DNA from: a virus
DNA: 64,000 nt
IMG/VR virus record: IMGVR_UViG_3300028581_000013
Strand: one strand, 5' to 3'
A program made the position numbers and the translations under genes. This document shows positions 1 through 64,000 of the stretch, piece after piece (position 1 is the first letter of the stretch; the number at the start of each line of letters is the position of its first letter). The notes under the pieces were generated by a model. That model worked only from the letters and a program-made list of their open reading frames with translations. It was not told the DNA's origin and searched no databases.

Positions 1-2
1 CA

Positions 3-1424
3 GCAGACGATAAATCTACTGGTGTCATGCCTCACCTCAAAATCTATGACGCCAGTTCTTTGGCATACAGGCAAGGTCGCACTCGCAGGGGCAGTTATGC
101 TGCTTACCTCAATATCTCTCATCCAGATATTATCTCTTTCTTAGAGATGCGCAAGCCGACAGGCGATCCCAATGTTCGTTGTTTAAATCTACATCACGGT
201 ATTAATATCACCGATGACTTCATGCACATCATTGAAACGTGTATGTTGGATCCTGAAGCAAAAGATGATTGGGAATTAAAAGATCCACATTCAGGTGAAG
301 TAAGAGAAGTTGTATCTGCAAAAGAACTTTGGCAGAAAATTCTAGAGCTTCGCATGATGACAGGTGAACCATATATTCACTATATCGATACAAGCAATCG
401 TGAGATGCCACAATTTCTCAAAGACAAAGGTTTAAAAATTCATCAATCAAATCTTTGCTCTGAAATTATTCTGCCTACAAATGAAGAGCGAACAGCTGTA
501 TGTTGTTTATCTTCTTTAAACTTGGAGAACTATGATGAATGGAAGTCTGAACCATTATTTCTTAAAGACGTTGCCGAAATGCTTGATAACGTCCTCAATT
601 ACTTCATCGCTAATGCTCCTAATGCTATTGCTCGTGCAAAGTTTAGTGCCGAGCGAGAGCGCTCTATTGGCATCGGTGCTCTTGGGTTCCATGCTTATCT
701 ACAGCGCAATGGCATTGCTTTTGAAGGAGTAATGGCCAAAGTTACAAACAACAAAATATTTAAACATATTAGAGAAGGATTAAATAATGCAAATCTTGAA
801 TTGGGTACAGAACGTGGCTCTCCTCCTGATTGTGTTGGCACCGGTCTACGGTTCTCTCATGTTATGGCTATTGCCCCAAATGCTTCTAGCTCCATTATTA
901 TGGGCAACACCAGTCCTTCTGTTGAGCCATATCGTGCTAATGCTTACAGACAAGACACCTTATCAGGATCATATCTAAACAAGAATCGTTGGTTAAATGA
1001 ATTGATTATTAAACTATCGCAGGATAAACCAGAAAATTGGTATAATGATGTTTGGTCGTCTATTATTGCTAATGATGGTTCTGTTCAACATTTAGAATGG
1101 ATGTCTGACCACGATAAAGATGTATTCAAAACATCCATGGAAATTGACCAGAGATGGGTAATTGAATTGGCTTCTGATAGACAACAATATATCGACCAAG
1201 CACAGTCACTTAATTTGTTTTTTAGACCAGATGTTAATTTGAAGTATCTCCATGCTTGTCATTTTCTTGCATGGAAAAAAGGATTGAAAACTTTATACTA
1301 TTGTCGTTCTGAGAAAATTGGTAAGGCGGACAAAGTTGCCAAAAAGATTGAAAGAGAAGTGATTAAAGAATTAGATATGAGCGCTATTGCTCAAGGCAAC
1401 GAATGTTTAGCTTGCGAAGGTTAA
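3..1424 (+). CDS. nrdA: Ribonucleotide reductase class Ia alpha subunit (5' truncated by window edge)
   Basis: SNLCSEI, VCCLSSLN, AIAPNASSS and KTLYY motifs, C-terminal CxxC (ECLACEG); frame stays open upstream of the ATG at 27. Confidence 0.97.
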   Translation, partial: ADDKSTGVMPHLKIYDASSLAYRQGRTRRGSYAAYLNISHPDIISFLEMRKPTGDPNVRCLNLHHGINITDDFMHIIETCMLDPEAKDDWELKDPHSGEVREVVSAKELWQKILELRMMTGEPYIHYIDTSNREMPQFLKDKGLKIHQSNLCSEIILPTNEERTAVCCLSSLNLENYDEWKSEPLFLKDVAEMLDNVLNYFIANAPNAIARAKFSAERERSIGIGALGFHAYLQRNGIAFEGVMAKVTNNKIFKHIREGLNNANLELGTERGSPPDCVGTGLRFSHVMAIAPNASSSIIMGNTSPSVEPYRANAYRQDTLSGSYLNKNRWLNELIIKLSQDKPENWYNDVWSSIIANDGSVQHLEWMSDHDKDVFKTSMEIDQRWVIELASDRQQYIDQAQSLNLFFRPDVNLKYLHACHFLAWKKGLKTLYYCRSEKIGKADKVAKKIEREVIKELDMSAIAQGNECLACEG

Positions 1425-1442
1425 TTTTAAAGGAAAACAATA

Positions 1443-2429
1443 ATGACAAAAAAAGTAGAATCGAATCTATCGGAAGAGCGCAACTATTTCAAACCTTTCA
1501 ACTATCCTTGGGCTTATGAAGCTTGGTTGAAACATGAGCAATCCCATTGGTTACACACCGAAGTTCCTATGTCCGAAGATGTGAAAGATTGGAAGAAAAA
1601 ATTAACTAAAGAAGAAAAAACATTTCTAACACAAATCTTCCGTTTCTTTACACAAGGTGATATTGATGTGGCTGGTGGTTATGTTAAGAACTATCTGCCA
1701 TATTTTCCACAACCTGAAGTTCGTATGATGCTAACAGGATTCGCTGCCAGAGAGGCGTTACACATTGCAGCCTACTCACACCTGATTGAAACACTAGGTC
1801 TACCTGAAACCACTTACAATGAGTTCCTAGAGTATGAGGCGATGAGAGAGAAACATGATTATGTTATGGACATCTCTAGTAAGAATACCACCAGAGAGAA
1901 TACCGCCACACATATTGCCGTGTTCTCAGCCTTTACCGAAGGTATGCAATTATTCAGTTCATTCATTATGTTATTGAATTTTGCTCGTCATGGTAAAATG
2001 AAAGGTATGGGACAGATTATTACATGGTCAATTGTTGATGAAACACAACACGCAGAGTCCATGATTAAATTGTTCAGAACATACATAGAAGAAAATCGTG
2101 AGATTTGGAATGATGATCTCAAAGGTAAAATCTACACGATTGCTGAAAGAATGGTTCAACTAGAAGATAAATTTATTGACCTTGCATTTGGTGTAAATCA
2201 AATGGAAGGACTATCTTCTGAAGATGTTAAGAAGTATATTCGTTATATTGCAGACCGCCGCCTAATTTCTTTAGGACTTAAAGGTGTGTTTAAAGTGAAA
2301 AAGAATCCTCTACCATGGGTAGAAGAAATGATTAACGCACCAACACACACTAATTTCTTTGAAAATCGTGCTACTGATTATGCAAAAGGAGCTTTATCAG
2401 GAAATTGGGGCGATGTGTGGGCTCATTAA
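1443..2429 (+). CDS. nrdB: Ribonucleotide reductase beta subunit
   Basis: FFTQGD, EALH..YS, DETQH diiron motifs, NFFE tail; follows nrdA. Confidence 0.97.
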   Translation: MTKKVESNLSEERNYFKPFNYPWAYEAWLKHEQSHWLHTEVPMSEDVKDWKKKLTKEEKTFLTQIFRFFTQGDIDVAGGYVKNYLPYFPQPEVRMMLTGFAAREALHIAAYSHLIETLGLPETTYNEFLEYEAMREKHDYVMDISSKNTTRENTATHIAVFSAFTEGMQLFSSFIMLLNFARHGKMKGMGQIITWSIVDETQHAESMIKLFRTYIEENREIWNDDLKGKIYTIAERMVQLEDKFIDLAFGVNQMEGLSSEDVKKYIRYIADRRLISLGLKGVFKVKKNPLPWVEEMINAPTHTNFFENRATDYAKGALSGNWGDVWAH

Positions 2430-2438
2430 GGAATTTAA

Positions 2439-2627
2439 ATGACAAATAAATCATTATCAGGTGAATGCCTGAGTTGTGAATCAACATATTCAGTATCATA
2501 TATGGAAGAAATGGTCTCACAAGAATTACCAGAACATTGTCCGTTTTGTGGTGAACAAATCGAAGAATTATCCGAGGACTATATAGAGGATGATGACGAT
2601 GATTTGGATACTAAGGAATGGGACTAA
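2439..2627 (+). CDS. Small zinc-ribbon protein with acidic tail
   Basis: CLSC...CPFCG followed by EELSEDYIEDDDDD. Confidence 0.75.
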   Translation: MTNKSLSGECLSCESTYSVSYMEEMVSQELPEHCPFCGEQIEELSEDYIEDDDDDLDTKEWD

Positions 2628-3064
2628 ACTGGCAATATGATGGTAAAGATTTTACGGAAGACTTGATTGGTGATAATTACGGGTTCGTATATCAGATAAC
2701 CAATCTAACGAATGGGAAAAAATACATAGGCAAGAAATTCTTTTATTCTGCCAAAACCAAACAAGTCAAAGGTAAAAAAAAACGGTATAAAGCCAGTTCA
2801 GATTGGCAAACTTACTATGGAAGTAGTGACATCTTAAAGCAAGATGTGTTACAATTAGGACATGAAAAATTTGTCCGTGAAATTTTACACCTCTGCCACT
2901 CTAAAGGAATGTGTTCTTATTTGGAAGCAAAAGAACAATTCACCAGAAGTGTGTTAGAAGGTGACGAATATTATAACACATGGATAATGGTAAGAGTTAG
3001 AAAAGCCCATATTAAGGAAAAAAATGCTAGATTACCTACAACCACTAAAAGAGAGAAAACTTGA
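2618..3064 (+). CDS. GIY-YIG endonuclease (Seg/EndoII-like)
   Basis: GFVYQITNLTNGKKYIGKK, YYGSS, YYN motifs. Confidence 0.85.
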   Translation: MGLNWQYDGKDFTEDLIGDNYGFVYQITNLTNGKKYIGKKFFYSAKTKQVKGKKKRYKASSDWQTYYGSSDILKQDVLQLGHEKFVREILHLCHSKGMCSYLEAKEQFTRSVLEGDEYYNTWIMVRVRKAHIKEKNARLPTTTKREKT

Positions 3065-3371
3065 CTTCTTCACATTCTTAGCTGGAGATGAAGAAGGACA
3101 AATCGATATTATGAGTTCTGAATATGCAACTCCAGGAGAAAGAGTAGGCGGTAATTCTCTTGGTGATATGTATCACATTGTACTATTCCGTGATAGTGAA
3201 GAAAATCCAGAGGAGTATGACAATGTTGATGATTTCGAGGCTATTCTTGCCTGTCCTTTAGAGTATGCTTCTGGACTAATACCAGGTGGTTTTTATGGTA
3301 TTATTGCCAGAAAGACTACCACATCACAAAAATTAGTTAACAAACTTCTTGCCTTAATGAAAAAAAAGTGA
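3024..3371 (+). CDS. Hypothetical protein
   Basis: ORF with AAGGA RBS, packed in operon. Confidence 0.7.
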   Translation: MLDYLQPLKERKLDFFTFLAGDEEGQIDIMSSEYATPGERVGGNSLGDMYHIVLFRDSEENPEEYDNVDDFEAILACPLEYASGLIPGGFYGIIARKTTTSQKLVNKLLALMKKK

Positions 3372-3377
3372 TATAAT
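3349..3377 (+). promoter_or_regulatory. sigma70-type promoter upstream of RNase H
   Basis: TTGCCT-17-TATAAT with extended TG. Confidence 0.7.
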
Positions 3378-3404
3378 ATAATTTTGAAACTGTGAAAGTT
3401 TGTT

Positions 3405-4247
3405 ATGATTCTCGTTGATTTAAATCAAGTATTGTTGGCCGGCCTCATGGCTCAGATTGCCAACCACAAAGGTAAATTAGATGAAAACCTAATTCGCCAT
3501 ATGGTGTTAAACATCATTCGTAATCACATAAAGAATTTTAGAAATGAGTATGGTGAATTTGTTCTATGTTGTGATAATCGTAAGTATTGGCGTAAAGAAT
3601 ATTTCCCGTTTTACAAAGCCTCTCGTAAAAAGAATCGTGAGAAATCGGATTTAGATTGGCACATGATTTTTGATATTCTTGCCAAACTAAAGCAAGAACT
3701 CAAAGAAAACTTTCCATATAAAGTAATTGATGTGGAAGGTGCCGAAGCTGATGATATTATTGGCACACTGGTACCGATTTACTCAGCCCACGAAAAGATT
3801 TTGATATTATCAAGTGATGGTGATTTTCTTCAATTGCAAGCTTATGGTGCAAACGTCAAACAATATAATCCGTCACAAAAGAAATTTGTAAAGTCTGAAA
3901 ATCCCAAATTAGAACTTAAAGAAAAGATTATTCGTGGTGATAAAGGTGATGGTATTCCAAATATGTTTTCACCATCTGATTGCTTTGTCCGTGATTTACG
4001 CCAGAAACCAATTACACAAAAAACATTAGATAAGTATTTGAATGAAGATGTCAAAAACTTTTCATATGATGAAACCGTTAATTTTGGTAGAAACCAGACA
4101 TTAATTGATTTGACCTTTATTCCACAAGACATCAAAGAAAAAATTATAAATACCTATGAGGAAACAAAACCTGCTAAAGGTAAGTTACTTAATTATTTTA
4201 TTGAACACAAACTTAAAAATCTAATGGAAGTAATAGAGGAATTCTGA
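3405..4247 (+). CDS. rnh: T4-like RNase H (5'-3' exonuclease)
   Basis: MILVDLNQ, YWRK..FPFYKASR, EADDIIG, SSDGDFLQL, GDKGDGIPN. Confidence 0.95.
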   Translation: MILVDLNQVLLAGLMAQIANHKGKLDENLIRHMVLNIIRNHIKNFRNEYGEFVLCCDNRKYWRKEYFPFYKASRKKNREKSDLDWHMIFDILAKLKQELKENFPYKVIDVEGAEADDIIGTLVPIYSAHEKILILSSDGDFLQLQAYGANVKQYNPSQKKFVKSENPKLELKEKIIRGDKGDGIPNMFSPSDCFVRDLRQKPITQKTLDKYLNEDVKNFSYDETVNFGRNQTLIDLTFIPQDIKEKIINTYEETKPAKGKLLNYFIEHKLKNLMEVIEEF

Positions 4248-4669
4248 TGAAAAACTTATATGAAGTATTTGATGAATTTGAAATGGCTTCAACCAAAAAA
4301 GAAAAATTAGCAGTAATTGAGAAGAATCTGTCAAAGACATTGGTACAGGTATTTGAACTGGCTTATCATCCAAACTATCAATGGTTGATAACAGAAATGC
4401 CAGTAGAATATAAAATTCCAGATACTTTACCTGGAATCTCAAGGTGTCAGTTATCCACAGAAATTCGCAAATTGTATTTGTTTAGAAAAGGTGATTCTAC
4501 CGCTGAAAAATTGACGGCTCAAAAGAGAAAGCAATTGTTATTGCAATTAATTGAATCTCTCGAACCCCGTGAAGCTGAAGTCGTTATTGGTATATTAAGT
4601 AAAGATTTAGGTGTTAAAGGTTTAAATTACAAATTTATTAAAGAAGCTTTCCCACAACTTTTACCATAA
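4247..4669 (+). CDS. Conserved T4-like hypothetical protein
   Basis: LLQLIESLEPREAE motif typical of the gene after rnh in T4-like phages. Confidence 0.75.
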   Translation: MKNLYEVFDEFEMASTKKEKLAVIEKNLSKTLVQVFELAYHPNYQWLITEMPVEYKIPDTLPGISRCQLSTEIRKLYLFRKGDSTAEKLTAQKRKQLLLQLIESLEPREAEVVIGILSKDLGVKGLNYKFIKEAFPQLLP

Positions 4670-5040
4670 TGCACTCGCAAGACAGAATTATAGTAGTATC
4701 AGGAAAATTTGACCCATTAACAAATCACGAATTAAGTTTCTTACAGAAATGTAGGAGAAAAGGTGATTGGTTGGCTGTCGGCATACATTCTGATTGGTAT
4801 CTTGCTTGGTGTGACGGTGGGTTTGTTCAGAACTATGAATCTCGTAGGAATATCATAAAAGGTTTAAAAATAGTTGATGAGGTCTTTTCATTCAACGATT
4901 CCGATGGCACCGTCTGCCAATTACTCAAAATAATAAAATCTTGTTATCCTGGTGCAAATATAACCTATATTTCAGAGGATAATATGTTTAATATGCCTGA
5001 AACAAAAATAAAAGGCATCAATTTTGAAACTATAAAATAG
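4669..5040 (+). CDS. Cytidylyltransferase-like protein with degenerate HxGH motif
   Basis: VSGKFDPL, GDWLAVGIHSD, R..II..LKIVDEV.FNDSDGT. Confidence 0.8.
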   Translation: MHSQDRIIVVSGKFDPLTNHELSFLQKCRRKGDWLAVGIHSDWYLAWCDGGFVQNYESRRNIIKGLKIVDEVFSFNDSDGTVCQLLKIIKSCYPGANITYISEDNMFNMPETKIKGINFETIK

Positions 5041-5049
5041 GAGAACCAA

Positions 5050-5232
5050 GTGACAAAATTTGTAGGTAAATTTCGTAAAAATAAAGACTATAACGATGAC
5101 TACAATTACGCCAAAACAGTATTACACAGTAAAAGACGTAGAGGCGAACATCCAGAAGTAAAAAAACAAATGAAACATTGGCAAACTGAAGATTACGAAG
5201 AATTAGAAATTTCACATAGTAAGAATTCTTAA
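5050..5232 (+). CDS. Hypothetical basic protein
   Basis: AGGAG RBS and GTG start. Confidence 0.65.
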   Translation: MTKFVGKFRKNKDYNDDYNYAKTVLHSKRRRGEHPEVKKQMKHWQTEDYEELEISHSKNS

Positions 5233-5306
5233 AAATACCACTACTTTTTGTTTTTTTTAGTATAAGTAAGTATGCTGCCGTTTCAAGTAAAAGGTATTGG
5301 TATTAA

Positions 5307-5359
5307 TGTTGTTTTGAAACAACATATCTATTGACTTTCCTTTATTTCCGTAGTATAAT
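5307..5359 (+). promoter_or_regulatory. Palindrome operator plus sigma70 promoter (copy 1)
   Basis: TGTTGTTTTGAAACAACA 5307-5324; TTGACT-17-TATAAT. Confidence 0.85.
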
Positions 5360-5384
5360 GGTTCTTCTACACTGGAGAATTGTT

Positions 5385-5729
5385 ATGATGATTTATGGAT
5401 ATATTCCAAAAAGCAAAAAACGGAAAATTTCAAAAACAAAAAAACTTCAACACGAAGAATGGTTACTATCCATTAATTCGATGTCTACCAATTTCAGTAA
5501 AACAAAATCCAAGAATATTTCGACAGGTGTTCCTTTACCTAAGATTCCGGCAGGTCGTGAAACTCCCCACTTTGCGTCCTTAGATACTGGTTTTATCGCT
5601 TTGACAAAACCTGTTCCAAATTCATACACCGGCAACAAAATGAAAGGCATTGCTACAATGCACAAATCAAATGCTGTGCCGGTTTTCACGGATACTGAAG
5701 CAAAAGAAATTTCCAGCATGCGGAGATAG
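5385..5729 (+). CDS. Conserved phage hypothetical protein
   Basis: GIATMHKSNAVPVF motif; start moved to the ATG behind the GGAG RBS and promoter. Confidence 0.75.
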   Translation: MMIYGYIPKSKKRKISKTKKLQHEEWLLSINSMSTNFSKTKSKNISTGVPLPKIPAGRETPHFASLDTGFIALTKPVPNSYTGNKMKGIATMHKSNAVPVFTDTEAKEISSMRR

Positions 5730-6217
5730 TAAAAATGAATCCAAAAGGATGGAATGATGAAGATTGGGACGATTATGAGGAATACTTGCAAAATTTGTCT
5801 GCCAAAGAGCTTGAAATTGAGTTAAAATTGCTTCATTCGCTCGGTAAAGCGAAAAAAGAAGGCAAAAATATTGTTCCTAATGAAACTTTTTATAAAATGT
5901 GAGGTGAGTATGTTACAACAATGGGAAGAAACGCAAATATATAGAGGAATTGACGAAATTATGCATAATTTGCGTCATATACCAGCTGATGATGTTGCTT
6001 ATTTCTTGGTAAAGTTCAATCCGAATCTTGCCGAAGAGCTTGCAACTGCAATTGAGCAGCGAATTTTTGATAAAAACGAAGGAAAAAGGCATGAATGAGA
6101 GTCCTGAAAATATTTGGTTGTCGGCAATCGCAGATGACGATGAAATTCCTGCGTGGAAACGCTTGGATATCGTAACTCGCAAGTGGGCTGTTTTATCTGG
6201 AATGGAAAAAGACTTAA

Positions 6218-6424
6218 ATGACTACCAAAAACGCAAAGAATTTTACCAATAAAACATATTTGACCAAAATCGTTGATGTAAACGATGGTACGGGTGATGG
6301 TATTCTAATTCTTCCTGAAGAAATCGTAAAATACAATCATTGGAAAGAAGGTCAAGCAATTGAAATGGAATATAGAGAAGGAAAACTCTACCTAAAAGCC
6401 TTATCGGATCATAGCGTTGTATAA
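6218..6424 (+). CDS. AbrB/MazE-like swapped-hairpin protein
   Basis: GDGILILPEEIV...WKEGQAIE pattern. Confidence 0.6.
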   Translation: MTTKNAKNFTNKTYLTKIVDVNDGTGDGILILPEEIVKYNHWKEGQAIEMEYREGKLYLKALSDHSVV

Positions 6425-6477
6425 AAACAACAGCATGAAAGTTGCCGCTTGACGGTAGATGATTTTTATGAGATAAT
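6415..6477 (+). promoter_or_regulatory. Palindrome operator plus sigma70 promoter (copy 2)
   Basis: CGTTGTATAAAAACAACA 6415-6432; TTGACG-17-GATAAT. Confidence 0.75.
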
Positions 6478-6500
6478 ACTATTATTAACTCGGAGAATCT

Positions 6501-8624
6501 ATGGAACTAATTCAATCTAAATCGTTACTTGCCAAACTAATGGCAAATGAAAATCTGACAATCGAACAGCGCAATACAAACACGGCTGCATTTGATGTAA
6601 AAAACCGTGTGTTGACTGTACCTATTCTTGACAAGAATATCTCTGGTTATCTCTATGACCTTTTTCTAGGTCATGAAGTAGGCCACGCACTATACACTCC
6701 CCTAGACGGCATGATGAAAGCACACAAAGAAAAAATACCAATGGGTATTATGAATGTGCTAGAAGATTCTCGTATCGAAAGAAAAATCAAAAACAAATAT
6801 CCCGGTATTCGTTCCTCTTTTGTCCGTGGCTATCGTGAATTAATTGAAAAAGATTTCTTTGGTACAAATGGTACGGATCTCAATGATATGAATTTTATTG
6901 ACCGTGTTAACCTTTATACAAAAGGTGGTGCTACACAAGGCATTCGTTTTACTGATGTTGAGAAGTCGTTAATTCATCGCATTGAAAATACCGAAACATA
7001 TGATGATGTGATTACATTAGCTTATGATGTTATGGCTTATATGAAAGAAGAATCCGAAGAGCGTAAAGCAAATGCACCAGAAGAATTAGAAGAAGATCCT
7101 GATGGTGAATTTGAATCTGAAGGTTATGAAGATTCTGATGACTATGACTACGGAGATGAGGATGATACCATCGAAAAATATGGCCAGCCAAAGTCTGAAG
7201 CCGATGAATCAATGAATGAAATTGAAGATGAATACAAACAACAAAGAATTGGCCATGATGGCGGAGATACCACTGGTCAAGAATTCGATTCTTTGACTGA
7301 TAAATCATATCGTCAAAACGAAAGTAAATTATTTGAATTGAGCAATAAACATTATTACTATGGTAACATCAATGATATTGATTTGAAACGAGCTGTTATT
7401 CCATATAAACAGTTATGGACAGAATACAAAAATGATATGAGTAAATATGATATCGGTTATTCCGGTATCGACACAACTGCTTTTATGAAAATCCGTAATG
7501 ATGCCAAGAAAGTTGTTGGTTATTTGGCCAAAGAATTTGAATTGCGTAAAAATGCTGACCAGCAGAAACGTGCATCGATTTCCAAAACTGGTGAATTGAA
7601 CATGAACAAAGTTTATGCGTATAAATTTACCGAAGATATTTTTAAACGTATGACAGTTTTGCCTGAAGGTAAATCACATGGTCTCATTATGTTCCTTGAT
7701 TGGTCTGGTTCTATGTCTGACCACATGAAGAACACATTCAAACAATTAATCAATCTGGTAATGTTCTGTAAGAAAGTAAATATTCCCTATGAGGTATATG
7801 CTTTCACATCCGAACATAGTGATAAGTATAGTGTTGATTTTAAAGTGGGTGATTTAGACTTACATGGTTTTAAATTAATGAATTTGTTATCGAGCAAAAT
7901 GTCGGCTTCTGAGTTTACTTACGCCTGTTCCGCTTTAGTACATTGTTCTGAACCTCGTGCCGTTCGGCCGCACTGGATGCATCTTGGTGGCACACCACTA
8001 TATGAATCCGTGATTGCTGCTATGAAGATTATACCTGAATTTCAGAAAAACTATAAATTGCAAATCGTCAACACAGTATTTCTAACCGATGGCGAAGGCA
8101 ATCCAGTAAGAAGTGTATATTTTACAAACGACAAAGGTTTGCGTGCATCTGGTTACAATAATCCAGATTTAGATTTAGGTGGCGCATATGGTAAAGAGAA
8201 GGTCTTTGTGATTCGTGATCCAATTACTAAAAACGAAGAAAAGATTTATCAACCATATGGTCCAGAATTAATGAGTGCCTACATTAAATTATTAAAAGCA
8301 AGAACACAATGTAACGTGATTGGTTTCTATGTATTATCTGGCCGTGAGTTTGGTCGTGTGGCTCACACATTCTACCCTAGAGTTAGTGACCATATGAAAC
8401 TAAAAGCTGAGTTTCGTAAAGAGAAATATAAAATTGTTACCAATGCTGGTTTTGATGAATATTATTTGCTTCGTTCAGAAGGACTAGATACTGATGATGA
8501 TACTGAATTTCATGTCAGAGAAAATGCCACCACTCGTGGTCTAGTATCGGCATTTAGTAAGTATGCTGGTAATCGATTGTCAAATCGTGTTGTATTAAAT
8601 CGATTCATCGGACTGATTGCATGA
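6501..8624 (+). CDS. Metallopeptidase-like/vWA protein (CobT-like partner of MoxR AAA+)
   Basis: HEVGHALYT (HExxH), NVLEDSRIE, acidic linker, MIDAS DWSGSM, GGTPL, FLTDGE. Confidence 0.88.
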   Translation: MELIQSKSLLAKLMANENLTIEQRNTNTAAFDVKNRVLTVPILDKNISGYLYDLFLGHEVGHALYTPLDGMMKAHKEKIPMGIMNVLEDSRIERKIKNKYPGIRSSFVRGYRELIEKDFFGTNGTDLNDMNFIDRVNLYTKGGATQGIRFTDVEKSLIHRIENTETYDDVITLAYDVMAYMKEESEERKANAPEELEEDPDGEFESEGYEDSDDYDYGDEDDTIEKYGQPKSEADESMNEIEDEYKQQRIGHDGGDTTGQEFDSLTDKSYRQNESKLFELSNKHYYYGNINDIDLKRAVIPYKQLWTEYKNDMSKYDIGYSGIDTTAFMKIRNDAKKVVGYLAKEFELRKNADQQKRASISKTGELNMNKVYAYKFTEDIFKRMTVLPEGKSHGLIMFLDWSGSMSDHMKNTFKQLINLVMFCKKVNIPYEVYAFTSEHSDKYSVDFKVGDLDLHGFKLMNLLSSKMSASEFTYACSALVHCSEPRAVRPHWMHLGGTPLYESVIAAMKIIPEFQKNYKLQIVNTVFLTDGEGNPVRSVYFTNDKGLRASGYNNPDLDLGGAYGKEKVFVIRDPITKNEEKIYQPYGPELMSAYIKLLKARTQCNVIGFYVLSGREFGRVAHTFYPRVSDHMKLKAEFRKEKYKIVTNAGFDEYYLLRSEGLDTDDDTEFHVRENATTRGLVSAFSKYAGNRLSNRVVLNRFIGLIA

Positions 8625-8817
8625 TTCAAATAAAAGAGATTGCATCGTTTTCCGGTGAAGAAGGTAATCTAAAAGCTACCGTCTATCACGATCAGAAATA
8701 TGAAAAGCCTTATGTCGTAAAGTATAATATCTGTGATGAATATAATGCAGAATTATATTATGACAATGAGAATGATGCAATCGAATCAGCAAAGCAATTT
8801 ACATTATAAGGATAAAA

Positions 8818-9030
8818 ATGGAATTATCTAAATTTATGAATGGCGATAAGAAAGCCATTGTAGAAAGGTCTGAGTATAATTACACTATTGTTTATTATCT
8901 AAACGAAAAGATAATTAAAAAAGAAGTAACAGCTGATTATCAGAAAGCAGAAGATATGGCAGAAGATTATGTTTTGGCTGAAGAAAAAAAAGGACCAAGC
9001 TTTTTAGTGGAGAAATGGAACGATGTCTAA
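8818..9030 (+). CDS. Hypothetical protein
   Basis: RBS AAGGA, in operon. Confidence 0.6.
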   Translation: MELSKFMNGDKKAIVERSEYNYTIVYYLNEKIIKKEVTADYQKAEDMAEDYVLAEEKKGPSFLVEKWNDV

Positions 9031-9286
9031 TATGATTGCTGAAGATGATTTTAATCCTAAGAAAATTGCCGATGAGATGATCAAACGATGCCTCAATGCA
9101 AAAGAGTGGCACATAAAGTGTTATGTGCAAGAAGAATGGTTTATTAATGGTGTTGTACCATTTACAATCAATATGAAAGATGGTTTATATACTTGTAAAG
9201 TAATTGCTCCGACCAGAGAGTCAGCACTTAAAAAAGTAGAAGAATATATGCCTGTGATTAAATTTGTAGAAGATGATGGAAAATAA
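9023..9286 (+). CDS. Hypothetical protein
   Basis: Overlapping operon packing. Confidence 0.6.
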   Translation: MSNMIAEDDFNPKKIADEMIKRCLNAKEWHIKCYVQEEWFINGVVPFTINMKDGLYTCKVIAPTRESALKKVEEYMPVIKFVEDDGK

Positions 9287-9560
9287 AACAAAAGAAACAT
9301 TAATTATATTACAAGAAGAATGTGCAGAAGTAATCCAAGCAACCTCTAAGATATTTCGATTCGGTTTTGAATCGTGTTATCCCACAGAAGATTCGGCAAC
9401 AACCAAAGAATGCCTGACTATGGAGTTAGGTCAACTATTGTGTATGATTGGTTTATTGGTTGAACAAAAGGTAATCAATGAACATGATATGTTGACTGCC
9501 ATGGAAGCCAAGAAAATAAAACTAGAAAAATGGTCGAGTATATTTAAAGATGCATCCTGA
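9273..9560 (+). CDS. MazG-like nucleotide pyrophosphohydrolase
   Basis: ILQEECAEVIQATSKIFRFG...ELGQL. Confidence 0.75.
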   Translation: MMENKTKETLIILQEECAEVIQATSKIFRFGFESCYPTEDSATTKECLTMELGQLLCMIGLLVEQKVINEHDMLTAMEAKKIKLEKWSSIFKDAS

Positions 9561-9873
9561 CGAACTACTGAAATTTCTAAAACACCTTTTGGTTTGGACA
9601 CCACAAGGTAGCTATACACGAAATCAAATACAAAATATGATTAATCAGCTGAAGGCACAGAGGCAATAAACATATATAGAGGTATGCTAGAATACCTCAA
9701 ACTTTGCCTCTTTATTGTTGCCATAACAATGGCATATGCTTTTGTACAGCATGATGATTACCATAAAAAGTTTGACAAACCTATTGCTATCGAGTATAAT
9801 TGTAGTATGTTAAATTATGAAACACCAAAAGACGTAGTTGATTTATGTAACGATACCAAGAGGAGATTTGTAA

Positions 9874-10134
9874 TTGTTAAGACCTATTAAAAATAATGTA
9901 ATTATTGAGTTGATTGAAAAAGAAAAGATTACCGGTTCTGGCATTCTTCTTTCATCTGCCGATCCAGTAGAAGCCAATAAAGGTAAAGTAGTATCATTAG
10001 GACCTGATGTAGAAATGGTCAAAGAAGGTGATATGATATTACCTAATTGGAATGCCGCACGCAAAACCAAATACGATGGTATAGACTACTATATCGTTTC
10101 TGAGGACGAAATCGTTTTAATCTTTGGAGAATAA
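9874..10134 (+). CDS. groES: Co-chaperonin GroES
   Basis: LRPIKNNVII, TGSGILL, GKVVSLGP, VKEGD, EDEI. Confidence 0.9.
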   Translation: MLRPIKNNVIIELIEKEKITGSGILLSSADPVEANKGKVVSLGPDVEMVKEGDMILPNWNAARKTKYDGIDYYIVSEDEIVLIFGE

Positions 10135-11131
10135 TATGCCTTTTGATATTACAAATGAAGAATACTTGGCTGTGTTAGAAACCGAGAAAGAAACTCTACT
10201 ACGACACTACTACAAGCCACACCACGAAGGTACAGGACATTTCAATACGGCCGCTTCTGTATTACAACACCGTATTGATGAGATTAAAAAAGAAATGGGA
10301 CAATCGTTACAATAGGAGATAGGCATGACCACATTTACCAGCGAAGATAGAGATAATGCAAGTAAATACACAGACGAAGCACCGTATCATCCTGGTTACG
10401 AAGGCGTCATACCTGATCCACAATTAAAATTAGATTTACCCAATACCGAAGAACAGAACTCACTACTACGCAAACGAATACTTGAACTAGAAGAAGAACT
10501 GAAAGAATATCGTTCTTTCAAGACCCGCCATTCCAACACAGCACAAAAGATTATTGACTTTATAAAAACATGATTACATTTTTAGGCATTCTTGGATTTC
10601 TCATCACCATACTGGTGGCTATACCAGCCACACTTATTGCTCTCGCCACACTTATCGAGCATCCAATCCGTACTATTCTTACTCTTTGGATCACTCTACT
10701 CGAAACATATAAAGACCTCTGGAATAATCTAACGAAGTAAAAAACTGGCGAAACGTAACACCAAAACTTCTATATCATGGCAAAACATCTAGTAATAGTA
10801 CCTCTCTTAATCCTCTGCGTTTCCGCCGCCTCCGGACAAGAAGCGCCTCCGATACCAAAAGATTCCAATATAGTTTTAACCTGCCGTCCTCAGAAGCCGC
10901 TGAGCCATACTTGGATTTGTATCGACCAAAATGGTAAAGAACGAACCAATTTAATCATTAAAGACAAGGAAGCAAAATGAGGTTACTACATCTCTTTCAA
11001 TACTGGACACATACCGACCTCTGGTTCTCCAAACATTTCTGGTACTTTCGAGAAACCACACCCAAAGGTTATCTACTTCTTACCATCTGTGGTATCGCAA
11101 TGGTTTTTGACCGGCCAGAGAGAAGTATCTA

Positions 11132-11503
11132 ATGCGAAACAATTACAATAATCTACCAGTGGTTATTACATCGGTTACATCAAATGAACCGATATCGGAT
11201 GTTCCTTGTGGTACTTGTACCCGTTGCTGTGAGTTGTTGGCACCAATGCTCTCATCCGAAGAAATTACCTCTGGACTATACCCATTAAGTTTTACGAACC
11301 CCACAGAACAACAACGGAAAGAGAATCCAAACTCCAATATCGTCATTACTCTATACAGAAAAGCAGGTGGTGGTTGTGGTATGTTTGTCGATGGCCGTTG
11401 CTCAATCTACGATATTCGACCCAAGGCCTGCCGACAATTTGATTGCCGAAAAGGTCATTACTCCGAACTAAACGAATTCGCCAAAGAGAAATTTAACCTA
11501 TGA
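11132..11503 (+). CDS. YkgJ-family CxxCxxCC metal-binding protein
   Basis: CGTCTRCC...C.MF...CSIYDIRPKACRQFDC. Confidence 0.85.
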   Translation: MRNNYNNLPVVITSVTSNEPISDVPCGTCTRCCELLAPMLSSEEITSGLYPLSFTNPTEQQRKENPNSNIVITLYRKAGGGCGMFVDGRCSIYDIRPKACRQFDCRKGHYSELNEFAKEKFNL

Positions 11504-11751
11504 GTCGCCAATGGAAAGACGGAGAGACCGTTGCAAACTTTCTATACTATGACGATACCGGTAGAATCATTGGCGAAGTAGGCCTTGCTGGCCATCAGAT
11601 TAAAACTAAACACACGACAACCATCTATCCAGACAACAAAGAGGTTTTCTCTTTAGGCATGTATATTAATTCTGAATATGCCAAATCTGCTGTAGAAAGA
11701 TGGTGGTTAATACAAGATAGGACATTATTAAATTATGAAGATAACAACTGA
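11500..11751 (+). CDS. Hypothetical protein
   Basis: ATGA-coupled to the previous ORF. Confidence 0.6.
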   Translation: MSRQWKDGETVANFLYYDDTGRIIGEVGLAGHQIKTKHTTTIYPDNKEVFSLGMYINSEYAKSAVERWWLIQDRTLLNYEDNN

Positions 11752-11828
11752 TGTATCCGGTAAATGGGTACCAATACAAGATGTACTGAAACTTTTAGAG
11801 AAAATACAAGAACTGGAGAAGCAACTGT

Positions 11829-12098
11829 ATGGTTCTCGTTAAGGTAGTATTACTAATGGTTTCCGTGGTGCTTACCGGATGTTCTACGATTGTACAATAT
11901 CCAGTCACAAGTGCCTCAATGGTTGTATGGGGAACTACAGGTAAGACCACGACTGACCATGCTTTATCTTTTGTAACTGGTAAAGACTGTGTAACCTTAC
12001 GAATCTTCTCTCAATATGCCAATGAGTATATCTGTGAAGAAGTGGTAGAAGAAAAGGTATATGAACTCCGAGGACTAGACAAAGTAGCAAAACGATAA
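11829..12098 (+). CDS. Putative lipoprotein
   Basis: Hydrophobic N-terminus with lipobox LTGC. Confidence 0.65.
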   Translation: MVLVKVVLLMVSVVLTGCSTIVQYPVTSASMVVWGTTGKTTTDHALSFVTGKDCVTLRIFSQYANEYICEEVVEEKVYELRGLDKVAKR

Positions 12099-12099
12099 A

Positions 12100-12425
12100 A
12101 TCCTCTGGGGCCTCCTGGAAAAAAATCCAGGAATTCGAAAATCCTGGAAAAATAGCCGAGAAAAAAAGTTACTGAATATTGCATCCGACCTGGGGCAAAA
12201 CTTTTTTAGCAGCGCAAAACAGTCTGTATTGCCTCCGAGCCGTGTCCTCTCTGAATCCCCGAGCAGCCTCTCTGAGCACCTCGCCCGTCCGAGTCAATCC
12301 CCACACGGCATCCAGAGGGGCATTCGTACCACAATCCGCCAAAATCCTCTAAGCTCCTCAATAGTCGACCAATCCGGTCAAGAATTATCCTCAATGGCCT
12401 CAATGGCTTACGGCATGCAAAAATA
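12100..12425. repeat. GC-rich, repeat-dense non-coding region
   Basis: TCCTGGA/TCCAGGA inverted and direct repeats, A-tracts, CCTCTCTGA x2, CCTCAATGG x2. Confidence 0.75.
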
Positions 12426-12429
12426 CCAT

Positions 12430-12457
12430 TTGACAAGCCCGCCAATACCTGTATAAT
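12430..12457 (+). promoter_or_regulatory. Strong sigma70 promoter
   Basis: TTGACA-16-TATAAT. Confidence 0.85.
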
Positions 12458-12490
12458 AATCTCATTAACTCAGAAAAGAAAGGAATTACC

Positions 12491-12766
12491 ATGTTTTCAT
12501 ATATTGACACCATCCAGAATTTAACCGTTGCCGAAAAGCGCAATTTGGTAAAATCTATTAAATTTATGATTAAGGAGCATATTGCTGCTAACCGTCAAGC
12601 TAATTTTGAGCGTAAGCAGAATTCCGCTTTATTGCGTGCTCAGAAAAAAGCTGACCGCATCGCCGCTCTTGAAGCAAAGCTCGAAGCGCTTCGCAATCCA
12701 GTCGGTGCCAAAGCTATCAAGGCTAACAAAAAGCCTTCCAAAGTGGTAGTTACCAAAACGGCGTAA
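12491..12766 (+). CDS. Basic early protein (hypothetical)
   Basis: Strong RBS AAAGGA directly behind the promoter. Confidence 0.8.
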   Translation: MFSYIDTIQNLTVAEKRNLVKSIKFMIKEHIAANRQANFERKQNSALLRAQKKADRIAALEAKLEALRNPVGAKAIKANKKPSKVVVTKTA

Positions 12767-13468
12767 GCTGCTGTTTTTAGTGATTTTATAGTGGCGCTTC
12801 TCAGTAGGCGCCATTAGTAAGATTATTATAATACAATATAGGGATAAAATGAGAAAATTAACCACGGATCCATTTTTAAGCCGTATGGTAACACCTAACG
12901 CAGAACGAGCTATGAATTCTGCCACTAGCAAAGGTTTTACCAAATGGGTCAATAAAGATATACAAAAAGCTGCTCTTACAGGTGACTGGTCGGATATGAT
13001 AACCAAAGCTCAAAAATCGACCAAATATTTTAGGAATACCTTTTATGCTTGATAGTATTAAATTATTACCACTTAACGATAAAAAAACACTATTGGCCAT
13101 GCTTCAAGCGGACATAGGGTTAACCATAGAGGTTAATTTTACAGTCAAAAAGCCAGAGTATTGGCAGGTAGAGACCGCTCGCTGTAACCAGGTGGCTATA
13201 GTAAAGCGTAGTGGTGGACAGGTAATTTATACAGAGCTGCAGAGTAATGATTAATCCCTTAGGTGGCGGAGATATTGTAAGACCATTGGCAAATAACCTC
13301 GTAAGACCACCGCTTTTTTCTGAGTACCTTAGTAGCTTTTCTCTAGGATACTCAGGAAATGGTAGGAAATGTGCGGAGAATCACGGAAATAAACTAAGAG
13401 CCGCAATGAGCACCAGTGTGGCGACAGCACCAGCGACTATATTACGGAAAGTAATAAAGAGGTCTCTA

Positions 13469-13529
13469 TGTTGTTTTTATACAACGGATGTTCGATTTTT
13501 ATTGACATCCACCGCCATTCTGGTATAAT
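13469..13529 (+). promoter_or_regulatory. Palindrome operator plus sigma70 promoter (copy 3)
   Basis: TGTTGTTTTTATACAACG 13469-13486; TTGACA-16-TATAAT. Confidence 0.85.
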
Positions 13530-13559
13530 GGTTGTATTATTTGATTGGAAATTATTATT

Positions 13560-14333
13560 ATGAAATTATTATCTACTGGCAATCCTAAGATTTTGAAAGG
13601 TTTGGCACAAGGTTACAATACCTACATTTTGCACCTTGCACCTTCTGACCTTTCTGGTTATAATACTTGCCCGAAAGCGACAGCAGGTTGCAAATCTGCC
13701 TGTTTGAATACGGCAGGTCGTGGTGGTCTATTCAAGAAAGGTACTACCACCAATGTTATTCAAGAAGCACGGATGCGTAAAACGGCATTTTTCTTTGAAG
13801 AGCGGAAGTATTTCATGGAGTGGTTAGTTGCTGATATTGAATTGGCGATTAAACAATCTGCTAAGAAAGGTTTGGTACCTGTATTTCGCTTAAATGGTAC
13901 TAGCGATTTATCATGGGAAAAGTATGAGGTTGTGCGTGCAGGTGAAGTTTTCACTAACATATTTGCAGCATTCCCAGATGTGCAATTTTATGATTATACT
14001 AAGGTGATTGGTCGTAAAGTATCAGGTATCAAAAATTATCATCTTACATTCTCGATGGCAGATGGTAATTATATGGATTGTAAGCGTGCCGTGGCTGAAG
14101 GTTTGAATATTGCTGTGGTATTCGGTATCAAGAAAGGTACTGCGATGCCTAAGAAATTCTTCAACCATAATCTATCCGTATTTAATGGTGATGATAGCGA
14201 TTTACGCTTTTTAGATCCTAAAGGTTGTGTGGTTGGTCTATATGCCAAAGGCAAGGCAAAGAAAGATACTAGCGGTTTCGTAAAGTATCCTGTTGGTGAT
14301 TATAAGTTTACTATGAAATTGGAGGCCGTATGA
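13560..14333 (+). CDS. Gp88-like protein (radical-SAM-related cysteine motif)
   Basis: CPKATAGCKSACL, RLNGTSD, FYDYTK, GDDSDLRFLD. Confidence 0.8.
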   Translation: MKLLSTGNPKILKGLAQGYNTYILHLAPSDLSGYNTCPKATAGCKSACLNTAGRGGLFKKGTTTNVIQEARMRKTAFFFEERKYFMEWLVADIELAIKQSAKKGLVPVFRLNGTSDLSWEKYEVVRAGEVFTNIFAAFPDVQFYDYTKVIGRKVSGIKNYHLTFSMADGNYMDCKRAVAEGLNIAVVFGIKKGTAMPKKFFNHNLSVFNGDDSDLRFLDPKGCVVGLYAKGKAKKDTSGFVKYPVGDYKFTMKLEAV

Positions 14334-14924
14334 GCGGTATGAAAGCATTTCTGGATGAAGTCCAGGTATTATTGGAGTGTGGTTACAATGCCGACCAAAT
14401 CTCCCAAGCATTAGGTTGCTCGTTGGACATGGCAGAGCAGGCAGTAGAGTATTGGACTGATTTTGCTGAATAATATGGATTGGCAGGATCGGCAGATATT
14501 GATTCGGTTCAGTATCGGTGTATCGTTATTATTAGTAGGAGTTTGTTTATGACTTATAAATTGGATTTATATGTGTTTTTATTTGGTTTATTATTAATGG
14601 TGGTATTATTATGAATGTGTATATTGTAAAATCTGGCCAGTTGGTCGATTTTTCTGGTTGGGAATGGTTGAACCTACGAGCTTTTTCGAGTTATGACAAG
14701 GCAGTAGCATTCATGCAATTGGTTCAAAACCAGATACCAACCAAGAACCTCGGTGAAACCGAGGATGTGCAAATTGAACATTTAACATTGGAGTAAAATT
14801 ATGACAGAAAAGCAATTAATACGGTTGGCCATTGAAGAATTTCACCTCAAAGGTCGTACCAATGAGCAGATAGCAAGAGTATTGCACCTGCCATTGGATA
14901 CGGTGACTGAGGAAGTGAAAAATA

Positions 14925-15242
14925 TTGTTTTCTCACCTTATTATGGGAGATAATATGTTTGGTGGTAAAATATTAGTGAAAACTAGGAAAATGGTAGAAG
15001 GTAGTCACCGCATGGAGTCCTATCAGGACACATGGAAGGACTCGGTGGATATCGAGTATGATGGTGAATTGACACCAGCGGTGACCTCGGCAATCTGTGA
15101 AGCGTGGAAAAACGCTGGCAAACTTGGTACCAATCAAAGTGGTTATGGTGCCTTACGGTGGTCAAATGCTGATAATATTGTTGGTGTAGATATTGAAAAA
15201 CGGCAATTAATTCTTAGTTGTTCGGTAAGTATTTGTGATTAA
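14925..15242 (+). CDS. Hypothetical early protein
   Basis: ORF; true start probably the internal ATG after GGGAG. Confidence 0.6.
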   Translation: MFSHLIMGDNMFGGKILVKTRKMVEGSHRMESYQDTWKDSVDIEYDGELTPAVTSAICEAWKNAGKLGTNQSGYGALRWSNADNIVGVDIEKRQLILSCSVSICD

Positions 15243-15248
15243 GTTTTG

Positions 15249-15314
15249 AATAGTTGACCGGTTTGGTCGACTATTATACAGGGTATTGACATTTCTACCA
15301 GTTTCCTGTATAAT
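15249..15314 (+). promoter_or_regulatory. Second palindrome type plus sigma70 promoter
   Basis: AATAGTTGACCGGTTTGGTCGACTATT 15249-15275; TTGACA-17-TATAAT. Confidence 0.8.
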
Positions 15315-15586
15315 GGTCTTTTAATTGGAGGTAATAATGAAAAAAGAATCATTCAAAGATTTTCTTATCAATCGATTTGAAAATTTAGAATATTATTATG
15401 TGTGTGATGGTTTACTTTTTGATTCATATCAAACGGCGGTACAATTTGCCAATGAGCAATTGCGTAAATTTGATATTGCTTTGAATATTGAGCGAGTAAT
15501 CAAGGTATGATGGTCGCAATCAGTATCGGTATTTTGTTGTATATGGTCGTATCAGCGTTATTAATTTATTTTGTTATTGAGGAGTT

Positions 15587-16126
15587 TTGAGTATGCCAAA
15601 TTGGTGTAATAATAATATTGAGTTGTCCCATCCTGATAAAGCGATGGTCGAGCGTGCCGCCAAAGCATTTGCTGATGGTACATTGTTGAATGAGTTTATT
15701 CCATTACCAAAAGAATTGGAAGACACCACGGCGCCTGCTCGTGAGTCCGATGAAGCATTGGTCGCCAAATACGGTGCTTCTGACTGGTATTCATGGTGCA
15801 TTAGTAATTGGGGTACCAAGTGGGATATCTCACCATATGGCGTAGAAATCAATGAGCATGGTGTATTGGTCGGTGCCTTTGATTCACCGTGGGGTCCTCC
15901 AATACAGGCCTATGAGCAGTTGGAGCAATTAGGTTTTGAAGTTCGTGCCTATTACAATGAACCAGGTATTGGTTTCTGTGGAATGTATGAAGGCTGTGAT
16001 GAATGCTACGATTATTCTGGCATGGATGCTGACGAAGCAGAAGATTATCTGCCAGAAGCACTTAATGAAATGTATGGTATCACGGAGAATATGTGTGAAT
16101 GGGAAGAGGAGAACGAAGAAGAATGA
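15587..16126 (+). CDS. DUF1281/YubB ferredoxin-like domain protein
   Basis: MPNWCNN, WYSWCISNWGTKWD, FDSPWGPP, YYNEPGIGFCG. Confidence 0.8.
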   Translation: MSMPNWCNNNIELSHPDKAMVERAAKAFADGTLLNEFIPLPKELEDTTAPARESDEALVAKYGASDWYSWCISNWGTKWDISPYGVEINEHGVLVGAFDSPWGPPIQAYEQLEQLGFEVRAYYNEPGIGFCGMYEGCDECYDYSGMDADEAEDYLPEALNEMYGITENMCEWEEENEEE

Positions 16127-16430
16127 GTATCTCAAATGTTGACCGTATGCGTGAAGCCTTGGTTCGTGATGAAATCAATTATTTTCAAACATTGAACCGT
16201 GGTGAATTGTTTGAAGCTCTTAAAGAGCTGCTTATTGAAAAATATGATAATATACCAGAACGGCACATTATCGAAGAATATGAAAGTTTGGCATAATTAT
16301 GAGTAAATGGGAATTTACAATCAAAGAATTAAAGGCACTTCAACAGAAAACGCCAGATACACCGGCAATCGTTGAAGCATATGTTGAATGGGTTTTATTA
16401 AAAGGTTATTCTATCAAGAAAACCAAATAG

Positions 16431-16481
16431 TGTTGTATATTTACAACAGGGGCTTGAAAACCCCTGTGGTAAGTGTATAAT
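16431..16481 (+). promoter_or_regulatory. Palindrome operator plus sigma70 promoter (copy 4)
   Basis: TGTTGTATATTTACAACA 16431-16448; TTGAAA-16-TATAAT. Confidence 0.85.
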
Positions 16482-16492
16482 GGTAGTATAAA

Positions 16493-16795
16493 TTGAATGA
16501 AAGGTACATTATGTTGAAATTTGAAGGTATTGCAAAAGTTGGTGATGTGATTCGTGCATACGATTTTGCACCATGTGCTGGTCGTGATGATGCATTTATT
16601 GAAGGTGTGGTAGAGCAGGCTAATTGTAATGAACCTGGTTTTAATTGCTATAAGGTTACGGTGACTGCTGACAAATTTGTTAAGTTTGAAACCAAACCTA
16701 ATAAAAAGAATCGTGTTGGTAAAATTATGTTTGTGCCACACCAGACCAGTTTTATGGAATTTGATTTTCGTGTGATTAATTTGAGCAAGGTGTAA
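16493..16795 (+). CDS. Hypothetical early protein
   Basis: Follows promoter; KVGDVIRAYDF. Confidence 0.7.
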   Translation: MNERYIMLKFEGIAKVGDVIRAYDFAPCAGRDDAFIEGVVEQANCNEPGFNCYKVTVTADKFVKFETKPNKKNRVGKIMFVPHQTSFMEFDFRVINLSKV

Positions 16796-16796
16796 T

Positions 16797-17105
16797 ATGA
16801 GTAAAATTAATAAGACCTTATACGAAGGCATTGATGCGTATGTTAAACATTTGGCAGATGATTATACCAATACAGCGGCTTACAATAGTAAAAAGTTTTA
16901 TATTGCTGTTGGTCGTAAGTATGTTCATATCATCATGGAAGATAACCAACGCAGTTCACATTCGTGGGTGATGTTGGTAGACGATAAGAAGTTTAAGCAA
17001 GGTGACATTCTCAAATCAGCATCATGGAATGCACCAGCAAGAAACTTTATTCGTGGTAATGTATTAAGTGGTAATTTTAATCATATTAGATGGTGTGGAG
17101 CGTAA
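16797..17105 (+). CDS. Conserved phage early protein
   Basis: GRKY..I...RSSH, GDILKSASWNAPARN.RGN. Confidence 0.75.
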   Translation: MSKINKTLYEGIDAYVKHLADDYTNTAAYNSKKFYIAVGRKYVHIIMEDNQRSSHSWVMLVDDKKFKQGDILKSASWNAPARNFIRGNVLSGNFNHIRWCGA

Positions 17106-17422
17106 TTATGAAATTAAATTATAGTGAAAAAGAAGCGGTGATGCAGGCAATATTTGGTAATCACAAATCACCTGCTGGCTTTCGGTCAACCTACAAAGGT
17201 GTGCCAATTGGTAACTATGAAATGGTAAAACAATTTATTGATTTTACCAAATATTTTGTAATGTTCCGTGGTCCTCGTAGGCGTGGTGCCAGTTCCACTC
17301 GTAAGTGTGATGCAAAAGCTTTTGATGTGTATCAGCGTGATGCTCGTGTAGTTCATGAGATTCGTATTGAGCTTGAGGCGTTTCAGCGTGGTGTAAAGTG
17401 GGCTAATAATCGTAGTCATTAG
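17090..17422 (+). CDS. Hypothetical protein
   Basis: FRGPR motif; in operon. Confidence 0.65.
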   Translation: MVWSVIMKLNYSEKEAVMQAIFGNHKSPAGFRSTYKGVPIGNYEMVKQFIDFTKYFVMFRGPRRRGASSTRKCDAKAFDVYQRDARVVHEIRIELEAFQRGVKWANNRSH

Positions 17423-17549
17423 TATTAAGTCTTAATGGAGGGATATCCTTGGCGGACTATAAACGGCCTAAACAGCAGCAGTCTTTTTTGTTGGCTATAG
17501 ACTATAAAGAAAAACCAACACTTATTCTTATTTGATTGGAGTTTATATT

Positions 17550-18005
17550 ATGGGTACCAGAAGTTTAACATTTGTTTACAATGAATCCAAGAGCGGAGAA
17601 GCCGCTGAGCGTATCATCAATATGTACCGTCAATACGATGGTTATCCAACAGGCCATGGTGCCGAGTTGGCAGAGTTTTTAAGTGCTGGTCGTATGGTGA
17701 ATGGCTTGGCTCAAACCAAAACTGTCAAAGAAATTGTTTTTAATGGCATGGGTTGTTTGGCTGCACAGATGGTAGCAAACTTCAAAGATGGTGCTGGTCA
17801 ATTCTATTTGCATCCTGTTGTTCAGCAATCGTGTGGTCAGGATTACGAATATCATATTTTGAATGTTGATGGTCAATTCAAAATTGAAGTGTATTATTGT
17901 GGTTGCAATATGTTTGGTATGAGCAGTGATTATGAGAGTGAAGTTATTTTCTCTGGTTCATTACCTGAGTTTGTGGAATTCTGTAAAGAAAAGGAGACAG
18001 CATGA
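17550..18005 (+). CDS. Conserved phage early protein
   Basis: MGTRSLT, YRQYDGYP.GHG, NGMGCLAAQ. Confidence 0.75.
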   Translation: MGTRSLTFVYNESKSGEAAERIINMYRQYDGYPTGHGAELAEFLSAGRMVNGLAQTKTVKEIVFNGMGCLAAQMVANFKDGAGQFYLHPVVQQSCGQDYEYHILNVDGQFKIEVYYCGCNMFGMSSDYESEVIFSGSLPEFVEFCKEKETA

Positions 18006-18235
18006 AAAAGAAATCAATTAAAGATTTATTTCCCGGTATTATGGTTCTAGATAACGAACCAGTTGAGGTTAGAAATCCATTTAGTGGTGAGAGCACAGTT
18101 CTAACGCCTGATGAGGTTGCGGTTTATGATTATCTCAAAGGTTGTGAATTGATAGGTGACCATAAAGGTTTGCGTAAAGCCCTTGATTGGTTTCGTACCA
18201 ACAATGGTAACGCTTACATGATTTTATTGGATTAA
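18002..18235 (+). CDS. Hypothetical protein
   Basis: ATGA-coupled; NPFSGE...YMILLD. Confidence 0.65.
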   Translation: MKKKSIKDLFPGIMVLDNEPVEVRNPFSGESTVLTPDEVAVYDYLKGCELIGDHKGLRKALDWFRTNNGNAYMILLD

Positions 18236-18767
18236 ATATGAGTTACGATTCTGATGTTGAAAACATTTACATGGTTGAGTTTGAGTCCGGCCGCACCATA
18301 CATACGAGCTTTTATGAAGTTCAAGATGTGAAGGAATTTTGTGCGGATGAGTATCCAAATGAAACCATCAAAGTAATTTACCAAGAAGTTTATGTTGGTG
18401 GAGATGAAGATGAATAAAAACGATTATCAAATCGATTGGAATAAATTGGCCAAGTATAATATTGTGGTCAATACACGACCAAAAGATCCGTTGCAAGATG
18501 TGATGAAGAATGATGAGTTGGTTTCGTGGATGCAGGAATATCCTGATGCTATGGATGCCATTAATAAAATAAAGGCAAAGAAATGAATTATTATCTTGTA
18601 GAATTTATGGATGATTCGGTTCATACTCAGTATGAAGGAGTTTCCGCTATTTCAGCCCAAGAGGCGGTGTATAGTATTAAACTCGGTTGGCCTGATGCCA
18701 AGATTTTAAATGTTTGGCAAGAAACTGGTGAAAACGACCAGTGGCGTGATGAAGATTTGGATGGTAG

Positions 18768-19169
18768 GTGTTAATGAGTATTAGTGCATACAAAGAAATT
18801 ACAGAATGGAATGAACCAGATTTTGTGGTGCCTAATCATATCTATTTGTTTGATGGTAAATCCAATATTTTAGCCTATGCTCGTGAGAGTGATGGTCAGG
18901 TAACAGTATTCAAAAAACCATTACCAATGGACACTCGTAGGCGTAAGTTTATCAAGGTCAAACACAAAGAATTGGACGCCATAGGCGCAACGGTGGTGGT
19001 TCAACAACCAGAAGCTTTGAATGTGCCACATTGGCAGGTCGTAAGTGATTCAGGCAAGACCTATACAGTCACTCTAGAATCTGGTAAATATCAATGTAAT
19101 TGTATAGGGTATGCCTATCGTGGTAAATGTAAACATAGTGAGCAGATAAAAAATGAAAATAGTAATTAA
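18768..19169 (+). CDS. SWIM zinc-finger protein
   Basis: C-terminal SDSGKTYTV...CNCIGYAYRGKCKH. Confidence 0.75.
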   Translation: MLMSISAYKEITEWNEPDFVVPNHIYLFDGKSNILAYARESDGQVTVFKKPLPMDTRRRKFIKVKHKELDAIGATVVVQQPEALNVPHWQVVSDSGKTYTVTLESGKYQCNCIGYAYRGKCKHSEQIKNENSN

Positions 19170-19488
19170 TTCTGATTATGGTGGTTTTTCTTTGTCTGAT
19201 TGGGCAATCGAAACATATGCTGACCGCAAAGGTATCAAATTGAAAAAAGAAAAAACCACATTTGGTATAACATTATATACGAATATTGATACCAATGAAG
19301 ATTTTGAAAGCAGGGACATTGAACGAAATGATCCTGTGTTGATTAAAGTTGTTGAAGATTTAGGTAGTAAATCATTTGGTTTTGCTGCCAATTTAAAAAT
19401 TGTGGAAATACCCGATGATGTGGATTGGGAAGTGGTACAATACGATGGTTTGGAACATATTGCAGAAAAACATAGAACATGGTATTAA
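19153..19488 (+). CDS. Conserved phage hypothetical protein
   Basis: KIVIN..YGGFSLS, R.DPVL..VVE, EIPDD, YDG.E.IAEKHRTW. Confidence 0.75.
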   Translation: MKIVINSDYGGFSLSDWAIETYADRKGIKLKKEKTTFGITLYTNIDTNEDFESRDIERNDPVLIKVVEDLGSKSFGFAANLKIVEIPDDVDWEVVQYDGLEHIAEKHRTWY

Positions 19489-19491
19489 AAG

Positions 19492-19542
19492 TGTTGTATG
19501 GACACAACAATAGGTTGACTTCTGGTGTGGTACCTGTATAAT
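19492..19542 (+). promoter_or_regulatory. Palindrome operator plus sigma70 promoter (copy 5) driving tRNAs
   Basis: TGTTGTATGGACACAACA 19492-19509; TTGACT-16-TATAAT. Confidence 0.85.
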
Positions 19543-19555
19543 GGTAGTTTGAATT

Positions 19556-19641
19556 GGGTAAGCGGTAAAGTTGGAGAGTTACAGCGGACTGTAAATCCGT
19601 TGCCTAAGGCTGAGTTGGTTCGAATCCATCCTTACCCACCA
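19556..19641 (+). tRNA. tRNA-Tyr(GTA)
   Basis: Acceptor GGGTAAG/CTTACCC, A73, CCA; anticodon arm GCGGA-CTGTAAA-TCCGT; long variable arm; TTCGAAT. Confidence 0.93.
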
Positions 19642-19642
19642 T

Positions 19643-19717
19643 GCACGGTTCGTCTATCGGTTAGGACATTGCCCTTTCACGGCAGTAAGAGGAGTTCGAT
19701 TCTCCTACCGTGTACCA
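19643..19717 (+). tRNA. tRNA-Glu(TTC)
   Basis: Acceptor GCACGGT/ACCGTGT, CCA; anticodon arm TTGCC-CTTTCAC-GGCAG; T arm AGGAG-TTCGATT-CTCCT. Confidence 0.93.
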
Positions 19718-19737
19718 AAAGTATTAAATAGTAAATT

Positions 19738-19869
19738 ATGAAAAAGAAAACTAGAGCACATTTCGTATTATTTTGTAGTAATACACCATTCAAACCAAAA
19801 AGAGTGGTGTCAAAGGTCGCCTTCAAGAGGCGTGTTAAACATAAATTGAAAGATTTACATTATGAATAA
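19738..19869 (+). CDS. 43-aa basic microprotein, possibly ArfA-like
   Basis: MKKKTRAHFVLFCSNTPFKPKRVVSKVAFKRRVKHKLKDLHYE fills the gap between the tRNAs and the AAA gene; not in ORF track. Confidence 0.6.
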   Translation: MKKKTRAHFVLFCSNTPFKPKRVVSKVAFKRRVKHKLKDLHYE

Positions 19870-21022
19870 AAATGCAAAGCATTTCGTTGTAGCGTGTGAA
19901 GAACGATTTGGTTCTGAAGTAATTATCACAAGAGATGGCATTACACAAGTTTGCAACGAATCAGGTGCACCATATCCATATTGGTTGGTGACCAAGGCAC
20001 AATATCGTTATGACCGTGGTCAATACAAAGTTCCACCAAGTGGTGAAAAACCTAAGGTGAAAATAAAAGAACAAGAACCTGAATTAGAAGTTGCTTATGC
20101 ACAACCTGCACAAGTGTTAGAGTTCCGCCAACCAAAATTGTTGGATGAATCTGAACCATCGGTGCCACAAAAATGGCCTGATTATGTGCCGTTTGGTTTT
20201 TTCAAAGATATGAGAAACATTATCAGTAGTAAATCATTCTATCCAATCTTTGTGACTGGTTTATCTGGCAACGGCAAGACCTTAATGGTTGAGCAAGTGT
20301 GTGCTGAATTAGGTCGTGAGTGTATTCGTGTAAATATCTCCGTTGAAACTGATGAAACTGATTTGCTTGGTGGTCCCACATTGGTCAATGGTAATGTGGT
20401 CAATCGTGATGGTCCTGTTCTTATCGCTATGAAGCGTGGCGCAGTATTGTTGATTGACGAGGTCGACCGTGGTTCTAATAAGTTGATGTGTTTGCAAGGT
20501 ATTATGGAAGGCAAACCACATTACAATAAGAAATCAGGTGAGATGGTTTATCCAAAATCTGGATTTACAATCGTTGCTACTGCCAATACCAAAGGTCGTG
20601 GTAGTGATGAAGGCAAATATCTATCACAGATTCTTGATGATGCTTTCTTAGAGAGATTCCCAATTACGGTAGAACAGGAATATCCTGATACCAAAACTGA
20701 GAAAAAGATTTTAACACCGTTGATTGAAGATAAAGAATTCGTAGAGCATTTATGCCAATGGGCTGATGTGGTTCGTAAATCGTATGATGAAGGTGCAACT
20801 GATGAAATTATCAGCACTCGCCGTTTGGTACATATTGCCAAAGCATTTTTGATTTTCAAGGATCGTATGAAAGCCATCACCTTGTGTGTGAATCGTTTTG
20901 ATGAAGAAACGAAAATGGCATTCTTAGATTTGTATAGTAAGGTGGATAGTTCGGTAGAATCACCTGCCAATACAAGTACCATTTCTACCACATCTGAGGT
21001 TGCCAACCAATCTCAGATGTAG
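19862..21022 (+). CDS. cobS: MoxR/CobS-family AAA+ ATPase
   Basis: Walker A GLSGNGKT, Walker B LLIDEVD, TANTKGRG, DAFLERF, ISTRRL. Confidence 0.9.
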   Translation: MNKNAKHFVVACEERFGSEVIITRDGITQVCNESGAPYPYWLVTKAQYRYDRGQYKVPPSGEKPKVKIKEQEPELEVAYAQPAQVLEFRQPKLLDESEPSVPQKWPDYVPFGFFKDMRNIISSKSFYPIFVTGLSGNGKTLMVEQVCAELGRECIRVNISVETDETDLLGGPTLVNGNVVNRDGPVLIAMKRGAVLLIDEVDRGSNKLMCLQGIMEGKPHYNKKSGEMVYPKSGFTIVATANTKGRGSDEGKYLSQILDDAFLERFPITVEQEYPDTKTEKKILTPLIEDKEFVEHLCQWADVVRKSYDEGATDEIISTRRLVHIAKAFLIFKDRMKAITLCVNRFDEETKMAFLDLYSKVDSSVESPANTSTISTTSEVANQSQM

Positions 21023-21028
21023 TATAAT
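21000..21028 (+). promoter_or_regulatory. sigma70 promoter inside an inverted repeat
   Basis: TTGCCA-17-TATAAT; ACATCTGAG/CTCAGATGT flank the -35. Confidence 0.7.
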
Positions 21029-21082
21029 GGTGGTGTAGCAAGTGAGAAGTTTTTATATTATTAATTTATTAGGAGTATTACA

Positions 21083-21409
21083 ATGGCATTAACAGTTCGT
21101 AAAGGTAAGGTAAACCGTCATGAGAAAATTACCCAAGTAATGTTGTCTGGCAAACCTGTGAGTCCTGCTGAGATTGAATCAGTATTCAAAGGCACCGACC
21201 AAGAGAAAGTCCTGTATCGATTGAGTACCAACATCTATAACATTCGTAAAGATGGCGGTATCGTTAAAGTAATCAAAGAAGGCCGTAAAGTAAAGGCATA
21301 TCAGTTGGTTAACTTTGACCAGTTCGATTCTAATGGTCGATTTAAAGGTGTTGTTGCTAAGGCACAACCAAAAGTAGCTGCAACTCAGCAACAGGCTGTA
21401 GCAGTTTAA
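21083..21409 (+). CDS. Putative winged-helix DNA-binding protein
   Basis: Basic; HEKITQVMLSGKPVSPAEI...RLSTNIYNIRKDG..I..K.GR..AYQL pattern. Confidence 0.55.
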   Translation: MALTVRKGKVNRHEKITQVMLSGKPVSPAEIESVFKGTDQEKVLYRLSTNIYNIRKDGGIVKVIKEGRKVKAYQLVNFDQFDSNGRFKGVVAKAQPKVAATQQQAVAV

Positions 21410-21492
21410 TCTTACGCCATCATATAGTTTTTTAGACTCGTTGTGAAACGCTCGGACTATATGGTGGCACCACTTTTATATTATGAAAAATT

Positions 21493-21654
21493 ATGACACT
21501 TGATAAAGAAGAAATGTTTGAGTATTTGAATACACTGCGTGAAACTGGTGTGACCAATATGTTTGGTGCCTCACCATATTTACAACAGGCATTTGGTATC
21601 GACCGTAAAGAAGCAAAAATCATATTATTGGAATGGATGAAAAGTTATGAGTGA
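21493..21654 (+). CDS. Small conserved phage protein
   Basis: FEYLNTLRETGVTNMFGASPYL motif; not in ORF track. Confidence 0.7.
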   Translation: MTLDKEEMFEYLNTLRETGVTNMFGASPYLQQAFGIDRKEAKIILLEWMKSYE

Positions 21655-21973
21655 CCATCATATGGCTGGTGACCAAAAAGCACCTAGTGACCGATTTGAT
21701 TTTGAACAACAAATTATCAAATGTTGGGGAATAGTTGATGACCTTAAAGAGCTCGATGAAGGTTTATTTGAGGGCTGGGTAGAACATGATAATGAATACA
21801 CAGTTTCAAATCATGTGCAGAGCCTTGCTCATGTTTATGATGTTAAATTTCAGAAATTGTGGAGTTTGTTTGAAGATGTAATGATGGCAGAAGTTCGTAA
21901 GAATAAAATGCTTGAAGAAGAATGTGCCGCATTACGTGAACAATTAATGAAAAAAGAAAAAGGTAAAAAGTGA
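21647..21973 (+). CDS. Hypothetical protein
   Basis: DRFDFEQQIIKCW; in operon. Confidence 0.65.
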   Translation: MSDHHMAGDQKAPSDRFDFEQQIIKCWGIVDDLKELDEGLFEGWVEHDNEYTVSNHVQSLAHVYDVKFQKLWSLFEDVMMAEVRKNKMLEEECAALREQLMKKEKGKK

Positions 21974-22188
21974 AATATATTGCAAAACCAAATTTAATGA
22001 ATAATGTAGGTCTCAAAGAGTTCAATAATCCAATTGATGCTTTGACCTACCTAAACGAGATCCTAGGCGCCAAGGCAGGCGACCATCAGGACTATGTGTT
22101 CATACCACCATCGACCTCCAAGCGGAACCTAAAGAAGTCCATTGAAGAATATGTTGGTATTGGTAAGTTGGAATTGAGACCTGAATAG

Positions 22189-22239
22189 TGTTGTACCGAT
22201 ACAACAAACGCTTGTATTATTCCGTGGTTGTGTTATAAT
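22189..22239 (+). promoter_or_regulatory. Palindrome operator plus sigma70 promoter (copy 6)
   Basis: TGTTGTACCGATACAACA 22189-22206; TTGTAT-16-TATAAT. Confidence 0.8.
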
Positions 22240-22573
22240 GGTATCTAAAGTGAGAAAGGAATCTATATGATTAATTTTATTATTGGTTGTGTTTTAGGCT
22301 TTGTTGTTGCTACTGTAGGTTTTACTGGTATTGCTCAAGCATTAGATACTGGTATTGATAAAGTAAAATCAATTAATGTTGATATGGATAAATGATGGAC
22401 AAAAAGTATGTTTACTACAAACCATTAAATGTGAATAATTTAAAACAAGTTGCTATTGCAATGCATTTAAATTACCTACATACAATTCAATTGAACATGA
22501 TTGATGAAGCGGTAGAGAAGTCTGATATGCAAGAAGCAAAAGATGTTATTAGTTATATTATGGAGAAATCTAA

Positions 22574-22810
22574 ATGAAAAAAGTTGTATTAGTAGTTCTT
22601 GTTAGTGTTGGTATTGTTGGTTGTTCTTCAACACCATCATACAAACTAAAAGGTTATACAGGTCCAGAAGCCATGGAACGCAACGAGGTCGTGCAAGCAT
22701 CTAAACAATGTATCTACGCCAAACTGCGTCCTAATGTCGAATTTGTGACCGCCAAAACCAATAGCGGTAAAGTTCTGGTGCCTGTTAATGTCCATTGCCA
22801 ACCTTATTAA
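22574..22810 (+). CDS. Putative lipoprotein
   Basis: MKK, hydrophobic stretch, IVGC lipobox. Confidence 0.7.
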   Translation: MKKVVLVVLVSVGIVGCSSTPSYKLKGYTGPEAMERNEVVQASKQCIYAKLRPNVEFVTAKTNSGKVLVPVNVHCQPY

Positions 22811-22823
22811 TCATTGATATATT

Positions 22824-23156
22824 ATGACTATATTTGAAACTCTTAATTCGTTTGGTATTACACCGATTCATTTGCAGTTAGGTATTTTAGCTCTTGTTGT
22901 GGTGTTTTTGGTTGCAGTTTATTGGAAATTAATTGTGATTGGTGTAGGCATGATTTTCTGTGTGGTTGTATTTGCTATGCCACATAAATTGGACATTGGC
23001 AATCAATCAACAGAATCGATACTTAATAAAGTACCGCCTGCACCTGCAGAATACATTCAAGATTGTATTCGGTATACTGGTCACACTGCAGACCATTGCA
23101 GAAAACTATGGACTGCTGAGAGAAGTGAAACAGAAGAATTGAAAGAATTAAACTAA
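22824..23156 (+). CDS. Membrane protein
   Basis: Two hydrophobic segments. Confidence 0.65.
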   Translation: MTIFETLNSFGITPIHLQLGILALVVVFLVAVYWKLIVIGVGMIFCVVVFAMPHKLDIGNQSTESILNKVPPAPAEYIQDCIRYTGHTADHCRKLWTAERSETEELKELN

Positions 23157-23376
23157 TGGATGATTCTCAATTAGAATTATTATCGAAAGATATTGATAAT
23201 GCATTGGTACAATGGCTTAATACATATAAGACAACACCGTTAAATGTGTGTGGTGTGGTATTAGCAAGACTCTTATGGCTGTCTAAATTATCAGACAGTC
23301 AGGAAGATTTTATAAAACTATTGGATGCACCTAAAGAAGTTCTTGAACAAGAAAAAGAAAGTAAACAATTGCATTA

Positions 23377-24252
23377 ATGAAAATAGCATTAGCGTCAGAT
23401 ATTCACTTAGAATTCGGTGACCTCATTTTAAAGAATGAGGAGAATGCTGACGTTTTAATTTTGAGTGGTGACATCTGTACCGCCAGCCAATTTAAGAATA
23501 AGCCAAAAGAAAGAATGAAGGTTAAAGATTTCTTTAAACGTTGTTCGTTTCAATTTCCTCATGTTGTGTATATCATGGGTAATCACGAGCATTATAATTT
23601 TGATACTGTTGATACCTATAATAGATTAAAGGCTGAGTTGGCCGATTTACCAAACATTCATGTCTTAGAAAAAGAAACATGGGAACATAATGGTGCGACC
23701 TTTGTTGCTGGTACATTATGGACTGATATGAACAAAGGTGATCCATTGACTTTATGGCATTGCAGCAAAGGTATGAGTGATTTTCAAGTAATTAAAAATA
23801 GTAATCGTATGGTTCAACATAAGAGAAATGTTTACCATGAGAGTGATCGAAACGAGGATGGCACACTAGTTGTTAAAACTGTGGATCATTATCAGTCGCC
23901 TTCAAAGTGGTCACCAGAAGATTCTGTGGAAGACCATAAGAAAATGATGGACTACATAAAGATTGCTACTGAGAATAAAACAAAACAGTATGTTGTGGTA
24001 ACACATCATGCACCATCACCAATTAGTATTGCTGAGTGTTATCGTTTTGATACATTAATGAATGGTGCGTTTGCTTCTGATTTGTCGGAGTTTATATTGA
24101 ATCGGCCACAAATCAAAATATGGACTCATGGTCATATGCACAATGTATCCGATTATATGATTGGTGACACTAGAGTGGTTTGTAATCCTCGTGGTTATAT
24201 TGGTCATGAGCAAAGAGCAAAAGAATTTAAATTGAAATATTTGGAGGTTTAA
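23377..24252 (+). CDS. Calcineurin-like metallophosphoesterase
   Basis: SDIHLE, GDI, GNHEHY, THHAP, HGHMH, NPRGY. Confidence 0.92.
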   Translation: MKIALASDIHLEFGDLILKNEENADVLILSGDICTASQFKNKPKERMKVKDFFKRCSFQFPHVVYIMGNHEHYNFDTVDTYNRLKAELADLPNIHVLEKETWEHNGATFVAGTLWTDMNKGDPLTLWHCSKGMSDFQVIKNSNRMVQHKRNVYHESDRNEDGTLVVKTVDHYQSPSKWSPEDSVEDHKKMMDYIKIATENKTKQYVVVTHHAPSPISIAECYRFDTLMNGAFASDLSEFILNRPQIKIWTHGHMHNVSDYMIGDTRVVCNPRGYIGHEQRAKEFKLKYLEV

Positions 24253-24585
24253 ATGGGAATGTTTGATTACATACATTATGAAGGACAGGAGTATCAGACA
24301 AAAGATACTCCTGCTCAGGCGTGTGATAACTATAAGATTGAGAATAATATTCTTTGGTATGAAAACTATGATGCCGAATGGATAGATGATAGTGATGGTA
24401 TTTTAGGTGGTTATCTAAGAAAGTTCAATGAACGATGGGATATGTGTGATAAGTTTGATGGACTGGTCCGATTCTATCGTGAAGATGAAGATAATGGTGG
24501 TTATAAAGCTGATAAATGGATAGAATACAAAGCTCTATTCATGAATGGTCAAATGATTAAGATTGAGAAAAAAGAAAATGAGTGA
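24253..24585 (+). CDS. Conserved phage hypothetical protein
   Basis: MGMFDYI...YQTKD...WIEYKALF. Confidence 0.7.
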   Translation: MGMFDYIHYEGQEYQTKDTPAQACDNYKIENNILWYENYDAEWIDDSDGILGGYLRKFNERWDMCDKFDGLVRFYREDEDNGGYKADKWIEYKALFMNGQMIKIEKKENE

Positions 24586-24910
24586 TTATACACCTGATAG
24601 ATGGCTTGTTGTGAAGATTACAACGGACAAAGAATCATTATATAAAGTATTTGCCTGCTGGTATGGCGGACTTGGTGGTTCTGACTCGTGGCAATTCAAT
24701 AGCGGTATTGTTAAAGTTGAATTCGTAGATAATTATTACGAATTTCATGGTTACTCCGGATCGGTGTATCGGTGTCATAAGAATTGCTATGGTACCAACG
24801 GTTATGGTGGCAGCGTATTGGCCAATTTCATTGATAAGGCTGAATACAAAATTGAAATAATGCCTGAGAATACAAATTGGAAGGAATTAAATTATGCCTG
24901 TGAGGTATAG
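24563..24910 (+). CDS. Conserved phage hypothetical protein
   Basis: YTPDRW, YKVFACW.GG..GSDSW..NSGI, GYSGSVY.C. Confidence 0.7.
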   Translation: MRKKKMSDYTPDRWLVVKITTDKESLYKVFACWYGGLGGSDSWQFNSGIVKVEFVDNYYEFHGYSGSVYRCHKNCYGTNGYGGSVLANFIDKAEYKIEIMPENTNWKELNYACEV

Positions 24911-25268
24911 TACCAACTGGATGGGTGTGGCCAGTCTACAATGGTATAGAGACCGTGGACTCACCGAAAGAGTGAGTAGAACATTAACCGAAGATTCACA
25001 ATTAACTGGCCGAAAAGCTGGTGATGTATTTGAATATGACAATATTACACAAGAATATTCCTGTGGCCGTATTGATTGCCGTGGTGAAGATTTAGGTCAA
25101 TTTGGTGATGAGATTGGTGTACCGCCAATGAAGGCAGAAGATTGGCACCGATTTGGTAAATGGTTGAACACATTTGAAACTGATTTTATGTGGAATTTAA
25201 AAGATTTGGTTGAATTGTATGAAAGAAATAATCCCAAAATAACTTGGGCTGAAGGATATGATGATTGA
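24894..25268 (+). CDS. Hypothetical protein
   Basis: ORF in operon. Confidence 0.6.
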   Translation: MPVRYSTNWMGVASLQWYRDRGLTERVSRTLTEDSQLTGRKAGDVFEYDNITQEYSCGRIDCRGEDLGQFGDEIGVPPMKAEDWHRFGKWLNTFETDFMWNLKDLVELYERNNPKITWAEGYDD

Positions 25269-26106
25269 TTCAAAAAGAATATTGGTGACCGGCAGTTCTG
25301 GTTATATCGGCCAGCACCTTGTAAAGCTCCTCATGAAGGAAGGATACGAAGTGTTTGGTACTGATATCAAACCATGTTTGAATGATTATTTGTTACCCAA
25401 ACAGTTTCTTCAATATGATATTACAAATGATTATCAATTATGTTATTCTGATGAGTTTGATACCGTGGTTCATTTGGCCGCATTGGTCAAAGTAAATGAA
25501 TCAGTATTAAAACCATATGAGTATTATGATACCAATATTAATGGTACACATAATGTATTAACGAACTTGAATTACAAGAATTTTGTGTTTGCATCGACAG
25601 GCACAGCCGCTAATCCCATCAACCCATATGCCTTGAGTAAGAGATGTGCTGAGGATATAGTAGAAAGATATTGCATTGAAAATACAAAAACTTTCACTTC
25701 ATTCAGATTTTATAATGTGATTGGGTCTGATGGGATTTCACCCACCAATATGGATGGGTTGATGTATAACTTATTGAAGGCAAGAGAAACAGGAGTATTT
25801 CATTTATATGGTGGTGATTACAATACACCAGATGGCACACCTGTTAGAGATTATGTTCATGTGAATGAAATATGCCATTCTATTCAAAAGGCAATTGAAA
25901 CGCCTGCCAATTCATTAGAAAATCTAGGCCATGGTAAAGGCCACACTGTTAGAGAAATGGTAGACACCTTTAAACTGGTAAACAACTGCGATTTTCAAGT
26001 AAACTATTGCCAAAGACGCTCGGGTGATTTAGAATATAGTGTATTGGATAATCCTTCTACATATATGGAATCCGTTTATACATTATCACAACTATTGAAG
26101 GTATAA
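25258..26106 (+). CDS. NAD-dependent epimerase/dehydratase (GalE-like)
   Basis: GSSGYIG, HLAA, YALSK (YxxxK), RFYNVIG, DGTPVRDYVHV. Confidence 0.9.
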   Translation: MMIDSKRILVTGSSGYIGQHLVKLLMKEGYEVFGTDIKPCLNDYLLPKQFLQYDITNDYQLCYSDEFDTVVHLAALVKVNESVLKPYEYYDTNINGTHNVLTNLNYKNFVFASTGTAANPINPYALSKRCAEDIVERYCIENTKTFTSFRFYNVIGSDGISPTNMDGLMYNLLKARETGVFHLYGGDYNTPDGTPVRDYVHVNEICHSIQKAIETPANSLENLGHGKGHTVREMVDTFKLVNNCDFQVNYCQRRSGDLEYSVLDNPSTYMESVYTLSQLLKV

Positions 26107-26110
26107 TATT

Positions 26111-26791
26111 ATGAAAGTTTATTTAAGTGGTTATCGTAGCCATTGGATTTCTCCACATACTGTTTTTGAGTATATCTTTTTCTGGACAGACTGGAGTAAA
26201 TGTGGTCGTAGTAAAGGTGTAATTGCCGATGAGGATTATGTGGATCATCCTGTATGGGTTGAGAAATACACAAAGTATGTTAGACCCATTTGTGAGGCCA
26301 TTCGTGTTGTGCTCGACTTTATTCACCCACCAATCAAGTATGTGAAGATTGATAGATATGATACATGGTCAATGGATTATACCTTGTCTTATATCATTCT
26401 ACCAATGTTGAAACAATTGAAAGAAGAAACTCACGGTTCACCATGGATTGATGATGAAGATGTGCCTACTGAGTTGCGTAGTTCAAAAAGAAAAACAAAA
26501 TCAAAACGTCATTCTAATCCTGATATTCAAATGTTGGATATGGACGAGGATGATTTAATTCATAAACGCTGGGCATGGGTGCTTGATGAAATGATTTGGG
26601 CATTTGAACAGAAAGTTGCTGATGATCCTGAATTGAAATTCTTTGATTACACCGAATGTGGTGATAAATTACCTTGGGACGAAAATTATACTGGACCAAA
26701 GGTTGATTGGGATGGACTAAATGCACACAATGAACGAAAGCGTAATGCATTTAGATTGTTTGGTAAGTATTATGAAAACTTATGGGACTAA
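26111..26791 (+). CDS. Conserved phage hypothetical protein
   Basis: DTWSMD.TL..IILPMLKQLK, WVLDEMIWAF, LFGKYY..LWD. Confidence 0.75.
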   Translation: MKVYLSGYRSHWISPHTVFEYIFFWTDWSKCGRSKGVIADEDYVDHPVWVEKYTKYVRPICEAIRVVLDFIHPPIKYVKIDRYDTWSMDYTLSYIILPMLKQLKEETHGSPWIDDEDVPTELRSSKRKTKSKRHSNPDIQMLDMDEDDLIHKRWAWVLDEMIWAFEQKVADDPELKFFDYTECGDKLPWDENYTGPKVDWDGLNAHNERKRNAFRLFGKYYENLWD

Positions 26792-26963
26792 AATGTTATC
26801 TTACTATCATTATTGGCAGGCTTTGAAACGATTAGAATCATCACAGAAAACAATTGAAATGATGGAACCAGATGTACCAAATATGGTTCAAGCACAGCAT
26901 GAGATGATTGAAAGAGAAGTGGAATATTACCAAGAAGAATCTAACAAGTTTACCTCAATTGTA

Positions 26964-26992
26964 TTGACTTTAATTGTGTTTTTTAGTATAAT
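26964..26992 (+). promoter_or_regulatory. sigma70 promoter
   Basis: TTGACT-17-TATAAT. Confidence 0.7.
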
Positions 26993-27021
26993 GTTAGTAT
27001 TATACACTCAAGGAATGTTTC

Positions 27022-27288
27022 ATGTTTAAAAAAATTAATGAATGGTTACAAGCAAATAAAACTTTGTTTTTTGTGGCAGTTGTTGTATTTGGTTTAACAT
27101 TTTATTACACTCCGTATTTTATGAATACTCCTGTCAATGGTAACTTTGATGGTGGTATTCAAAACAAATTGGTTTGGTCCGTTAAAGGAGAATGTTTTTT
27201 TGTTCGACCATTAAACCAAACCGATACATTGTTGGTTCGTGTTAAAGATTGTGATAAAGGTGAAGTAATTCAAAAGGTAGGTAAATGA
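27022..27288 (+). CDS. Membrane-anchored hypothetical protein
   Basis: N-terminal transmembrane segment; AAGGA RBS. Confidence 0.6.
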   Translation: MFKKINEWLQANKTLFFVAVVVFGLTFYYTPYFMNTPVNGNFDGGIQNKLVWSVKGECFFVRPLNQTDTLLVRVKDCDKGEVIQKVGK

Positions 27289-27454
27289 AAACAAACGGTG
27301 ATTTTAAATTAAGTAAAGAAACAAAACGTATGCTTGCTCTAATGCCATGTGATAAACGAGGCCATTGGAAAAACATGATGATTGAAGCAGAAGTTTTGGA
27401 AAAGCGTGCCAGATTGGCCAAACTGAAAGAAAATAAATCTGAAAAAGGAGAAGT

Positions 27455-27715
27455 ATGATGGCTTTATTCGTTGAAGTGGACTCAGTAGAAAAAGATTGTA
27501 AAGTGATTGTTAATTTGGACGGTGTTGGCGAAATTGCACCACTAACCAGTGGTGGTTGTGCATTGTTTATGCTTCAAGGTGGTACAATGAAAGTCAAAAA
27601 TAGTTTTGATGATTTCAAACAATTCGCAATGCAAACAGTATCGAGTGAAGATATTGCAAAACGTGTTAAAGCACTTAAAGGCGGAGCCAGACCATTGGAG
27701 ATTCCAACACTATGA
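27455..27715 (+). CDS. Hypothetical protein
   Basis: AAGGAG RBS. Confidence 0.65.
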   Translation: MMALFVEVDSVEKDCKVIVNLDGVGEIAPLTSGGCALFMLQGGTMKVKNSFDDFKQFAMQTVSSEDIAKRVKALKGGARPLEIPTL

Positions 27716-27999
27716 GTAAGTTTACATTTATCTGTGAAGATGATCCAATGCCATTTGCTGATGCCATTGTCACCAAAAAAACGTTTGAGTTTAATGCTGA
27801 CCATTTAGATGGTGTCATTAGTGAGTTTGAAACTTTTTTAAAGGGTTGTGGATATCACATCGATGGTAATTTAGAAATTGTAGAAGAATCAAAATCTCTC
27901 GGTCAAATTTATTCAAAAGATGGACACAAAGATGATTTGGATGATTTGGATTCCATTTTCTCTGGCAGAAAAAGTTTAATTCGATCTGATGATTGTTGA
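27712..27999 (+). CDS. Hypothetical protein
   Basis: FETFLKGCGY motif; ATGA-coupled. Confidence 0.65.
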   Translation: MSKFTFICEDDPMPFADAIVTKKTFEFNADHLDGVISEFETFLKGCGYHIDGNLEIVEESKSLGQIYSKDGHKDDLDDLDSIFSGRKSLIRSDDC

Positions 28000-28283
28000 T
28001 GAACGATTTATTTTATAATTTGTTTGATTGGATTCGTGATGATTGGAAATCAAATAAGTTCCGTTTTATCGTGGAATTATTGGCATGGGCAATATCTATT
28101 GGTTGTTCTGTTACAATGGCTCTCACCGTTCCTAACCCACCGTTACTCATATTATATCCAATTTGGATTCTCGGTTGTGCTATGTATGGTTGGGCTGCTT
28201 ATACTCGCAAATCTTTTGGTATGGTCGCTAATTACGTTTTACTTACTACTATTGATACAATTGGCCTAATGAGAATGTTATGA
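27993..28283 (+). CDS. Small multi-pass membrane protein
   Basis: Three hydrophobic segments. Confidence 0.7.
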   Translation: MLMNDLFYNLFDWIRDDWKSNKFRFIVELLAWAISIGCSVTMALTVPNPPLLILYPIWILGCAMYGWAAYTRKSFGMVANYVLLTTIDTIGLMRML

Positions 28284-28870
28284 ATATTTTTTATCTAGAT
28301 AATGATCCTGTGAAATGTGCTGAAATGCATGTTGACCGCCATGTTTGCAAAATGGTAATTGAGTATGCTCAGTTGCTCTCTACTGCACACCGTGTGCTTG
28401 ATGGTGAGATGTACTTTGGTAAAACAACCAATAATCGCAATATCAAGCGGTGGCGCCTGCCAGATGAGCGTGAAGAACGATTGATGAAGCCTACGATGAT
28501 GAACCATCCATCAGCCATATGGGTTCGCCAAAGTAAGGCCAACTATACTTGGCTCTATAATATGTGGTGTGAACTACTTAAAGAGTTTACATATCGTTAT
28601 GGTAAAGTTCATGCCACGGCACGATTGATACCTGACTTGGCTCGTGTACCAGATAATTGTCCAGTTGGTTCGTTTACTGGTCCTACACCTGCCATGCCGG
28701 ATGACTGTAAAGTACCAGGTAATTCATTGCAATCTTATCATAACTATTATCGTATGAATAAATCACACCTTTGGTCATGGAAAGGTAAGATAAATAAGAG
28801 AGAAGTACCGGTCTTTATGAAAGAATGGTTCCGAAAAATGAATGAATCACTTGCCCATGAGTATAGTTAA
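28280..28870 (+). CDS. Pyrimidine-dimer DNA glycosylase-family (DenV-like) protein
   Basis: MNIFYLD..CA..H.D.HV.KM..EYAQLLSTAH, NHPSAIW, E.TYRYGK.H. Confidence 0.8.
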   Translation: MNIFYLDNDPVKCAEMHVDRHVCKMVIEYAQLLSTAHRVLDGEMYFGKTTNNRNIKRWRLPDEREERLMKPTMMNHPSAIWVRQSKANYTWLYNMWCELLKEFTYRYGKVHATARLIPDLARVPDNCPVGSFTGPTPAMPDDCKVPGNSLQSYHNYYRMNKSHLWSWKGKINKREVPVFMKEWFRKMNESLAHEYS

Positions 28871-29151
28871 TGCCAACCTATGATTTTTTGAATAAACAAA
28901 CCAATCAAGTCGAAGAACACCGTATGTCTTACACGGTGCTAGACGAATTCAAACAAAATAATCCCCATTTAGAATTACATATATCTGCAGATAATCTACC
29001 AGTATTTTCGGATGCTGGTCGTATGTCTGTTCCTGGTACCAAAACTGCTGATGCTGCCTTTGAACGAGGCGTAATACAAAGAATCAAAGATACGGTACCC
29101 GGAAATACTTTACACAAATCACACAAAACGAAGATGCCTAGAGAATGGTAA
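28870..29151 (+). CDS. FmdB-like small regulatory protein lacking the cysteines
   Basis: MPTYDF N-terminus. Confidence 0.55.
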   Translation: MPTYDFLNKQTNQVEEHRMSYTVLDEFKQNNPHLELHISADNLPVFSDAGRMSVPGTKTADAAFERGVIQRIKDTVPGNTLHKSHKTKMPREW

Positions 29152-29438
29152 TAGTGAACAACCAACTCCCTTACTTACTTAACATCAGGAGGTCAGATAA
29201 TGGCAAAGTTAATCCTGTAGAAAAAACTCATAAAATTCCCAAGTATAATAAAGATAATAACAGGAGTTTAGATGAGCAAAAAAAGAATGATGTCAAAGCA
29301 GCAGCGGTTATATTACGAACAAAACAAAAAAGAAAGAGTTAGAGAAGAACTTGTCGAATATATAAAAGACAAGCATTTAATAGAAAAAAATAAACCTGAT
29401 GACGGATTAGCTAAAAATATATTATATTGAGGATTTAA

Positions 29439-30038
29439 ATGAATAAGAATGTGCAGTTTGATGATTTCGTAGGCATATACGATGGTTTCTACAGTAGCGA
29501 ATACTGTAAAGCGATGATTGATTACTTTGAAGAACTTGATGCTATGGGAAAAACATGGCAAAGAGATTACACAACTGAAACTTTTAAATCTGATACATCA
29601 ACATCATTACTTGATCCTAAAACTATTTCATTTTCTAGAGATAATCTAGGTGATCATTTTGAAACATTCACAAACACCTTTTGGCAAGAGTGTTATCCTT
29701 TATACGCCAAAGAATTCTCCGTAATTAAAAATATGCCACAACAAATGATCTACACTATAAAAGTGCAGAGAACAAAACCAACAGAAGGTTATCATATTTG
29801 GCATTGTGAGAATGGCAGCCGTGATATGAATGCTCGATTAGGAGTTTTCTTATTATATTTGAATTCGATTAATAAGGGTGGTGAAACTGAATTTTTATAC
29901 ACAGGCCAAAGAATCGATCCAGTAGAAGGTCGATTAGTAGTATGGCCATCAGCCTATACACATACACACCGTGGTAACCCACCACTTGGTGGACAAACCA
30001 AGTATGTTATTACTGGTTGGATTGAGTTTGTGAATTAA
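29439..30038 (+). CDS. 2OG-Fe(II) oxygenase
   Basis: GYHIWHCE, YLN...GGETEF, THTHRGNPP, KY..TGW. Confidence 0.9.
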   Translation: MNKNVQFDDFVGIYDGFYSSEYCKAMIDYFEELDAMGKTWQRDYTTETFKSDTSTSLLDPKTISFSRDNLGDHFETFTNTFWQECYPLYAKEFSVIKNMPQQMIYTIKVQRTKPTEGYHIWHCENGSRDMNARLGVFLLYLNSINKGGETEFLYTGQRIDPVEGRLVVWPSAYTHTHRGNPPLGGQTKYVITGWIEFVN

Positions 30039-30039
30039 A

Positions 30040-30696
30040 ATGTTTAACTATTGCCCACCAAAAAACCTCGAAGATTTAGAAGCACAAACATTTCCTGATG
30101 GCAGAAGATTCTATCTATTACCAGATGGCACAAAATTACCATCAGTAACAACTGTTCTTGGTGCTCAGAAGAAACAGGCCATCATGGAATGGCGTAAGCG
30201 TGTGGGTGAAGATGTTGCCAATGCAATCACAAAGAAAGCAACCTCTCGTGGTACAGCAGTTCACGTTTTATGTGAAGATTATCTAAACAATAAAGTGGTT
30301 GAACCTGGTGTTAAACTAGATGCCTATGAGATGTTTTTATCAATCAAACCATTTCTCAATCGAATTAACAATATACACTATCAAGAACAGGCACTATGGT
30401 CTAAACAATTAGGCATGGCAGGTCGTGTTGATTGTATTGGTGAGTTTGATGGTGAATTATCTGTGATTGATTTCAAAACATCAAAGAATATAAAAACAAG
30501 AGATGATATCAAAGAATACTTTTGGCAAACTGCGGCATATGCATTGATGTATGAAGATATGATTGATACACCAATTAATAATACTGTAATTATTATGGCA
30601 GTAGAGAATGAAAAGCCATTATTATTCCAACAAAAGACGGCTGAATATATAGATGGATTAGTCGAGGCTATAATTTATTACGGAAAACAAAAATGA
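30040..30696 (+). CDS. PD-(D/E)xK exonuclease
   Basis: PSVTTVL, RGTAVH, AGRVDCI, IDFKTS, Q..AYA. Confidence 0.88.
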   Translation: MFNYCPPKNLEDLEAQTFPDGRRFYLLPDGTKLPSVTTVLGAQKKQAIMEWRKRVGEDVANAITKKATSRGTAVHVLCEDYLNNKVVEPGVKLDAYEMFLSIKPFLNRINNIHYQEQALWSKQLGMAGRVDCIGEFDGELSVIDFKTSKNIKTRDDIKEYFWQTAAYALMYEDMIDTPINNTVIIMAVENEKPLLFQQKTAEYIDGLVEAIIYYGKQK

Positions 30697-31127
30697 AAAA
30701 ACTATTACTCTCATTATTATTTGTACCAATGTTGGCTTTTGCACAACAACAAAAAACTGGTGTAACATACAATGCAACACTCACTAGAGTTATTGATGGT
30801 GATACTGTGGCATTTCAAGCGTTATGGTTACCAGAACCATTAAAGAAAGAATTATCAATTCGTGTATTTGGTGTTGATACACCAGAAAAAGGCCATCGTG
30901 CTCAATGTCCGTCAGAAGATGCACGAGGACAAGCGGCCACAGCATTTACCAAGAAAATGGTAGAACAGGCCACAACTCGGCAAGTGGTATTAATGAGTTG
31001 GGACAAGTATGGTGGTCGTGTCCTAGGTGATGTATTACTGAATGGTCAATCGTTGCGTTCCATGTTGATCCAACAAGGATATGCACGGGAATACTATGGT
31101 GAGGCCAAGACCAGTTGGTGTCCATAA
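30693..31127 (+). CDS. Thermonuclease (SNase) with signal peptide
   Basis: VIDGDT, IRVFGVDTPE, DKYGGRVLG; N-terminal MKKLLLSLLFVPMLAFA. Confidence 0.9.
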   Translation: MKKLLLSLLFVPMLAFAQQQKTGVTYNATLTRVIDGDTVAFQALWLPEPLKKELSIRVFGVDTPEKGHRAQCPSEDARGQAATAFTKKMVEQATTRQVVLMSWDKYGGRVLGDVLLNGQSLRSMLIQQGYAREYYGEAKTSWCP

Positions 31128-31204
31128 AGTTGGTATGTTTCCTATTTCATAATATAAAATAGGTGGTAGGACGGGACTTTTTGTGGTAATAATGAACAAA
31201 TCGC

Positions 31205-31233
31205 TTGCCTATATAAGTATAAACACTTATAAT
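31205..31233 (+). promoter_or_regulatory. Dual promoter (sigma70 with embedded late-type TATAAGTA)
   Basis: TTGCCT-17-TATAAT; TATAAGTA at 31212-31219. Confidence 0.6.
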
Positions 31234-31241
31234 AGGACACT

Positions 31242-31367
31242 ATGAACAAATATTGGAAAAAACTCTGCACACCCGAGCAAAACGAAAGACAGTACGGGGC
31301 TTTAAAATTTTTGGCTGGTGGTCTAAGTTTTCTTTTTGTTATTTGGTTACTAGAAAGGATACTGTAA
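31242..31367 (+). CDS. 41-aa single-TM microprotein
   Basis: AGGA RBS; MNKYWKKLCTPEQNERQYGALKFLAGGLSFLFVIWLLERIL. Confidence 0.6.
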   Translation: MNKYWKKLCTPEQNERQYGALKFLAGGLSFLFVIWLLERIL

Positions 31368-31477
31368 TGCCTAGCAAAGAATGTGTAAGACAAGTTAAAG
31401 TAAAAAGTTTTGCATTTTACACCGGTGCCTGTGCTTTTGCATTGGGTGTAATTACAATGCTTTTTGTGTTGAAGTAA
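31367..31477 (+). CDS. 36-aa single-TM microprotein
   Basis: TAATG-coupled; MPSKECVRQVKVKSFAFYTGACAFALGVITMLFVLK. Confidence 0.6.
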   Translation: MPSKECVRQVKVKSFAFYTGACAFALGVITMLFVLK

Positions 31478-31654
31478 TTCGTAGAAGTTGTTTAAAGGAA
31501 GATTCTATGAAAGTTAAAGAGTTAATTAAAAAACTATATGAAGCTGAAGTTCATCATAATGTTGAAAAGGTTAAAAAACTTTGGCTTAAGTTACTGAAAA
31601 AATCTTTGAAACATAAGCATACTGAAGCTGTAAAGTAATTCGTAGAAGTTGTTT
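31472..31654 (+). repeat. 22-bp perfect direct repeat flanking a micro-ORF
   Basis: AAGTAATTCGTAGAAGTTGTTT at 31472-31493 and 31633-31654. Confidence 0.9.
31507..31638 (+). CDS. 43-aa basic helical microprotein
   Basis: AAAGGA RBS; MKVKELIKKLYEAEVHHNVEKVKKLWLKLLKKSLKHKHTEAVK. Confidence 0.6.
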   Translation: MKVKELIKKLYEAEVHHNVEKVKKLWLKLLKKSLKHKHTEAVK

Positions 31655-31930
31655 GAAAGTTGTTGTGGACGTGGGTGCGATTCCCACCACCTCCACCAAA
31701 AGTATATTAACGAACCGAGTTTCCGGTAGCAAACACACATTATAGTTGTGGTAATATACTTCTGATGGGGGTGCCTAGATTCGACATGGCAATAATTAGA
31801 ACAATGGAGAATCGCCAGAGAAGGCGTAATCACTAATTGAATTAAACGCAAACGATAATATGTATGCACTTGCTGCCTAACAGGTAAGCGGAGTTTCGCC
31901 AGGTGAACTTAGCAACAGAATCACCTGGAT
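31640..31930 (+). ncRNA. ssrA: Circularly permuted two-piece tmRNA; tag ANDNMYALAA
   Basis: 3' acceptor CACCTCC-A-CCA (31688-31698) precedes 5' GGGGGTG (31767-31773) with G3.U70; TTCGAC; tag ORF 31848-31880; ends approximate. Confidence 0.93.
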
Positions 31931-31994
31931 AAATAAATCACCAGCATCACACAAACCGCTGGTAATACACATAAACACACACAAGGAGAAGTAA

Positions 31995-32273
31995 ATGAGT
32001 ATGACACCCTATGAGATACGGCTAGAACTCTTAAAAATGGCCAAAGAAATGCTCACCGATGACTATTATGGCAAGCGTGAAGTTATTTCAAACGAGTGGA
32101 CAACCAAGGTAGAAGAATCCAAGATTAACGGAACTCCTTCACCACAACACCCAGGTTTTCCACCATTTCCCTCCGAAGAAGAAATCATTAAAAAAGCAGA
32201 GATGCTCAATGGTTTCGTTTCGCAAACCCCTCCACAACCTGAAGTAAAAATTACAAAGAAAACGAATTCGTAA
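31995..32273 (+). CDS. Conserved T4-like hypothetical protein
   Basis: MTPYEIRLELLKMAK...II.KA..LN.FVS. Confidence 0.75.
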   Translation: MSMTPYEIRLELLKMAKEMLTDDYYGKREVISNEWTTKVEESKINGTPSPQHPGFPPFPSEEEIIKKAEMLNGFVSQTPPQPEVKITKKTNS

Positions 32274-32326
32274 TTGGAGACCAAGGCGGTCAGATGTTTG
32301 GCCGCCGCAATCAATAAGGAAGAAAG

Positions 32327-32869
32327 ATGTTTAAATTTAACACACAGAAGTTTAACACATTAGCAGTAATATTAGCTGTATTAACAATAGTATATACAGC
32401 ACCAACTCTATCGAGAGAGTTTATTACAAATACAACACAAAAACAAGTATCAGCGGATTATTTAAAACAAGTTGAATGCCTCGCCAAAAATATTTACTAT
32501 GAGTCCGCAGGTGAATCTTATGAGGGTAAATTGGCCGTAGCACAGGTCACAATGAATCGTGTTAAGAGTGGTCAATTTCCTACAGACATATGCGCTGTTG
32601 TTTATCAAAAAACAACGGATCAAAATTTAAGAACCGTATGCCAATTTTCATGGACTTGTATGGTCAAAGAAATGGTACATGGACAGGATCGGTATAGATG
32701 GGAAGAATCTCTACTAATTGCAAAAAGAGCATTGACAGTTTCAGTTTTACATGATAAAATAGCAGAAACAAACGCATTGTATTACCATGCAGTTTATGTA
32801 AATCCTGGCTGGAATAAACAAAAGGTTGTAACGAAAATAGGTAATCATATATTTTACAGTAGAATTTAA
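32327..32869 (+). CDS. SleB-like cell wall hydrolase with N-terminal TM/signal
   Basis: CLAKNIYYESAGE, AVAQVTMNRV, CQFSW, YYHA.YVNP.W, IGNHIFY. Confidence 0.9.
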   Translation: MFKFNTQKFNTLAVILAVLTIVYTAPTLSREFITNTTQKQVSADYLKQVECLAKNIYYESAGESYEGKLAVAQVTMNRVKSGQFPTDICAVVYQKTTDQNLRTVCQFSWTCMVKEMVHGQDRYRWEESLLIAKRALTVSVLHDKIAETNALYYHAVYVNPGWNKQKVVTKIGNHIFYSRI

Positions 32870-32872
32870 ATT

Positions 32873-33094
32873 ATGCCTAATCGTGAAGAAATTAAAAAAT
32901 TTAGTATGATGATTGAACAAATGGTAACAGATAAACGAATAGGTTATATGGACGCTATCTGTCACCATTGTAAAGAAACTGGTTTAGAAGTTGAAGTGGC
33001 TGCCACCTTAATCTCATCCGCTCTGAAAGCAAAGATTAAAGAAGAGGCACAAGATAACAATATGTTGAAGAAAAGTTCTAAACTGCCTATATGA
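32873..33094 (+). CDS. gp33: Late transcription coactivator gp33
   Basis: FS..IE, YMDAI, LI...LK.KI..EA...N.L; synteny with gp59 and gp32. Confidence 0.85.
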   Translation: MPNREEIKKFSMMIEQMVTDKRIGYMDAICHHCKETGLEVEVAATLISSALKAKIKEEAQDNNMLKKSSKLPI

Positions 33095-33690
33095 AAAGAA
33101 TGTTGTGTAAGATACCACACATAATTCATATAGAAAACTTTTTAACAAATGATGAATGTGATGATATCACCAAAGCCGGTGATCCTTTACTGACGGATTC
33201 AAATGTCGTAAATGTTGATACTGGTTTCAATGAAAAGATGGACAGTTTTAGAATTAGTAAAGACTGTTGGTTTGATCATGGTAATCCTCTAGTAGTAAAT
33301 CTCCACGATAAAATAGAAAAAGAAATAGGTATCAGTAAGAAAAGATTTGAAGCCTTAACAATGCTTCGTTATGATATTGGTGGTCGTTATGTACCACATT
33401 GGGATTACTTTGAAGATGTGATACCAACATATAATGATATTGTTGCTGGTGTTGGTAATAGAGTAGGCACAGTTATTGTTTACCTCAATGATGTTGAAGA
33501 AGGTGGTCAAACCACATTCACAAAATTAAATCTATCGGTTGACCCCAAAAAAGGAAGTATGTTATACTTTCGATATGATTACAAAAATAAAAATGATAAC
33601 ATAAACACAATGCATTCAGGTGAACCGGTGATAAAAGGTCACAAATATATTGTAACAACTTGGATTAGGGAACTTCCGTTTTCATTATGA
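33091..33690 (+). CDS. Prolyl-4-hydroxylase-like 2OG-Fe(II) oxygenase
   Basis: Y.PHWD, R..T...YLNDVEEGG.T.F, HSGEPV.KG.K. Confidence 0.9.
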   Translation: MKRMLCKIPHIIHIENFLTNDECDDITKAGDPLLTDSNVVNVDTGFNEKMDSFRISKDCWFDHGNPLVVNLHDKIEKEIGISKKRFEALTMLRYDIGGRYVPHWDYFEDVIPTYNDIVAGVGNRVGTVIVYLNDVEEGGQTTFTKLNLSVDPKKGSMLYFRYDYKNKNDNINTMHSGEPVIKGHKYIVTTWIRELPFSL

Positions 33691-34295
33691 TTGAGAATTC
33701 AGGCTTTGCTGCGTTTGCGATGTTTCATGCAATGAAATTGCATTTTACATCCGACAGTTATGATTACATCAAATACAATGGTAAGACCAATGTTACCAAA
33801 ACAACATTCTCTACCAGAAAAGACAAATATTCATTCTACCGATTATCTCGTAAATTTGGATTGACAGAATTAAAAGATTATTATATTGCCAATTTTTTGG
33901 TAGATGATGTTCAATGGGTTGGTGATATATTAGGACCAGAATCCGAAGAAAATTACAAAAAGTGGCAGAAAAGAATACAAAGCTTGACTTATACCTTTGA
34001 AAATGATATAATTGTATTATTGAATAAAGTAGAGAATCCAAATGATTTATTGGTGGTAAGAAGCAATGAATTTCCTAAGTTGATGCAATATACTACACAA
34101 GGAGATGTAACACTTGAAACACTTATCATTTTGAACGACCTAATGAATTTTTTCCCAATGTGGGAAAAAGAAATATATGATGATATTGTTTGGCCTAATT
34201 TTAAAACCAAATGTGTGAAGTATAAACCATTTCTACATTATGATAAAGAAAAGTTCAAACAAATTTTGAAAGAAAAGATTAAAGAATATGCATAA
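33687..34295 (+). CDS. gp59: Helicase loader gp59
   Basis: KLHFT..YDY.KYNGK, RKDKY.F..LS, LETL.IL. Confidence 0.9.
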   Translation: MIENSGFAAFAMFHAMKLHFTSDSYDYIKYNGKTNVTKTTFSTRKDKYSFYRLSRKFGLTELKDYYIANFLVDDVQWVGDILGPESEENYKKWQKRIQSLTYTFENDIIVLLNKVENPNDLLVVRSNEFPKLMQYTTQGDVTLETLIILNDLMNFFPMWEKEIYDDIVWPNFKTKCVKYKPFLHYDKEKFKQILKEKIKEYA

Positions 34296-34773
34296 GATTA
34301 CCAAGATTTACTTAGACATGGATGGTGTGATTGCAGATTTCAATAGACGATACAAAGAATTGTATAAGATTGAACCAAAAGAAGCAGACACATATAAAAC
34401 CTTTGATAAGTTTTTCACCATGTTCATTGCTGACAGACAATTTGCCAAATTGGATTTAATGCCTGATGCCATGGAGTTAATTAACTATCTCAGGTCATTG
34501 CCAATACCAACGGAAATTCTATCTTCAACATCATCTGAAAAGCGTGATGCAGAGATTAGAGAACAAAAGATTGATTGGTTGAATAAACACAACCTTGAGT
34601 TTCCCGTTAACTTGGTACCAGGTAAAAGATTAAAGAGAACTTTCTCTAATGTAAATTCGCTATTGATTGATGATACCTCACAGAATATCGATCAATGGCG
34701 AGTAGAGGGTGGTATTGGTATACTTCACACAGACACCATTACTACCATCGGTATTTTGAAAATGTATGCTTGA
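34288..34773 (+). CDS. HAD-family 5'(3')-deoxyribonucleotidase
   Basis: YLDMDGVIADF, LIDD..NI..W...GG.GI. Confidence 0.85.
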   Translation: MHKITKIYLDMDGVIADFNRRYKELYKIEPKEADTYKTFDKFFTMFIADRQFAKLDLMPDAMELINYLRSLPIPTEILSSTSSEKRDAEIREQKIDWLNKHNLEFPVNLVPGKRLKRTFSNVNSLLIDDTSQNIDQWRVEGGIGILHTDTITTIGILKMYA

Positions 34774-34798
34774 CATTGGATAAATATTCTTATATAAT
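34770..34798 (+). promoter_or_regulatory. Dual promoter for gp32 (sigma70 plus late ATAAATA)
   Basis: TTGACA-17-TATAAT with ATAAATA in the spacer. Confidence 0.8.
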
Positions 34799-34864
34799 GA
34801 ATAATGTGGATAAGTCGTTTTAATAATACACCGTTAATACTCCGTTTATACGAAAGGAAATACT

Positions 34865-35749
34865 ATGAGTTTTGCTAATCTCAAACGCCAATCTGGCAAC
34901 CTCGACAAACTATCTAAAGCAATCGAGGCTCTCAATACTTCAACCGAAGGCTCTGATAAACCTGATAATTTTTGGAAATGTGAAGTGGACAAAGCTGGCA
35001 ACGGCATGGCTACGATTCGCTTTCTGCCTGCTTCTGCAGCGGATGGTGAAGATGGTTTACCATGGGTCAAAATCTTCTCACATGGATTTCAAGGTCCAGG
35101 TGGATGGTTGATTGATAATTGCTTGACAACCAAAGACCAAAAATGTCCAGTTTGTGAACACAATTCTGCATTATGGAATTCTGGTATAGAAGCGAATAAA
35201 GACATTGTTCGCAAACAGAAACGTAAACTAAATTACATTGCAAACGTTTATATTGTATCCGACCCAAAACATCCTGAAAATGAAGGTCAGGTCAAATTGT
35301 TTAAGTTTGGTAAAAAGATTTTTGATAAGATTACTGAGGCCATGAATCCTCAATTTGAAGATGAAACACCAATCAATCCATTTGATTTATGGAAAGGTGC
35401 TAACTTTAAATTAAAAATTCGTAAAGTTGAAGGTTATCAGAACTATGACAAATCTGAATTCGAATCACCATCTGCATTATTGAGTGATGATGAAGAATTG
35501 GAAAAGATTTGGAAGTCTGAATACTCTTTGACCGAAATGATTGCTGATAAAGAATTCAAATCATACGATACTTTAAAACAACGCCTTGATAAAGTTCTAG
35601 GTCTCAATGGTGAAGCACCAAAGACAACTGTAGAACAAGTGAAAGCTGCTAATGTTGGTAAGAAAACAGTAGCAGAAGATTCACCTTTCAAGGATGATTT
35701 AGAAGATGATGATATGGCTTATTTCAGTAAGCTTGCTGAAGAAAATTAA
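34865..35749 (+). CDS. gp32: Single-stranded DNA-binding protein gp32
   Basis: MSFANLK, GNG.A.IRFLP, H-C-CxxC zinc site, GKKIFDKI, NYDKSEF, acidic tail. Confidence 0.96.
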   Translation: MSFANLKRQSGNLDKLSKAIEALNTSTEGSDKPDNFWKCEVDKAGNGMATIRFLPASAADGEDGLPWVKIFSHGFQGPGGWLIDNCLTTKDQKCPVCEHNSALWNSGIEANKDIVRKQKRKLNYIANVYIVSDPKHPENEGQVKLFKFGKKIFDKITEAMNPQFEDETPINPFDLWKGANFKLKIRKVEGYQNYDKSEFESPSALLSDDEELEKIWKSEYSLTEMIADKEFKSYDTLKQRLDKVLGLNGEAPKTTVEQVKAANVGKKTVAEDSPFKDDLEDDDMAYFSKLAEEN

Positions 35750-35795
35750 TGATGGGTTGTTTGTGAATTTTTAACTTTGATTGAAAGGAAATAAA

Positions 35796-35924
35796 ATGAA
35801 GTATCTCGTATCTCTACTCGCAGCAGCATTTGCAGTAACCGCCTTTGCTCAAGCTCCTAAGAAGGAAGAGCCAAAGAAGGAAGCTCCTAAAGCAGAAGTT
35901 AAGAAAGACGAAAAGAAGAAGTAA
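35796..35924 (+). CDS. 42-aa secreted Lys/Glu-rich peptide
   Basis: AAAGGA RBS; MKYLVSLLAAAFAVTAFA-QAPKKEEPKKEAPKAEVKKDEKKK; not in ORF track. Confidence 0.8.
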   Translation: MKYLVSLLAAAFAVTAFAQAPKKEEPKKEAPKAEVKKDEKKK

Positions 35925-35937
35925 TCTTTTCTTACTT

Positions 35938-35970
35938 AAAAGAAACCCCGCTTAGGCGGGGTTTTTTATT
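35938..35970. terminator. Bidirectional intrinsic terminator
   Basis: AAACCCCGC-TTAG-GCGGGGTTT flanked by A and T tracts between convergent operons. Confidence 0.92.
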
Positions 35971-37935
35971 TTATACTGGTCGTTTGTTTTGTCGTTGAAC
36001 TCGTAACAAAGTTGGATCATCAATTCTAGGTGAAACTGAACCATCAATAGCAACACCACCACCGCCACCAGAATTATTTCCAATCGATTGTGAATTATCG
36101 ATAATAGTTGTATTCATTGCAGGAGCGGCCGCCATTTTAATTTCAGCATTCTTACTCATAGTTGATTCTAACTGTGAATCGGTTCTACCACCAGAAGATA
36201 CAGGTGTTACCTTTGGTGCTGGTGGTGTGGCTGCAGGTGATGCTGATGATGGTGTGGCTGCAGGCATTGGTTGATTTGTATTTGAACCTTTGACTGTTGG
36301 TGTTTCTGTCGTTGCTTCCACAGGTTTATTGTTTTCTTCAGGTGTAGTGGTAACAACAGGTTCAACTTCTCCACTAGAATTAGAAATGTGTTCAAATAAC
36401 TTTTCACTAATTGCTTTACCTGCCTTTTTACCGCCAACATAACCTAATGCGGCGCCCGTTGCACCGCCTAAGAAGGCACCAATTGGTCCACCAACTGAAC
36501 CAATAGTTGCACCGATAGTAGCACCCATTGATGTACCAGCACCAGCGGCAATTATTTGAGCAGCACTAGAGACCATAACTTCTCTTAGTTGTTTATCATC
36601 TATCTTACCTTCTTCTCTATCTGCTATAGCCTGTTTCATTGTTTCCATCATTTCAAATGCACCAGCAATACCACCAATAAAAGGCAATTTAGTAAAATAT
36701 TTTAGAACACCTTTAGCACCTTTTAATACTTTAGACATCTTTGTTGCTTTAGGTTTTTCTTCAACCTTTTCTACTTTCGTAGCTTTCTTTTCTTCTTCGT
36801 ATTTCTCTTTACCTTTTTTGGTTGCCTTCTCAGCAGTCTTATTGGGTTTTTCTCCTGTTTTCTTTTCACCTTCTGCTGGTTTTTCTCCAGGTTTTTGTTC
36901 TGCTGGCTTTGGTTCAGCTGGCTTAGGTTCTGCTGGTTTAGGCTCAGCAGTTCCTGGTTTTGGTTCTGACGGAATAGTTGGAGTTTTAATGCCTCTTAAT
37001 CTATCTAAAAGGCTTTTTAATCCTAATACTCCTCCAATTTCACCAATTAAGGTCATTAAAGGTCCAATTACACTCCACAATCCACTCCATATGCTGGATA
37101 TAACTCCAAGCAACATATTTTTTGCAGTTTCAATTAACCCTTTGATGAAATCGAATAGGCCACCACTTTCTTCTTTTTTTGCTTCAGTTTTTACTACAGC
37201 AAAAGATCCTAAAGATTTTATCGCATTAATCAATTCTTTGTTACGTTTTTCTTTTTCTTTTTCACGTATTTTCTTAAAACTTTTTTCTATTTGATATCTT
37301 TTTAAAGAATTAATTTGTTCGGCTTTAATTAAATTATACATTCTTGCTAATATAGTAGCAATACCGTCACCTTTTTTCATAGATTGTGTATTGCCTTCTG
37401 AAATGGCAGAATACAAACCTACATCGGATTTGTTTAATTTTTCATTGATATATGCTGGCTTTGGTTTGGTTTCTTTTGCTTTCTTGTCGCCAGCAAAATA
37501 ACTAATATCTTCTTTACTTCTTCCAGTCATTCGACCTAATAAAGCAGAGCCTAATTTTCCAGTTAATATCTTTGCAATGTTTAACGGATCAAATTTTTCT
37601 TTTAGACCGGTTGAACGTGCTTGCATTTTTTCTGAAATGCCTGATTTGATGGAAGTTAATACACCTTTATCTTCTACCAATTTTTCTGTAATCAAATCTT
37701 TTAATGATTTCTTTCTAATCTGTGATGCCTGTTTATACGACATTTTCTTTTCTGTTGTGTCCGTAATAGAAGCTTCATCTTGTTTTTTTGGTTTACCTAA
37801 TTTACCCATTTCTTCTTTTGTAGCCGCACGAATATAACTGCCGGTTTCAGCTAAAAGAAACCAATGGCCTTTCTTATTAAAGGCGTTAGGGTTCCATGAG
37901 AAAGTATCTTGACCTAATGTTTTTATTATAACCAT
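35971..37935 (-). CDS. Tape-measure/hub-like tail protein (gp29-like), paralog B
   Basis: Helical, Gly-rich hydrophobic segments, EPKPA repeats; position next to gp51/gp26. Confidence 0.6.
   Translation of the reverse strand: MVIIKTLGQDTFSWNPNAFNKKGHWFLLAETGSYIRAATKEEMGKLGKPKKQDEASITDTTEKKMSYKQASQIRKKSLKDLITEKLVEDKGVLTSIKSGISEKMQARSTGLKEKFDPLNIAKILTGKLGSALLGRMTGRSKEDISYFAGDKKAKETKPKPAYINEKLNKSDVGLYSAISEGNTQSMKKGDGIATILARMYNLIKAEQINSLKRYQIEKSFKKIREKEKEKRNKELINAIKSLGSFAVVKTEAKKEESGGLFDFIKGLIETAKNMLLGVISSIWSGLWSVIGPLMTLIGEIGGVLGLKSLLDRLRGIKTPTIPSEPKPGTAEPKPAEPKPAEPKPAEQKPGEKPAEGEKKTGEKPNKTAEKATKKGKEKYEEEKKATKVEKVEEKPKATKMSKVLKGAKGVLKYFTKLPFIGGIAGAFEMMETMKQAIADREEGKIDDKQLREVMVSSAAQIIAAGAGTSMGATIGATIGSVGGPIGAFLGGATGAALGYVGGKKAGKAISEKLFEHISNSSGEVEPVVTTTPEENNKPVEATTETPTVKGSNTNQPMPAATPSSASPAATPPAPKVTPVSSGGRTDSQLESTMSKNAEIKMAAAPAMNTTIIDNSQSIGNNSGGGGGVAIDGSVSPRIDDPTLLRVQRQNKRPV
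36860..36970 (-). repeat. 15-bp coding tandem repeat (EPKPA)n
   Basis: EPKPGTAEPKPAEPKPAEPKPAEQKPGEKPA. Confidence 0.8.
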
Positions 37936-37938
37936 TTT

Positions 37939-39642
37939 TTATATTGTTGTTTCTAAAACTGGATAATCGTCAATCTGTGCTGTACTTATAATTTGTCTGG
38001 ATTGACCACCACCAGCATTAATGATTGTTTTGGTATTGTTTACTGCTATATTTGTTACAGGTACTTGTTCTTTTAATTCTTGATTTTGTTTCGACATAGC
38101 ATATACAGCCTCACCAGAAGGTGAACTGGTGAAGGCTTCAACTTTGGCCATTTGTTCAGCACCAAACCCTCTTGTTAAATCTACACTGGCACCAACGATT
38201 GCTTTAGTTATTTCGTTATTCGCTTCTGATTGGCTCTTAAATGAATTTACTCTACTACCTAATTTATTTTTAACAAAAGCTGCAACAATTTTTGGTGCCA
38301 ATACTGAATCATTTACTAAGTCTGGATTGGAAACTAAATCGGCACCAATTTGTTTACCAATTCTGTTATAGTTATCTTTTCCTGTCAATTGAATCAGACC
38401 ACGGCCACGATATTTAAATCCATCACCTGGTTCTTTATTACCTAACTCTTGACCTTTGGCAGTCTGATAACCGTAAACTGTTTCAAAAAATTTAGAATCA
38501 TCTTTTTTAATTTCATTTAGTTGGTCATCTGTAAGACCTGCAACTCTACTGCCAAATATTTTACGGATTCTATCGTTTGAAGTATTGGCATAACCAGTTT
38601 CATATTTTGCAGTAAATCCTGATTCTTTACCAACATTACCTAAAATAGCTTTTTGTGCATACTCATTTGTTATACCAACTTCAGCCAAAGCCGATCCTAT
38701 ACCAGCGACCACTGCGGCAGTACCACCAATGGCCGCCGCACCTCCTACAGAAGGTGTTGGAATTTTAGTTGCTTTGGCAGCTTCAACCACACCAGCGACT
38801 GGCTTATCTATTTCTTTTGTTATTTTTGGTACAGTCTTTGTTGGTTGTATAATTTTTTCTGCTTTACTAACAACCGTGGCCACACCTGGAATATCTTTGG
38901 CTTTAGTAACGGCTTTACTAACAACAGTAGTTACTACTGGTGCGGCTGCAGAGGTGGTTGCAACAGTAGGTGATGTAACTGTGGATGCAGGTGTTTCTGG
39001 TTTCTTTGATTCTTCAGGTTTTTTTGTAGGCGGCTCTTCAATTTTTAAATCTTTTTTGACTTTTTCAATATCCGTTTTTGCTGGTTTTTTATCTTTTAAT
39101 TTTTTAATTTCATTAATTAAATTTTCATGCCGTTTGGCATCTTCTGCTTGAACTTCTTCTTCAAAATTATAGTCTAACTCACGATTTAAATTTTCTTTTT
39201 CATAAAAGGTTTTCATGACATTAACCAAACGAGCGGCTACAGTAGCCACATTATCACCTTTTTGTAATGAACCTCTTTGACCTTCTCTAATTTTACTATA
39301 AAAGGCAGTTTCTACATTGCCAACTTTAGTTTCTTGTGGTTGTGTAAAAGAATAAGGTTTCTCACCTTTTTTTCTATTTTTATTGAAGAAGTATTGCATA
39401 TCTTCAGGTTTTCTACCTGTTATCTTACCTAAGAAAGCCATACCAAGATTACCCGTTAATATCTTTGCAATGTTTAACGGATCAAATTTTTCTTTTAAAC
39501 CTGTAGTTTTTGCTTTGAATGATTCAGATACGCCTCCACCAATGGATTGACCAAATCCTTGGCCAGCGACTAATCTATCGGTAATAGTACCTAAGACTCC
39601 TCGTTTTCTGGTTGTCGCTGCTTGTTCGTATTTGCTTATCAT
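37939..39642 (-). CDS. Tail protein with GH19 lysozyme/chitinase domain, paralog A
   Basis: KESG, LGN..PGDGFKYRGRGLIQLTGKDNY, DLV.NPDL. Confidence 0.85.
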   Translation of the reverse strand: MISKYEQAATTRKRGVLGTITDRLVAGQGFGQSIGGGVSESFKAKTTGLKEKFDPLNIAKILTGNLGMAFLGKITGRKPEDMQYFFNKNRKKGEKPYSFTQPQETKVGNVETAFYSKIREGQRGSLQKGDNVATVAARLVNVMKTFYEKENLNRELDYNFEEEVQAEDAKRHENLINEIKKLKDKKPAKTDIEKVKKDLKIEEPPTKKPEESKKPETPASTVTSPTVATTSAAAPVVTTVVSKAVTKAKDIPGVATVVSKAEKIIQPTKTVPKITKEIDKPVAGVVEAAKATKIPTPSVGGAAAIGGTAAVVAGIGSALAEVGITNEYAQKAILGNVGKESGFTAKYETGYANTSNDRIRKIFGSRVAGLTDDQLNEIKKDDSKFFETVYGYQTAKGQELGNKEPGDGFKYRGRGLIQLTGKDNYNRIGKQIGADLVSNPDLVNDSVLAPKIVAAFVKNKLGSRVNSFKSQSEANNEITKAIVGASVDLTRGFGAEQMAKVEAFTSSPSGEAVYAMSKQNQELKEQVPVTNIAVNNTKTIINAGGGQSRQIISTAQIDDYPVLETTI

Positions 39643-39833
39643 TTACCTTGTCTTTGCTTTATCTTTTCGTTTTCTTCTTCAATGAATTGTATAAGCATAT
39701 TAACGTAAATATCACGTTCCCAAGGTATCATATTTTCAAGTTCAGTCAAACTATACTTGTGATGTTGCATCAAGGAAAAGTTTGTTTTATAATAATTTCT
39801 TAAATTGTCATGACGAAATGTTAACCGAAAAAA
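39639..39833 (-). CDS. gp51: Baseplate hub assembly catalyst gp51 (probably reached by -1 frameshift from gp26)
   Basis: NYYKTNFSLMQHHKYSLTELENMIPWERDIYV. Confidence 0.85.
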   Translation of the reverse strand, partial: FFRLTFRHDNLRNYYKTNFSLMQHHKYSLTELENMIPWERDIYVNMLIQFIEEENEKIKQRQGK

Positions 39834-40546
39834 TTGTCTAACCCTTCCACCTCTATCGTGTGGTTGTATCCACACTTACCACAAGTAGTATTAATAACCT
39901 TATTCATTGTTGGTAGGTTATTAAAAAAGTTTTCAATCTTTGCAAATTGATCTTGATTTAAAGACTCAACAAATTCTATCAATTCTGCTGGATCAGTTTC
40001 TTTTGAATAATAATATTGTTCACCATCAAAAATATATTCTATACTCTCAACAATCATTTGAAATGCCATGTCTGTGGCACTACTAAACTTTGTTGCTCTT
40101 TCTAACATAGAAAATTCTGGATACTTTAACTTAATGGCAATTATGTCGGTTAATTGAACAATATCTTTAGCATCTTCTTTAAATTCAACTTTGATGTCAA
40201 GAAGATTAACAGATGTGTCCATCAAATTACCACAAGGTTTGTCATTAACTTCATTTTCACAACGATATTTGGTTTCAATTACTTCACCAACCGAACGTGC
40301 TCTCAAATTAATAAAGTAAAATTCAACATCAATAATAGGTAATGAATCAATGTCAACATTGGGTGTCAAAGTACAATTGTGTAAAACTTGCCTGATGTTT
40401 TTTTCAATTGTTTCTTTATCATCTGACTCCATTGCCATCATTAAGTTTCTTTGTTCTTTTACAAGAAACGGCCTAAATCGAATATGTTTCTTCGATAAAG
40501 GTAAATCTATTTCATATACTGGTGCATCAATTTTTGGTAAAGCCAT
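39821..40546 (-). CDS. gp26: Baseplate hub assembly protein gp26
   Basis: MALPKI..P.Y, RPFLVKE, LRARSVGE, LKYP, EGL..FF. Confidence 0.92.
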   Translation of the reverse strand: MALPKIDAPVYEIDLPLSKKHIRFRPFLVKEQRNLMMAMESDDKETIEKNIRQVLHNCTLTPNVDIDSLPIIDVEFYFINLRARSVGEVIETKYRCENEVNDKPCGNLMDTSVNLLDIKVEFKEDAKDIVQLTDIIAIKLKYPEFSMLERATKFSSATDMAFQMIVESIEYIFDGEQYYYSKETDPAELIEFVESLNQDQFAKIENFFNNLPTMNKVINTTCGKCGYNHTIEVEGLDNFFG

Positions 40547-40572
40547 TTTATTATCACTCCTCTAAAAAAATA

Positions 40573-41457
40573 TTAATAACCATCCCATTCAGAATATTGA
40601 AATGGTCCAGTTTCTTCATAATAATCTTGGCCAGATTCATATTCTAAAGGATATGGTGCTTCTTCCGATACATAATCGTCCGTTCCACCAAACCATGATG
40701 ATCCTGAATCATCATAACCATCATAACCGCTTCGACCGGTGTTGTCATTTCCAATTGTTGTAAATGGATTACTTAAATCTGCTTCATCACCAAATGTGCC
40801 AAGTGAACCAATGCCACCCAAAGCAGCAGTGATTCTTGATATAACACTTAACAATAAAGAAGTGCCTAGTGCTTGTACTGAATTATTCATCCAGTAAGAA
40901 TAGGCAAATACTACTGTTAATTTGTGGTGACCATCAGCAGACCAATCTAAGTCTAATTGATTGACAGAAATTGGATAAGCATCAATCAATGTTACAGAAT
41001 AACTTTTATCATTTTCTACATCATATTGATTTATTGTAATATTTGAAACATAATCTGTTTTATATGTAAAATTAAAAGAATACGTTGGATTTATAAATTC
41101 TTGCCATGTATCAAAGAATATTCTTTCATTCATATCATCACTAACAATAAAAGTTAATGTTGTATCATTGTATGTTGGCTGATACGGAAACTTTTCAACA
41201 GGATTTGATCCTATTTTTCTGTCTGCTGTAGCAAATGTTCTGCTAGGCAGTTCTGCATTCTCACAACGCATCTTTAATATTCTTGACATACCTCTAAAAG
41301 GTATCAATGTAATGGGTACAGGTATTTCTACATCAAATTTATTAGGTCTTGCCACATCGGTGACAAAGCTCGATTTAAAGTCACTGATGCTACCGCTGGT
41401 ACCTGGTTCGTTACCAAAAAGGCCGATATTACCAAATAGGTTATCGAAAATGGCCAT
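40573..41457 (-). CDS. gp54: Tail tube initiator gp54-like
   Basis: ARPNKF.V, CE.AELP, FFD.WQ, AYP......LDW; acidic C-terminal extension. Confidence 0.75.
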   Translation of the reverse strand: MAIFDNLFGNIGLFGNEPGTSGSISDFKSSFVTDVARPNKFDVEIPVPITLIPFRGMSRILKMRCENAELPSRTFATADRKIGSNPVEKFPYQPTYNDTTLTFIVSDDMNERIFFDTWQEFINPTYSFNFTYKTDYVSNITINQYDVENDKSYSVTLIDAYPISVNQLDLDWSADGHHKLTVVFAYSYWMNNSVQALGTSLLLSVISRITAALGGIGSLGTFGDEADLSNPFTTIGNDNTGRSGYDGYDDSGSSWFGGTDDYVSEEAPYPLEYESGQDYYEETGPFQYSEWDGY

Positions 41458-41461
41458 TTAA

Positions 41462-42055
41462 CTATTTCCTTATTTGATCTAATGATTCTTGCCAGACTGT
41501 GGCTGGCTGTGCTTTGGCAAACATATGAATAGGTAAATATGCCGCAATGTCCCATTCATTTGGCTGTATGGCAAGTAATTTAGACTGAATTTGACCATAC
41601 AAATACTTTTTAAGACATGGCCGAAACTCTTTAAACCGCTTGGAGGCGCCAAGAATTTCATAGGTGACTCTCATCTTCTTAATATCATCTTTTCTGTCAA
41701 GGACAGCGAAATCCATGAGTTTCCCTAAAAATGCCAGTCTGTACTGTAATGGTAAATAATGTAAGTTAAGTCCCAAAATACCATCAGAATATTTCTCCAA
41801 TACCAATACCAAAGGAAATTTATCATAATAAGGTAAATCTTTTTTACCAATTGGATTATAATAAAAACAATATAATCCACCTAAACCAAAGGTATTCTTT
41901 TGTCTAAATTCTTCACGGTTAATAGCTGCTCGAACATTTGCTGGATTTACTAAATCCGAAATCTTTGATTTCATCCATTTCAAAGAGTCTTTCGACATCG
42001 TTTGAATTTCAGCAGATGACTTTTGATTTGCTAGTGTTGTAAGTTTAGATACCAT
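41462..42055 (-). CDS. gp2: DNA end protector gp2
   Basis: Y.P..K..LPYYD.FPL, GLNLHYLP, PC.K.YL. Confidence 0.92.
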   Translation of the reverse strand: MVSKLTTLANQKSSAEIQTMSKDSLKWMKSKISDLVNPANVRAAINREEFRQKNTFGLGGLYCFYYNPIGKKDLPYYDKFPLVLVLEKYSDGILGLNLHYLPLQYRLAFLGKLMDFAVLDRKDDIKKMRVTYEILGASKRFKEFRPCLKKYLYGQIQSKLLAIQPNEWDIAAYLPIHMFAKAQPATVWQESLDQIRK

Positions 42056-42063
42056 TTGATTAT

Positions 42064-42501
42064 TTAGTTGATTCCCAGATGATCTTCAGTCAGTAATTTG
42101 AACTCCCAACCACGATCCAAACAAAACTCGGTAGCCGCCTTCCATTTAGCTTGATTGACCCCCCAAGTGGTCACCTCGTTGATATACTGTTTCGTGACTC
42201 TTTTTCTATGTTCTGGTCGTTGAGTTTGTTTTTTAGGTTTAACTTCTAGTATCATAGTTTTTAAGAGACCATCTCTCGTTTTGATTTTAACCAAAAAATC
42301 AGGAAAGTATCGGTGCCTTTTTCCGTCTACGGGAGATATATAAGGAATAATCAATTCTTCAGAAGCCCAAGAAACAATGTTATCGTTTCTGTCGAGCCAA
42401 GACATTACCTTACATTCCCATGAGGACCGGTAAATGATGTTATTTGCATCCCCAACATACTTTTGAGGGTTTTTAGGTGTAAATCGTCCAGAATATGCCA
42501 T
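42064..42501 (-). CDS. gp4: Head completion nuclease gp4
   Basis: MAYSGRF.PKNP.KY.GD, YRSSWE, HRYFPDF, EVKP, NQAKW.AA. Confidence 0.93.
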   Translation of the reverse strand: MAYSGRFTPKNPQKYVGDANNIIYRSSWECKVMSWLDRNDNIVSWASEELIIPYISPVDGKRHRYFPDFLVKIKTRDGLLKTMILEVKPKKQTQRPEHRKRVTKQYINEVTTWGVNQAKWKAATEFCLDRGWEFKLLTEDHLGIN

Positions 42502-42506
42502 AAATA
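42500..42506 (+). promoter_or_regulatory. T4-type late promoter for the baseplate operon
   Basis: ATAAATA overlapping the gp4 start codon, upstream of gp48. Confidence 0.7.
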
Positions 42507-42533
42507 CTATGTATAACTTTTTTAGAGGAATCA

Positions 42534-43742
42534 ATGGCTATCTTATCCATTCCAACATCCGTAGCTGGTGTATCGATACCATCAGGTCTATTTAACCCAA
42601 ATAGTCCACTAGCTTTATTATACGGCGGTCTTGGAGTTAAAACATACAAATATCCTTCAGATTTAGCAACCAGTCCATCAAAATCCCACTACGTTCAATT
42701 TTCGATATCAGAAATTATACCTGCAAGTTATAGTGGTGGTGGCCAAGTACCACTTAATGAAAATTTAATTGAGGGTGATTCTGTTGGTTTACCTGGATTT
42801 GGTGGTATAGCTCAAGAAGCTGGTTCTATGTCTGGTGATGAAAGCTCCTGGACAGAATCGAGCACAGGATTGTTTGAGTTATCTGAAGATTCTGGTTCGG
42901 GTGGATTTTTAGGTGATTTTGGTGCCACAATATCGAAAGGTTTAAAAATATCACCAACAAGAACTCAGCCAAAGGCTTTTGTTTCATTGTATATGCCAGA
43001 TACACTCAATGCACAATACAATGCTTCGTATGATGAATTAAAACTCACAGATTTGGGTTCGGGAATAAACACACTCAGAACAATTGACCAGTTGGCTGGG
43101 CCAGCAAAGTCCATTGTAGAATCGTATAAATCTGGTGGCGGAGGTCTTGGTGGTGTTGGATCAGCACTAAAACAAGCCGGTAATATAGCAGGCACAGATC
43201 CAGCCGCCATATCTTTAATTACACGGGGTGGCGCTGCTTTAGCTAATAAAGCAGGCTTTGGTGTAAATGGAGGAGCATTAGAAGATGTGTTGTTAAAAGG
43301 TCAAGGTTATGCCATTAATCCACAGTTACAAATGATTTATCGTGGTATTGGTTTAAGAAATTTTCAGTTATCATTTGTGTTCACACCAAACTCTCAAGGT
43401 GAAGCAAATGAAGTAAACTATATTATAAATTTATTCAAATATCATTTTGCACCAACATTAATATCTGCTAAAGAAGTTTCTTCCGACTCAATGTATTTGG
43501 TACCACCTTCAATCTTTAATGTTGAATTCATGATTGATGGTAAAGAAAATCCATTTTTACCAAAATATGGTAGTTGTGTTTTATCCGACATCGATGTTAA
43601 TTTTGCACCAAATGGTTGGGCTTCGTATGATGATGGTGCACCAGTTCAATCGACACTCACAATGACATTCAAAGAAACAGAGATATTAGATAAAGGCAAA
43701 ATACAAAAAGGTTATTATGGTGTTGAAGGAGGTTTAAGATAA
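42534..43742 (+). CDS. gp48: Baseplate tail-tube cap gp48
   Basis: YP.DL, LYMP, NPQ...Y.G..LR.F...F.F.P, L.F.E.EI. Confidence 0.85.
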   Translation: MAILSIPTSVAGVSIPSGLFNPNSPLALLYGGLGVKTYKYPSDLATSPSKSHYVQFSISEIIPASYSGGGQVPLNENLIEGDSVGLPGFGGIAQEAGSMSGDESSWTESSTGLFELSEDSGSGGFLGDFGATISKGLKISPTRTQPKAFVSLYMPDTLNAQYNASYDELKLTDLGSGINTLRTIDQLAGPAKSIVESYKSGGGGLGGVGSALKQAGNIAGTDPAAISLITRGGAALANKAGFGVNGGALEDVLLKGQGYAINPQLQMIYRGIGLRNFQLSFVFTPNSQGEANEVNYIINLFKYHFAPTLISAKEVSSDSMYLVPPSIFNVEFMIDGKENPFLPKYGSCVLSDIDVNFAPNGWASYDDGAPVQSTLTMTFKETEILDKGKIQKGYYGVEGGLR

Positions 43743-44374
43743 TGTTATATTTTCAAAACTTTCCTAAAATAGCCACCACAGATTATAAAAACAATGCTGT
43801 ATTGGCAACCAACTTGATGGCAAGAACAGCAATTATTCCATCTTTGTTGACTAATCCTTTATTGTTTTATTCATATGATATACAAGAAGGTGATACACCA
43901 GAAATTGTTGCAAGCAAATATTATGGTGATGTTAATAGACATTGGTTAGTATTATATGCTAATCAGATAATAGATCCACAATGGCAATGGCCTTTGACCT
44001 CACAACAATTAAAAATATACATTCAAGATAAGTATGCAGATGCAGCCAACACAGCCAATGTATCAAGTGTTATATCATATGCACAACAAACTGTAAAGTA
44101 TCATCAAAAAATATTTGGTACGAACAATAGTGAGGGTGGTAAGAGTCAACGAACTATGATTATTGATGAATCAGAATACAATTCAACTATACCAGAAACA
44201 ATAACACAGAACTTTCCAAACGGTGCAGTTGTACAAAGAAGTATTGCTATAAAAGCTTTGAGTATCTATGATTATGAAGTAGAATTGAATGAAAGAAAAA
44301 GAAACATATATTTAATTAATAACATCTACGCACCACAAATAGAAAACCAATTTAAACAATTGATGAGTCGGTAA
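43742..44374 (+). CDS. gp53: Baseplate wedge gp53
   Basis: YF..FP, GDTPE.VA.KYYGD..HW, WP, YE...NE.KR.I. Confidence 0.9.
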   Translation: MLYFQNFPKIATTDYKNNAVLATNLMARTAIIPSLLTNPLLFYSYDIQEGDTPEIVASKYYGDVNRHWLVLYANQIIDPQWQWPLTSQQLKIYIQDKYADAANTANVSSVISYAQQTVKYHQKIFGTNNSEGGKSQRTMIIDESEYNSTIPETITQNFPNGAVVQRSIAIKALSIYDYEVELNERKRNIYLINNIYAPQIENQFKQLMSR

Positions 44375-44377
44375 ACC

Positions 44378-45721
44378 ATGGCAGGTATTCTATATCCTAA
44401 GGACTATGCTCTAGTCAATTTATTGTTGGTCAATTCCGTACAAAATATGGATTTGAAAAACATCATGGTTGAACTGTCATACCATGAAGATATATTCAAC
44501 AACACGGCATCAGGTTATGTAATGGTTGCTGATTCTATGGGATACATTGAATTACTCAGTATGAATGGTACTGAATTTTTAAAAATGACTTTTGCTAAAG
44601 TTAATGGCCAATCTGAGGTTGATAAAACATTTAGAGTATATAAAGTTGATAAGAGAAAATTAGAAAACAATATGTACACCGAGTCATATTGTTTGTATTT
44701 TTGTTCTGAAGAAATGTTAATGTCTGAACAGTATAAAATATGTAAATCTTATCCACAATCTACCATATCAGATAATGTGTATGATATACTTAGTTATGAA
44801 TTAGGCATATCTGATGATAAAATGGAGATAGATGAAACGTATGGTGTGTATGATTTTGTTGTGCCTACTTTAAAACCATTTGATGCAATCAATTGGATGT
44901 CAAATTATGCTCGACCATCTGCAGGTGTTCCTGGTGCTGACATGGTATTTTTTGAAAACAAACATGGATTCAACTTTAAGTCATTACAAAAGTTAATGAC
45001 TCAACCACCATATTATAATTATAGTTACAATCCAAAAAATACTGATGAAAAGAACATGCACAGTAATGTTTACAACGTTACAACATATGAAATATTAAAT
45101 TCGTTTGATACATTACATGGTATAAACTCTGGTGTGTTTGCAAATCATTTGTTGTCTATTGATGTTTTAACTAGACGATTAAAAACTACAGAGTTTGATT
45201 ATATGGCTTATGAAAAAAAATCAAAATCTTTAAATAGATCACCAATTATAAATGATTATTCAAACATATATGGTGACAAATTAACAGATACTTCAAAAGC
45301 TGTATATAAATTAGCATTTTCTAATTTTAATCAAAAAATTGTAGAATATATAGAAAAAGAAGGACGTGATCCTGAAGATGAAGAAGTTGAAGGTGGCACA
45401 GTAGATTCGCCAGCTGTTGGTGCTGATATTTTTGCTGAAACTTTTATACCATATAGAACAGCACAACTATCATTAACAAACTATATCAGAATAAAAATAT
45501 CTGTGCCTGGAGATCCTGCATTGACTGTTGGTCAAACTTTGAATTTTTCTTTATTATCTTTGACACCAGAATCAAAAACACCTGATGCATATTATTCTGG
45601 CAAATACTTAATTACAGCAGTAAGACATATGATTACAATGAATGAATATAAAACTGTATTAGAATTGGCAAAAGATAGTGTACCTACAAAGTATGCTTCT
45701 GCTACAGGTACTTTGGAATGA
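44378..45721 (+). CDS. Baseplate hub protein (gp27-like)
   Basis: EDIF, P.DAINW, FFEN..GF.FKS, VPGD..L.VG, SGKYLITAVRH. Confidence 0.75.
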   Translation: MAGILYPKDYALVNLLLVNSVQNMDLKNIMVELSYHEDIFNNTASGYVMVADSMGYIELLSMNGTEFLKMTFAKVNGQSEVDKTFRVYKVDKRKLENNMYTESYCLYFCSEEMLMSEQYKICKSYPQSTISDNVYDILSYELGISDDKMEIDETYGVYDFVVPTLKPFDAINWMSNYARPSAGVPGADMVFFENKHGFNFKSLQKLMTQPPYYNYSYNPKNTDEKNMHSNVYNVTTYEILNSFDTLHGINSGVFANHLLSIDVLTRRLKTTEFDYMAYEKKSKSLNRSPIINDYSNIYGDKLTDTSKAVYKLAFSNFNQKIVEYIEKEGRDPEDEEVEGGTVDSPAVGADIFAETFIPYRTAQLSLTNYIRIKISVPGDPALTVGQTLNFSLLSLTPESKTPDAYYSGKYLITAVRHMITMNEYKTVLELAKDSVPTKYASATGTLE

Positions 45722-45728
45722 GGATGAA

Positions 45729-46187
45729 ATGACAAAAGCGGTTAATAACTTTGCTGGATTAAATGGTTTTGTTTGGTGGGTTGGTGCAGTAGAAAACCGA
45801 GTAGATCCATTGGGTTTGGGTCGTTGTCAAGTTAGAATATTTGGTTGGTATGGTAAAGAAATACCAACAAAAGAATTGCCTTGGGCTCAAGCTGTATATC
45901 CAATCAATCACTCAAAACATTTTTCGGCACCAATGTTAGGCGATTGGATATTAGGATTCTTTATGGACGGAGAAAGTGGCCAATTTCCTTGTATGTTAGG
46001 TGTTATGCCTGGAACTTGGCAAGATCCAGATAGTTACAAGTTTGAACAGTCAGAAGATCCAGATATGACTGATACAGAAAAAGACCAATATAGTGATCCA
46101 GAAGAATTAGAAGGTTCAGATCCAAATGAAGTTACAGATTCTTATAATGCAGAGCCAACAGATACACCTGAAGAACCAGAAGAATAA
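45729..46187 (+). CDS. gp5: gp5 N-terminal OB-fold fragment
   Basis: F.WWVG.VE.R.DPL.LGR.QVRIFG, LPWA, GFFMDG...Q.P. Confidence 0.88.
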   Translation: MTKAVNNFAGLNGFVWWVGAVENRVDPLGLGRCQVRIFGWYGKEIPTKELPWAQAVYPINHSKHFSAPMLGDWILGFFMDGESGQFPCMLGVMPGTWQDPDSYKFEQSEDPDMTDTEKDQYSDPEELEGSDPNEVTDSYNAEPTDTPEEPEE

Positions 46188-46198
46188 AAGGAGATAAA

Positions 46199-46942
46199 AT
46201 GCCAGTATTAGCAGAAATTGAATATGATGAGAGTAAATACAATAGTGTTGTGGAAACTAATCCACCAAAGCCTTTATGGGTTGGTGATCGTTTGGATGTT
46301 CCTGGTCGGCCGACAACACCGGAATTGTCCAGAGGTCATAGAAACGGCACAGTAGTTTCTTTTACAAACTATCATACGATGTCTATTGATGATCCTAAAG
46401 TTACATTACCACAATATGTAAGAACTCAACACACAGCGGTAAGAAACACAGTTCGAACTAAAAGGGACAGCACCGAAAGTAAACAGTTAAATGAATCAAA
46501 AAGCGGTGCCATCAACACACAATTAAGTGAAGCAATTAAATGGGTTCGAGCCAAATTAAAACTAATAAATAAACTGTTAAAAACGATTGATAACTTCTTT
46601 AAAATGTTGGCAACAGTTGCCATGAAAATTAATCAAATCATAGCTTTTATTAAAGCGTTACCTGTTACTATTGTTCTTTTGATGGCCAAAATATTAGCTA
46701 AACTGATTTCAGCAGGCAAAGCAGCCGCTTCAGCTTCTGTTAGTAAAATTGGTGGTAGTGGTTCAAACAAAAGTTCTGGTTCTGAACTTGGTGGTTTATT
46801 GAAACAAACAAAACAAACATTAACTAGTGCTGCTTCAGTAGCTAGTAGTGCTTTATTATTAGGAACAAGTGTTGCTTTATTAGCCTCTACATTTTCTGGC
46901 TCGGGACCAACGAGTAAGAAAAAAGCTAAAAAAATACTATAA
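46199..46942 (+). CDS. Basic helical protein between the gp5 halves
   Basis: AAGGAG RBS; PTTPELSRG; Lys-rich amphipathic/hydrophobic helices. Confidence 0.65.
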   Translation: MPVLAEIEYDESKYNSVVETNPPKPLWVGDRLDVPGRPTTPELSRGHRNGTVVSFTNYHTMSIDDPKVTLPQYVRTQHTAVRNTVRTKRDSTESKQLNESKSGAINTQLSEAIKWVRAKLKLINKLLKTIDNFFKMLATVAMKINQIIAFIKALPVTIVLLMAKILAKLISAGKAAASASVSKIGGSGSNKSSGSELGGLLKQTKQTLTSAASVASSALLLGTSVALLASTFSGSGPTSKKKAKKIL

Positions 46943-46950
46943 GGTAAGTC

Positions 46951-47763
46951 ATGGCAGAACAAGCGAATAACACTAGTATTTGGTATACACAGCATGATGT
47001 AAGACCAGGAAAATATCCGTATGTGAATATGACACAAACGGAATCTGGTCACATACAAATGATGGACGATACACCAGAGAACGAGAGAATTCGAACTCAA
47101 CATAGAACAGGAACATTTTATGAAATGTTACCTGACGGTTCCACAGAACACATTGTTTTGGGAGATGGTTTCTCTGTTTATATGAGGGACAGAAATATTG
47201 TTGTCAAAGGTACTTGTAACATAGAAATTTATGGTGATTCTAAACTTCATGTTGTTGGTGATTGTTATTCACAAATTGATGGTAAATTATATTCACAGGT
47301 TGCTGGTGATGTTAAAATTAATTCGGATGGTAACATTGATATAGTTGCTGCAAAAGAAATTAATATAGACGCTGGGGGTGAAAATGGAGATATAACATTC
47401 TCTTGTGAAAATGCTCTGACAATCAAAGGAGATTTGGCTGTATCAGGTAGTATAACCAGTGGTGGTTCTGTTAATGCAACAACAAACTTGACTTGTGGTT
47501 ACAAAGTATTCTCACAAGGCGGAATAGATTCAATTGGCGGTGTGAATGTTGGATTCACAGTACCTGGCTATGAAAATCCTGCAGGTAAAGTTGTTGCCAA
47601 CGATTCAGTATTATCACCAATGGTAACAGGAACAAATACTGTTCAAGGTGGTGTAGTAAAAGATTCTCAAGGATCAATGCAAACAACTCGAGCAAAATTC
47701 AATGGCCATAACCACAGTGCACCAAAAGGCGCAACTTCTCCACCTAATCAAAGAATGCCATAA
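46951..47763 (+). CDS. gp5: gp5 C-terminal beta-helix/spike fragment
   Basis: YPY..TESGH...DDTP..ERI..HR.GTF.E..PDG; V.G repeats; FNGHNH. Confidence 0.88.
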   Translation: MAEQANNTSIWYTQHDVRPGKYPYVNMTQTESGHIQMMDDTPENERIRTQHRTGTFYEMLPDGSTEHIVLGDGFSVYMRDRNIVVKGTCNIEIYGDSKLHVVGDCYSQIDGKLYSQVAGDVKINSDGNIDIVAAKEINIDAGGENGDITFSCENALTIKGDLAVSGSITSGGSVNATTNLTCGYKVFSQGGIDSIGGVNVGFTVPGYENPAGKVVANDSVLSPMVTGTNTVQGGVVKDSQGSMQTTRAKFNGHNHSAPKGATSPPNQRMP

Positions 47764-47766
47764 TAA

Positions 47767-48645
47767 ATGACATCACTATTTGATAGATTACAATTTAATT
47801 TTGATCAAACCAAATTTGGTGCCGGCACAACTTTGTCTGAAGAATCTGTAAATACTATTTCAGACGCAGCAACAGATATTGAGTTATCAGATTGGCAACT
47901 TAATGATTTGGCGAATAACAATGTAATCACAACAAAATATTTTATTAATCCTGTCGCCAATGTTTGTGATAATTTTGGTGCCAATCTTTCAAATTTAATA
48001 ACATCCATATCAACATTATCTGTAATTGATAGTGATTCTTTAGCTTTATTAAATTCTTCATTTAATTGTATGATTCAAATTGATAGATTTAAATCTCATA
48101 CAGATAACGTTTCTGGTGTTGCTGAAACAACTGCTTCTAATACTATTCCTTGTTATTCAACAGCCATAGACACCGGTCAAATGTTATTAACAATATTAAA
48201 TAAAACTGATGGTATGGCCAATAGTTTACCTGCTATGGGATCATTTACAAGTATTTTTATAGAACCAGAACTAAATGCAAATAATGTATCGTTAGGCAGT
48301 AATTGCCAGATTTATATTAATTCTGTAAGCAGCAACACCACAAACTTATCATCTTCGGCAATCACATCTATTAAAAATGTGGTTGATAATTTAAATGGTT
48401 TTCTTTATACCAGATGGTCACATGATTGGACTTTTTATGGAAACTCAGTAAGCCTTTTAAATGATTACTTTAAAATAGACAATTTAAACAATATAGGCTC
48501 AACTCAGTCATATTTAATTGACAATTACATAGGCACAGAAACGATTAAAACCGATATTGCAAATAATAATGTTGTAATACCTGTCACAGAACCTCCTGTA
48601 GTTGTTCCTCCACCTTCATATTTTGAATATTTTAATCAATTTTAA
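47767..48645 (+). CDS. Hypothetical virion protein
   Basis: Located in the structural operon. Confidence 0.65.
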   Translation: MTSLFDRLQFNFDQTKFGAGTTLSEESVNTISDAATDIELSDWQLNDLANNNVITTKYFINPVANVCDNFGANLSNLITSISTLSVIDSDSLALLNSSFNCMIQIDRFKSHTDNVSGVAETTASNTIPCYSTAIDTGQMLLTILNKTDGMANSLPAMGSFTSIFIEPELNANNVSLGSNCQIYINSVSSNTTNLSSSAITSIKNVVDNLNGFLYTRWSHDWTFYGNSVSLLNDYFKIDNLNNIGSTQSYLIDNYIGTETIKTDIANNNVVIPVTEPPVVVPPPSYFEYFNQF

Positions 48646-48660
48646 CGACATAAATATTAA

Positions 48661-49053
48661 ATGGCAACAATTAAAAAACTATATTCTGACTTGGATCTGA
48701 CTTTCAGAAGGCTACCCGTGTCCAATGACGTAGCTTTAAGTTTTGATGAGCAAGCAGTCATTCGTTCGGTTAGAAATTTGTTATTGACTAATTTTTATGA
48801 AAGATTGTTTCAACCTACTTTAGGTTCAAACATCGATACATTATTATTTGAACCAATCACAGTTTTAACTGCTGGATTAATCAAAGCAGAAATTAGAAAC
48901 GTGATTAATAATTTTGAACCGAGGGTTACTATACAAGACATTGTTGTGGATCCTTCACCGGATAGAAATGCTTTTAAAGTTACTTTAACTTTTCTTATAG
49001 GAAACAATACTTTGCCGACTGCAGTTAATCTACTTCTTGAAAGGTCAAGATAA
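48661..49053 (+). CDS. gp25: Baseplate wedge gp25
   Basis: YSDLDL.F, SVRNLLLT..YER.FQP..GS, EPRV, LER.R; late promoter ATAAATA at 48650. Confidence 0.93.
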   Translation: MATIKKLYSDLDLTFRRLPVSNDVALSFDEQAVIRSVRNLLLTNFYERLFQPTLGSNIDTLLFEPITVLTAGLIKAEIRNVINNFEPRVTIQDIVVDPSPDRNAFKVTLTFLIGNNTLPTAVNLLLERSR

Positions 49054-51134
49054 TGGCAACAGCCAATTCTAATATACAAATTGCTGATTTAGATTTCAGT
49101 AATATTAAAAGAAACTTTATACAGTTTCTTCAATCACAAGATACACTCAAAGACTATAATTTTGAGGGTTCAACAATGTCCGTCTTGTTGGACATATTAG
49201 CCTATAATACACACTACAATTCATTCTATTTGAATATGGTGGCCAATGAAATGTTCTTGGATAGTGCACTACAGAGAGGTTCCGTTGTTTCTCACGCCAA
49301 ACTGTTAAACTATGTGCCAAGGTCTTCCGTAGCACCCGCAGCATTTGTTAATATAAATTTTAATGGTGTTGCAAATAGTTCTTTTACTTTACCAAAATTT
49401 ACCAACTTTTTGTCTGAGGCAATTAATGGTGTAAACTATAATTTTGTAACGACCGATGCATCTACTGTGGCGGTATCAAGCAACACTGCGTCTTTTACAA
49501 ATGTTGAATTGAAACAAGGTACGCCTATTACACACCGATATACAGTCAACAGAACTACCAATCCAAAGAAAAAATTTGAATTAACAAACACTTTGATTGA
49601 CACTACAACATTAAAAGTTATGGTTCAACAGAGTAGTGGTAATACTTCTTATGATGTTTATCAATCAGCTGAAAATTATTTGACACTCGATAAAGAATCT
49701 AAAGTTTATTTTTTACAAGAGTTAAACAATGGAAACTATGAAATTTCTTTTGGTGATGACATTTTAGGAAAAGAGCTGAGTGATGGTAACATTGTTACAG
49801 TATCTTATATTGCTACAGATGGTAACAGAGCCACAGGTGCAAACAACTTCTTATTAATGGATCGTGTTCTTGGTTACACATCAGTTTCAATTCAACCGAG
49901 AGTAAAAGCTTCTCAAGGATCATCTAAAGAAACTATAGAATCAATCAAATATCAATCTGTTAAATCGTATTCTGCACAAAACAGAGCGGTTTCTAAGAAT
50001 GATTATATTTCAGCAATTCAACAAAATAGTTTAGGTTTTTCTTTTGATGCGGTCAATGTTTGGGGCGGAGAAGAAAACGATCCACCAGTTTACGGCCAAG
50101 TGTTTATTTCTTTGAAACCAACAGGTGGTTACAGTTTAACTCAAGTTCAAAAACAAAAGATTGCAGACGATGTTATTAAACCTATTAGTGTGTTGACTGT
50201 TACGCCTACAATTGTTGATCCTGATTACACATACATCAAATTGGATGTCAATGTTTATTATGATCCAACAAAAACATCATTGTCTGCTTCAGAGATGCAA
50301 AATGGTGTAAGAAATGCCATAGCGGCATTTGGTAGAAGGACACTTAACACATTTAACTCAACTTTTAGTAGTTATGAATTATTGACAACCATTCAATCTT
50401 TTAATAATGCAGTAATTACCAGTGATTATAAAATAAAACTACAAAAGAAATTTTATCCAAGCCTTTCAACACCAACAACATATAAATTATATTATAATGT
50501 TCCTTTACAAAGAGGTTTGTTTCAATCCGGTACAAGCAGTTCACCAACGTTACAATATATTGACCCAGCAAATCCACAAAGAACAATCAATAATGTGTAC
50601 ATTGATGAAGTTCCTGTGGCCACATATGGTGTCGAATCGATTTCTGTTATTAATCCTGGTTATGGTTATCAGTATGCACCAAAAATTGATATTCTAGGTG
50701 ATGGATCTGGTGCAACAGCAACCGCTGTGTTAGCTAGTGGAAGTATTAAGAATGTTGTAATTACAAATACCGGTAACAATTACACAAGTGCAATTGCAGC
50801 AGTAACTCCTCAACCAGGCGATACTACGGGCCAATTAGCGGCATTAGTTGTTAATTTGGAAGGCAAATATGGTACACTAAGAACATATTATAACAACAAT
50901 AACAACGCTAAAACTGTTTTAAGTGATAACATTGGAAATATTGAATATGATAATGGTGTCATCACTCTGGATGCTTTTAGTCCCGTTAGTGTAAACAATG
51001 AATTTGGTTTATTGACAGTCACAGCAACACCAACAGTTTCAACAATATCTTCATCTTACAATAGAATTATTACAATTGATGAATATGATGCAAACGCTAT
51101 CACCGTCAATGTTATACCTAGAACAAACTTTTAA
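49053..51134 (+). CDS. gp6: Baseplate wedge gp6
   Basis: LDF..IK, DYNFEGS, LAYNTHYN, NE.FLDSA..R.SVVSHAK, QNRAV...DY, WGGE.N.PP.YG. Confidence 0.95.
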   Translation: MATANSNIQIADLDFSNIKRNFIQFLQSQDTLKDYNFEGSTMSVLLDILAYNTHYNSFYLNMVANEMFLDSALQRGSVVSHAKLLNYVPRSSVAPAAFVNINFNGVANSSFTLPKFTNFLSEAINGVNYNFVTTDASTVAVSSNTASFTNVELKQGTPITHRYTVNRTTNPKKKFELTNTLIDTTTLKVMVQQSSGNTSYDVYQSAENYLTLDKESKVYFLQELNNGNYEISFGDDILGKELSDGNIVTVSYIATDGNRATGANNFLLMDRVLGYTSVSIQPRVKASQGSSKETIESIKYQSVKSYSAQNRAVSKNDYISAIQQNSLGFSFDAVNVWGGEENDPPVYGQVFISLKPTGGYSLTQVQKQKIADDVIKPISVLTVTPTIVDPDYTYIKLDVNVYYDPTKTSLSASEMQNGVRNAIAAFGRRTLNTFNSTFSSYELLTTIQSFNNAVITSDYKIKLQKKFYPSLSTPTTYKLYYNVPLQRGLFQSGTSSSPTLQYIDPANPQRTINNVYIDEVPVATYGVESISVINPGYGYQYAPKIDILGDGSGATATAVLASGSIKNVVITNTGNNYTSAIAAVTPQPGDTTGQLAALVVNLEGKYGTLRTYYNNNNNAKTVLSDNIGNIEYDNGVITLDAFSPVSVNNEFGLLTVTATPTVSTISSSYNRIITIDEYDANAITVNVIPRTNF

Positions 51135-53962
51135 TGATTCCAGATAACACAAAAACTTCTTTATTAATACCGTATCAACTTCCTGCATATATTCGGGACG
51201 ATCCCGCATATGCTAATTTTGTATTGTTCCTACAAGCATATTATGAATGGATGGAACAAGAAGGTGGTGTTACAAATCGTTCAAAAAATATATTAAACTA
51301 CACAGATATTGATAATACAACATCAGAATTCATTGATTACTTTGTCAATGATTTTTTACCTTTCTTTCCAAAAGATTTATTAATTGATAAAGCTCGAGCA
51401 GTAAAATATGCTAAACAGTTTTATCAAGCAAAAGGCACTCCAGCTTCTTATAAATTCTTGTTTAAGATTTTATACAATTCTGATTTTGATGTATATTACA
51501 CAAAAGAATCTGTATTAAGAGCTTCTGCTGGTAGTTGGTACGTTGCAAAAAGTCTTAAACTTGCATCACTTAATGATAATTTATTGAATATTAAACAATA
51601 TAGATTATTAGGTGAAATTTCTAGAGCAATTGCCACAATAGAAAATTCTGTCGTGGCAGGAAACAAAACTGAAGTGTTTCTTTCCAACATTCAAAGATTA
51701 TTTGAATCTGGAGAATTTGTTCGTGTAGTTGATGCAAACAATCAAGATGTTTTATTTGGTGGTCAACCATTAAGAGCTAAGATTGTTGGTCAAATTAGTA
51801 GTATAATAATTAATCCAAATGCTCGTGGTTTATTTTATGAACCAGGTGATCCAGTAGTTGTTTATGGTGGTCTGAATGAAGATGTTTTATTTCCAGTTGG
51901 TGCCAATGCAGAAGTAGAAACTGTAACAACAGGATCAATACAATCAATCAATGTTATTGATGGTGGTTTTGGTTACACTTTAGAATCTCCTATTACTATT
52001 ACACCTACTGGTGGTGCATCTGCTGCGGTGGCTTCTTTAGATCCAACTAAAGCTTCACAAGTTTTAATTGCAAACAATGCTATTGCAACCAAATCAGGAA
52101 TTCAAATTGGTGTACCAAATTATGGATTCAAAAGTTATACCACAAATATACAGTCAACAATATACAACTCTTTAGATTTTCAAACAGTTACAGTTAGCCC
52201 CATTTCTTCTGTTTTAGTTACTAATGGTGGCGGAGGTTTTTCTTCACCACCAGACATCACGACAAAAGCATTGTATCTTACAAACAATAGTGATCCTGTT
52301 ACATCAAATAATTATAGTGATTTAAAATTTTTAGGTATTCTTGCTTCAATGACAATTCAAAATGCTGGTAGAGGTTATCAAGCAAATGACAGAATCGTAT
52401 TTTCGGGTGGTTCTGGTTATGGTGCATATGCCAATGTGATTACTGTTGCTGCTAATGGTGCCATCACTAATGTTGCTTATGTTTATGGTGAACAACTTTA
52501 TCCAAAAGGTGGTCTTGGGTATAGATTAACTGCATTACCAACTTTAAGTGTTGTATCAGCAAATGCAAATGCAGCCAATGCTTTGATAACTGTTTCTGGT
52601 ATTTTAGGTGATGGTGCAGTATTTGAGGCTAACACAACCAGTATTGGTGCTGTGTCTAAAATTAAACTAAACAGTAATGGTGAAGATTATGTTTCAACAC
52701 CAATCATTTCGTTAAAAGTCCAAGACATTGCTGTATCAAATGTAAGTATTTTAAATATTCCACAAAAAGGTGATGTAGCTTATCAAGGAAGCAACGTTGC
52801 AACTGCTTTTTATTCTGCATTAGTTGAATCTATTTCACTTTTAGCACCAGATGCAAATCCTGCTAATACTTTGTATAATTTGAGAGTCTTCAATTATTCT
52901 GGTTCAGCAAACACAAAACAAAATATTAAAGTTGGCACAGAAGATCAAAATATTAATTTGAGAATGGCTAACGTAGCTTATAATTCGGGTTATAATTCAA
53001 GTGGTATTAAAACATATGGTAATGGTCGTGCAAGAGCAAACACAAGATTTTTAAATGGTCTCGTTTTTAGTCAAGGACAATATCTTGATAAAAAAGGTCA
53101 GTTAAGTTCTTTTGACGTATTACAAAGTGAAAACTTCAACAATTACACCTACCAAATTACTGTAGAAAAAGAGATAGCAAAATACAGAGAAACACTATTA
53201 GGACTTCTACATCCAGCCGGAATGAAAGTTTTGGGTAGGTATGCTCTAAGAGCAAATTCTAATTTTACCGTTACAGAAGAAACATTACTCTTTACAGGTA
53301 GACCAATTGCTAATTATACTGGAGAACCATCTTTAGCCACTATAGTTACTGATTTTAATAACCGAAGCAATAATATCATAACGTTCTCAGATTTGGTTGG
53401 TGCAAACATTGCAGAATTCATATTCTCGACCGGTGATAATTTATCGGTTAAGTCAAATTCTGTGGTCGAATTGACACCATCAAATGGTCCAAATGTACGT
53501 TCCGAGGTAATTCATGTAGATTATACATCAAATACCGTTTACCTTAAAGATAATGTTTTATTAACTTATGCAAATGTCGCCTATGTTTCTGGAAATGTCA
53601 ATTCAAACACGATAAATATACGAACCTTGACTGGTTCTTACGATATAGTTAATAATGGAAATTATAGTAATACTAGAAACAAACTAGAAGATATCGTATT
53701 CTCAGGTGATACCATAAGAATTAACAATGCCAACAATGATACGATTCAAGTTTCCAATGTTAATTATGGAACCGGTGTAATCACATTGTCTGGTACTTTG
53801 ACTGGAAATGCAAGTAATGTCTTATTGTCTGTCAAAAGAACTTTATCAACCAGAGCAATTCGAATATTTGGACCTGTTGGAATTCAGTTCTATCCAGAAC
53901 TCACAACAGAAGATGGACAATCTTTAATAACGGAAGATGATCGATTAATCATATTAGGGTAA
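51134..53962 (+). CDS. gp7: Baseplate wedge initiator gp7-like
   Basis: F..FL.AYYEW, FY..KGT..S..FLF..LY, LLHPAG. Confidence 0.8.
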   Translation: MIPDNTKTSLLIPYQLPAYIRDDPAYANFVLFLQAYYEWMEQEGGVTNRSKNILNYTDIDNTTSEFIDYFVNDFLPFFPKDLLIDKARAVKYAKQFYQAKGTPASYKFLFKILYNSDFDVYYTKESVLRASAGSWYVAKSLKLASLNDNLLNIKQYRLLGEISRAIATIENSVVAGNKTEVFLSNIQRLFESGEFVRVVDANNQDVLFGGQPLRAKIVGQISSIIINPNARGLFYEPGDPVVVYGGLNEDVLFPVGANAEVETVTTGSIQSINVIDGGFGYTLESPITITPTGGASAAVASLDPTKASQVLIANNAIATKSGIQIGVPNYGFKSYTTNIQSTIYNSLDFQTVTVSPISSVLVTNGGGGFSSPPDITTKALYLTNNSDPVTSNNYSDLKFLGILASMTIQNAGRGYQANDRIVFSGGSGYGAYANVITVAANGAITNVAYVYGEQLYPKGGLGYRLTALPTLSVVSANANAANALITVSGILGDGAVFEANTTSIGAVSKIKLNSNGEDYVSTPIISLKVQDIAVSNVSILNIPQKGDVAYQGSNVATAFYSALVESISLLAPDANPANTLYNLRVFNYSGSANTKQNIKVGTEDQNINLRMANVAYNSGYNSSGIKTYGNGRARANTRFLNGLVFSQGQYLDKKGQLSSFDVLQSENFNNYTYQITVEKEIAKYRETLLGLLHPAGMKVLGRYALRANSNFTVTEETLLFTGRPIANYTGEPSLATIVTDFNNRSNNIITFSDLVGANIAEFIFSTGDNLSVKSNSVVELTPSNGPNVRSEVIHVDYTSNTVYLKDNVLLTYANVAYVSGNVNSNTINIRTLTGSYDIVNNGNYSNTRNKLEDIVFSGDTIRINNANNDTIQVSNVNYGTGVITLSGTLTGNASNVLLSVKRTLSTRAIRIFGPVGIQFYPELTTEDGQSLITEDDRLIILG

Positions 53963-53967
53963 TATAA

Positions 53968-56040
53968 ATGTCAACAGTAAAAATATCACAACTACCTTTT
54001 ATAACACAGTTGAATGCTAACACAGAGAAAACTCTGATAGCTGGTGTAGATTTGGTTTCAGGATTAACTGGTAAAATTTCAGTTCGGACTTTGGCAAGTG
54101 GTTTATATTCCAGAGATGTACTAAACGTTGGTACTAATCCAATTATATTAGAAAATGTTGTTGCACAGTTTACCAACACTAGTAGTAAATTTATTCAAAT
54201 TAACCTACAAAACTTTGATGGTGTGGGTTCCAGTGATTTTGTAGCATCAGCCAACAATAGTAGTGGTTCAAATAACTATATTGATATGGGTATTAATGGA
54301 CCAGGTTTCAATGATCCAGTTTATTCTTCTATGTTACCTTATGATGGTTATGTTTACTCACATGGTCCATCACACAACGACTATCGTGGTAATTTAGTTA
54401 TTGGTACCGCTTCATCTAATGCAAACGTTGTTTTAATTGCTGGTGGTACACAATCAAATAATATTGTTGGTCGTTTTAATGCCAACAAGTTTAATTTCTT
54501 TAATCAAGTAGATATTAATGATGACCTTGTTGTTACTGGTAACGTTTATGTTGATAATATTATTTTTGGTGATAACTCAATACAAGAAACATCACTCACA
54601 ACTCGCCTTGATGCAGCATTCTTAAAAGCCAATAATGCTTTGGCGAATGTGGCCAATGCTACGTTTGGATTTAGTTTAACAAGCCCACAAACAATTACAG
54701 CCAATATTCTTACTGCTGTTCATCGATTGAGTTTTTCTGCAAACGGATTAATTAGAACTGAAACAGGTACAGGCAACTTTAAAAACCTTTCACTTTTAAC
54801 TGGTGATGAAGTCAGTACAGGTAATAGTGGTTCTATCAATATTACAACAGGTTCAGGTGGTGCAGTTAGTGGTTATGGCGGTGACGTTAATATAGTTCCA
54901 GGTACCGGTAATTCTGGTTACGGAAAAGTTAATATCAATGTTGCAAGTAATCTTTGGACATTCAACACGAATGGCAGTATAAAATTCCCAGATAATACCA
55001 CACAAATTACTGCGGCCGCTCCGTTCTCTTATTCAACAGCAAGTTATGGTCATGCAAATGCTGCGCACGAGAAAGCAAATGTAGCATTTATTCACGCAAA
55101 CAATGCTTACGAACATGCTAATGTGGCTTTTGATGAAGGCAATGTGGCTTATGCTTTAGCTAATAGTGCATATTATATTGCTAATAATGCAATTGCAAAT
55201 ACTGTTGGTGTGTTTACTGCTGGTGATTTCAACATATCTGGTGATTTAACTGCCAACGGCACACTGGTTTTAGCTAATTCAAATTTCTCAGCATCAGAAG
55301 CTGCCTTTAGAATCACGGCCGCAGGAAGTTCACAAACTCCAACACAAGCCGGCACACTAATGCAATTGACCAATAAAGCAAATGTACCAGCTAGAGTGTT
55401 GATTGATTCTTTTGGCACTTCAAATACAGCATACCCTATCATTGCTGGTAGAAATGCCAGAGGTACAGTAGACACACCAGCACCAACACAGAACAATGAT
55501 ATTCTGTTGCGTATTGCTGGTAACTCTTATGGCGATACAGGATATGCACCCTTTGGTGATGCAAGAATCGATTTTGTGGCCACCGAAAATCATTCAGACA
55601 CAAATCGTGGTTCCAGAATAAGATTTTGGAATACACCAACAGGTTCAAATGTTGTTAATGAGATTGCTTCATTTAATGCCGATTCTGTTTATTTTACTGG
55701 TGTCGTGGAACCAGAAAAAGGATTTATCTTTACACCAAGATTACCTGTTGGTAATCAAACGGCCATTACAATTGATTTTTCGAGTGATGTGATTATTAAA
55801 GCCAACTTAGCAGCTGACTTGACATTTACACTTTCAAATTTTGTGTTTGGTAAAGTGGTTGAAGTTTGGTTAACCAATACGAGTGGATTAACTAGAACTA
55901 TTACACACGGTTGTTCATCAATTAATTCATCAGAAAATGCAACAACATTTACAATGCCATCAACAAGTTCTGCATACCTAAGATATTTCAGTATTGATGG
56001 TGATTTAGCAAATACATTTGTAACAGTCCAACACGCTTAA
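53968..56040 (+). CDS. Tail fibre/trimeric virion protein
   Basis: VKISQLP N-terminus; AxxxANx heptad coiled-coil repeats; beta-rich C-terminus. Confidence 0.7.
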   Translation: MSTVKISQLPFITQLNANTEKTLIAGVDLVSGLTGKISVRTLASGLYSRDVLNVGTNPIILENVVAQFTNTSSKFIQINLQNFDGVGSSDFVASANNSSGSNNYIDMGINGPGFNDPVYSSMLPYDGYVYSHGPSHNDYRGNLVIGTASSNANVVLIAGGTQSNNIVGRFNANKFNFFNQVDINDDLVVTGNVYVDNIIFGDNSIQETSLTTRLDAAFLKANNALANVANATFGFSLTSPQTITANILTAVHRLSFSANGLIRTETGTGNFKNLSLLTGDEVSTGNSGSINITTGSGGAVSGYGGDVNIVPGTGNSGYGKVNINVASNLWTFNTNGSIKFPDNTTQITAAAPFSYSTASYGHANAAHEKANVAFIHANNAYEHANVAFDEGNVAYALANSAYYIANNAIANTVGVFTAGDFNISGDLTANGTLVLANSNFSASEAAFRITAAGSSQTPTQAGTLMQLTNKANVPARVLIDSFGTSNTAYPIIAGRNARGTVDTPAPTQNNDILLRIAGNSYGDTGYAPFGDARIDFVATENHSDTNRGSRIRFWNTPTGSNVVNEIASFNADSVYFTGVVEPEKGFIFTPRLPVGNQTAITIDFSSDVIIKANLAADLTFTLSNFVFGKVVEVWLTNTSGLTRTITHGCSSINSSENATTFTMPSTSSAYLRYFSIDGDLANTFVTVQHA

Positions 56041-56050
56041 TAAATAAATC

Positions 56051-57418
56051 ATGGCCAATAAAACACTATTAACAACTTTTTCAAAACAGACTACGGTTGA
56101 GCAGTTTTACTTTTCACCGGTGGCTGTTGTTCCTCCTAATATATCTTCAGTATTAACCTCAATGTATTGTTTTCTTTCTAAAGTTGATCCTTGGGACGAT
56201 GAAGATAATCCACCAATACCACAACAAGATGTAAAATATATTAAACGAACATTTAAAAATATGTTTGTGGCCAAAAAGATAACATCAAACGATATTAGTC
56301 CTGTTATACCACGAGTTGATTGGACTTCAGGAATTACCTACGATTACTATCAAGATGACGTTGATATTTTCGATGTTGATGAAAATGGATTTGCTAATTA
56401 TAAGTTCTATGTTAAAAATAGATATGACCAGATTTTTAAATGTTTATGGAACAATAACGATTCTCCATCAACAGTAGAACCTTACTTTGAACCGGGAACA
56501 TATGGTACGGATAATATTTTTAGAGGTTCGGATGATTACAAATGGAAGTACATGTATACCATTGATGATGGTCTGCGAGTTAAATTCTTAGATAGTAACT
56601 GGATTCCTGTACCTGTTGGTACAACCATTCCAAATCCTTTAAATAGTGATTCAGGAACAGGTGATATTCCAGTCATCAATATTACTAATCGTGGTTCGGG
56701 ATACGATCCGTCAAATGCAGCCATTACTGTTGTAATAACTGGTGACGGAACTGGTGCGGTTGCAACTGCTGAGATTGATGGTGATGAAATTGCTGATGTT
56801 ATTGTTACCAATCCGGGTACAAACTACACTTACGCCAATGTGGCTATCGTTTCGGCTATCGGTTCAAATGCAACAGCTATTTGTCCAGTTTCACCAATTT
56901 CTGGCCATGCTTATGATCCTATTTCTGAACTTGGTTGTACTAAAGTAATGGTTGCTGTGGAATTCAATGCTAGTGAGAATGGCAACATACCCATTGATAT
57001 TGACTATCATCAATTGGGCATTATTGTGAACCCCACGACACGAGAATTGTCACCAAATCCAGCAAATGGTCAAATATACAAAACAACTACTGACTTGGTT
57101 GTTGCCTCTGGCCAAGGTGCATATACTAATGATGAAATTGTTTATCAAGGAACTTCACTGGCTGACGCATATTTTATTGGAACAGTTTTGAGTTTTGACT
57201 CTGGAACCAATACATTAAAGCTAATAAATACAGAAGGAACATTAGCATATAATGATTCAGTTCATGGATCAGTATCAGGCACCGTTAGAACTCTGTTAAC
57301 ATATAGTACACCAAACTTTGTACCACAGTCTGGATATATGACTTTTATTGAGAACAGAACAGGAATAACAAGAAGTGAAGATGGTATAGAACAATTTAAG
57401 ATTGTATTAGGCTACTAA
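56051..57418 (+). CDS. gp8: Baseplate wedge gp8
   Basis: R.DW.SG..YD.Y, FKCL.N, D.Y.WKYMY.I, ENR..I.R..D..E..KI. Confidence 0.88.
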   Translation: MANKTLLTTFSKQTTVEQFYFSPVAVVPPNISSVLTSMYCFLSKVDPWDDEDNPPIPQQDVKYIKRTFKNMFVAKKITSNDISPVIPRVDWTSGITYDYYQDDVDIFDVDENGFANYKFYVKNRYDQIFKCLWNNNDSPSTVEPYFEPGTYGTDNIFRGSDDYKWKYMYTIDDGLRVKFLDSNWIPVPVGTTIPNPLNSDSGTGDIPVINITNRGSGYDPSNAAITVVITGDGTGAVATAEIDGDEIADVIVTNPGTNYTYANVAIVSAIGSNATAICPVSPISGHAYDPISELGCTKVMVAVEFNASENGNIPIDIDYHQLGIIVNPTTRELSPNPANGQIYKTTTDLVVASGQGAYTNDEIVYQGTSLADAYFIGTVLSFDSGTNTLKLINTEGTLAYNDSVHGSVSGTVRTLLTYSTPNFVPQSGYMTFIENRTGITRSEDGIEQFKIVLGY

Positions 57419-57427
57419 AGGAAAAAA

Positions 57428-60400
57428 ATGGCTTTAAATTTCAACGTTGACCCTTACTATGATGATTTCGATGACACTAAAAATTTCCATCGGATTCTTT
57501 TTAAACCTGGATTTGCGGTTCAAGCCAGAGAATTAACTCAAGCTCAAACAATACTACAAGACCAAATTTCTAAGTTTGGTGCTGGCATCTATGTTGATGG
57601 ATCAAAAGTTACTGGCGGAAACATTTTTGTTGATACAAACATTATTACCTGTAAGTTAACAACAGGCACAACTTCAGAAGATATTTTAAATTATGTTGGT
57701 TATTATGCTGTTGGTGTTACGTCAAAATTTGTAACTAGAGTTATTTCAGTTGATGATATAAATCTTTATATCAGAACTAAATCGATCAACACAAATAACA
57801 ATAAAGCATTTTCATCTGGTGAAACAATTAAATTTTTTGATTCAAAGAATGATGCTCTAAACTCTGTTATGGGTTATGACATTGCTCCAACATATACAGC
57901 CACAGCAATTACAGAAACAAATTTTTCACGTTTTGTAACTGGTACTTTTTTATCTAAATCATTAAGTGTTTCTTCTGCTAGCATTAGTGTTGGTGACAAC
58001 ATTGTTATGACATCAATTAATTTGAACGCTTATGTTACAGCCATTACCGGTGTCAATTCGATTACCATCAATACACCATTAACACAAGATTTAACTGACG
58101 CTACCGTTACAGTATACAAAAAAGCATCAGTTCGTGCATTGGAAGTTTCTGTTGATGATGGTGTTTGGTTTACTAGTGGATATTTTGTTCGCCATGTGGC
58201 ATCAAGTATTATTCCTGACCAATTAAATGCTTTTCCATCTGTTGTTGTTGGTTTTGAAGTTGAAGATGAAATTGTAGATACGTTTACAGATTCTTCTCTA
58301 TTAGATCCTGCGATTGGTGCTTCCAATTATCAAGCTCCTGGTGCTGATCGATATAAAATATCATTAACTTTGGTTTACAAACCATACACTAGCACACAAG
58401 AGGTTACTAATTTAACAACAAATAAGTTTATTGAGTTAGTTCGAATTAATGCTGGAGTTATTGAATCAATCAATGACACTCCAATATTTTCAGAAGTACA
58501 AAAATCGATTGCTCGTGGTATTTACGATCAATCTGGTGATTTCTTTGTAAATCCATTTTCACTATCAATACAAGATTATTTTAATGAAGCCAATGTGATG
58601 CCTGCAGCTATTTCAACGGGTAAAGCATACATTAATGGATTTCGTGTTGAAAAAATTGCTCCAACACAATATGAATTAGAAAAGGCAAGAGATACAGAAA
58701 GTTTGACCGATCAAAATATTTCCACTTATTATGGAAATTATACTTTGATTAAAAATTTAAATGGTTCAATTATAAACTTTCAACAAGGTGTTCAAGTTGA
58801 ACTACACAATGCCGCATTTGGTGCAGCAACTTCAGCAACAAAAATTGGTACCGCTCGAATTCGTAACTTTGATTATTCTAGTGATACCGGACAAAATTCA
58901 CAATACAAAGCATTTTTGTTTAATGTTGGTTTGAACAGCAATCCATTTTCCAATGTTCGTTCAATGATTATTCCTGGTGCAGCGAATAGTTATACATCCG
59001 TCACATTCTCAGCAAACACAATTTCACCATATACATTAGTTGATAGTAATTACAATTCATTAATATTTGCTTTACCGCAAAATAATATTGCAAACGTAAA
59101 TAATATTAATTATGAAACTCGTAGATTCTTTAGTGCTCCAACGTTTGTAAATGGTTCGTATACCATTAACACAAATGGTAGCAATGAAGATTTTGTTGGT
59201 GGTTCTGGTTCAATTCCTGCAGCTCAACGTCAATTAAATTTTGCTGTAGTTACCACTTCTGCTAGTGGTAGTTATGCGACTGGTACATTTATACCAATGG
59301 ATCAGGCGAATGTTAGTATTAGTATCTCCAACTCTGGGGTTTCAGCAGGACAGGCGACCATCAACATTGGTGGAGGATTTAATGGTTCTGCTACAATCTA
59401 TGCTACCATCAGCGTGGTGGGTGATTCCATTAAGAATAAAGTTATTCAGTACGATACCGCAGTTTTAGCTTCGGCAAATACAATTGGTACACCAGTTAGT
59501 TTAGGTGTGGCAGACATTTATAATTTCAAAGGTGTATATGAATTAGGTAACACAGCAACTTATCTCGGTAACTGGTCTGAATATACCACTTACAACTCCG
59601 ATAGTGCAGTTGTATATGATAGTAACGTTTATGTATCGTTAACTACCAGTAATATTAATCGAAATCCAGAAACACAAACAGCATATTGGACACAAATCAC
59701 AAATAGCATCGATGAATACTACTTAAACGATGGACAAAAAGATGCTTTCTACGACCACGGTACAATTACAAATTTAACTGGATCTGCTCAAGGTAACGTT
59801 GTTGTTGTATTTGATCATTTCACACACTCTGGTGGTACAGGTTTCTTCACAGTAGATTCTTATCCTGTTGATTATTCTGATACTCCATCATTTACATCTC
59901 CACAGTATGGATCAAATTATAATTTACGAGATATAATTGATTTTAGACCTCGCAGAGATGATGGTGTTGGTGTTTCAACATTTAGTACATATCAAATACC
60001 TGCACCATACGAGAATATTTACACCGATTATAATTATTATTTGGGTCGTAAAGATAAAATTGTATTATATCCAACAGGAGTGTTTAAAACTATTCGTGGT
60101 GTAAGCTCTTACATTAATCCAGTTGTGCCAGCTGATATTCCAGGAACAATGACATTGTTTACTTTAGAATATCCTCCATATACGTTTAGTAGCAATACAG
60201 TCATTATCACACCTTCCGATCTAAGAAGGTATACAATGCGTGATATTGGTGTTTTGGATAAAAGAATTGGTAATTTAGAATATTACACTTCATTATCATT
60301 ATTGGAAAAAGAAGTAACGGGATCAGATATTACGGATGAAAATAATGAAAACATATTATTTAAAAATGGATTTTTAGTTGATAGTTTTACTAGCCATACT

Positions 60401-63400
60401 GTTGGTGATACTGCAAATCCAGATTATGCTTGTGCCATTGATACATTCGAAAAATGTTTAAGACCTACATTTACATCAAATGTGGCTGATTATTTTACTG
60501 TTTCCACTCAAGGTGCTTTTAAATTAACACCAGGAAAACAAAACAATTATTTGTTCCTTAAAAATAATATTGTAACATTTTCTTATAATGAAGTACCTAT
60601 GGTATTTCAAAATGTTGCAACACAAATTATTAATATTAATCCATTTGAGCTCAGTCGTTTTATTGGTTACGCTCAATTAACCCCCTCAAGTGATGTTTGG
60701 TATGATACAAAAACTCAACCAATTGTTACATATAAAACACAACAAACTTCTGCCTGGGAAAATTTTGTTGATATTGTAGGATTAAAATCTCAGACATGGG
60801 AAGATTGGGACATACACTGGTCTGGCACATCATCAGCCACTTTATCAAGACTAGCAGAAAGAGAAAGTGTAATCACTACAGCAAGAGATGCTCAATCAGG
60901 TCGACCATCTTATACAACACCTAGTACTGTAAAATTTAGACAAACAATGTCTTGGATGTCTGTGCCTGGTGTGCGTTCATCAATCAGAACAACTAAAGTA
61001 GTTTCTAATGCAGTTGTTCCTTACGCAAGAAGTAAACCATTTGAATTTACTGTTTATGGTATGGCACCAAACACTTTATTACATGTGTTTATGAATGGTG
61101 TTTGTATTGATGCATATGTTACTCCAACTTACACTTCAACATCAAGTGTTCCATTTATTGATATTGTAAATGGTGGATCAGGATTAACTAATGGAAATGA
61201 CCTTTCTATTGTATCGATTACTGGTGCTAACACAATTCCTGCAATTGCTCGAGCTAACGTTTCTGGCGGTGCAATTACGAATGTTAGAATGTTACAAAAC
61301 GGCCGTGGTTATGATTTAACTACTGCAAACGTATCTTTAACAACATCATCTTATGCTGTGGCTCCAGTTTTGAGAATTAGACAATCTTCGTTTACTGGTG
61401 CAGAACTTGTAACAAATATTCATGGTGAAGCATCTGGTACAATATTGATACCAAATGATCGATTGGTTCATTTCCCAACGGGTGCTTTATCTGTTGAATT
61501 TACAGACAACTTCTTAAATCCTTCTAGATCACAAACATATGCTAAAGCAATATTCACAGCAAAAGGATTATTGGATACAAATGAAGATGTTGTTAGCACA
61601 AGACCTCCAGTAACAACTCCACAGATTCCACCTCCACCACCGCCTCCAATTAAGCCGGTGCCACCGCCAACTCCACCGGCACCGCCAGCTGTGGTGTTAC
61701 CACCACCTCCTCCTGCACCAACACCAGGTCCAGGAACTTATGGTATTGCTATTAGACCATCAACACAGATATATGGTGGTAGTGCATCGATTTATGCATA
61801 TTTGAATTCTGCTGCCGGTTCGAACACAACATTTACTGTTCCTATTGTTAGCACAATTCCTGGTGTTTCTGATTTCACTGCAAGTATAACAGTTCGAACC
61901 GGCAGCACAACAGGTCAAACTGTTCTGAATTTAACAGGTGCATCTGGTGGTACTGGAGGCACATTATCCGGAACATCAACAACTCAAAATGGTTATACAT
62001 TTACTGGAACTCAATCAAGTTTCACAATGTATAATCAAGCAACTACATCATCAACTGTTACTGCAGCTGCTGCTTTTGTTGCTGATGCCTATAACAATAC
62101 TTCATTAAGTTTTGTAGAAGGTAAAGCATTAATAACATCACAAATACAAAATCTAATGTTAACAAGTGGTGTGACGGCTGCAAATTCTGATTTATTAATC
62201 GGTATTACTGACAGTTTTGGTACAGGCACCAGTTCTGCAAACGATGGTTTATATGGTGCTTTGTATGCGGCTACAGGATCTATACCAACAGGAACGCAAA
62301 TGGCAGCCGTTTATTTGCACGCATATCAGTTGGCTTTAGCTGGTGATGCGACTTGGGAAACAAATACTGTTGCAAAGATACGAGATATTGTTGCACAATA
62401 TGGTCCAGAAGAATTAGTAACTTTAGCTGGCCAGTTTGCTACTGACCCAAGTAATTCATCACAATACTCTACAGCAAAAGGTTCAGTTGGTAATTGTGCA
62501 TTGGATGGAATTGATCCGTTATCACAAAACTTCTTTGTTAATCCAATTCAATTCCCAAGAGGTGTGTTTATTTCATCTGTAGATATACACTTTGCTACAA
62601 AGGATCCTGTTTCTCCTGTTAGTGTTCGTATTCGACCAACTGTTAATGGATATCCTGATGCTGAAACGGATATTCCTGATTCAGTCGTTTATTTGAATCC
62701 AAACGATATTGTTGTACCAGATCAAACTTTGATAGAACAAGCTCTTGGATTACCAACAACATTTACATTTAGTAATCCAATCTATTTGAAACCTGGTCAA
62801 TATTCATTAATGTTGGCAACCGATTCAAAACTTTATAATGTGTATGCTTCTAAAGTTGGTGAAACTCAATTTGGCACCGATAGAATTGTTTCACAAGTAA
62901 CATATAGTGGATCTTTATTCAGGTCACAGAATGCTTCAACTTGGGTTGCCGCACCAAATGAACAATTAGCATTTAAATTAAATATATGTGATTTTGCTGG
63001 AGGTCGAGGAACATTTGATACAACTTCAATAGCTTCAAACCCAGCAATTGAATATGATTTATTAAATCTAATGACTCAAGATTTAACATTTAGTAATTAT
63101 GGTTCTGTTGGTTATAAAATGTTGACTGTTGACAAAGGCACTTCAGTTCAATCTGGTGAAGTAAATGTGTTTGCAAATGAGAATAACGTTTTCAATACAA
63201 GACAAATTCACTCAGCAAATGGTAATATTATCATTCGTTCAACAATTGAAAACGTTGATAAATGGACATCTCCTGTTGTTGATCTAGAACGACTCAATGC
63301 AATATTGGTAAAAAATAATATTACTAATTATGTCAATGAATCATCAAATACTGCATTAGAACTTTTACCTGGCTTTGGCAACAATGGAAGTATTGCTAAA

Positions 63401-63778
63401 TATATAACAAAACGAGTAACACTTAATAATAACTTTGATTCATCTGGTTTAACAGTATTTTTAGATGTAAATCGTAGACCTGGAACAAAGATTGAAGTGT
63501 ACTATAAAGTTTTGAACTCAAATGACCAAAACAGTTTTGATAGTCAACCATATGTATTGATGAATCCTAAATTTACTGTTGGTGGAAGTTTAGAGTCTAC
63601 TGGAGTAAGTGATTATACAACAGATACCTATCAGGCACTAAACATTACATATAGTGATGTTTCTACTGGTTCAGTATATACAAACTTTAAAGTGTTTGCT
63701 ATTAAGATTGTGATGTATTCTGACAATCCAGCAATAGTTCCTAGAATTAAGAATTTTAGAGCAATCGCAACGGCATAA
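57428..63778 (+). CDS. Very large virion structural protein (DUF4815/VrlC-like)
   Basis: NVDPYYDDF, LFKPG.AVQARELTQ.Q, APGADR, DFRP, RYTMRDIG, KNGFLVD.F, DPL.Q.F. Confidence 0.85.
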   Translation: MALNFNVDPYYDDFDDTKNFHRILFKPGFAVQARELTQAQTILQDQISKFGAGIYVDGSKVTGGNIFVDTNIITCKLTTGTTSEDILNYVGYYAVGVTSKFVTRVISVDDINLYIRTKSINTNNNKAFSSGETIKFFDSKNDALNSVMGYDIAPTYTATAITETNFSRFVTGTFLSKSLSVSSASISVGDNIVMTSINLNAYVTAITGVNSITINTPLTQDLTDATVTVYKKASVRALEVSVDDGVWFTSGYFVRHVASSIIPDQLNAFPSVVVGFEVEDEIVDTFTDSSLLDPAIGASNYQAPGADRYKISLTLVYKPYTSTQEVTNLTTNKFIELVRINAGVIESINDTPIFSEVQKSIARGIYDQSGDFFVNPFSLSIQDYFNEANVMPAAISTGKAYINGFRVEKIAPTQYELEKARDTESLTDQNISTYYGNYTLIKNLNGSIINFQQGVQVELHNAAFGAATSATKIGTARIRNFDYSSDTGQNSQYKAFLFNVGLNSNPFSNVRSMIIPGAANSYTSVTFSANTISPYTLVDSNYNSLIFALPQNNIANVNNINYETRRFFSAPTFVNGSYTINTNGSNEDFVGGSGSIPAAQRQLNFAVVTTSASGSYATGTFIPMDQANVSISISNSGVSAGQATINIGGGFNGSATIYATISVVGDSIKNKVIQYDTAVLASANTIGTPVSLGVADIYNFKGVYELGNTATYLGNWSEYTTYNSDSAVVYDSNVYVSLTTSNINRNPETQTAYWTQITNSIDEYYLNDGQKDAFYDHGTITNLTGSAQGNVVVVFDHFTHSGGTGFFTVDSYPVDYSDTPSFTSPQYGSNYNLRDIIDFRPRRDDGVGVSTFSTYQIPAPYENIYTDYNYYLGRKDKIVLYPTGVFKTIRGVSSYINPVVPADIPGTMTLFTLEYPPYTFSSNTVIITPSDLRRYTMRDIGVLDKRIGNLEYYTSLSLLEKEVTGSDITDENNENILFKNGFLVDSFTSHTVGDTANPDYACAIDTFEKCLRPTFTSNVADYFTVSTQGAFKLTPGKQNNYLFLKNNIVTFSYNEVPMVFQNVATQIININPFELSRFIGYAQLTPSSDVWYDTKTQPIVTYKTQQTSAWENFVDIVGLKSQTWEDWDIHWSGTSSATLSRLAERESVITTARDAQSGRPSYTTPSTVKFRQTMSWMSVPGVRSSIRTTKVVSNAVVPYARSKPFEFTVYGMAPNTLLHVFMNGVCIDAYVTPTYTSTSSVPFIDIVNGGSGLTNGNDLSIVSITGANTIPAIARANVSGGAITNVRMLQNGRGYDLTTANVSLTTSSYAVAPVLRIRQSSFTGAELVTNIHGEASGTILIPNDRLVHFPTGALSVEFTDNFLNPSRSQTYAKAIFTAKGLLDTNEDVVSTRPPVTTPQIPPPPPPPIKPVPPPTPPAPPAVVLPPPPPAPTPGPGTYGIAIRPSTQIYGGSASIYAYLNSAAGSNTTFTVPIVSTIPGVSDFTASITVRTGSTTGQTVLNLTGASGGTGGTLSGTSTTQNGYTFTGTQSSFTMYNQATTSSTVTAAAAFVADAYNNTSLSFVEGKALITSQIQNLMLTSGVTAANSDLLIGITDSFGTGTSSANDGLYGALYAATGSIPTGTQMAAVYLHAYQLALAGDATWETNTVAKIRDIVAQYGPEELVTLAGQFATDPSNSSQYSTAKGSVGNCALDGIDPLSQNFFVNPIQFPRGVFISSVDIHFATKDPVSPVSVRIRPTVNGYPDAETDIPDSVVYLNPNDIVVPDQTLIEQALGLPTTFTFSNPIYLKPGQYSLMLATDSKLYNVYASKVGETQFGTDRIVSQVTYSGSLFRSQNASTWVAAPNEQLAFKLNICDFAGGRGTFDTTSIASNPAIEYDLLNLMTQDLTFSNYGSVGYKMLTVDKGTSVQSGEVNVFANENNVFNTRQIHSANGNIIIRSTIENVDKWTSPVVDLERLNAILVKNNITNYVNESSNTALELLPGFGNNGSIAKYITKRVTLNNNFDSSGLTVFLDVNRRPGTKIEVYYKVLNSNDQNSFDSQPYVLMNPKFTVGGSLESTGVSDYTTDTYQALNITYSDVSTGSVYTNFKVFAIKIVMYSDNPAIVPRIKNFRAIATA

Positions 63779-63780
63779 CT

Positions 63781-63978
63781 ATGAGATTATATAAAGTTCA
63801 AGAACACGCCAATTTGGTAAAAGACATGGATAGTAAAGCTATATTAAATACTAATGCTGCTGCACTATTGGATTACAAAAAGAAACAAGAAATGAAAAAA
63901 GATATTGATTCTTTAAAATCTGACATTGGTGAGATGAAACAGATGTTAAATAAAATATTTTCAATGTTAGAAAAATAA
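63781..63978 (+). CDS. Small coiled-coil protein
   Basis: LVKD..S.AILN; C-terminal heptads. Confidence 0.7.
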   Translation: MRLYKVQEHANLVKDMDSKAILNTNAAALLDYKKKQEMKKDIDSLKSDIGEMKQMLNKIFSMLEK

Positions 63979-64000
63979 TACATAGGAATTTAAATGGCTA

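Follow-up and report, generated by a model that had tools for sequence, protein, structure and literature searches.

Promoter-early stem-loop (PeSL) cassettes have been described in T4-type phages (Arbiol et al. 2010, PMC2839356; Comeau et al. 2014, PMC4122927). The published layout runs from a stop codon through a stem-loop, an AT-rich tract and a sigma70 promoter to an SD and ATG, among small shuffled ORFs; the stems, which have group-specific consensus sequences, are rich in G/C or resemble terminators (Gn-loop-Cn; A3-4G3-loop-C3T3-4), and transcription has been shown to end at them (PMC2839356; PMC4122927). The 18-bp palindrome TGTTGY-N6-RCAACA described here is found in a comparable setting: a T4-like phage with a variable small-ORF early region, an inverted repeat just 5' of a sigma70-like early promoter that leads into an SD and ATG, stems that share a consensus within the group while the loops vary, and signs that cassettes may be gained, lost and shuffled. 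It differs from the published PeSLs in that its stem is weak and shows neither a U-tract nor covariation, and in its quantized, one-turn-spaced distances to the -35 box, a spacing not described for PeSLs. The dyad is most likely a protein-docking variant of these known promoter/stem-loop cassettes, the predicted order of stop codon, dyad and promoter corresponding to the PeSL layout. The first-pass annotation of this DNA drew no link to the published cassettes, with their same arrangement of stop codon, inverted repeat and early promoter.

Regulator sites of other phages and bacteria offer further parallels. At class I CRP promoters the RNA polymerase alpha C-terminal domain (alpha-CTD) binds between activator and sigma, and proteins of the CRP type, like phage phi29 p4, activate or repress according to position. 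The resemblance to CRP class I and p4 lies in a putative dimer on an upstream dyad, on one helix face, and, for CRP class I, in an A-rich candidate alpha-CTD tract before the -35 box in one class of promoters. The half-site, however, is unrelated to TGTGA-N6-TCACA, and the dyad centre near -49.5 in the other, short-gap class is not a CRP position. The Ogr and delta late activators work through the alpha subunit of RNA polymerase from sites centred near -55. In its outer triplets, TGT-N12-ACA, the dyad agrees with P2 Ogr/P4 delta sites upstream of phage promoters (PMC3931495) and with the sites of the repressors PpsR and CrtJ (PMC4452267), but dyad positions 4-5 and 14-15 are invariant too, and PpsR sites are normally paired, 8-9 bp apart. 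An Ogr/Delta-dependent late promoter was rejected because five related records, of which three are complete, gave no match to the Ogr_Delta zinc finger (PF04606) at E ≤ 1.

T4 MotA/AsiA likewise involves a phage-specific element added to the sigma70 promoters of a T4-like phage. The MotA box, however, is not a palindrome, takes the place of the -35 box at -30 and depends on AsiA, whereas the dyad promoters keep their -35 hexamers. A T4 middle promoter was therefore rejected, as neither the MotA C-terminal domain (Pfam MotCF) nor AsiA was matched over the cut-off in five relatives, complete ones included; the absence of the MotA/AsiA system from the complete relatives agrees with the first-pass view that the element is unlike a MotA box. 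To our knowledge, the order of early and middle transcription in T4-like cyanophages, pelagiphages and freshwater relatives without MotA/AsiA is not understood, and a helix-phased, conserved operator common to a defined set of operons would supply a concrete cis element together with a candidate protein. By eye, we know of no match in spacing or sequence to the sites of CRP, FNR, NtcA, LexA, Fis, LysR-type regulators, PadR (ATGT-N8-ACAT) or NrdR, and searching the literature for the motif itself turned up nothing.

A palindrome at fixed phase upstream of early promoters

The window is a 64,000-nt stretch of DNA from an uncultured, freshwater T4-like myovirus, with the T4-like core genes gp32, gp59, gp33, gp6, gp5, gp48 and NrdAB. 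A tmRNA of the beta type hints at a freshwater betaproteobacterial host. Megablast against INPHARED found no close cultured relative; the closest, by CobS (51% identity), is pelagiphage HTVC008M, in which there are 0 copies of the dyad. Six copies lie in the window at the positions first reported for TGTTGT-N6-ACAACA, four exact and two with one mismatch, and the gaps to the -35 box are also as claimed.

5307-5324, no strand assigned: dyad copy 1, TGTTGTTTTGAAACAACA, exact match; -35 box 6 bp further on
5331-5359, + strand: predicted promoter TTGACT-17-TATAAT(GGT), serving ORF 5385-5729
6415-6432, no strand assigned: dyad copy 2, CGTTGTATAAAAACAACA, one mismatch (CGTTGT...); 16 bp to the -35 box
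6449-6477, + strand: predicted promoter TTGACG-17-(TG)GATAAT, serving the 707-aa phrog_459 'peptidase' gene 6501-8624
13469-13486, no strand assigned: dyad copy 3, TGTTGTTTTTATACAACG, one mismatch (...ACAACG); 15 bp to the -35 box
13502-13529, + strand: predicted promoter TTGACA-16-TATAAT(GGT), serving the GP88-like gene 13545-14333
16431-16448, no strand assigned: dyad copy 4, TGTTGTATATTTACAACA, exact match; 5 bp to the -35 box
16454-16481, + strand: predicted promoter TTGAAA-16-TATAAT(GGT), serving a small-ORF cluster from 16493
19492-19509, no strand assigned: dyad copy 5, TGTTGTATGGACACAACA, exact match; 5 bp to the -35 box
19515-19542, + strand: predicted promoter TTGACT-16-TATAAT(GGT), serving tRNA-Tyr and tRNA-Glu (19556-19717) and CobS-like AAA+ 19862-21022
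22189-22206, no strand assigned: dyad copy 6, TGTTGTACCGATACAACA, exact match; 5 bp to the -35 box
22212-22239, + strand: predicted promoter TTGTAT-16-(TG)TTATAAT(GGT), serving a small membrane ORF (22267-22395) and the genes after it

All six dyads are followed by a predicted promoter of the TTGACA/TATAAT type with a spacer of 16-17 bp, and then by an SD and start codon, as in a cassette. They sit between small ORFs in the variable, intergenic parts of the early region, with a stop codon directly 5' of each (0-12 nt before most copies), and most of the promoters are already near consensus. Two of the targets originally named are borne out by domain content, the Gp88-like gene (PF17338, E 5e-39) and the tRNA/AAA+ operon, whose AAA+ gene is of the CobS/MoxR type. 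The third, 6501-8624, had been called a vWA gene; it has only the PHROG 'peptidase' match and no vWA domain by Pfam or NCBIfam.

The motif greatly exceeds chance expectation. The four exact matches in the window compare with 0.03 expected, and the eight with at most one mismatch compare with a mean of 0.64 and a maximum of 3 in 200 first-order Markov simulations; the two additional matches in the latter set, at 2033 and 23991, fall inside the coding sequences of nrdB and a metallophosphoesterase, without a promoter. Related genomes carry 2-10 dyads, concentrated in their early regions, against 0-1 for a reversed-pattern control. Promoters separate into two groups, one within 2 mismatches of the dyad and one at 4 or more, which marks the dyad as a discrete element.

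A motif scan of the window and 80 related contigs found the dyad in about 28 downstream-gene slots, although slot and copy counts overstate independence because the contigs share phylogeny. Across this set, the one-helical-turn difference in gap first noticed among the six window copies is seen again: of 218 copies, 115 lie 5-8 bp and 76 lie 14-17 bp from the -35 box. The gap class can change between orthologous slots (40 short and 28 long gaps for tRNA/CobS), half-turn values are nearly absent, and 45 of 50 distinct slot/gap combinations are no more than 2 bp off a 10.5-bp phase. Long-gap copies have an A-rich AAATAATGC tract separating dyad and -35 box, and the two classes can also be read as a dyad plus 5-6 bp plus an optional 10-bp A-tract module, as opposed to selection for helical phase. 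If transcription starts 7 nt past the -10 box, the dyad centre would lie at about -49/-50 with the short gap and about -59/-60 with the long one.

Double-stranded operator or stem-loop

The clade-wide consensus supports the original description of near-invariant arms around a variable 6-nt core. Among 121 promoter-linked copies, taken from the window and from the 80 contigs, which are not phylogenetically independent, conservation is 90-100% at arm positions 1-5 and 14-18; the centre varies but is AT-rich and symmetrically prefers T8/A11. The loop changes from copy to copy and from one close relative to the next; the arms do not. Pair 6/13 is T:A in 71 copies, C·A in 36, T·G in 12 and the compensatory C:G in only 2, and no compensatory change was found at any other pair. 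Both T-to-C changes in the 5' arm and A-to-G changes in the 3' arm are common (about 15 versus 10 slots in a manual tally), and the substitutions therefore show no strand polarity. Sequence-conserved half-sites, symmetric tolerance, a variable spacer and a fixed promoter geometry are together what would be expected of a generic operator on double-stranded DNA.

The hairpins predicted for the window dyads are modest: free energies run from -4.4 to -6.6 kcal/mol and z-scores from -1.5 to -3.0. There are only 2 G:C pairs in each stem, no U-tract follows any window dyad, and the sequence past ACAACA is not T-rich. None of the six was called by a terminator scan, whose sole overlapping entry is a minus-strand hairpin (6449-6429) that has four bases in common with dyad copy 2. 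An intrinsic terminator is ruled against by the stem of two G:C pairs and the missing U-tract. Taken together, the weak hairpin without a U-tract, the invariant but uncompensated arms and the two-class phasing favour a site for a dimer on double-stranded DNA over a terminator. TGTTGY-N6-RCAACA is thus probably an operator for a dimeric, sequence-specific protein at a subset of sigma70-type early promoters.

The strongest competitor is an ordinary PeSL-type stem-loop that would work in RNA or single-stranded DNA, be it as attenuator, terminator or 3'-end stabilizer for transcripts from the upstream cassette; the arms would then owe their uniformity to recombination between copies or to gene conversion, and not to a protein that reads the sequence. 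The cassette layout, the group-specific stem consensus and the stop codons near most dyads all match this account. So does the finding that different, unrelated inverted repeats occupy the same slot at other early promoters of the window and in a dyad-poor lineage, from which it follows that any stem-loop may suffice for the slot. Identical 18-mers also bracket extra cassettes in two relatives (L004, 3119/3537; L023, 424/2066), and tandem dyads occur in three others (L073, L028, L035). Set against these points, the predicted hairpins are weak and without a U-tract, and next to the loop a mismatched C·A pair is frequent; gene conversion should even out loops as well as arms, yet only the arms stay the same; and an RNA role leaves the one-turn quantization of the -35 distance across 28 slots unexplained. 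On balance, an ordinary stem-loop is unlikely, and some of the stem-loops classed as 'PeSL' may be DNA sites for protein binding instead of terminators.

A site of recombination or a cassette boundary, used for site-specific or short-homology exchange and with no part in transcription, is considerably less probable still. The early region is mosaic among the relatives, with reshuffled gene order and homology blocks that stop near dyads and promoters; duplicated or tandem dyads bracket extra cassettes, including an extra dyad-plus-promoter cassette in L004, and at the 22189 slot a 97%-related phage has conserved flanks but another loop and another gap. Against this, BLAST blocks would in any case be expected to end between genes, no recombinase is linked to the dyad, and exchange needs no fixed distance to a -35 box. 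The dyads of a transcriptional operator may additionally mark sites of cassette duplication or exchange. Least credible of all is an RNA hairpin read by a specific RNA-binding protein or nuclease, in processing of early polycistronic RNA or in translational control like that of T4 RegA/RegB: it would suit the dyads found in 5'UTRs of some relatives, but such proteins usually read loops or bulges, whereas here the stems are fixed and the loops free, transitions are common in both arms without strand polarity, and the phasing to the -35 box would go unexplained.

Candidate proteins and the direction of regulation

As an operator, the dyad would occupy the UP-element zone of some sigma70-type early promoters in this T4-like clade, always on the helix face of the -35 box, and in the long class the AAATAATGC tract would be placed for alpha-CTD as in CRP class I promoters. 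From the phased upstream position and the intervening A-rich tract, we infer that a bound protein would contact RNA polymerase and tune the dyad promoters jointly, through or against alpha-CTD and sigma region 4.

No clear HTH regulator was found among 80 early ORFs by Pfam, PHROG or NCBIfam, nor was a CRP-family or p4-like protein identified. Two candidates for the binding protein were considered.

21083-21409, + strand: weak candidate binder, 108-aa clade-specific winged-helix protein, with its own promoter at 21000-21028
6218-6424, + strand: second, weaker candidate, 68-aa AbrB/MazE-like protein (PF04014, E 0.0014, below the Pfam cut-off)

The AlphaFold2 (AF2) model of the winged-helix protein has a pLDDT of 80, and its top structural neighbours are all winged-helix regulators (Z 6-8); its more than 1,200 homologues are metagenomic, all unnamed and without a Pfam domain. 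The gene is present in every clade genome tested and absent from HTVC008M, and its promoter bears a dyad in five relatives (L062, L078, L033, L034, L080). Loci without dyads are missing many early ORFs yet still have this gene, and the L063/L065/L066 lineage keeps it with an identical recognition helix but has essentially no dyads. The stop codon of the AbrB/MazE-like ORF overlaps dyad copy 2; the gene is not in G003, although G003 has 5 dyads. Two tiny HTH-like ORFs (14330-14473 and 14801-14953) occur in few relatives.

A more specific proposal makes the dyad the operator of a temporal, middle-mode-like switch in T4-like phages without MotA/AsiA, bound by a dimer of the winged-helix protein encoded at 21083-21409. 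Bound at class I-like positions, such a dimer would work on the RNA polymerase of the host and would co-regulate the tRNA/CobS, peptidase, Gp88-like and small-ORF operons. This version is doubtful; in a rarer variant of it, a host regulator of TGT-N12-ACA sites, such as PpsR/CrtJ, would gate the early programme by redox or light.

The first-pass annotation had placed a dimeric regulator in activator position. The dimeric part accords with a sequence-specific dyad on double-stranded DNA, but the activator part is countered by two observations. Most dyad promoters, being near consensus, should need no activator. In addition, L023, L019, L064, L055 and L045 have a dyad in the 5'UTR, about 35 nt past the promoter and 8-25 nt short of the SD of a gene encoding ~110 aa, which is by its location a repressor-like position. 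For the operator as a whole, we lean slightly towards a positive or dual role.

Metatranscriptome contigs that match the region are short and come from 90-99% relatives, and none among the matches listed runs across a dyad. RNA-library contigs begin just past the -10 box at 16481, in the cassette of dyad copy 4, and at 21034, downstream of the dyad-free promoter at 21000, a weak hint of promoter use at both places.

The dyad in the window

The first-pass annotation had described six copies of the palindrome TGTTGT-N6-ACAACA upstream of sigma70 promoters. This observation is confirmed in the window, as four exact copies (0.03 expected) and two with one mismatch, and now holds across a large clade of uncultured phages. 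All six copies have a stop codon closely 5' and a sigma70-type promoter 3', consisting of a TTGACA-like -35 box, a 16-17 bp spacer, TATAAT and then mostly GGT. Measured gaps between dyad and -35 box reproduce the annotated values of 5-6 bp in four copies and 15-16 bp in two.

5307: exact dyad, gap 6 bp
6415: one-mismatch dyad, gap 16 bp
13469: one-mismatch dyad (copy 3), gap 15 bp
16431: exact dyad, gap 5 bp
19492: exact dyad, gap 5 bp
22189: exact dyad, gap 5 bp

With up to one mismatch allowed, the window holds eight matches against 0.64 expected and a maximum of three in 200 Markov simulations; the further two, at 2033 and 23991, fall within coding sequence and lack a promoter. At least eight consensus-like promoters (9772, 12430, 15286, 21000, 26964, ~31205, 33984 and 34770) have no dyad, which therefore marks a subset of promoters.

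The window is that of a T4-like myovirus and encodes NrdA/B, gp32, gp59, gp33 and gp6/gp5/gp48-like baseplate proteins, together with a CobS-like AAA+ protein, a phrog_459 "peptidase" and two tRNAs. No close relative was found in INPHARED; judged by CobS, the closest phage in culture is Pelagibacter phage HTVC008M (51% identity). A permuted (two-piece) phage-encoded tmRNA at 31592-31932, with the tag ANDNMYALAA, scores above the gathering cut-offs of two families, tmRNA_permuted and the betaproteobacterial tmRNA, which hints at a betaproteobacterial host.

Conservation and spacing among relatives

The dyad is present in nearly all of 80 IMG/VR contigs selected for a CobS 74-97% identical to that of the window. 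Promoter-like sites were located first and the dyad scored second, so that the motif did not steer the choice of sites; upstream of each promoter the closest match had either at most two or at least four mismatches, so the dyad is a discrete element. Complete or large relatives carry 1-10 dyads per 71-236 kb, grouped in early regions, compared with 0-1 copies of a reversed-pattern control. The HTVC008M genome has no copies, and one lineage (contigs L063, L065 and L066) has essentially none, with other sequences 5' of its promoters.

Across 121 copies linked to a promoter, conservation is 90-100% at arm positions 1-5 and 14-18, the 6/13 pair is Y/R, and the centre is AT-rich and variable with a symmetric T8/A11 preference. 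Compensatory change is evident at no pair; pair 6/13 is T:A in 71 copies, C·A in 36, T·G in 12 and C:G in two. Changes of T to C in the 5' arm and of A to G in the 3' arm each occur in many slots (promoter positions defined by the downstream gene), and there is therefore no strand polarity. RNA folding predicts only weak hairpins (-4.4 to -6.6 kcal/mol), none with a U-tract. It is sequence rather than pairing that is conserved, the expected signature of a double-stranded DNA dyad read by a dimer that leaves the spacer uncontacted.

Geometry was assessed for 218 copies with a promoter 3', in 28 groups by downstream gene. Of these, 115 stand 5-8 bp from the -35 box (short class), 76 stand 14-17 bp from it (long class) and 16, all from two orthologous slots, stand 48 bp from it; only ~11 have other values, several being tandem dyads or coding false positives. 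Members of an orthologous group switch between short and long and avoid half-turn values, as in the tRNA/CobS slot (40 short, 28 long). When distinct slot/gap combinations are counted, 45 of 50 deviate by no more than 2 bp from a 10.5-bp register (p ~3e-10, a rough value because slots are not fully independent). With transcription assumed to start 7 nt past the -10 box, dyad centres fall at ~-49/-50 (short class) or ~-59/-60 (long class).

In the long class a conserved AAATAATGC tract separates dyad from -35 box, and the same tract lies immediately 5' of the -35 box in dyad-free promoters of the clade. The tract resembles a proximal UP subsite, so that long-class promoters have the order of CRP class I promoters, namely site, A-tract and -35 box. 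An alternative description of both classes is a dyad followed by 5-6 bp and an optional 10-bp module. The annotated interpretation is partly supported: a DNA site for a dimer, held in fixed register, is well supported, while the activator role and the temporal class are proposals and the binder a candidate.

Two other arrangements occur. In a "far" class, 47-48 bp separate the dyad from a weak -35 box (TTGTGG or TTGAGG) 3' of it, with an additional conserved element, RCCAAGTAT, between dyad and promoter. In five contigs, the dyad lies ~35 nt 3' of a TTGACA/TATACT promoter and directly ahead of the SD of a ~110-aa gene, the product of which starts ...LSITELKQ(L/M)L...; this placement is repressor-like or in the 5'UTR. 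The same slot in the window holds an unrelated 91-aa ORF (12491-12766) and no dyad.

Far-class dyads: L010 505, L016 972, L019 3289, L023 2066 and 3758, L064 7271, L042 1806
5'UTR dyads: L023 424, L019 827, L064 4023, L055 3170, L045 2464

Relation to PeSL cassettes

Promoter-early stem-loops (PeSLs) of T4-type phages are composite cassettes of a stem-loop and an early promoter in variable regions; published examples have a group-specific stem consensus, have been shown to act as terminators and take part in cassette shuffling. Dyad cassettes have the same layout. The dyad region is mosaic among relatives, with an additional dyad and promoter cassette in L004, inserts flanked by identical dyad 18-mers, and tandem or overlapping dyads. 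Unlike published PeSLs, the dyad has a weak, non-covarying stem and a quantised distance to the -35 box, and for these reasons it is classed as a PeSL variant with a putative operator function rather than a proven PeSL terminator.

Other elements occupy the same region. A second, unrelated 27-nt quasi-palindrome (core TTGACC-N5-GGTCGA) occurs at 12360-12386 and 15249-15275 in opposite orientation with 89% complementarity, each copy 5' of a consensus promoter (12430 and 15286) that lacks the TGTTGT dyad. At 9719-9734, a hairpin (TGCCATAACAATGGCA) with a T-rich tail precedes the dyad-free promoter 9772, a more classical, PeSL-like arrangement of terminator and promoter. Directly 5' of dyad copy 3 is a conserved, apparently non-coding block (13300-13468, CTCTAGGATACTCAGGAAATGGTAGGAAAT...), which recurs at L004 3119-3536. 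Since in L004 its own dyad and promoter stand in front of it, this block could encode a small RNA; an Rfam scan of the block gave nothing at gathering score.

Candidate binders

No annotated regulator emerged when 80 early ORFs were scanned against protein families, and no MotA (MotCF), AsiA or Ogr/Delta domains were found in complete relatives. The best lead is ORF 21083-21409, predicted to encode a winged helix (pLDDT 80) whose top structural neighbours are all winged-helix regulators at modest Z of 6-8, among them the BirA N-terminal domain, PadR, MarR and ArsR/SmtB. The gene is strongly conserved in the clade (N-terminal 85 residues ~80-95% identical), with a homologue in every clade genome tested and none in HTVC008M; in five lineages a dyad lies at its own promoter. 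The protein has >1,200 homologues, all unnamed. Against this candidate, the gene persists in the dyad-poor lineage, where the recognition helix it encodes is identical. Binding by a host factor would account for such lineage-specific dyad loss, as well as for immediately-early promoter use. P2 Ogr and PpsR/CrtJ sites (TGT-N12-ACA) match the outer triplets of the dyad, but its invariant inner bases oppose membership of either family, as do the absence of an Ogr domain in the first case and the unpaired arrangement in the second.

As a side observation, the 196-aa product of 28280-28870 has a PHROG match to phrog_624 "DNA binding protein" (E 2e-51), its only Pfam match being a very weak one to pyrimidine-dimer glycosylase. 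A two-mismatch dyad copy (TGTTGCTAAGGCACAACC, 21352-21369) is located within the 3'-terminal part of the winged-helix gene, with a similar copy in L006-L008, and may be a coding coincidence. The promoter of this gene in the window (TTGCCA-17-TATAAT at 21000) lies within the 3' end of the CobS-like gene and is embraced by a hairpin at 20985-21030, CATCTGAG-N13-CTCAGATG, which spans the -35 box. Short contigs with 90-99% identity to the region occur in metatranscriptome assemblies from lakes and rivers, and two of them start, at 16481 and 21034, directly past a predicted -10 box, a weak hint that these promoters are used.

Follow-up and report, generated by a model that had tools for sequence, protein, structure and literature searches.

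How does a relative of phage T4 that carries gp26 and gp51 side by side encode them: as two separate proteins, or as the short and long forms of one? The question is raised by IMG/VR virus record IMGVR_UViG_3300028581_000013, in which a gp26-like gene ends on a run of T's and a gp51-like open reading frame continues in the -1 frame. The window considered here is the whole stretch of 64,000 nucleotides from this record. It is low in GC (35.5%) and its closest relatives are metagenomic contigs. A first-pass annotation, made from the letters of the window, had read the junction as a programmed -1 frameshift that fuses gp26 to gp51. The locus has the following features.

40573..41457, minus strand: upstream 294-aa tail-tube-like gene (gp19/gp54 type; phrog_45)
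39821..40546, minus strand: gp26-like gene, predicted short tail assembly chaperone (TAC-N) of 241 aa (ORF, PF12322 and phrog_150)
39842..39853, minus strand: purine-rich Shine-Dalgarno-like stretch, GAGGTGGAAGGG, 9-20 nt 5' of the heptamer
39827..39833, minus strand: slippery heptamer T TTT TTC, 0-frame codons (AA)T TTT TTC (from the sequence)
39639..39827, minus strand: -1-frame extension, elsewhere annotated 'gp51', adding 62 residues after the slip (phrog_634)
40546..39827 joined to 39827..39639, minus strand: predicted fusion CDS of 302 aa
39639..39642, minus strand: ATGA overlap of the extension stop with the start codon of the downstream tape-measure-like gene
37939..39642, minus strand: downstream 567-aa tail protein, tape-measure-like, with a GH19-type lysozyme domain (PF00182, phrog_181)

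The 3' end of gp26 on the minus strand is GAG GTG GAA GGG TTA GAC AAT TTT TTC GGT TAA. The six T's of the heptamer are located at 39833-39828, the C at 39827 and the gp26 stop codon TAA at 39823-39821. A single codon lies between the heptamer and this 0-frame stop, and the -1 frame of the window is open from the heptamer onward; read from 39833 it gives FFRLTFRHDNLRNYY... and closes at the TGA at 39641-39639. The site and its phase are therefore established directly. The coordinates first given for the heptamer (minus strand, 39833-39827) agree exactly with the sequence, and the claim that the gp51 ORF occupies the -1 frame of gp26 is borne out, with the ORF ending at 39639. The gp51-like ORF overlaps the 3' end of gp26 in the -1 frame, which is the arrangement of a frameshifted chaperone pair. 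The occurrence of the heptamer is not significant by itself, because the window has 40 copies of TTTTTTC and 38.6 are expected. The significance of the heptamer comes from its position, its phase and its conservation.

The conservation of the junction was determined in 179 related loci. These consist of 80 IMG/VR loci (gp26 70-99% identical), 87 loci from two more distant clades and 12 GenBank records (S-PM2, Syn33, S-WAM1, S-PRM1, ACG-2014i, two S-CAM8, P-RSM3, Stenotrophomonas phage DLP6, Caulobacter phage Cr30, Vibrio phage D480 and Aeromonas phage Ah1), and they span cyanophages plus Vibrio, Caulobacter, Stenotrophomonas and Aeromonas phages. All 179 loci have T TTT TTY, a 0-frame stop 0-1 codons later and a -1-frame extension, and none of them (0/179) has an in-frame fused version. 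The first-pass annotation had proposed to look among relatives for a heptamer kept at synonymous positions with gp51 always in the -1 frame, and this is what the 179 loci contain. Among 97 distinct junctions the heptamer is TTTTTTC in 92 and TTTTTTT in 5, so that T TTT TTY is present in 97/97. Some clades have eight T's, for example AGT TTT TTT TAA. At the 0-frame third positions the bases at 0 and +3 are T in 62/62 distinct junctions and the base at +6 is C in 61/62; neighbouring 0-frame third positions outside the heptamer vary freely. The codon 5' of the heptamer encodes different amino acids (N, S, D, G, A), but its last base is always T. The gp26 of the window matches 4,010 clusters at 50% identity, which probably places the junction among the most widely distributed recoding sites of environmental viruses. 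Among the best 150 of the 50%-identity cluster representatives, 137 end at the same point, with F-F or F-L followed by 0-3 residues (0 or 1 in 123). Fourteen cluster representatives end F-L-x, possibly encoded by T TTT TTA; the IMG/VR relatives of one of these are all of the FF type.

Homopolymers are error-prone in sequencing and assembly, and a 1-nt deletion in a fused gene like T4 gp51 would look the same as the junction in the window. It could be argued from this that the junction is an artefact, or that it marks a recently broken gp51-like gene. Such an origin is hardly credible for a geometry shared by 179 independent loci, which many groups sequenced from both isolates and metagenomes, with an in-frame fusion in none of them and with a common end point in the 137 cluster representatives.

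The pattern of substitutions changes at the heptamer. The variable columns are the 0-frame third positions on its 5' side and the -1-frame third positions on its 3' side. Base +8 takes all four letters, which changes the last gp26 residue to G, A, D or V, and the Arg in the -1 frame is kept. Judged from this codon periodicity, the -1 frame is under protein-coding selection from the heptamer onward. The conserved peptide begins at the same place (FFR) and has the form FFR..H..L.NYY.TNF. The extension has a mean column identity of 67% in 39 diverse sequences. It matches phrog_634, 'baseplate hub assembly catalyst' (E 4.8e-32), and also positions 229-276 of the phrog_150 profile, and structure prediction gives a small helical domain (best model pLDDT 84).

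Does gp51 have a start of its own? In the window the first ATG of the -1 ORF is at codon +21, and the sole start upstream is a GTG at codon -14 (39875). This GTG is not conserved. Relatives with 93-94% identical gp26 have a -1 frame that is closed 10 codons before the heptamer, and they have no start codon before codon +20 in this frame. In some loci a stop closes the -1 frame right before the heptamer, and in S-CAM8 the first -1-frame start is found at +35. The first ATG, GTG or TTG is located at least 20 codons past the heptamer in 28 of the 97 distinct junctions, including that of the window, and these junctions support the earlier remark that gp51 has no convincing start of its own. In 44/97 distinct junctions a start codon falls within the 0-9 codons that follow the heptamer, where it often overlaps the gp26 stop (TAATG, TGATG), so some free 'gp51' could also arise by translational coupling in those phages. 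In GenBank, gp51 is a separate CDS in S-PM2, Syn33, DLP6, Cr30 and D480.

The near starts and the separate GenBank entries favour a simpler reading, in which gp26 and gp51 are two proteins, gp51 has its own ribosome binding site or is made by termination-reinitiation, and the T-run is kept only for the C-terminal FF of gp26. It also counts for this reading that T4 gp26, where no shift is possible, ends in FF. We nevertheless consider it very improbable. In the 28 junctions described above there is no ATG, GTG or TTG until after the conserved block, and selection acts in the -1 frame from the heptamer on, with the Arg kept while the overlapping gp26 residue varies. A T-run kept only for FF is also at odds with the invariant third-position T of the variable preceding codon, and with the TTC TTT that encodes FF in T4-type phages. 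In addition, T4 gp51 is itself a natural fusion of both parts.

T4 gp51 has a PF12322 domain (residues 1-201, E 3.9e-52) followed by an extension that matches phrog_634. This is the architecture of the predicted fusion, and it agrees with the proposal that gp26 and gp51 are parts of one protein. When T4 gp51 is aligned with the window, amino acids 99-185 match in the 0 frame and amino acids 196-244 match in the -1 frame (39842-39693), and the two segments meet at the heptamer. T4 gp51 is also colinear with the conceptual fusions in a MAFFT alignment. These alignments show homology between the extension and the C-terminal end of T4 gp51. Full-length T4 gp51 corresponds to the long form, and T4 gp26 to the short form.

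The situation in T4 itself is different. T4 carries genes 26 and 51 as separate paralogs with divergent transcription, and the FF at the end of T4 gp26 is encoded by the non-slippery TTC TTT. The motif is not slippery in the two-gene phages: T4, HX01 and VR5 have GAG/GAA TTC TTT, Konradin has TTT GTT and RB49 has TTC CTT, while AS-gz lacks the motif. PF12322 is found once in the complete genomes of S-PM2, DLP6, Cr30 and Vibrio phage D480 and twice in T4. A tblastn search found one PF12322-like region within the 64-kb window, and the two-gene arrangement of T4 proper was not found there. The name 'T4-type G/GT system', which the first-pass annotation had given to the pair, is thus only partly appropriate: a frameshifted pair is supported in the relatives, but T4 itself has two genes and no frameshift. 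The frameshift belongs to cyanophage-like, Vibrio, Aeromonas Aeh1-like and related T4 relatives and not to T4 or its close kin. The 'missing gp51' of Aeh1-type phages is the unannotated -1 ORF. A joined CDS is given in none of the 12 GenBank records inspected, and the extension is unannotated in 6 of the 12. The practical value of the finding lies in annotation; the joined CDS is still missing from databases.

The gp26 protein matches PF12322 (T4_baseplate) with E 1.1e-57 over profile positions 3-218 of 219, and phrog_150 with E 3.6e-63. Its AF2 model has a pLDDT of 95.6. In a comparison of this model with 48,161 PDB representatives, the top three structures were 3fgx (Z 7.6), YqbN 3klu (Z 7.2) and HK97 2ob9 (Z 7.0), and the next had Z 4.5; values of Z 7.0-7.6 are in the range that is common for best matches. 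All three superpose on residues 1-95 of the model. The 2ob9 and 3klu superpositions cover 85-86 residues, which is most of each target, at a sequence identity of 4-12%. A Foldseek search of the model against the PDB gave no match with E <= 0.001, and a profile search of PDB sequences found no meaningful match. The likeness to the HK97 chaperone 2ob9 and the B. subtilis prophage protein YqbN 3klu is in the N-terminal ~90 residues of the gp26 model, but gp26 has ~150 extra residues that include a four-Cys region. According to the model, the shared N-terminal part has the tail assembly chaperone fold.

The neighbouring genes are in the order tube-like, chaperone, tape-measure-like. The upstream 294-aa protein matches phrog_45 'tail tube' (E 1.7e-37) and has a weak match to Pfam gp19. 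At the same position Vibrio phage D480 has a gene labelled 'tail tube', and Aeromonas phage Ah1 one labelled 'gp54 tube initiator'. The downstream 567-aa protein matches PF00182 (GH19-type, E 8.8e-9) and phrog_181, and its N-terminal module is common to the next gene, 35971-37935. It had been noted in the first pass that the pair is directly upstream of tape-measure-like genes. This is plausible: the next gene starts at the ATGA overlap, which is also present in most relatives, and in Caulobacter phage Cr30 the equivalent downstream gene is annotated as a tail tape measure protein. Searches with Pfam and PHROG profiles gave no tape-measure family match for the 567-aa and 654-aa downstream proteins of the window, which are tape-measure-like candidates. 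A complex prediction for gp26 with the N-terminal 200 residues of the 567-aa protein had a score of 0.00, which is neither for nor against an interaction. The 567-aa protein is a candidate client of the chaperone.

What could stimulate a shift at this site? No downstream RNA structure was found in the fold of the window at 39826-39745 (z = -0.04) or in the alignment fold of 16 diverse junctions (0 pairs). Any stimulator would therefore be the adjacent stop codon or the upstream Shine-Dalgarno-like stretch, both of which are candidates. GGAGG is present at -20..-7 in 60 of the 97 distinct junctions, GAGG or GGAG in 10, and AAGG or AGGA in 26. It is possible that this stretch acts as a stimulator, but its conservation is confounded because the same bases encode conserved E-G residues.

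The failure of both folds to give an RNA stimulator also bears on whether the ribosome is what slips. RNA polymerase could add an extra U on the T6 run (T7/T8 in some relatives), in which case a fraction of the mRNA would encode the fusion, and the fusion protein would be identical to the product of a ribosomal -1 shift. What is conserved is a pure homopolymer run, brought to six by the T at position 0, and the clades with eight T's have a longer run still. Productive slippage by bacterial RNA polymerases usually occurs on runs of about 7-9 or more, however, and the 92 junctions with TTTTTTC have only six T's before the C. The run is also always in the X XXY YYZ phase with the 0-frame stop 0-1 codons on, a layout typical of ribosomal sites, although this phase is partly forced because the FF residues are conserved. 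Four RNA-library runs have small shares (0.04-0.06), and contigs of 80-95% relatives bridge the junction without indels. Minority transcripts are invisible in contigs, so the RNA-library contigs neither support nor exclude slippage of the polymerase, and they are no proof of expression either. On balance, transcriptional slippage appears unlikely as the source of the fusion.

A -1 ribosomal frameshift is the likely answer to the question raised by the locus. On the evidence of sequence, one translational unit would give a short (241 aa) and a long (302 aa) chaperone, as in lambda G/GT. Most ribosomes would read gp26 to the TAA and make the 241-aa protein. A minority would slip one base backward on T TTT TTC, where the P-site tRNA-Phe on UUU and the A-site tRNA-Phe on UUC would re-pair with UUU UUU. 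The slipped ribosomes would go on in the -1 frame and add the 62-residue helical extension, giving the 302-aa protein, in which the junction reads ...EGLDNFF/RLTFR.... To judge by the analogy of lambda G/GT and P2 E/E+E', the N-terminal chaperone domain common to both forms would bind the tape-measure or hub protein that is encoded just downstream. The extension would, by the same analogy, recruit another tail component in hub and tube initiation, and neither form of the chaperone would remain in the virion. The ribosomal nature of the slip, its efficiency and the binding partners of both forms are points that we infer.

Since the stop of the extension overlaps the ATG of the next gene, it could be the frameshifted ribosomes that go on, by coupling, to translate the tape-measure-like gene, so that the long chaperone and its client would be produced in cis and in a fixed ratio. 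If this is true, the switch does more than set the ratio of short to long form, as the rare long chaperone and its client would come from the same mRNA. We regard it as doubtful that the locus works in this way, or that RNA polymerase slips partly or wholly on the T6-T8 runs.

The chaperone pair has been considered before. Vladimirov, Gautam and Davidson (Virology 566:9-15, 2022) reportedly proposed gp26 as the short and gp51 as the long chaperone, as relayed by citing papers. From what these papers relay, the idea of a gp26/gp51 frameshift appears to have been published in that work already. One of them refers to Vladimirov et al. 2022 for poly-T slippery sequences in the TAC-N genes of T4-like phages (PMC12846349). 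Another refers to the same work for a solution with one short plus one long gene in some T4-like phages, and reads the case as the T4 two-gene solution and not as slippage (PMC10274946). As relayed, the system is of the same family (PF12322) and the proposal is the same: the poly-T is at the end of the short gene where the ORFs adjoin, and T4 has two genes. The comparisons described above bear this out independently. Compared through the citing papers, it has no substantive difference from the present one that could be established. The 2022 paper may already contain the codon-periodicity switch, the start-codon census, the Aeh1-type case and the ATGA coupling, or it may not. A literature search gave nothing else relevant on gp26/gp51 frameshifting or on ribosomal frameshifting in the cyanophage baseplate hub. 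As the idea appears to have been in print since 2022, the contribution here is mainly its confirmation on a new phage, with some added quantitative detail.

Several known systems resemble the gp26/gp51 junction. In lambda, G and GT share an N-terminus, the -1 shift takes place near the end of the first ORF on G GGA AAG, and the GT extension is roughly 140 aa. The genes are located between the tube and the tape measure, the long form is minor, and both products are assembly factors absent from the virion. The likeness is in the two predicted products with a common N-terminus, the predicted -1 shift and, with tube-like and tape-measure-like neighbours, the probable position. The differences are that the heptamer here is T TTT TTC, the extension is 62 aa rather than roughly 140 aa, the chaperone, at 241 aa, is the larger one and has extra domains and a region of four Cys that is a putative zinc ribbon, and the tail is contractile with a T4-type hub. 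No sequence similarity between the pair in the window and lambda G/GT was detected. The lambda gpG/gpGT pair is said to be the work of Levin et al. 1993 and of Xu, Hendrix and Duda 2004.

The gp26/gp51 site is like that of a second phage in its T-run heptamer before the stop, its position upstream of a tape-measure-like gene and its contractile tail. P2, which has a contractile tail, makes its -1 shift on a T-run heptamer (T TTT TTG) that immediately precedes the stop of the first ORF, with the tape measure gene farther downstream. The P2 E / E+E' tail chaperones are reportedly due to Christie et al. 2002, with products shown experimentally. The P2 proteins belong to a different family, and the gp26/gp51 products are predicted. 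Outside phages, E. coli dnaX makes gamma and tau by a -1 shift on a homopolymer-type heptamer, with a Shine-Dalgarno-like stimulator ~10 nt upstream and a strong downstream hairpin. The gp26 gene has a GGAGG-like stretch at a similar distance from its heptamer; unlike dnaX, no downstream hairpin was found at gp26/gp51, and the stretch is confounded by the E-G codons. As a rule, long-tailed phages obtain two tail chaperones through a frameshift, and T4-like phages were long the conspicuous exception. The gp26/gp51 pair would be that chaperone pair, frameshifted in most marine and freshwater relatives of T4 and duplicated into two genes in T4. It would thereby bring T4 hub assembly under the general mechanism of tape-measure chaperones.

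The best-supported reading of the gp26–gp51 junction is that two tRNA-Phe slip −1 in tandem on U UUU UUC. Such a slip would yield one product of 241 aa and another of 302 aa. The heptamer lies exactly where the first-pass annotation had placed it.

40546-39821, minus strand: gp26 ORF, 241 aa, ending GAG GTG GAA GGG TTA GAC AAT TTT TTC GGT TAA
39833-39827, minus strand: heptamer T TTT TTC, read from the sequence (six T's 39833-39828, C 39827)
39833-39639, minus strand: −1 ORF (gp51 extension), open throughout to the TGA at 39641-39639

The window gp26 is a full-length member of PF12322 'T4_baseplate' (Pfam, E 1.1e-57) and belongs by profile match to PHROG 150 'baseplate hub'. The −1 ORF encodes FFRLTFRHDNLRNYY... 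and matches PHROG 634 'baseplate hub assembly catalyst' (E 4.8e-32), beginning about at the heptamer. A second match, to positions 229-276 of the PHROG 150 profile (282 positions), shows that the piece is in frame in some gp26-family members. As a word TTTTTTC is not enriched in the window (40 occurrences versus 38.6 expected), therefore the case for the site rests wholly on its context.

A DNA search showed that the stretch best conserved between the window phage and cyanophages starts at the junction. Relatives were drawn from 80 IMG/VR loci with gp26 70-99% identical to that of the window, 87 loci of two more distant clades reached via cluster representatives 36-42% identical to it, and 12 GenBank records (S-PM2, Syn33, S-WAM1, S-PRM1, ACG-2014i, two of S-CAM8, P-RSM3, Stenotrophomonas DLP6, Caulobacter Cr30, Vibrio D480 and Aeromonas Ah1). 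Every one of the 179 loci has gp26 ending in NNT TTT TTY with a stop either at once or one codon later, and each has an extension homolog in the −1 frame. The codon preceding the T-run varies in its amino acid (N, S, D, G or A) but not in its third base, which is always T. The 97 distinct junctions pooled from these loci carry TTTTTTC (92) or TTTTTTT (5). Among the best 150 cluster representatives, 14 (P0125, P0132, P0153, P0154 and ten others) end in F-L-x rather than F-F-x, which, judged from these protein ends, could reflect a T TTT TTA or T TTT TTG heptamer.

For 62 distinct junctions, the variable columns are 0-frame third positions 5' of the heptamer and −1-frame third positions 3' of it, while the three 0-frame third positions within the heptamer are constant in 62/62, 62/62 and 61/62. 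All four letters are seen at base +8, where the last gp26 residue changes and a −1-frame Arg is kept. This switch, together with the Arg kept at +8, shows that purifying selection on the −1 reading begins at the heptamer. Conservation of the heptamer at synonymous positions, with gp51 always in the −1 frame, thus holds across the relatives.

It had also been noted that the conserved part of gp51 has no convincing start of its own, and this is borne out. The window −1 ORF has a GTG 14 codons 5' of the heptamer and its first ATG only at codon +21. In relatives with gp26 93-94% identical, a stop already closes the −1 frame 10 codons 5' of the heptamer, and the first start codon comes not before +20.

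First ATG, GTG or TTG in the −1 ORF at 97 distinct junctions
At least 20 codons past the heptamer: 28/97
10-19 codons past the heptamer: 14/97
0-9 codons past the heptamer: 44/97
5' of the heptamer: 11/97

S-CAM8 has no start codon before +35, and there and at similar loci a conserved block, FFR..H..L.NYY.TNF, precedes the late start. Where an ATG lies nearby, gp51 may also be started independently and give some free protein, but independent initiation fails for phages that lack a nearby start codon and explains neither the selection pattern in the −1 frame nor the architecture of T4 gp51. Those two features and the conserved phase support the proposed gp26–gp51 fusion by −1 frameshifting. Several loci have a −1-frame stop directly 5' of the T-run, so that any shift there is confined to three codons.

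Transcriptional slippage on the T-run would yield the same fusion protein, but it is improbable, as a run of six T's is short for such a mechanism. Public RNA data on the junction consist of contigs of relatives, which cannot reveal minority transcripts. With regard to tandem tRNA slippage, RNA folding tests found no conserved downstream structure. Two elements could act as stimulators: the 0-frame stop, 0-1 codons past the heptamer, and a GGAGG-like stretch 9-20 nt 5' of it. Of the 97 junctions, 60 have GGAGG; the stretch also encodes a conserved Glu-Gly, and its conservation is therefore uninformative on stimulation.

An AlphaFold2 model of the window gp26, built on 121 sequences, has a mean pLDDT of 95.6. 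Foldseek gave no significant match to it in the PDB. Exhaustive structural alignment against 48,161 PDB representatives ranked three chains first, all of them aligned to model residues 1-95: 3fgx, an uncharacterised Bacillus protein (Z 7.6), 3klu, YqbN (Z 7.2), and 2ob9, 'bacteriophage HK97 tail assembly chaperone' (Z 7.0). YqbN is an XkdN-type prophage tail chaperone. These scores are moderate, yet the three chains stand clear of the rest (next match Z 4.5) and each is covered over most of its length, which suggests a chaperone fold for the model. For the extension, structure prediction gives a small helical domain (best-model pLDDT 84), and its mean column identity is 67% versus 32% for the chaperone body. 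Run against BFVD with the model (39824-40546, minus strand), Foldseek recovered the gp26 fold from phages remote from T4, myoviruses and jumbo phages alike (including Ralstonia phiRSL1, Pseudomonas PaBG, Bacillus SP-15 and BCD7, Tenacibaculum pT24 and PTm1, Leptospira LE4), in some cases in proteins of 380-670 aa; the family therefore extends well past T4-like phages.

The gene order is tube-like gene, chaperone, tape-measure-like genes. The extension stop overlaps the ATG of the next gene as ATGA (39639-39642, minus strand), as in most relatives, and this overlap could tie tape-measure translation to frameshifted ribosomes. Two adjacent large tail proteins, of 567 aa (GH19-type domain) and 654 aa (Gly-rich, hydrophobic), are encoded at 35971-39642 (minus strand) and have a conserved N-terminal module in common (...GLKEKFDPLNIAK...). 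Either type may directly follow the chaperone in relatives. One further gene is inserted between those for the gp2-like DNA end protector and the baseplate.

42064-42534, minus strand: TnsA-like endonuclease N-terminal domain protein, 156 aa (PF08722, E 5.8e-25)

It is likely to act as a free-standing or homing-type endonuclease.

The frameshift idea appears to be that of Vladimirov, Gautam and Davidson (Virology 2022), as represented in papers citing it. PMC12846349 cites that work as its source on poly-T slippery sequences in T4-like phage TAC-N genes, and PMC10274946 paraphrases it as stating that some T4-like phages, instead of frameshifting, have one short and one longer fusion gene. The literature searched yielded no experiment that directly shows the fusion product. 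The remaining use of the finding is in annotating the joined CDS and the extension. None of the 12 GenBank records carries a joined or ribosomal-slippage CDS. Six (S-WAM1, S-PRM1, ACG-2014i, both S-CAM8 and P-RSM3; loci L087-L092) omit the extension ORF, which therefore shows as a gap of ~190 nt after gp26, and the Ah1 record (MG250483) likewise shows an unannotated gap, of 166 nt.

A T4-type G/GT system had been proposed; the frameshift is supported for the frameshift-type relatives but does not apply to T4 itself, in which genes 26 and 51 are separate and divergently transcribed. In S-PM2, DLP6, Cr30 and Vibrio D480 the complete genome contains a single PF12322 gene, against two in T4. T4 gp26 contains PF12322 alone, whereas T4 gp51 (249 aa) contains PF12322 at residues 1-201 (E 3.9e-52) and a C-terminal piece matching PHROG 634; the two are detectable paralogs (BLASTP E 2e-6). 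Against the window, T4 gp51 splits into two matches that join at the heptamer: residues 99-185 fall in the gp26 frame, 196-244 in the −1 frame. Aligned by MAFFT, T4 gp51 runs colinear with conceptual fusions from eight phages, and the end of T4 gp26 falls at the FF motif where the fusions change frame. Two-gene phages, taken as a control, do not keep the slippery site: the motif reads GAG/GAA TTC TTT in T4, HX01 and VR5, TTT GTT in Konradin and TTC CTT in RB49, and is absent in AS-gz. Sullivan et al. 2010 (PMC3037559) reported cyanophage gp51 to be only ~20% as long as T4 gp51 and described gp51 as 'missing' from Aeh1. The former is explained by the architecture of T4 gp51, PF12322 plus the extension, of which the annotated cyanophage gp51 is only the extension. 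In the Aeh1-like phage Ah1 (L100:1138-2080), gp26 ends GAT TTT TTC GAC TGA and the 'intergenic' gap contains a −1 ORF, left unannotated, that belongs to the gp51-extension family; this accounts for the gp51 'missing' from Aeh1-type phages.
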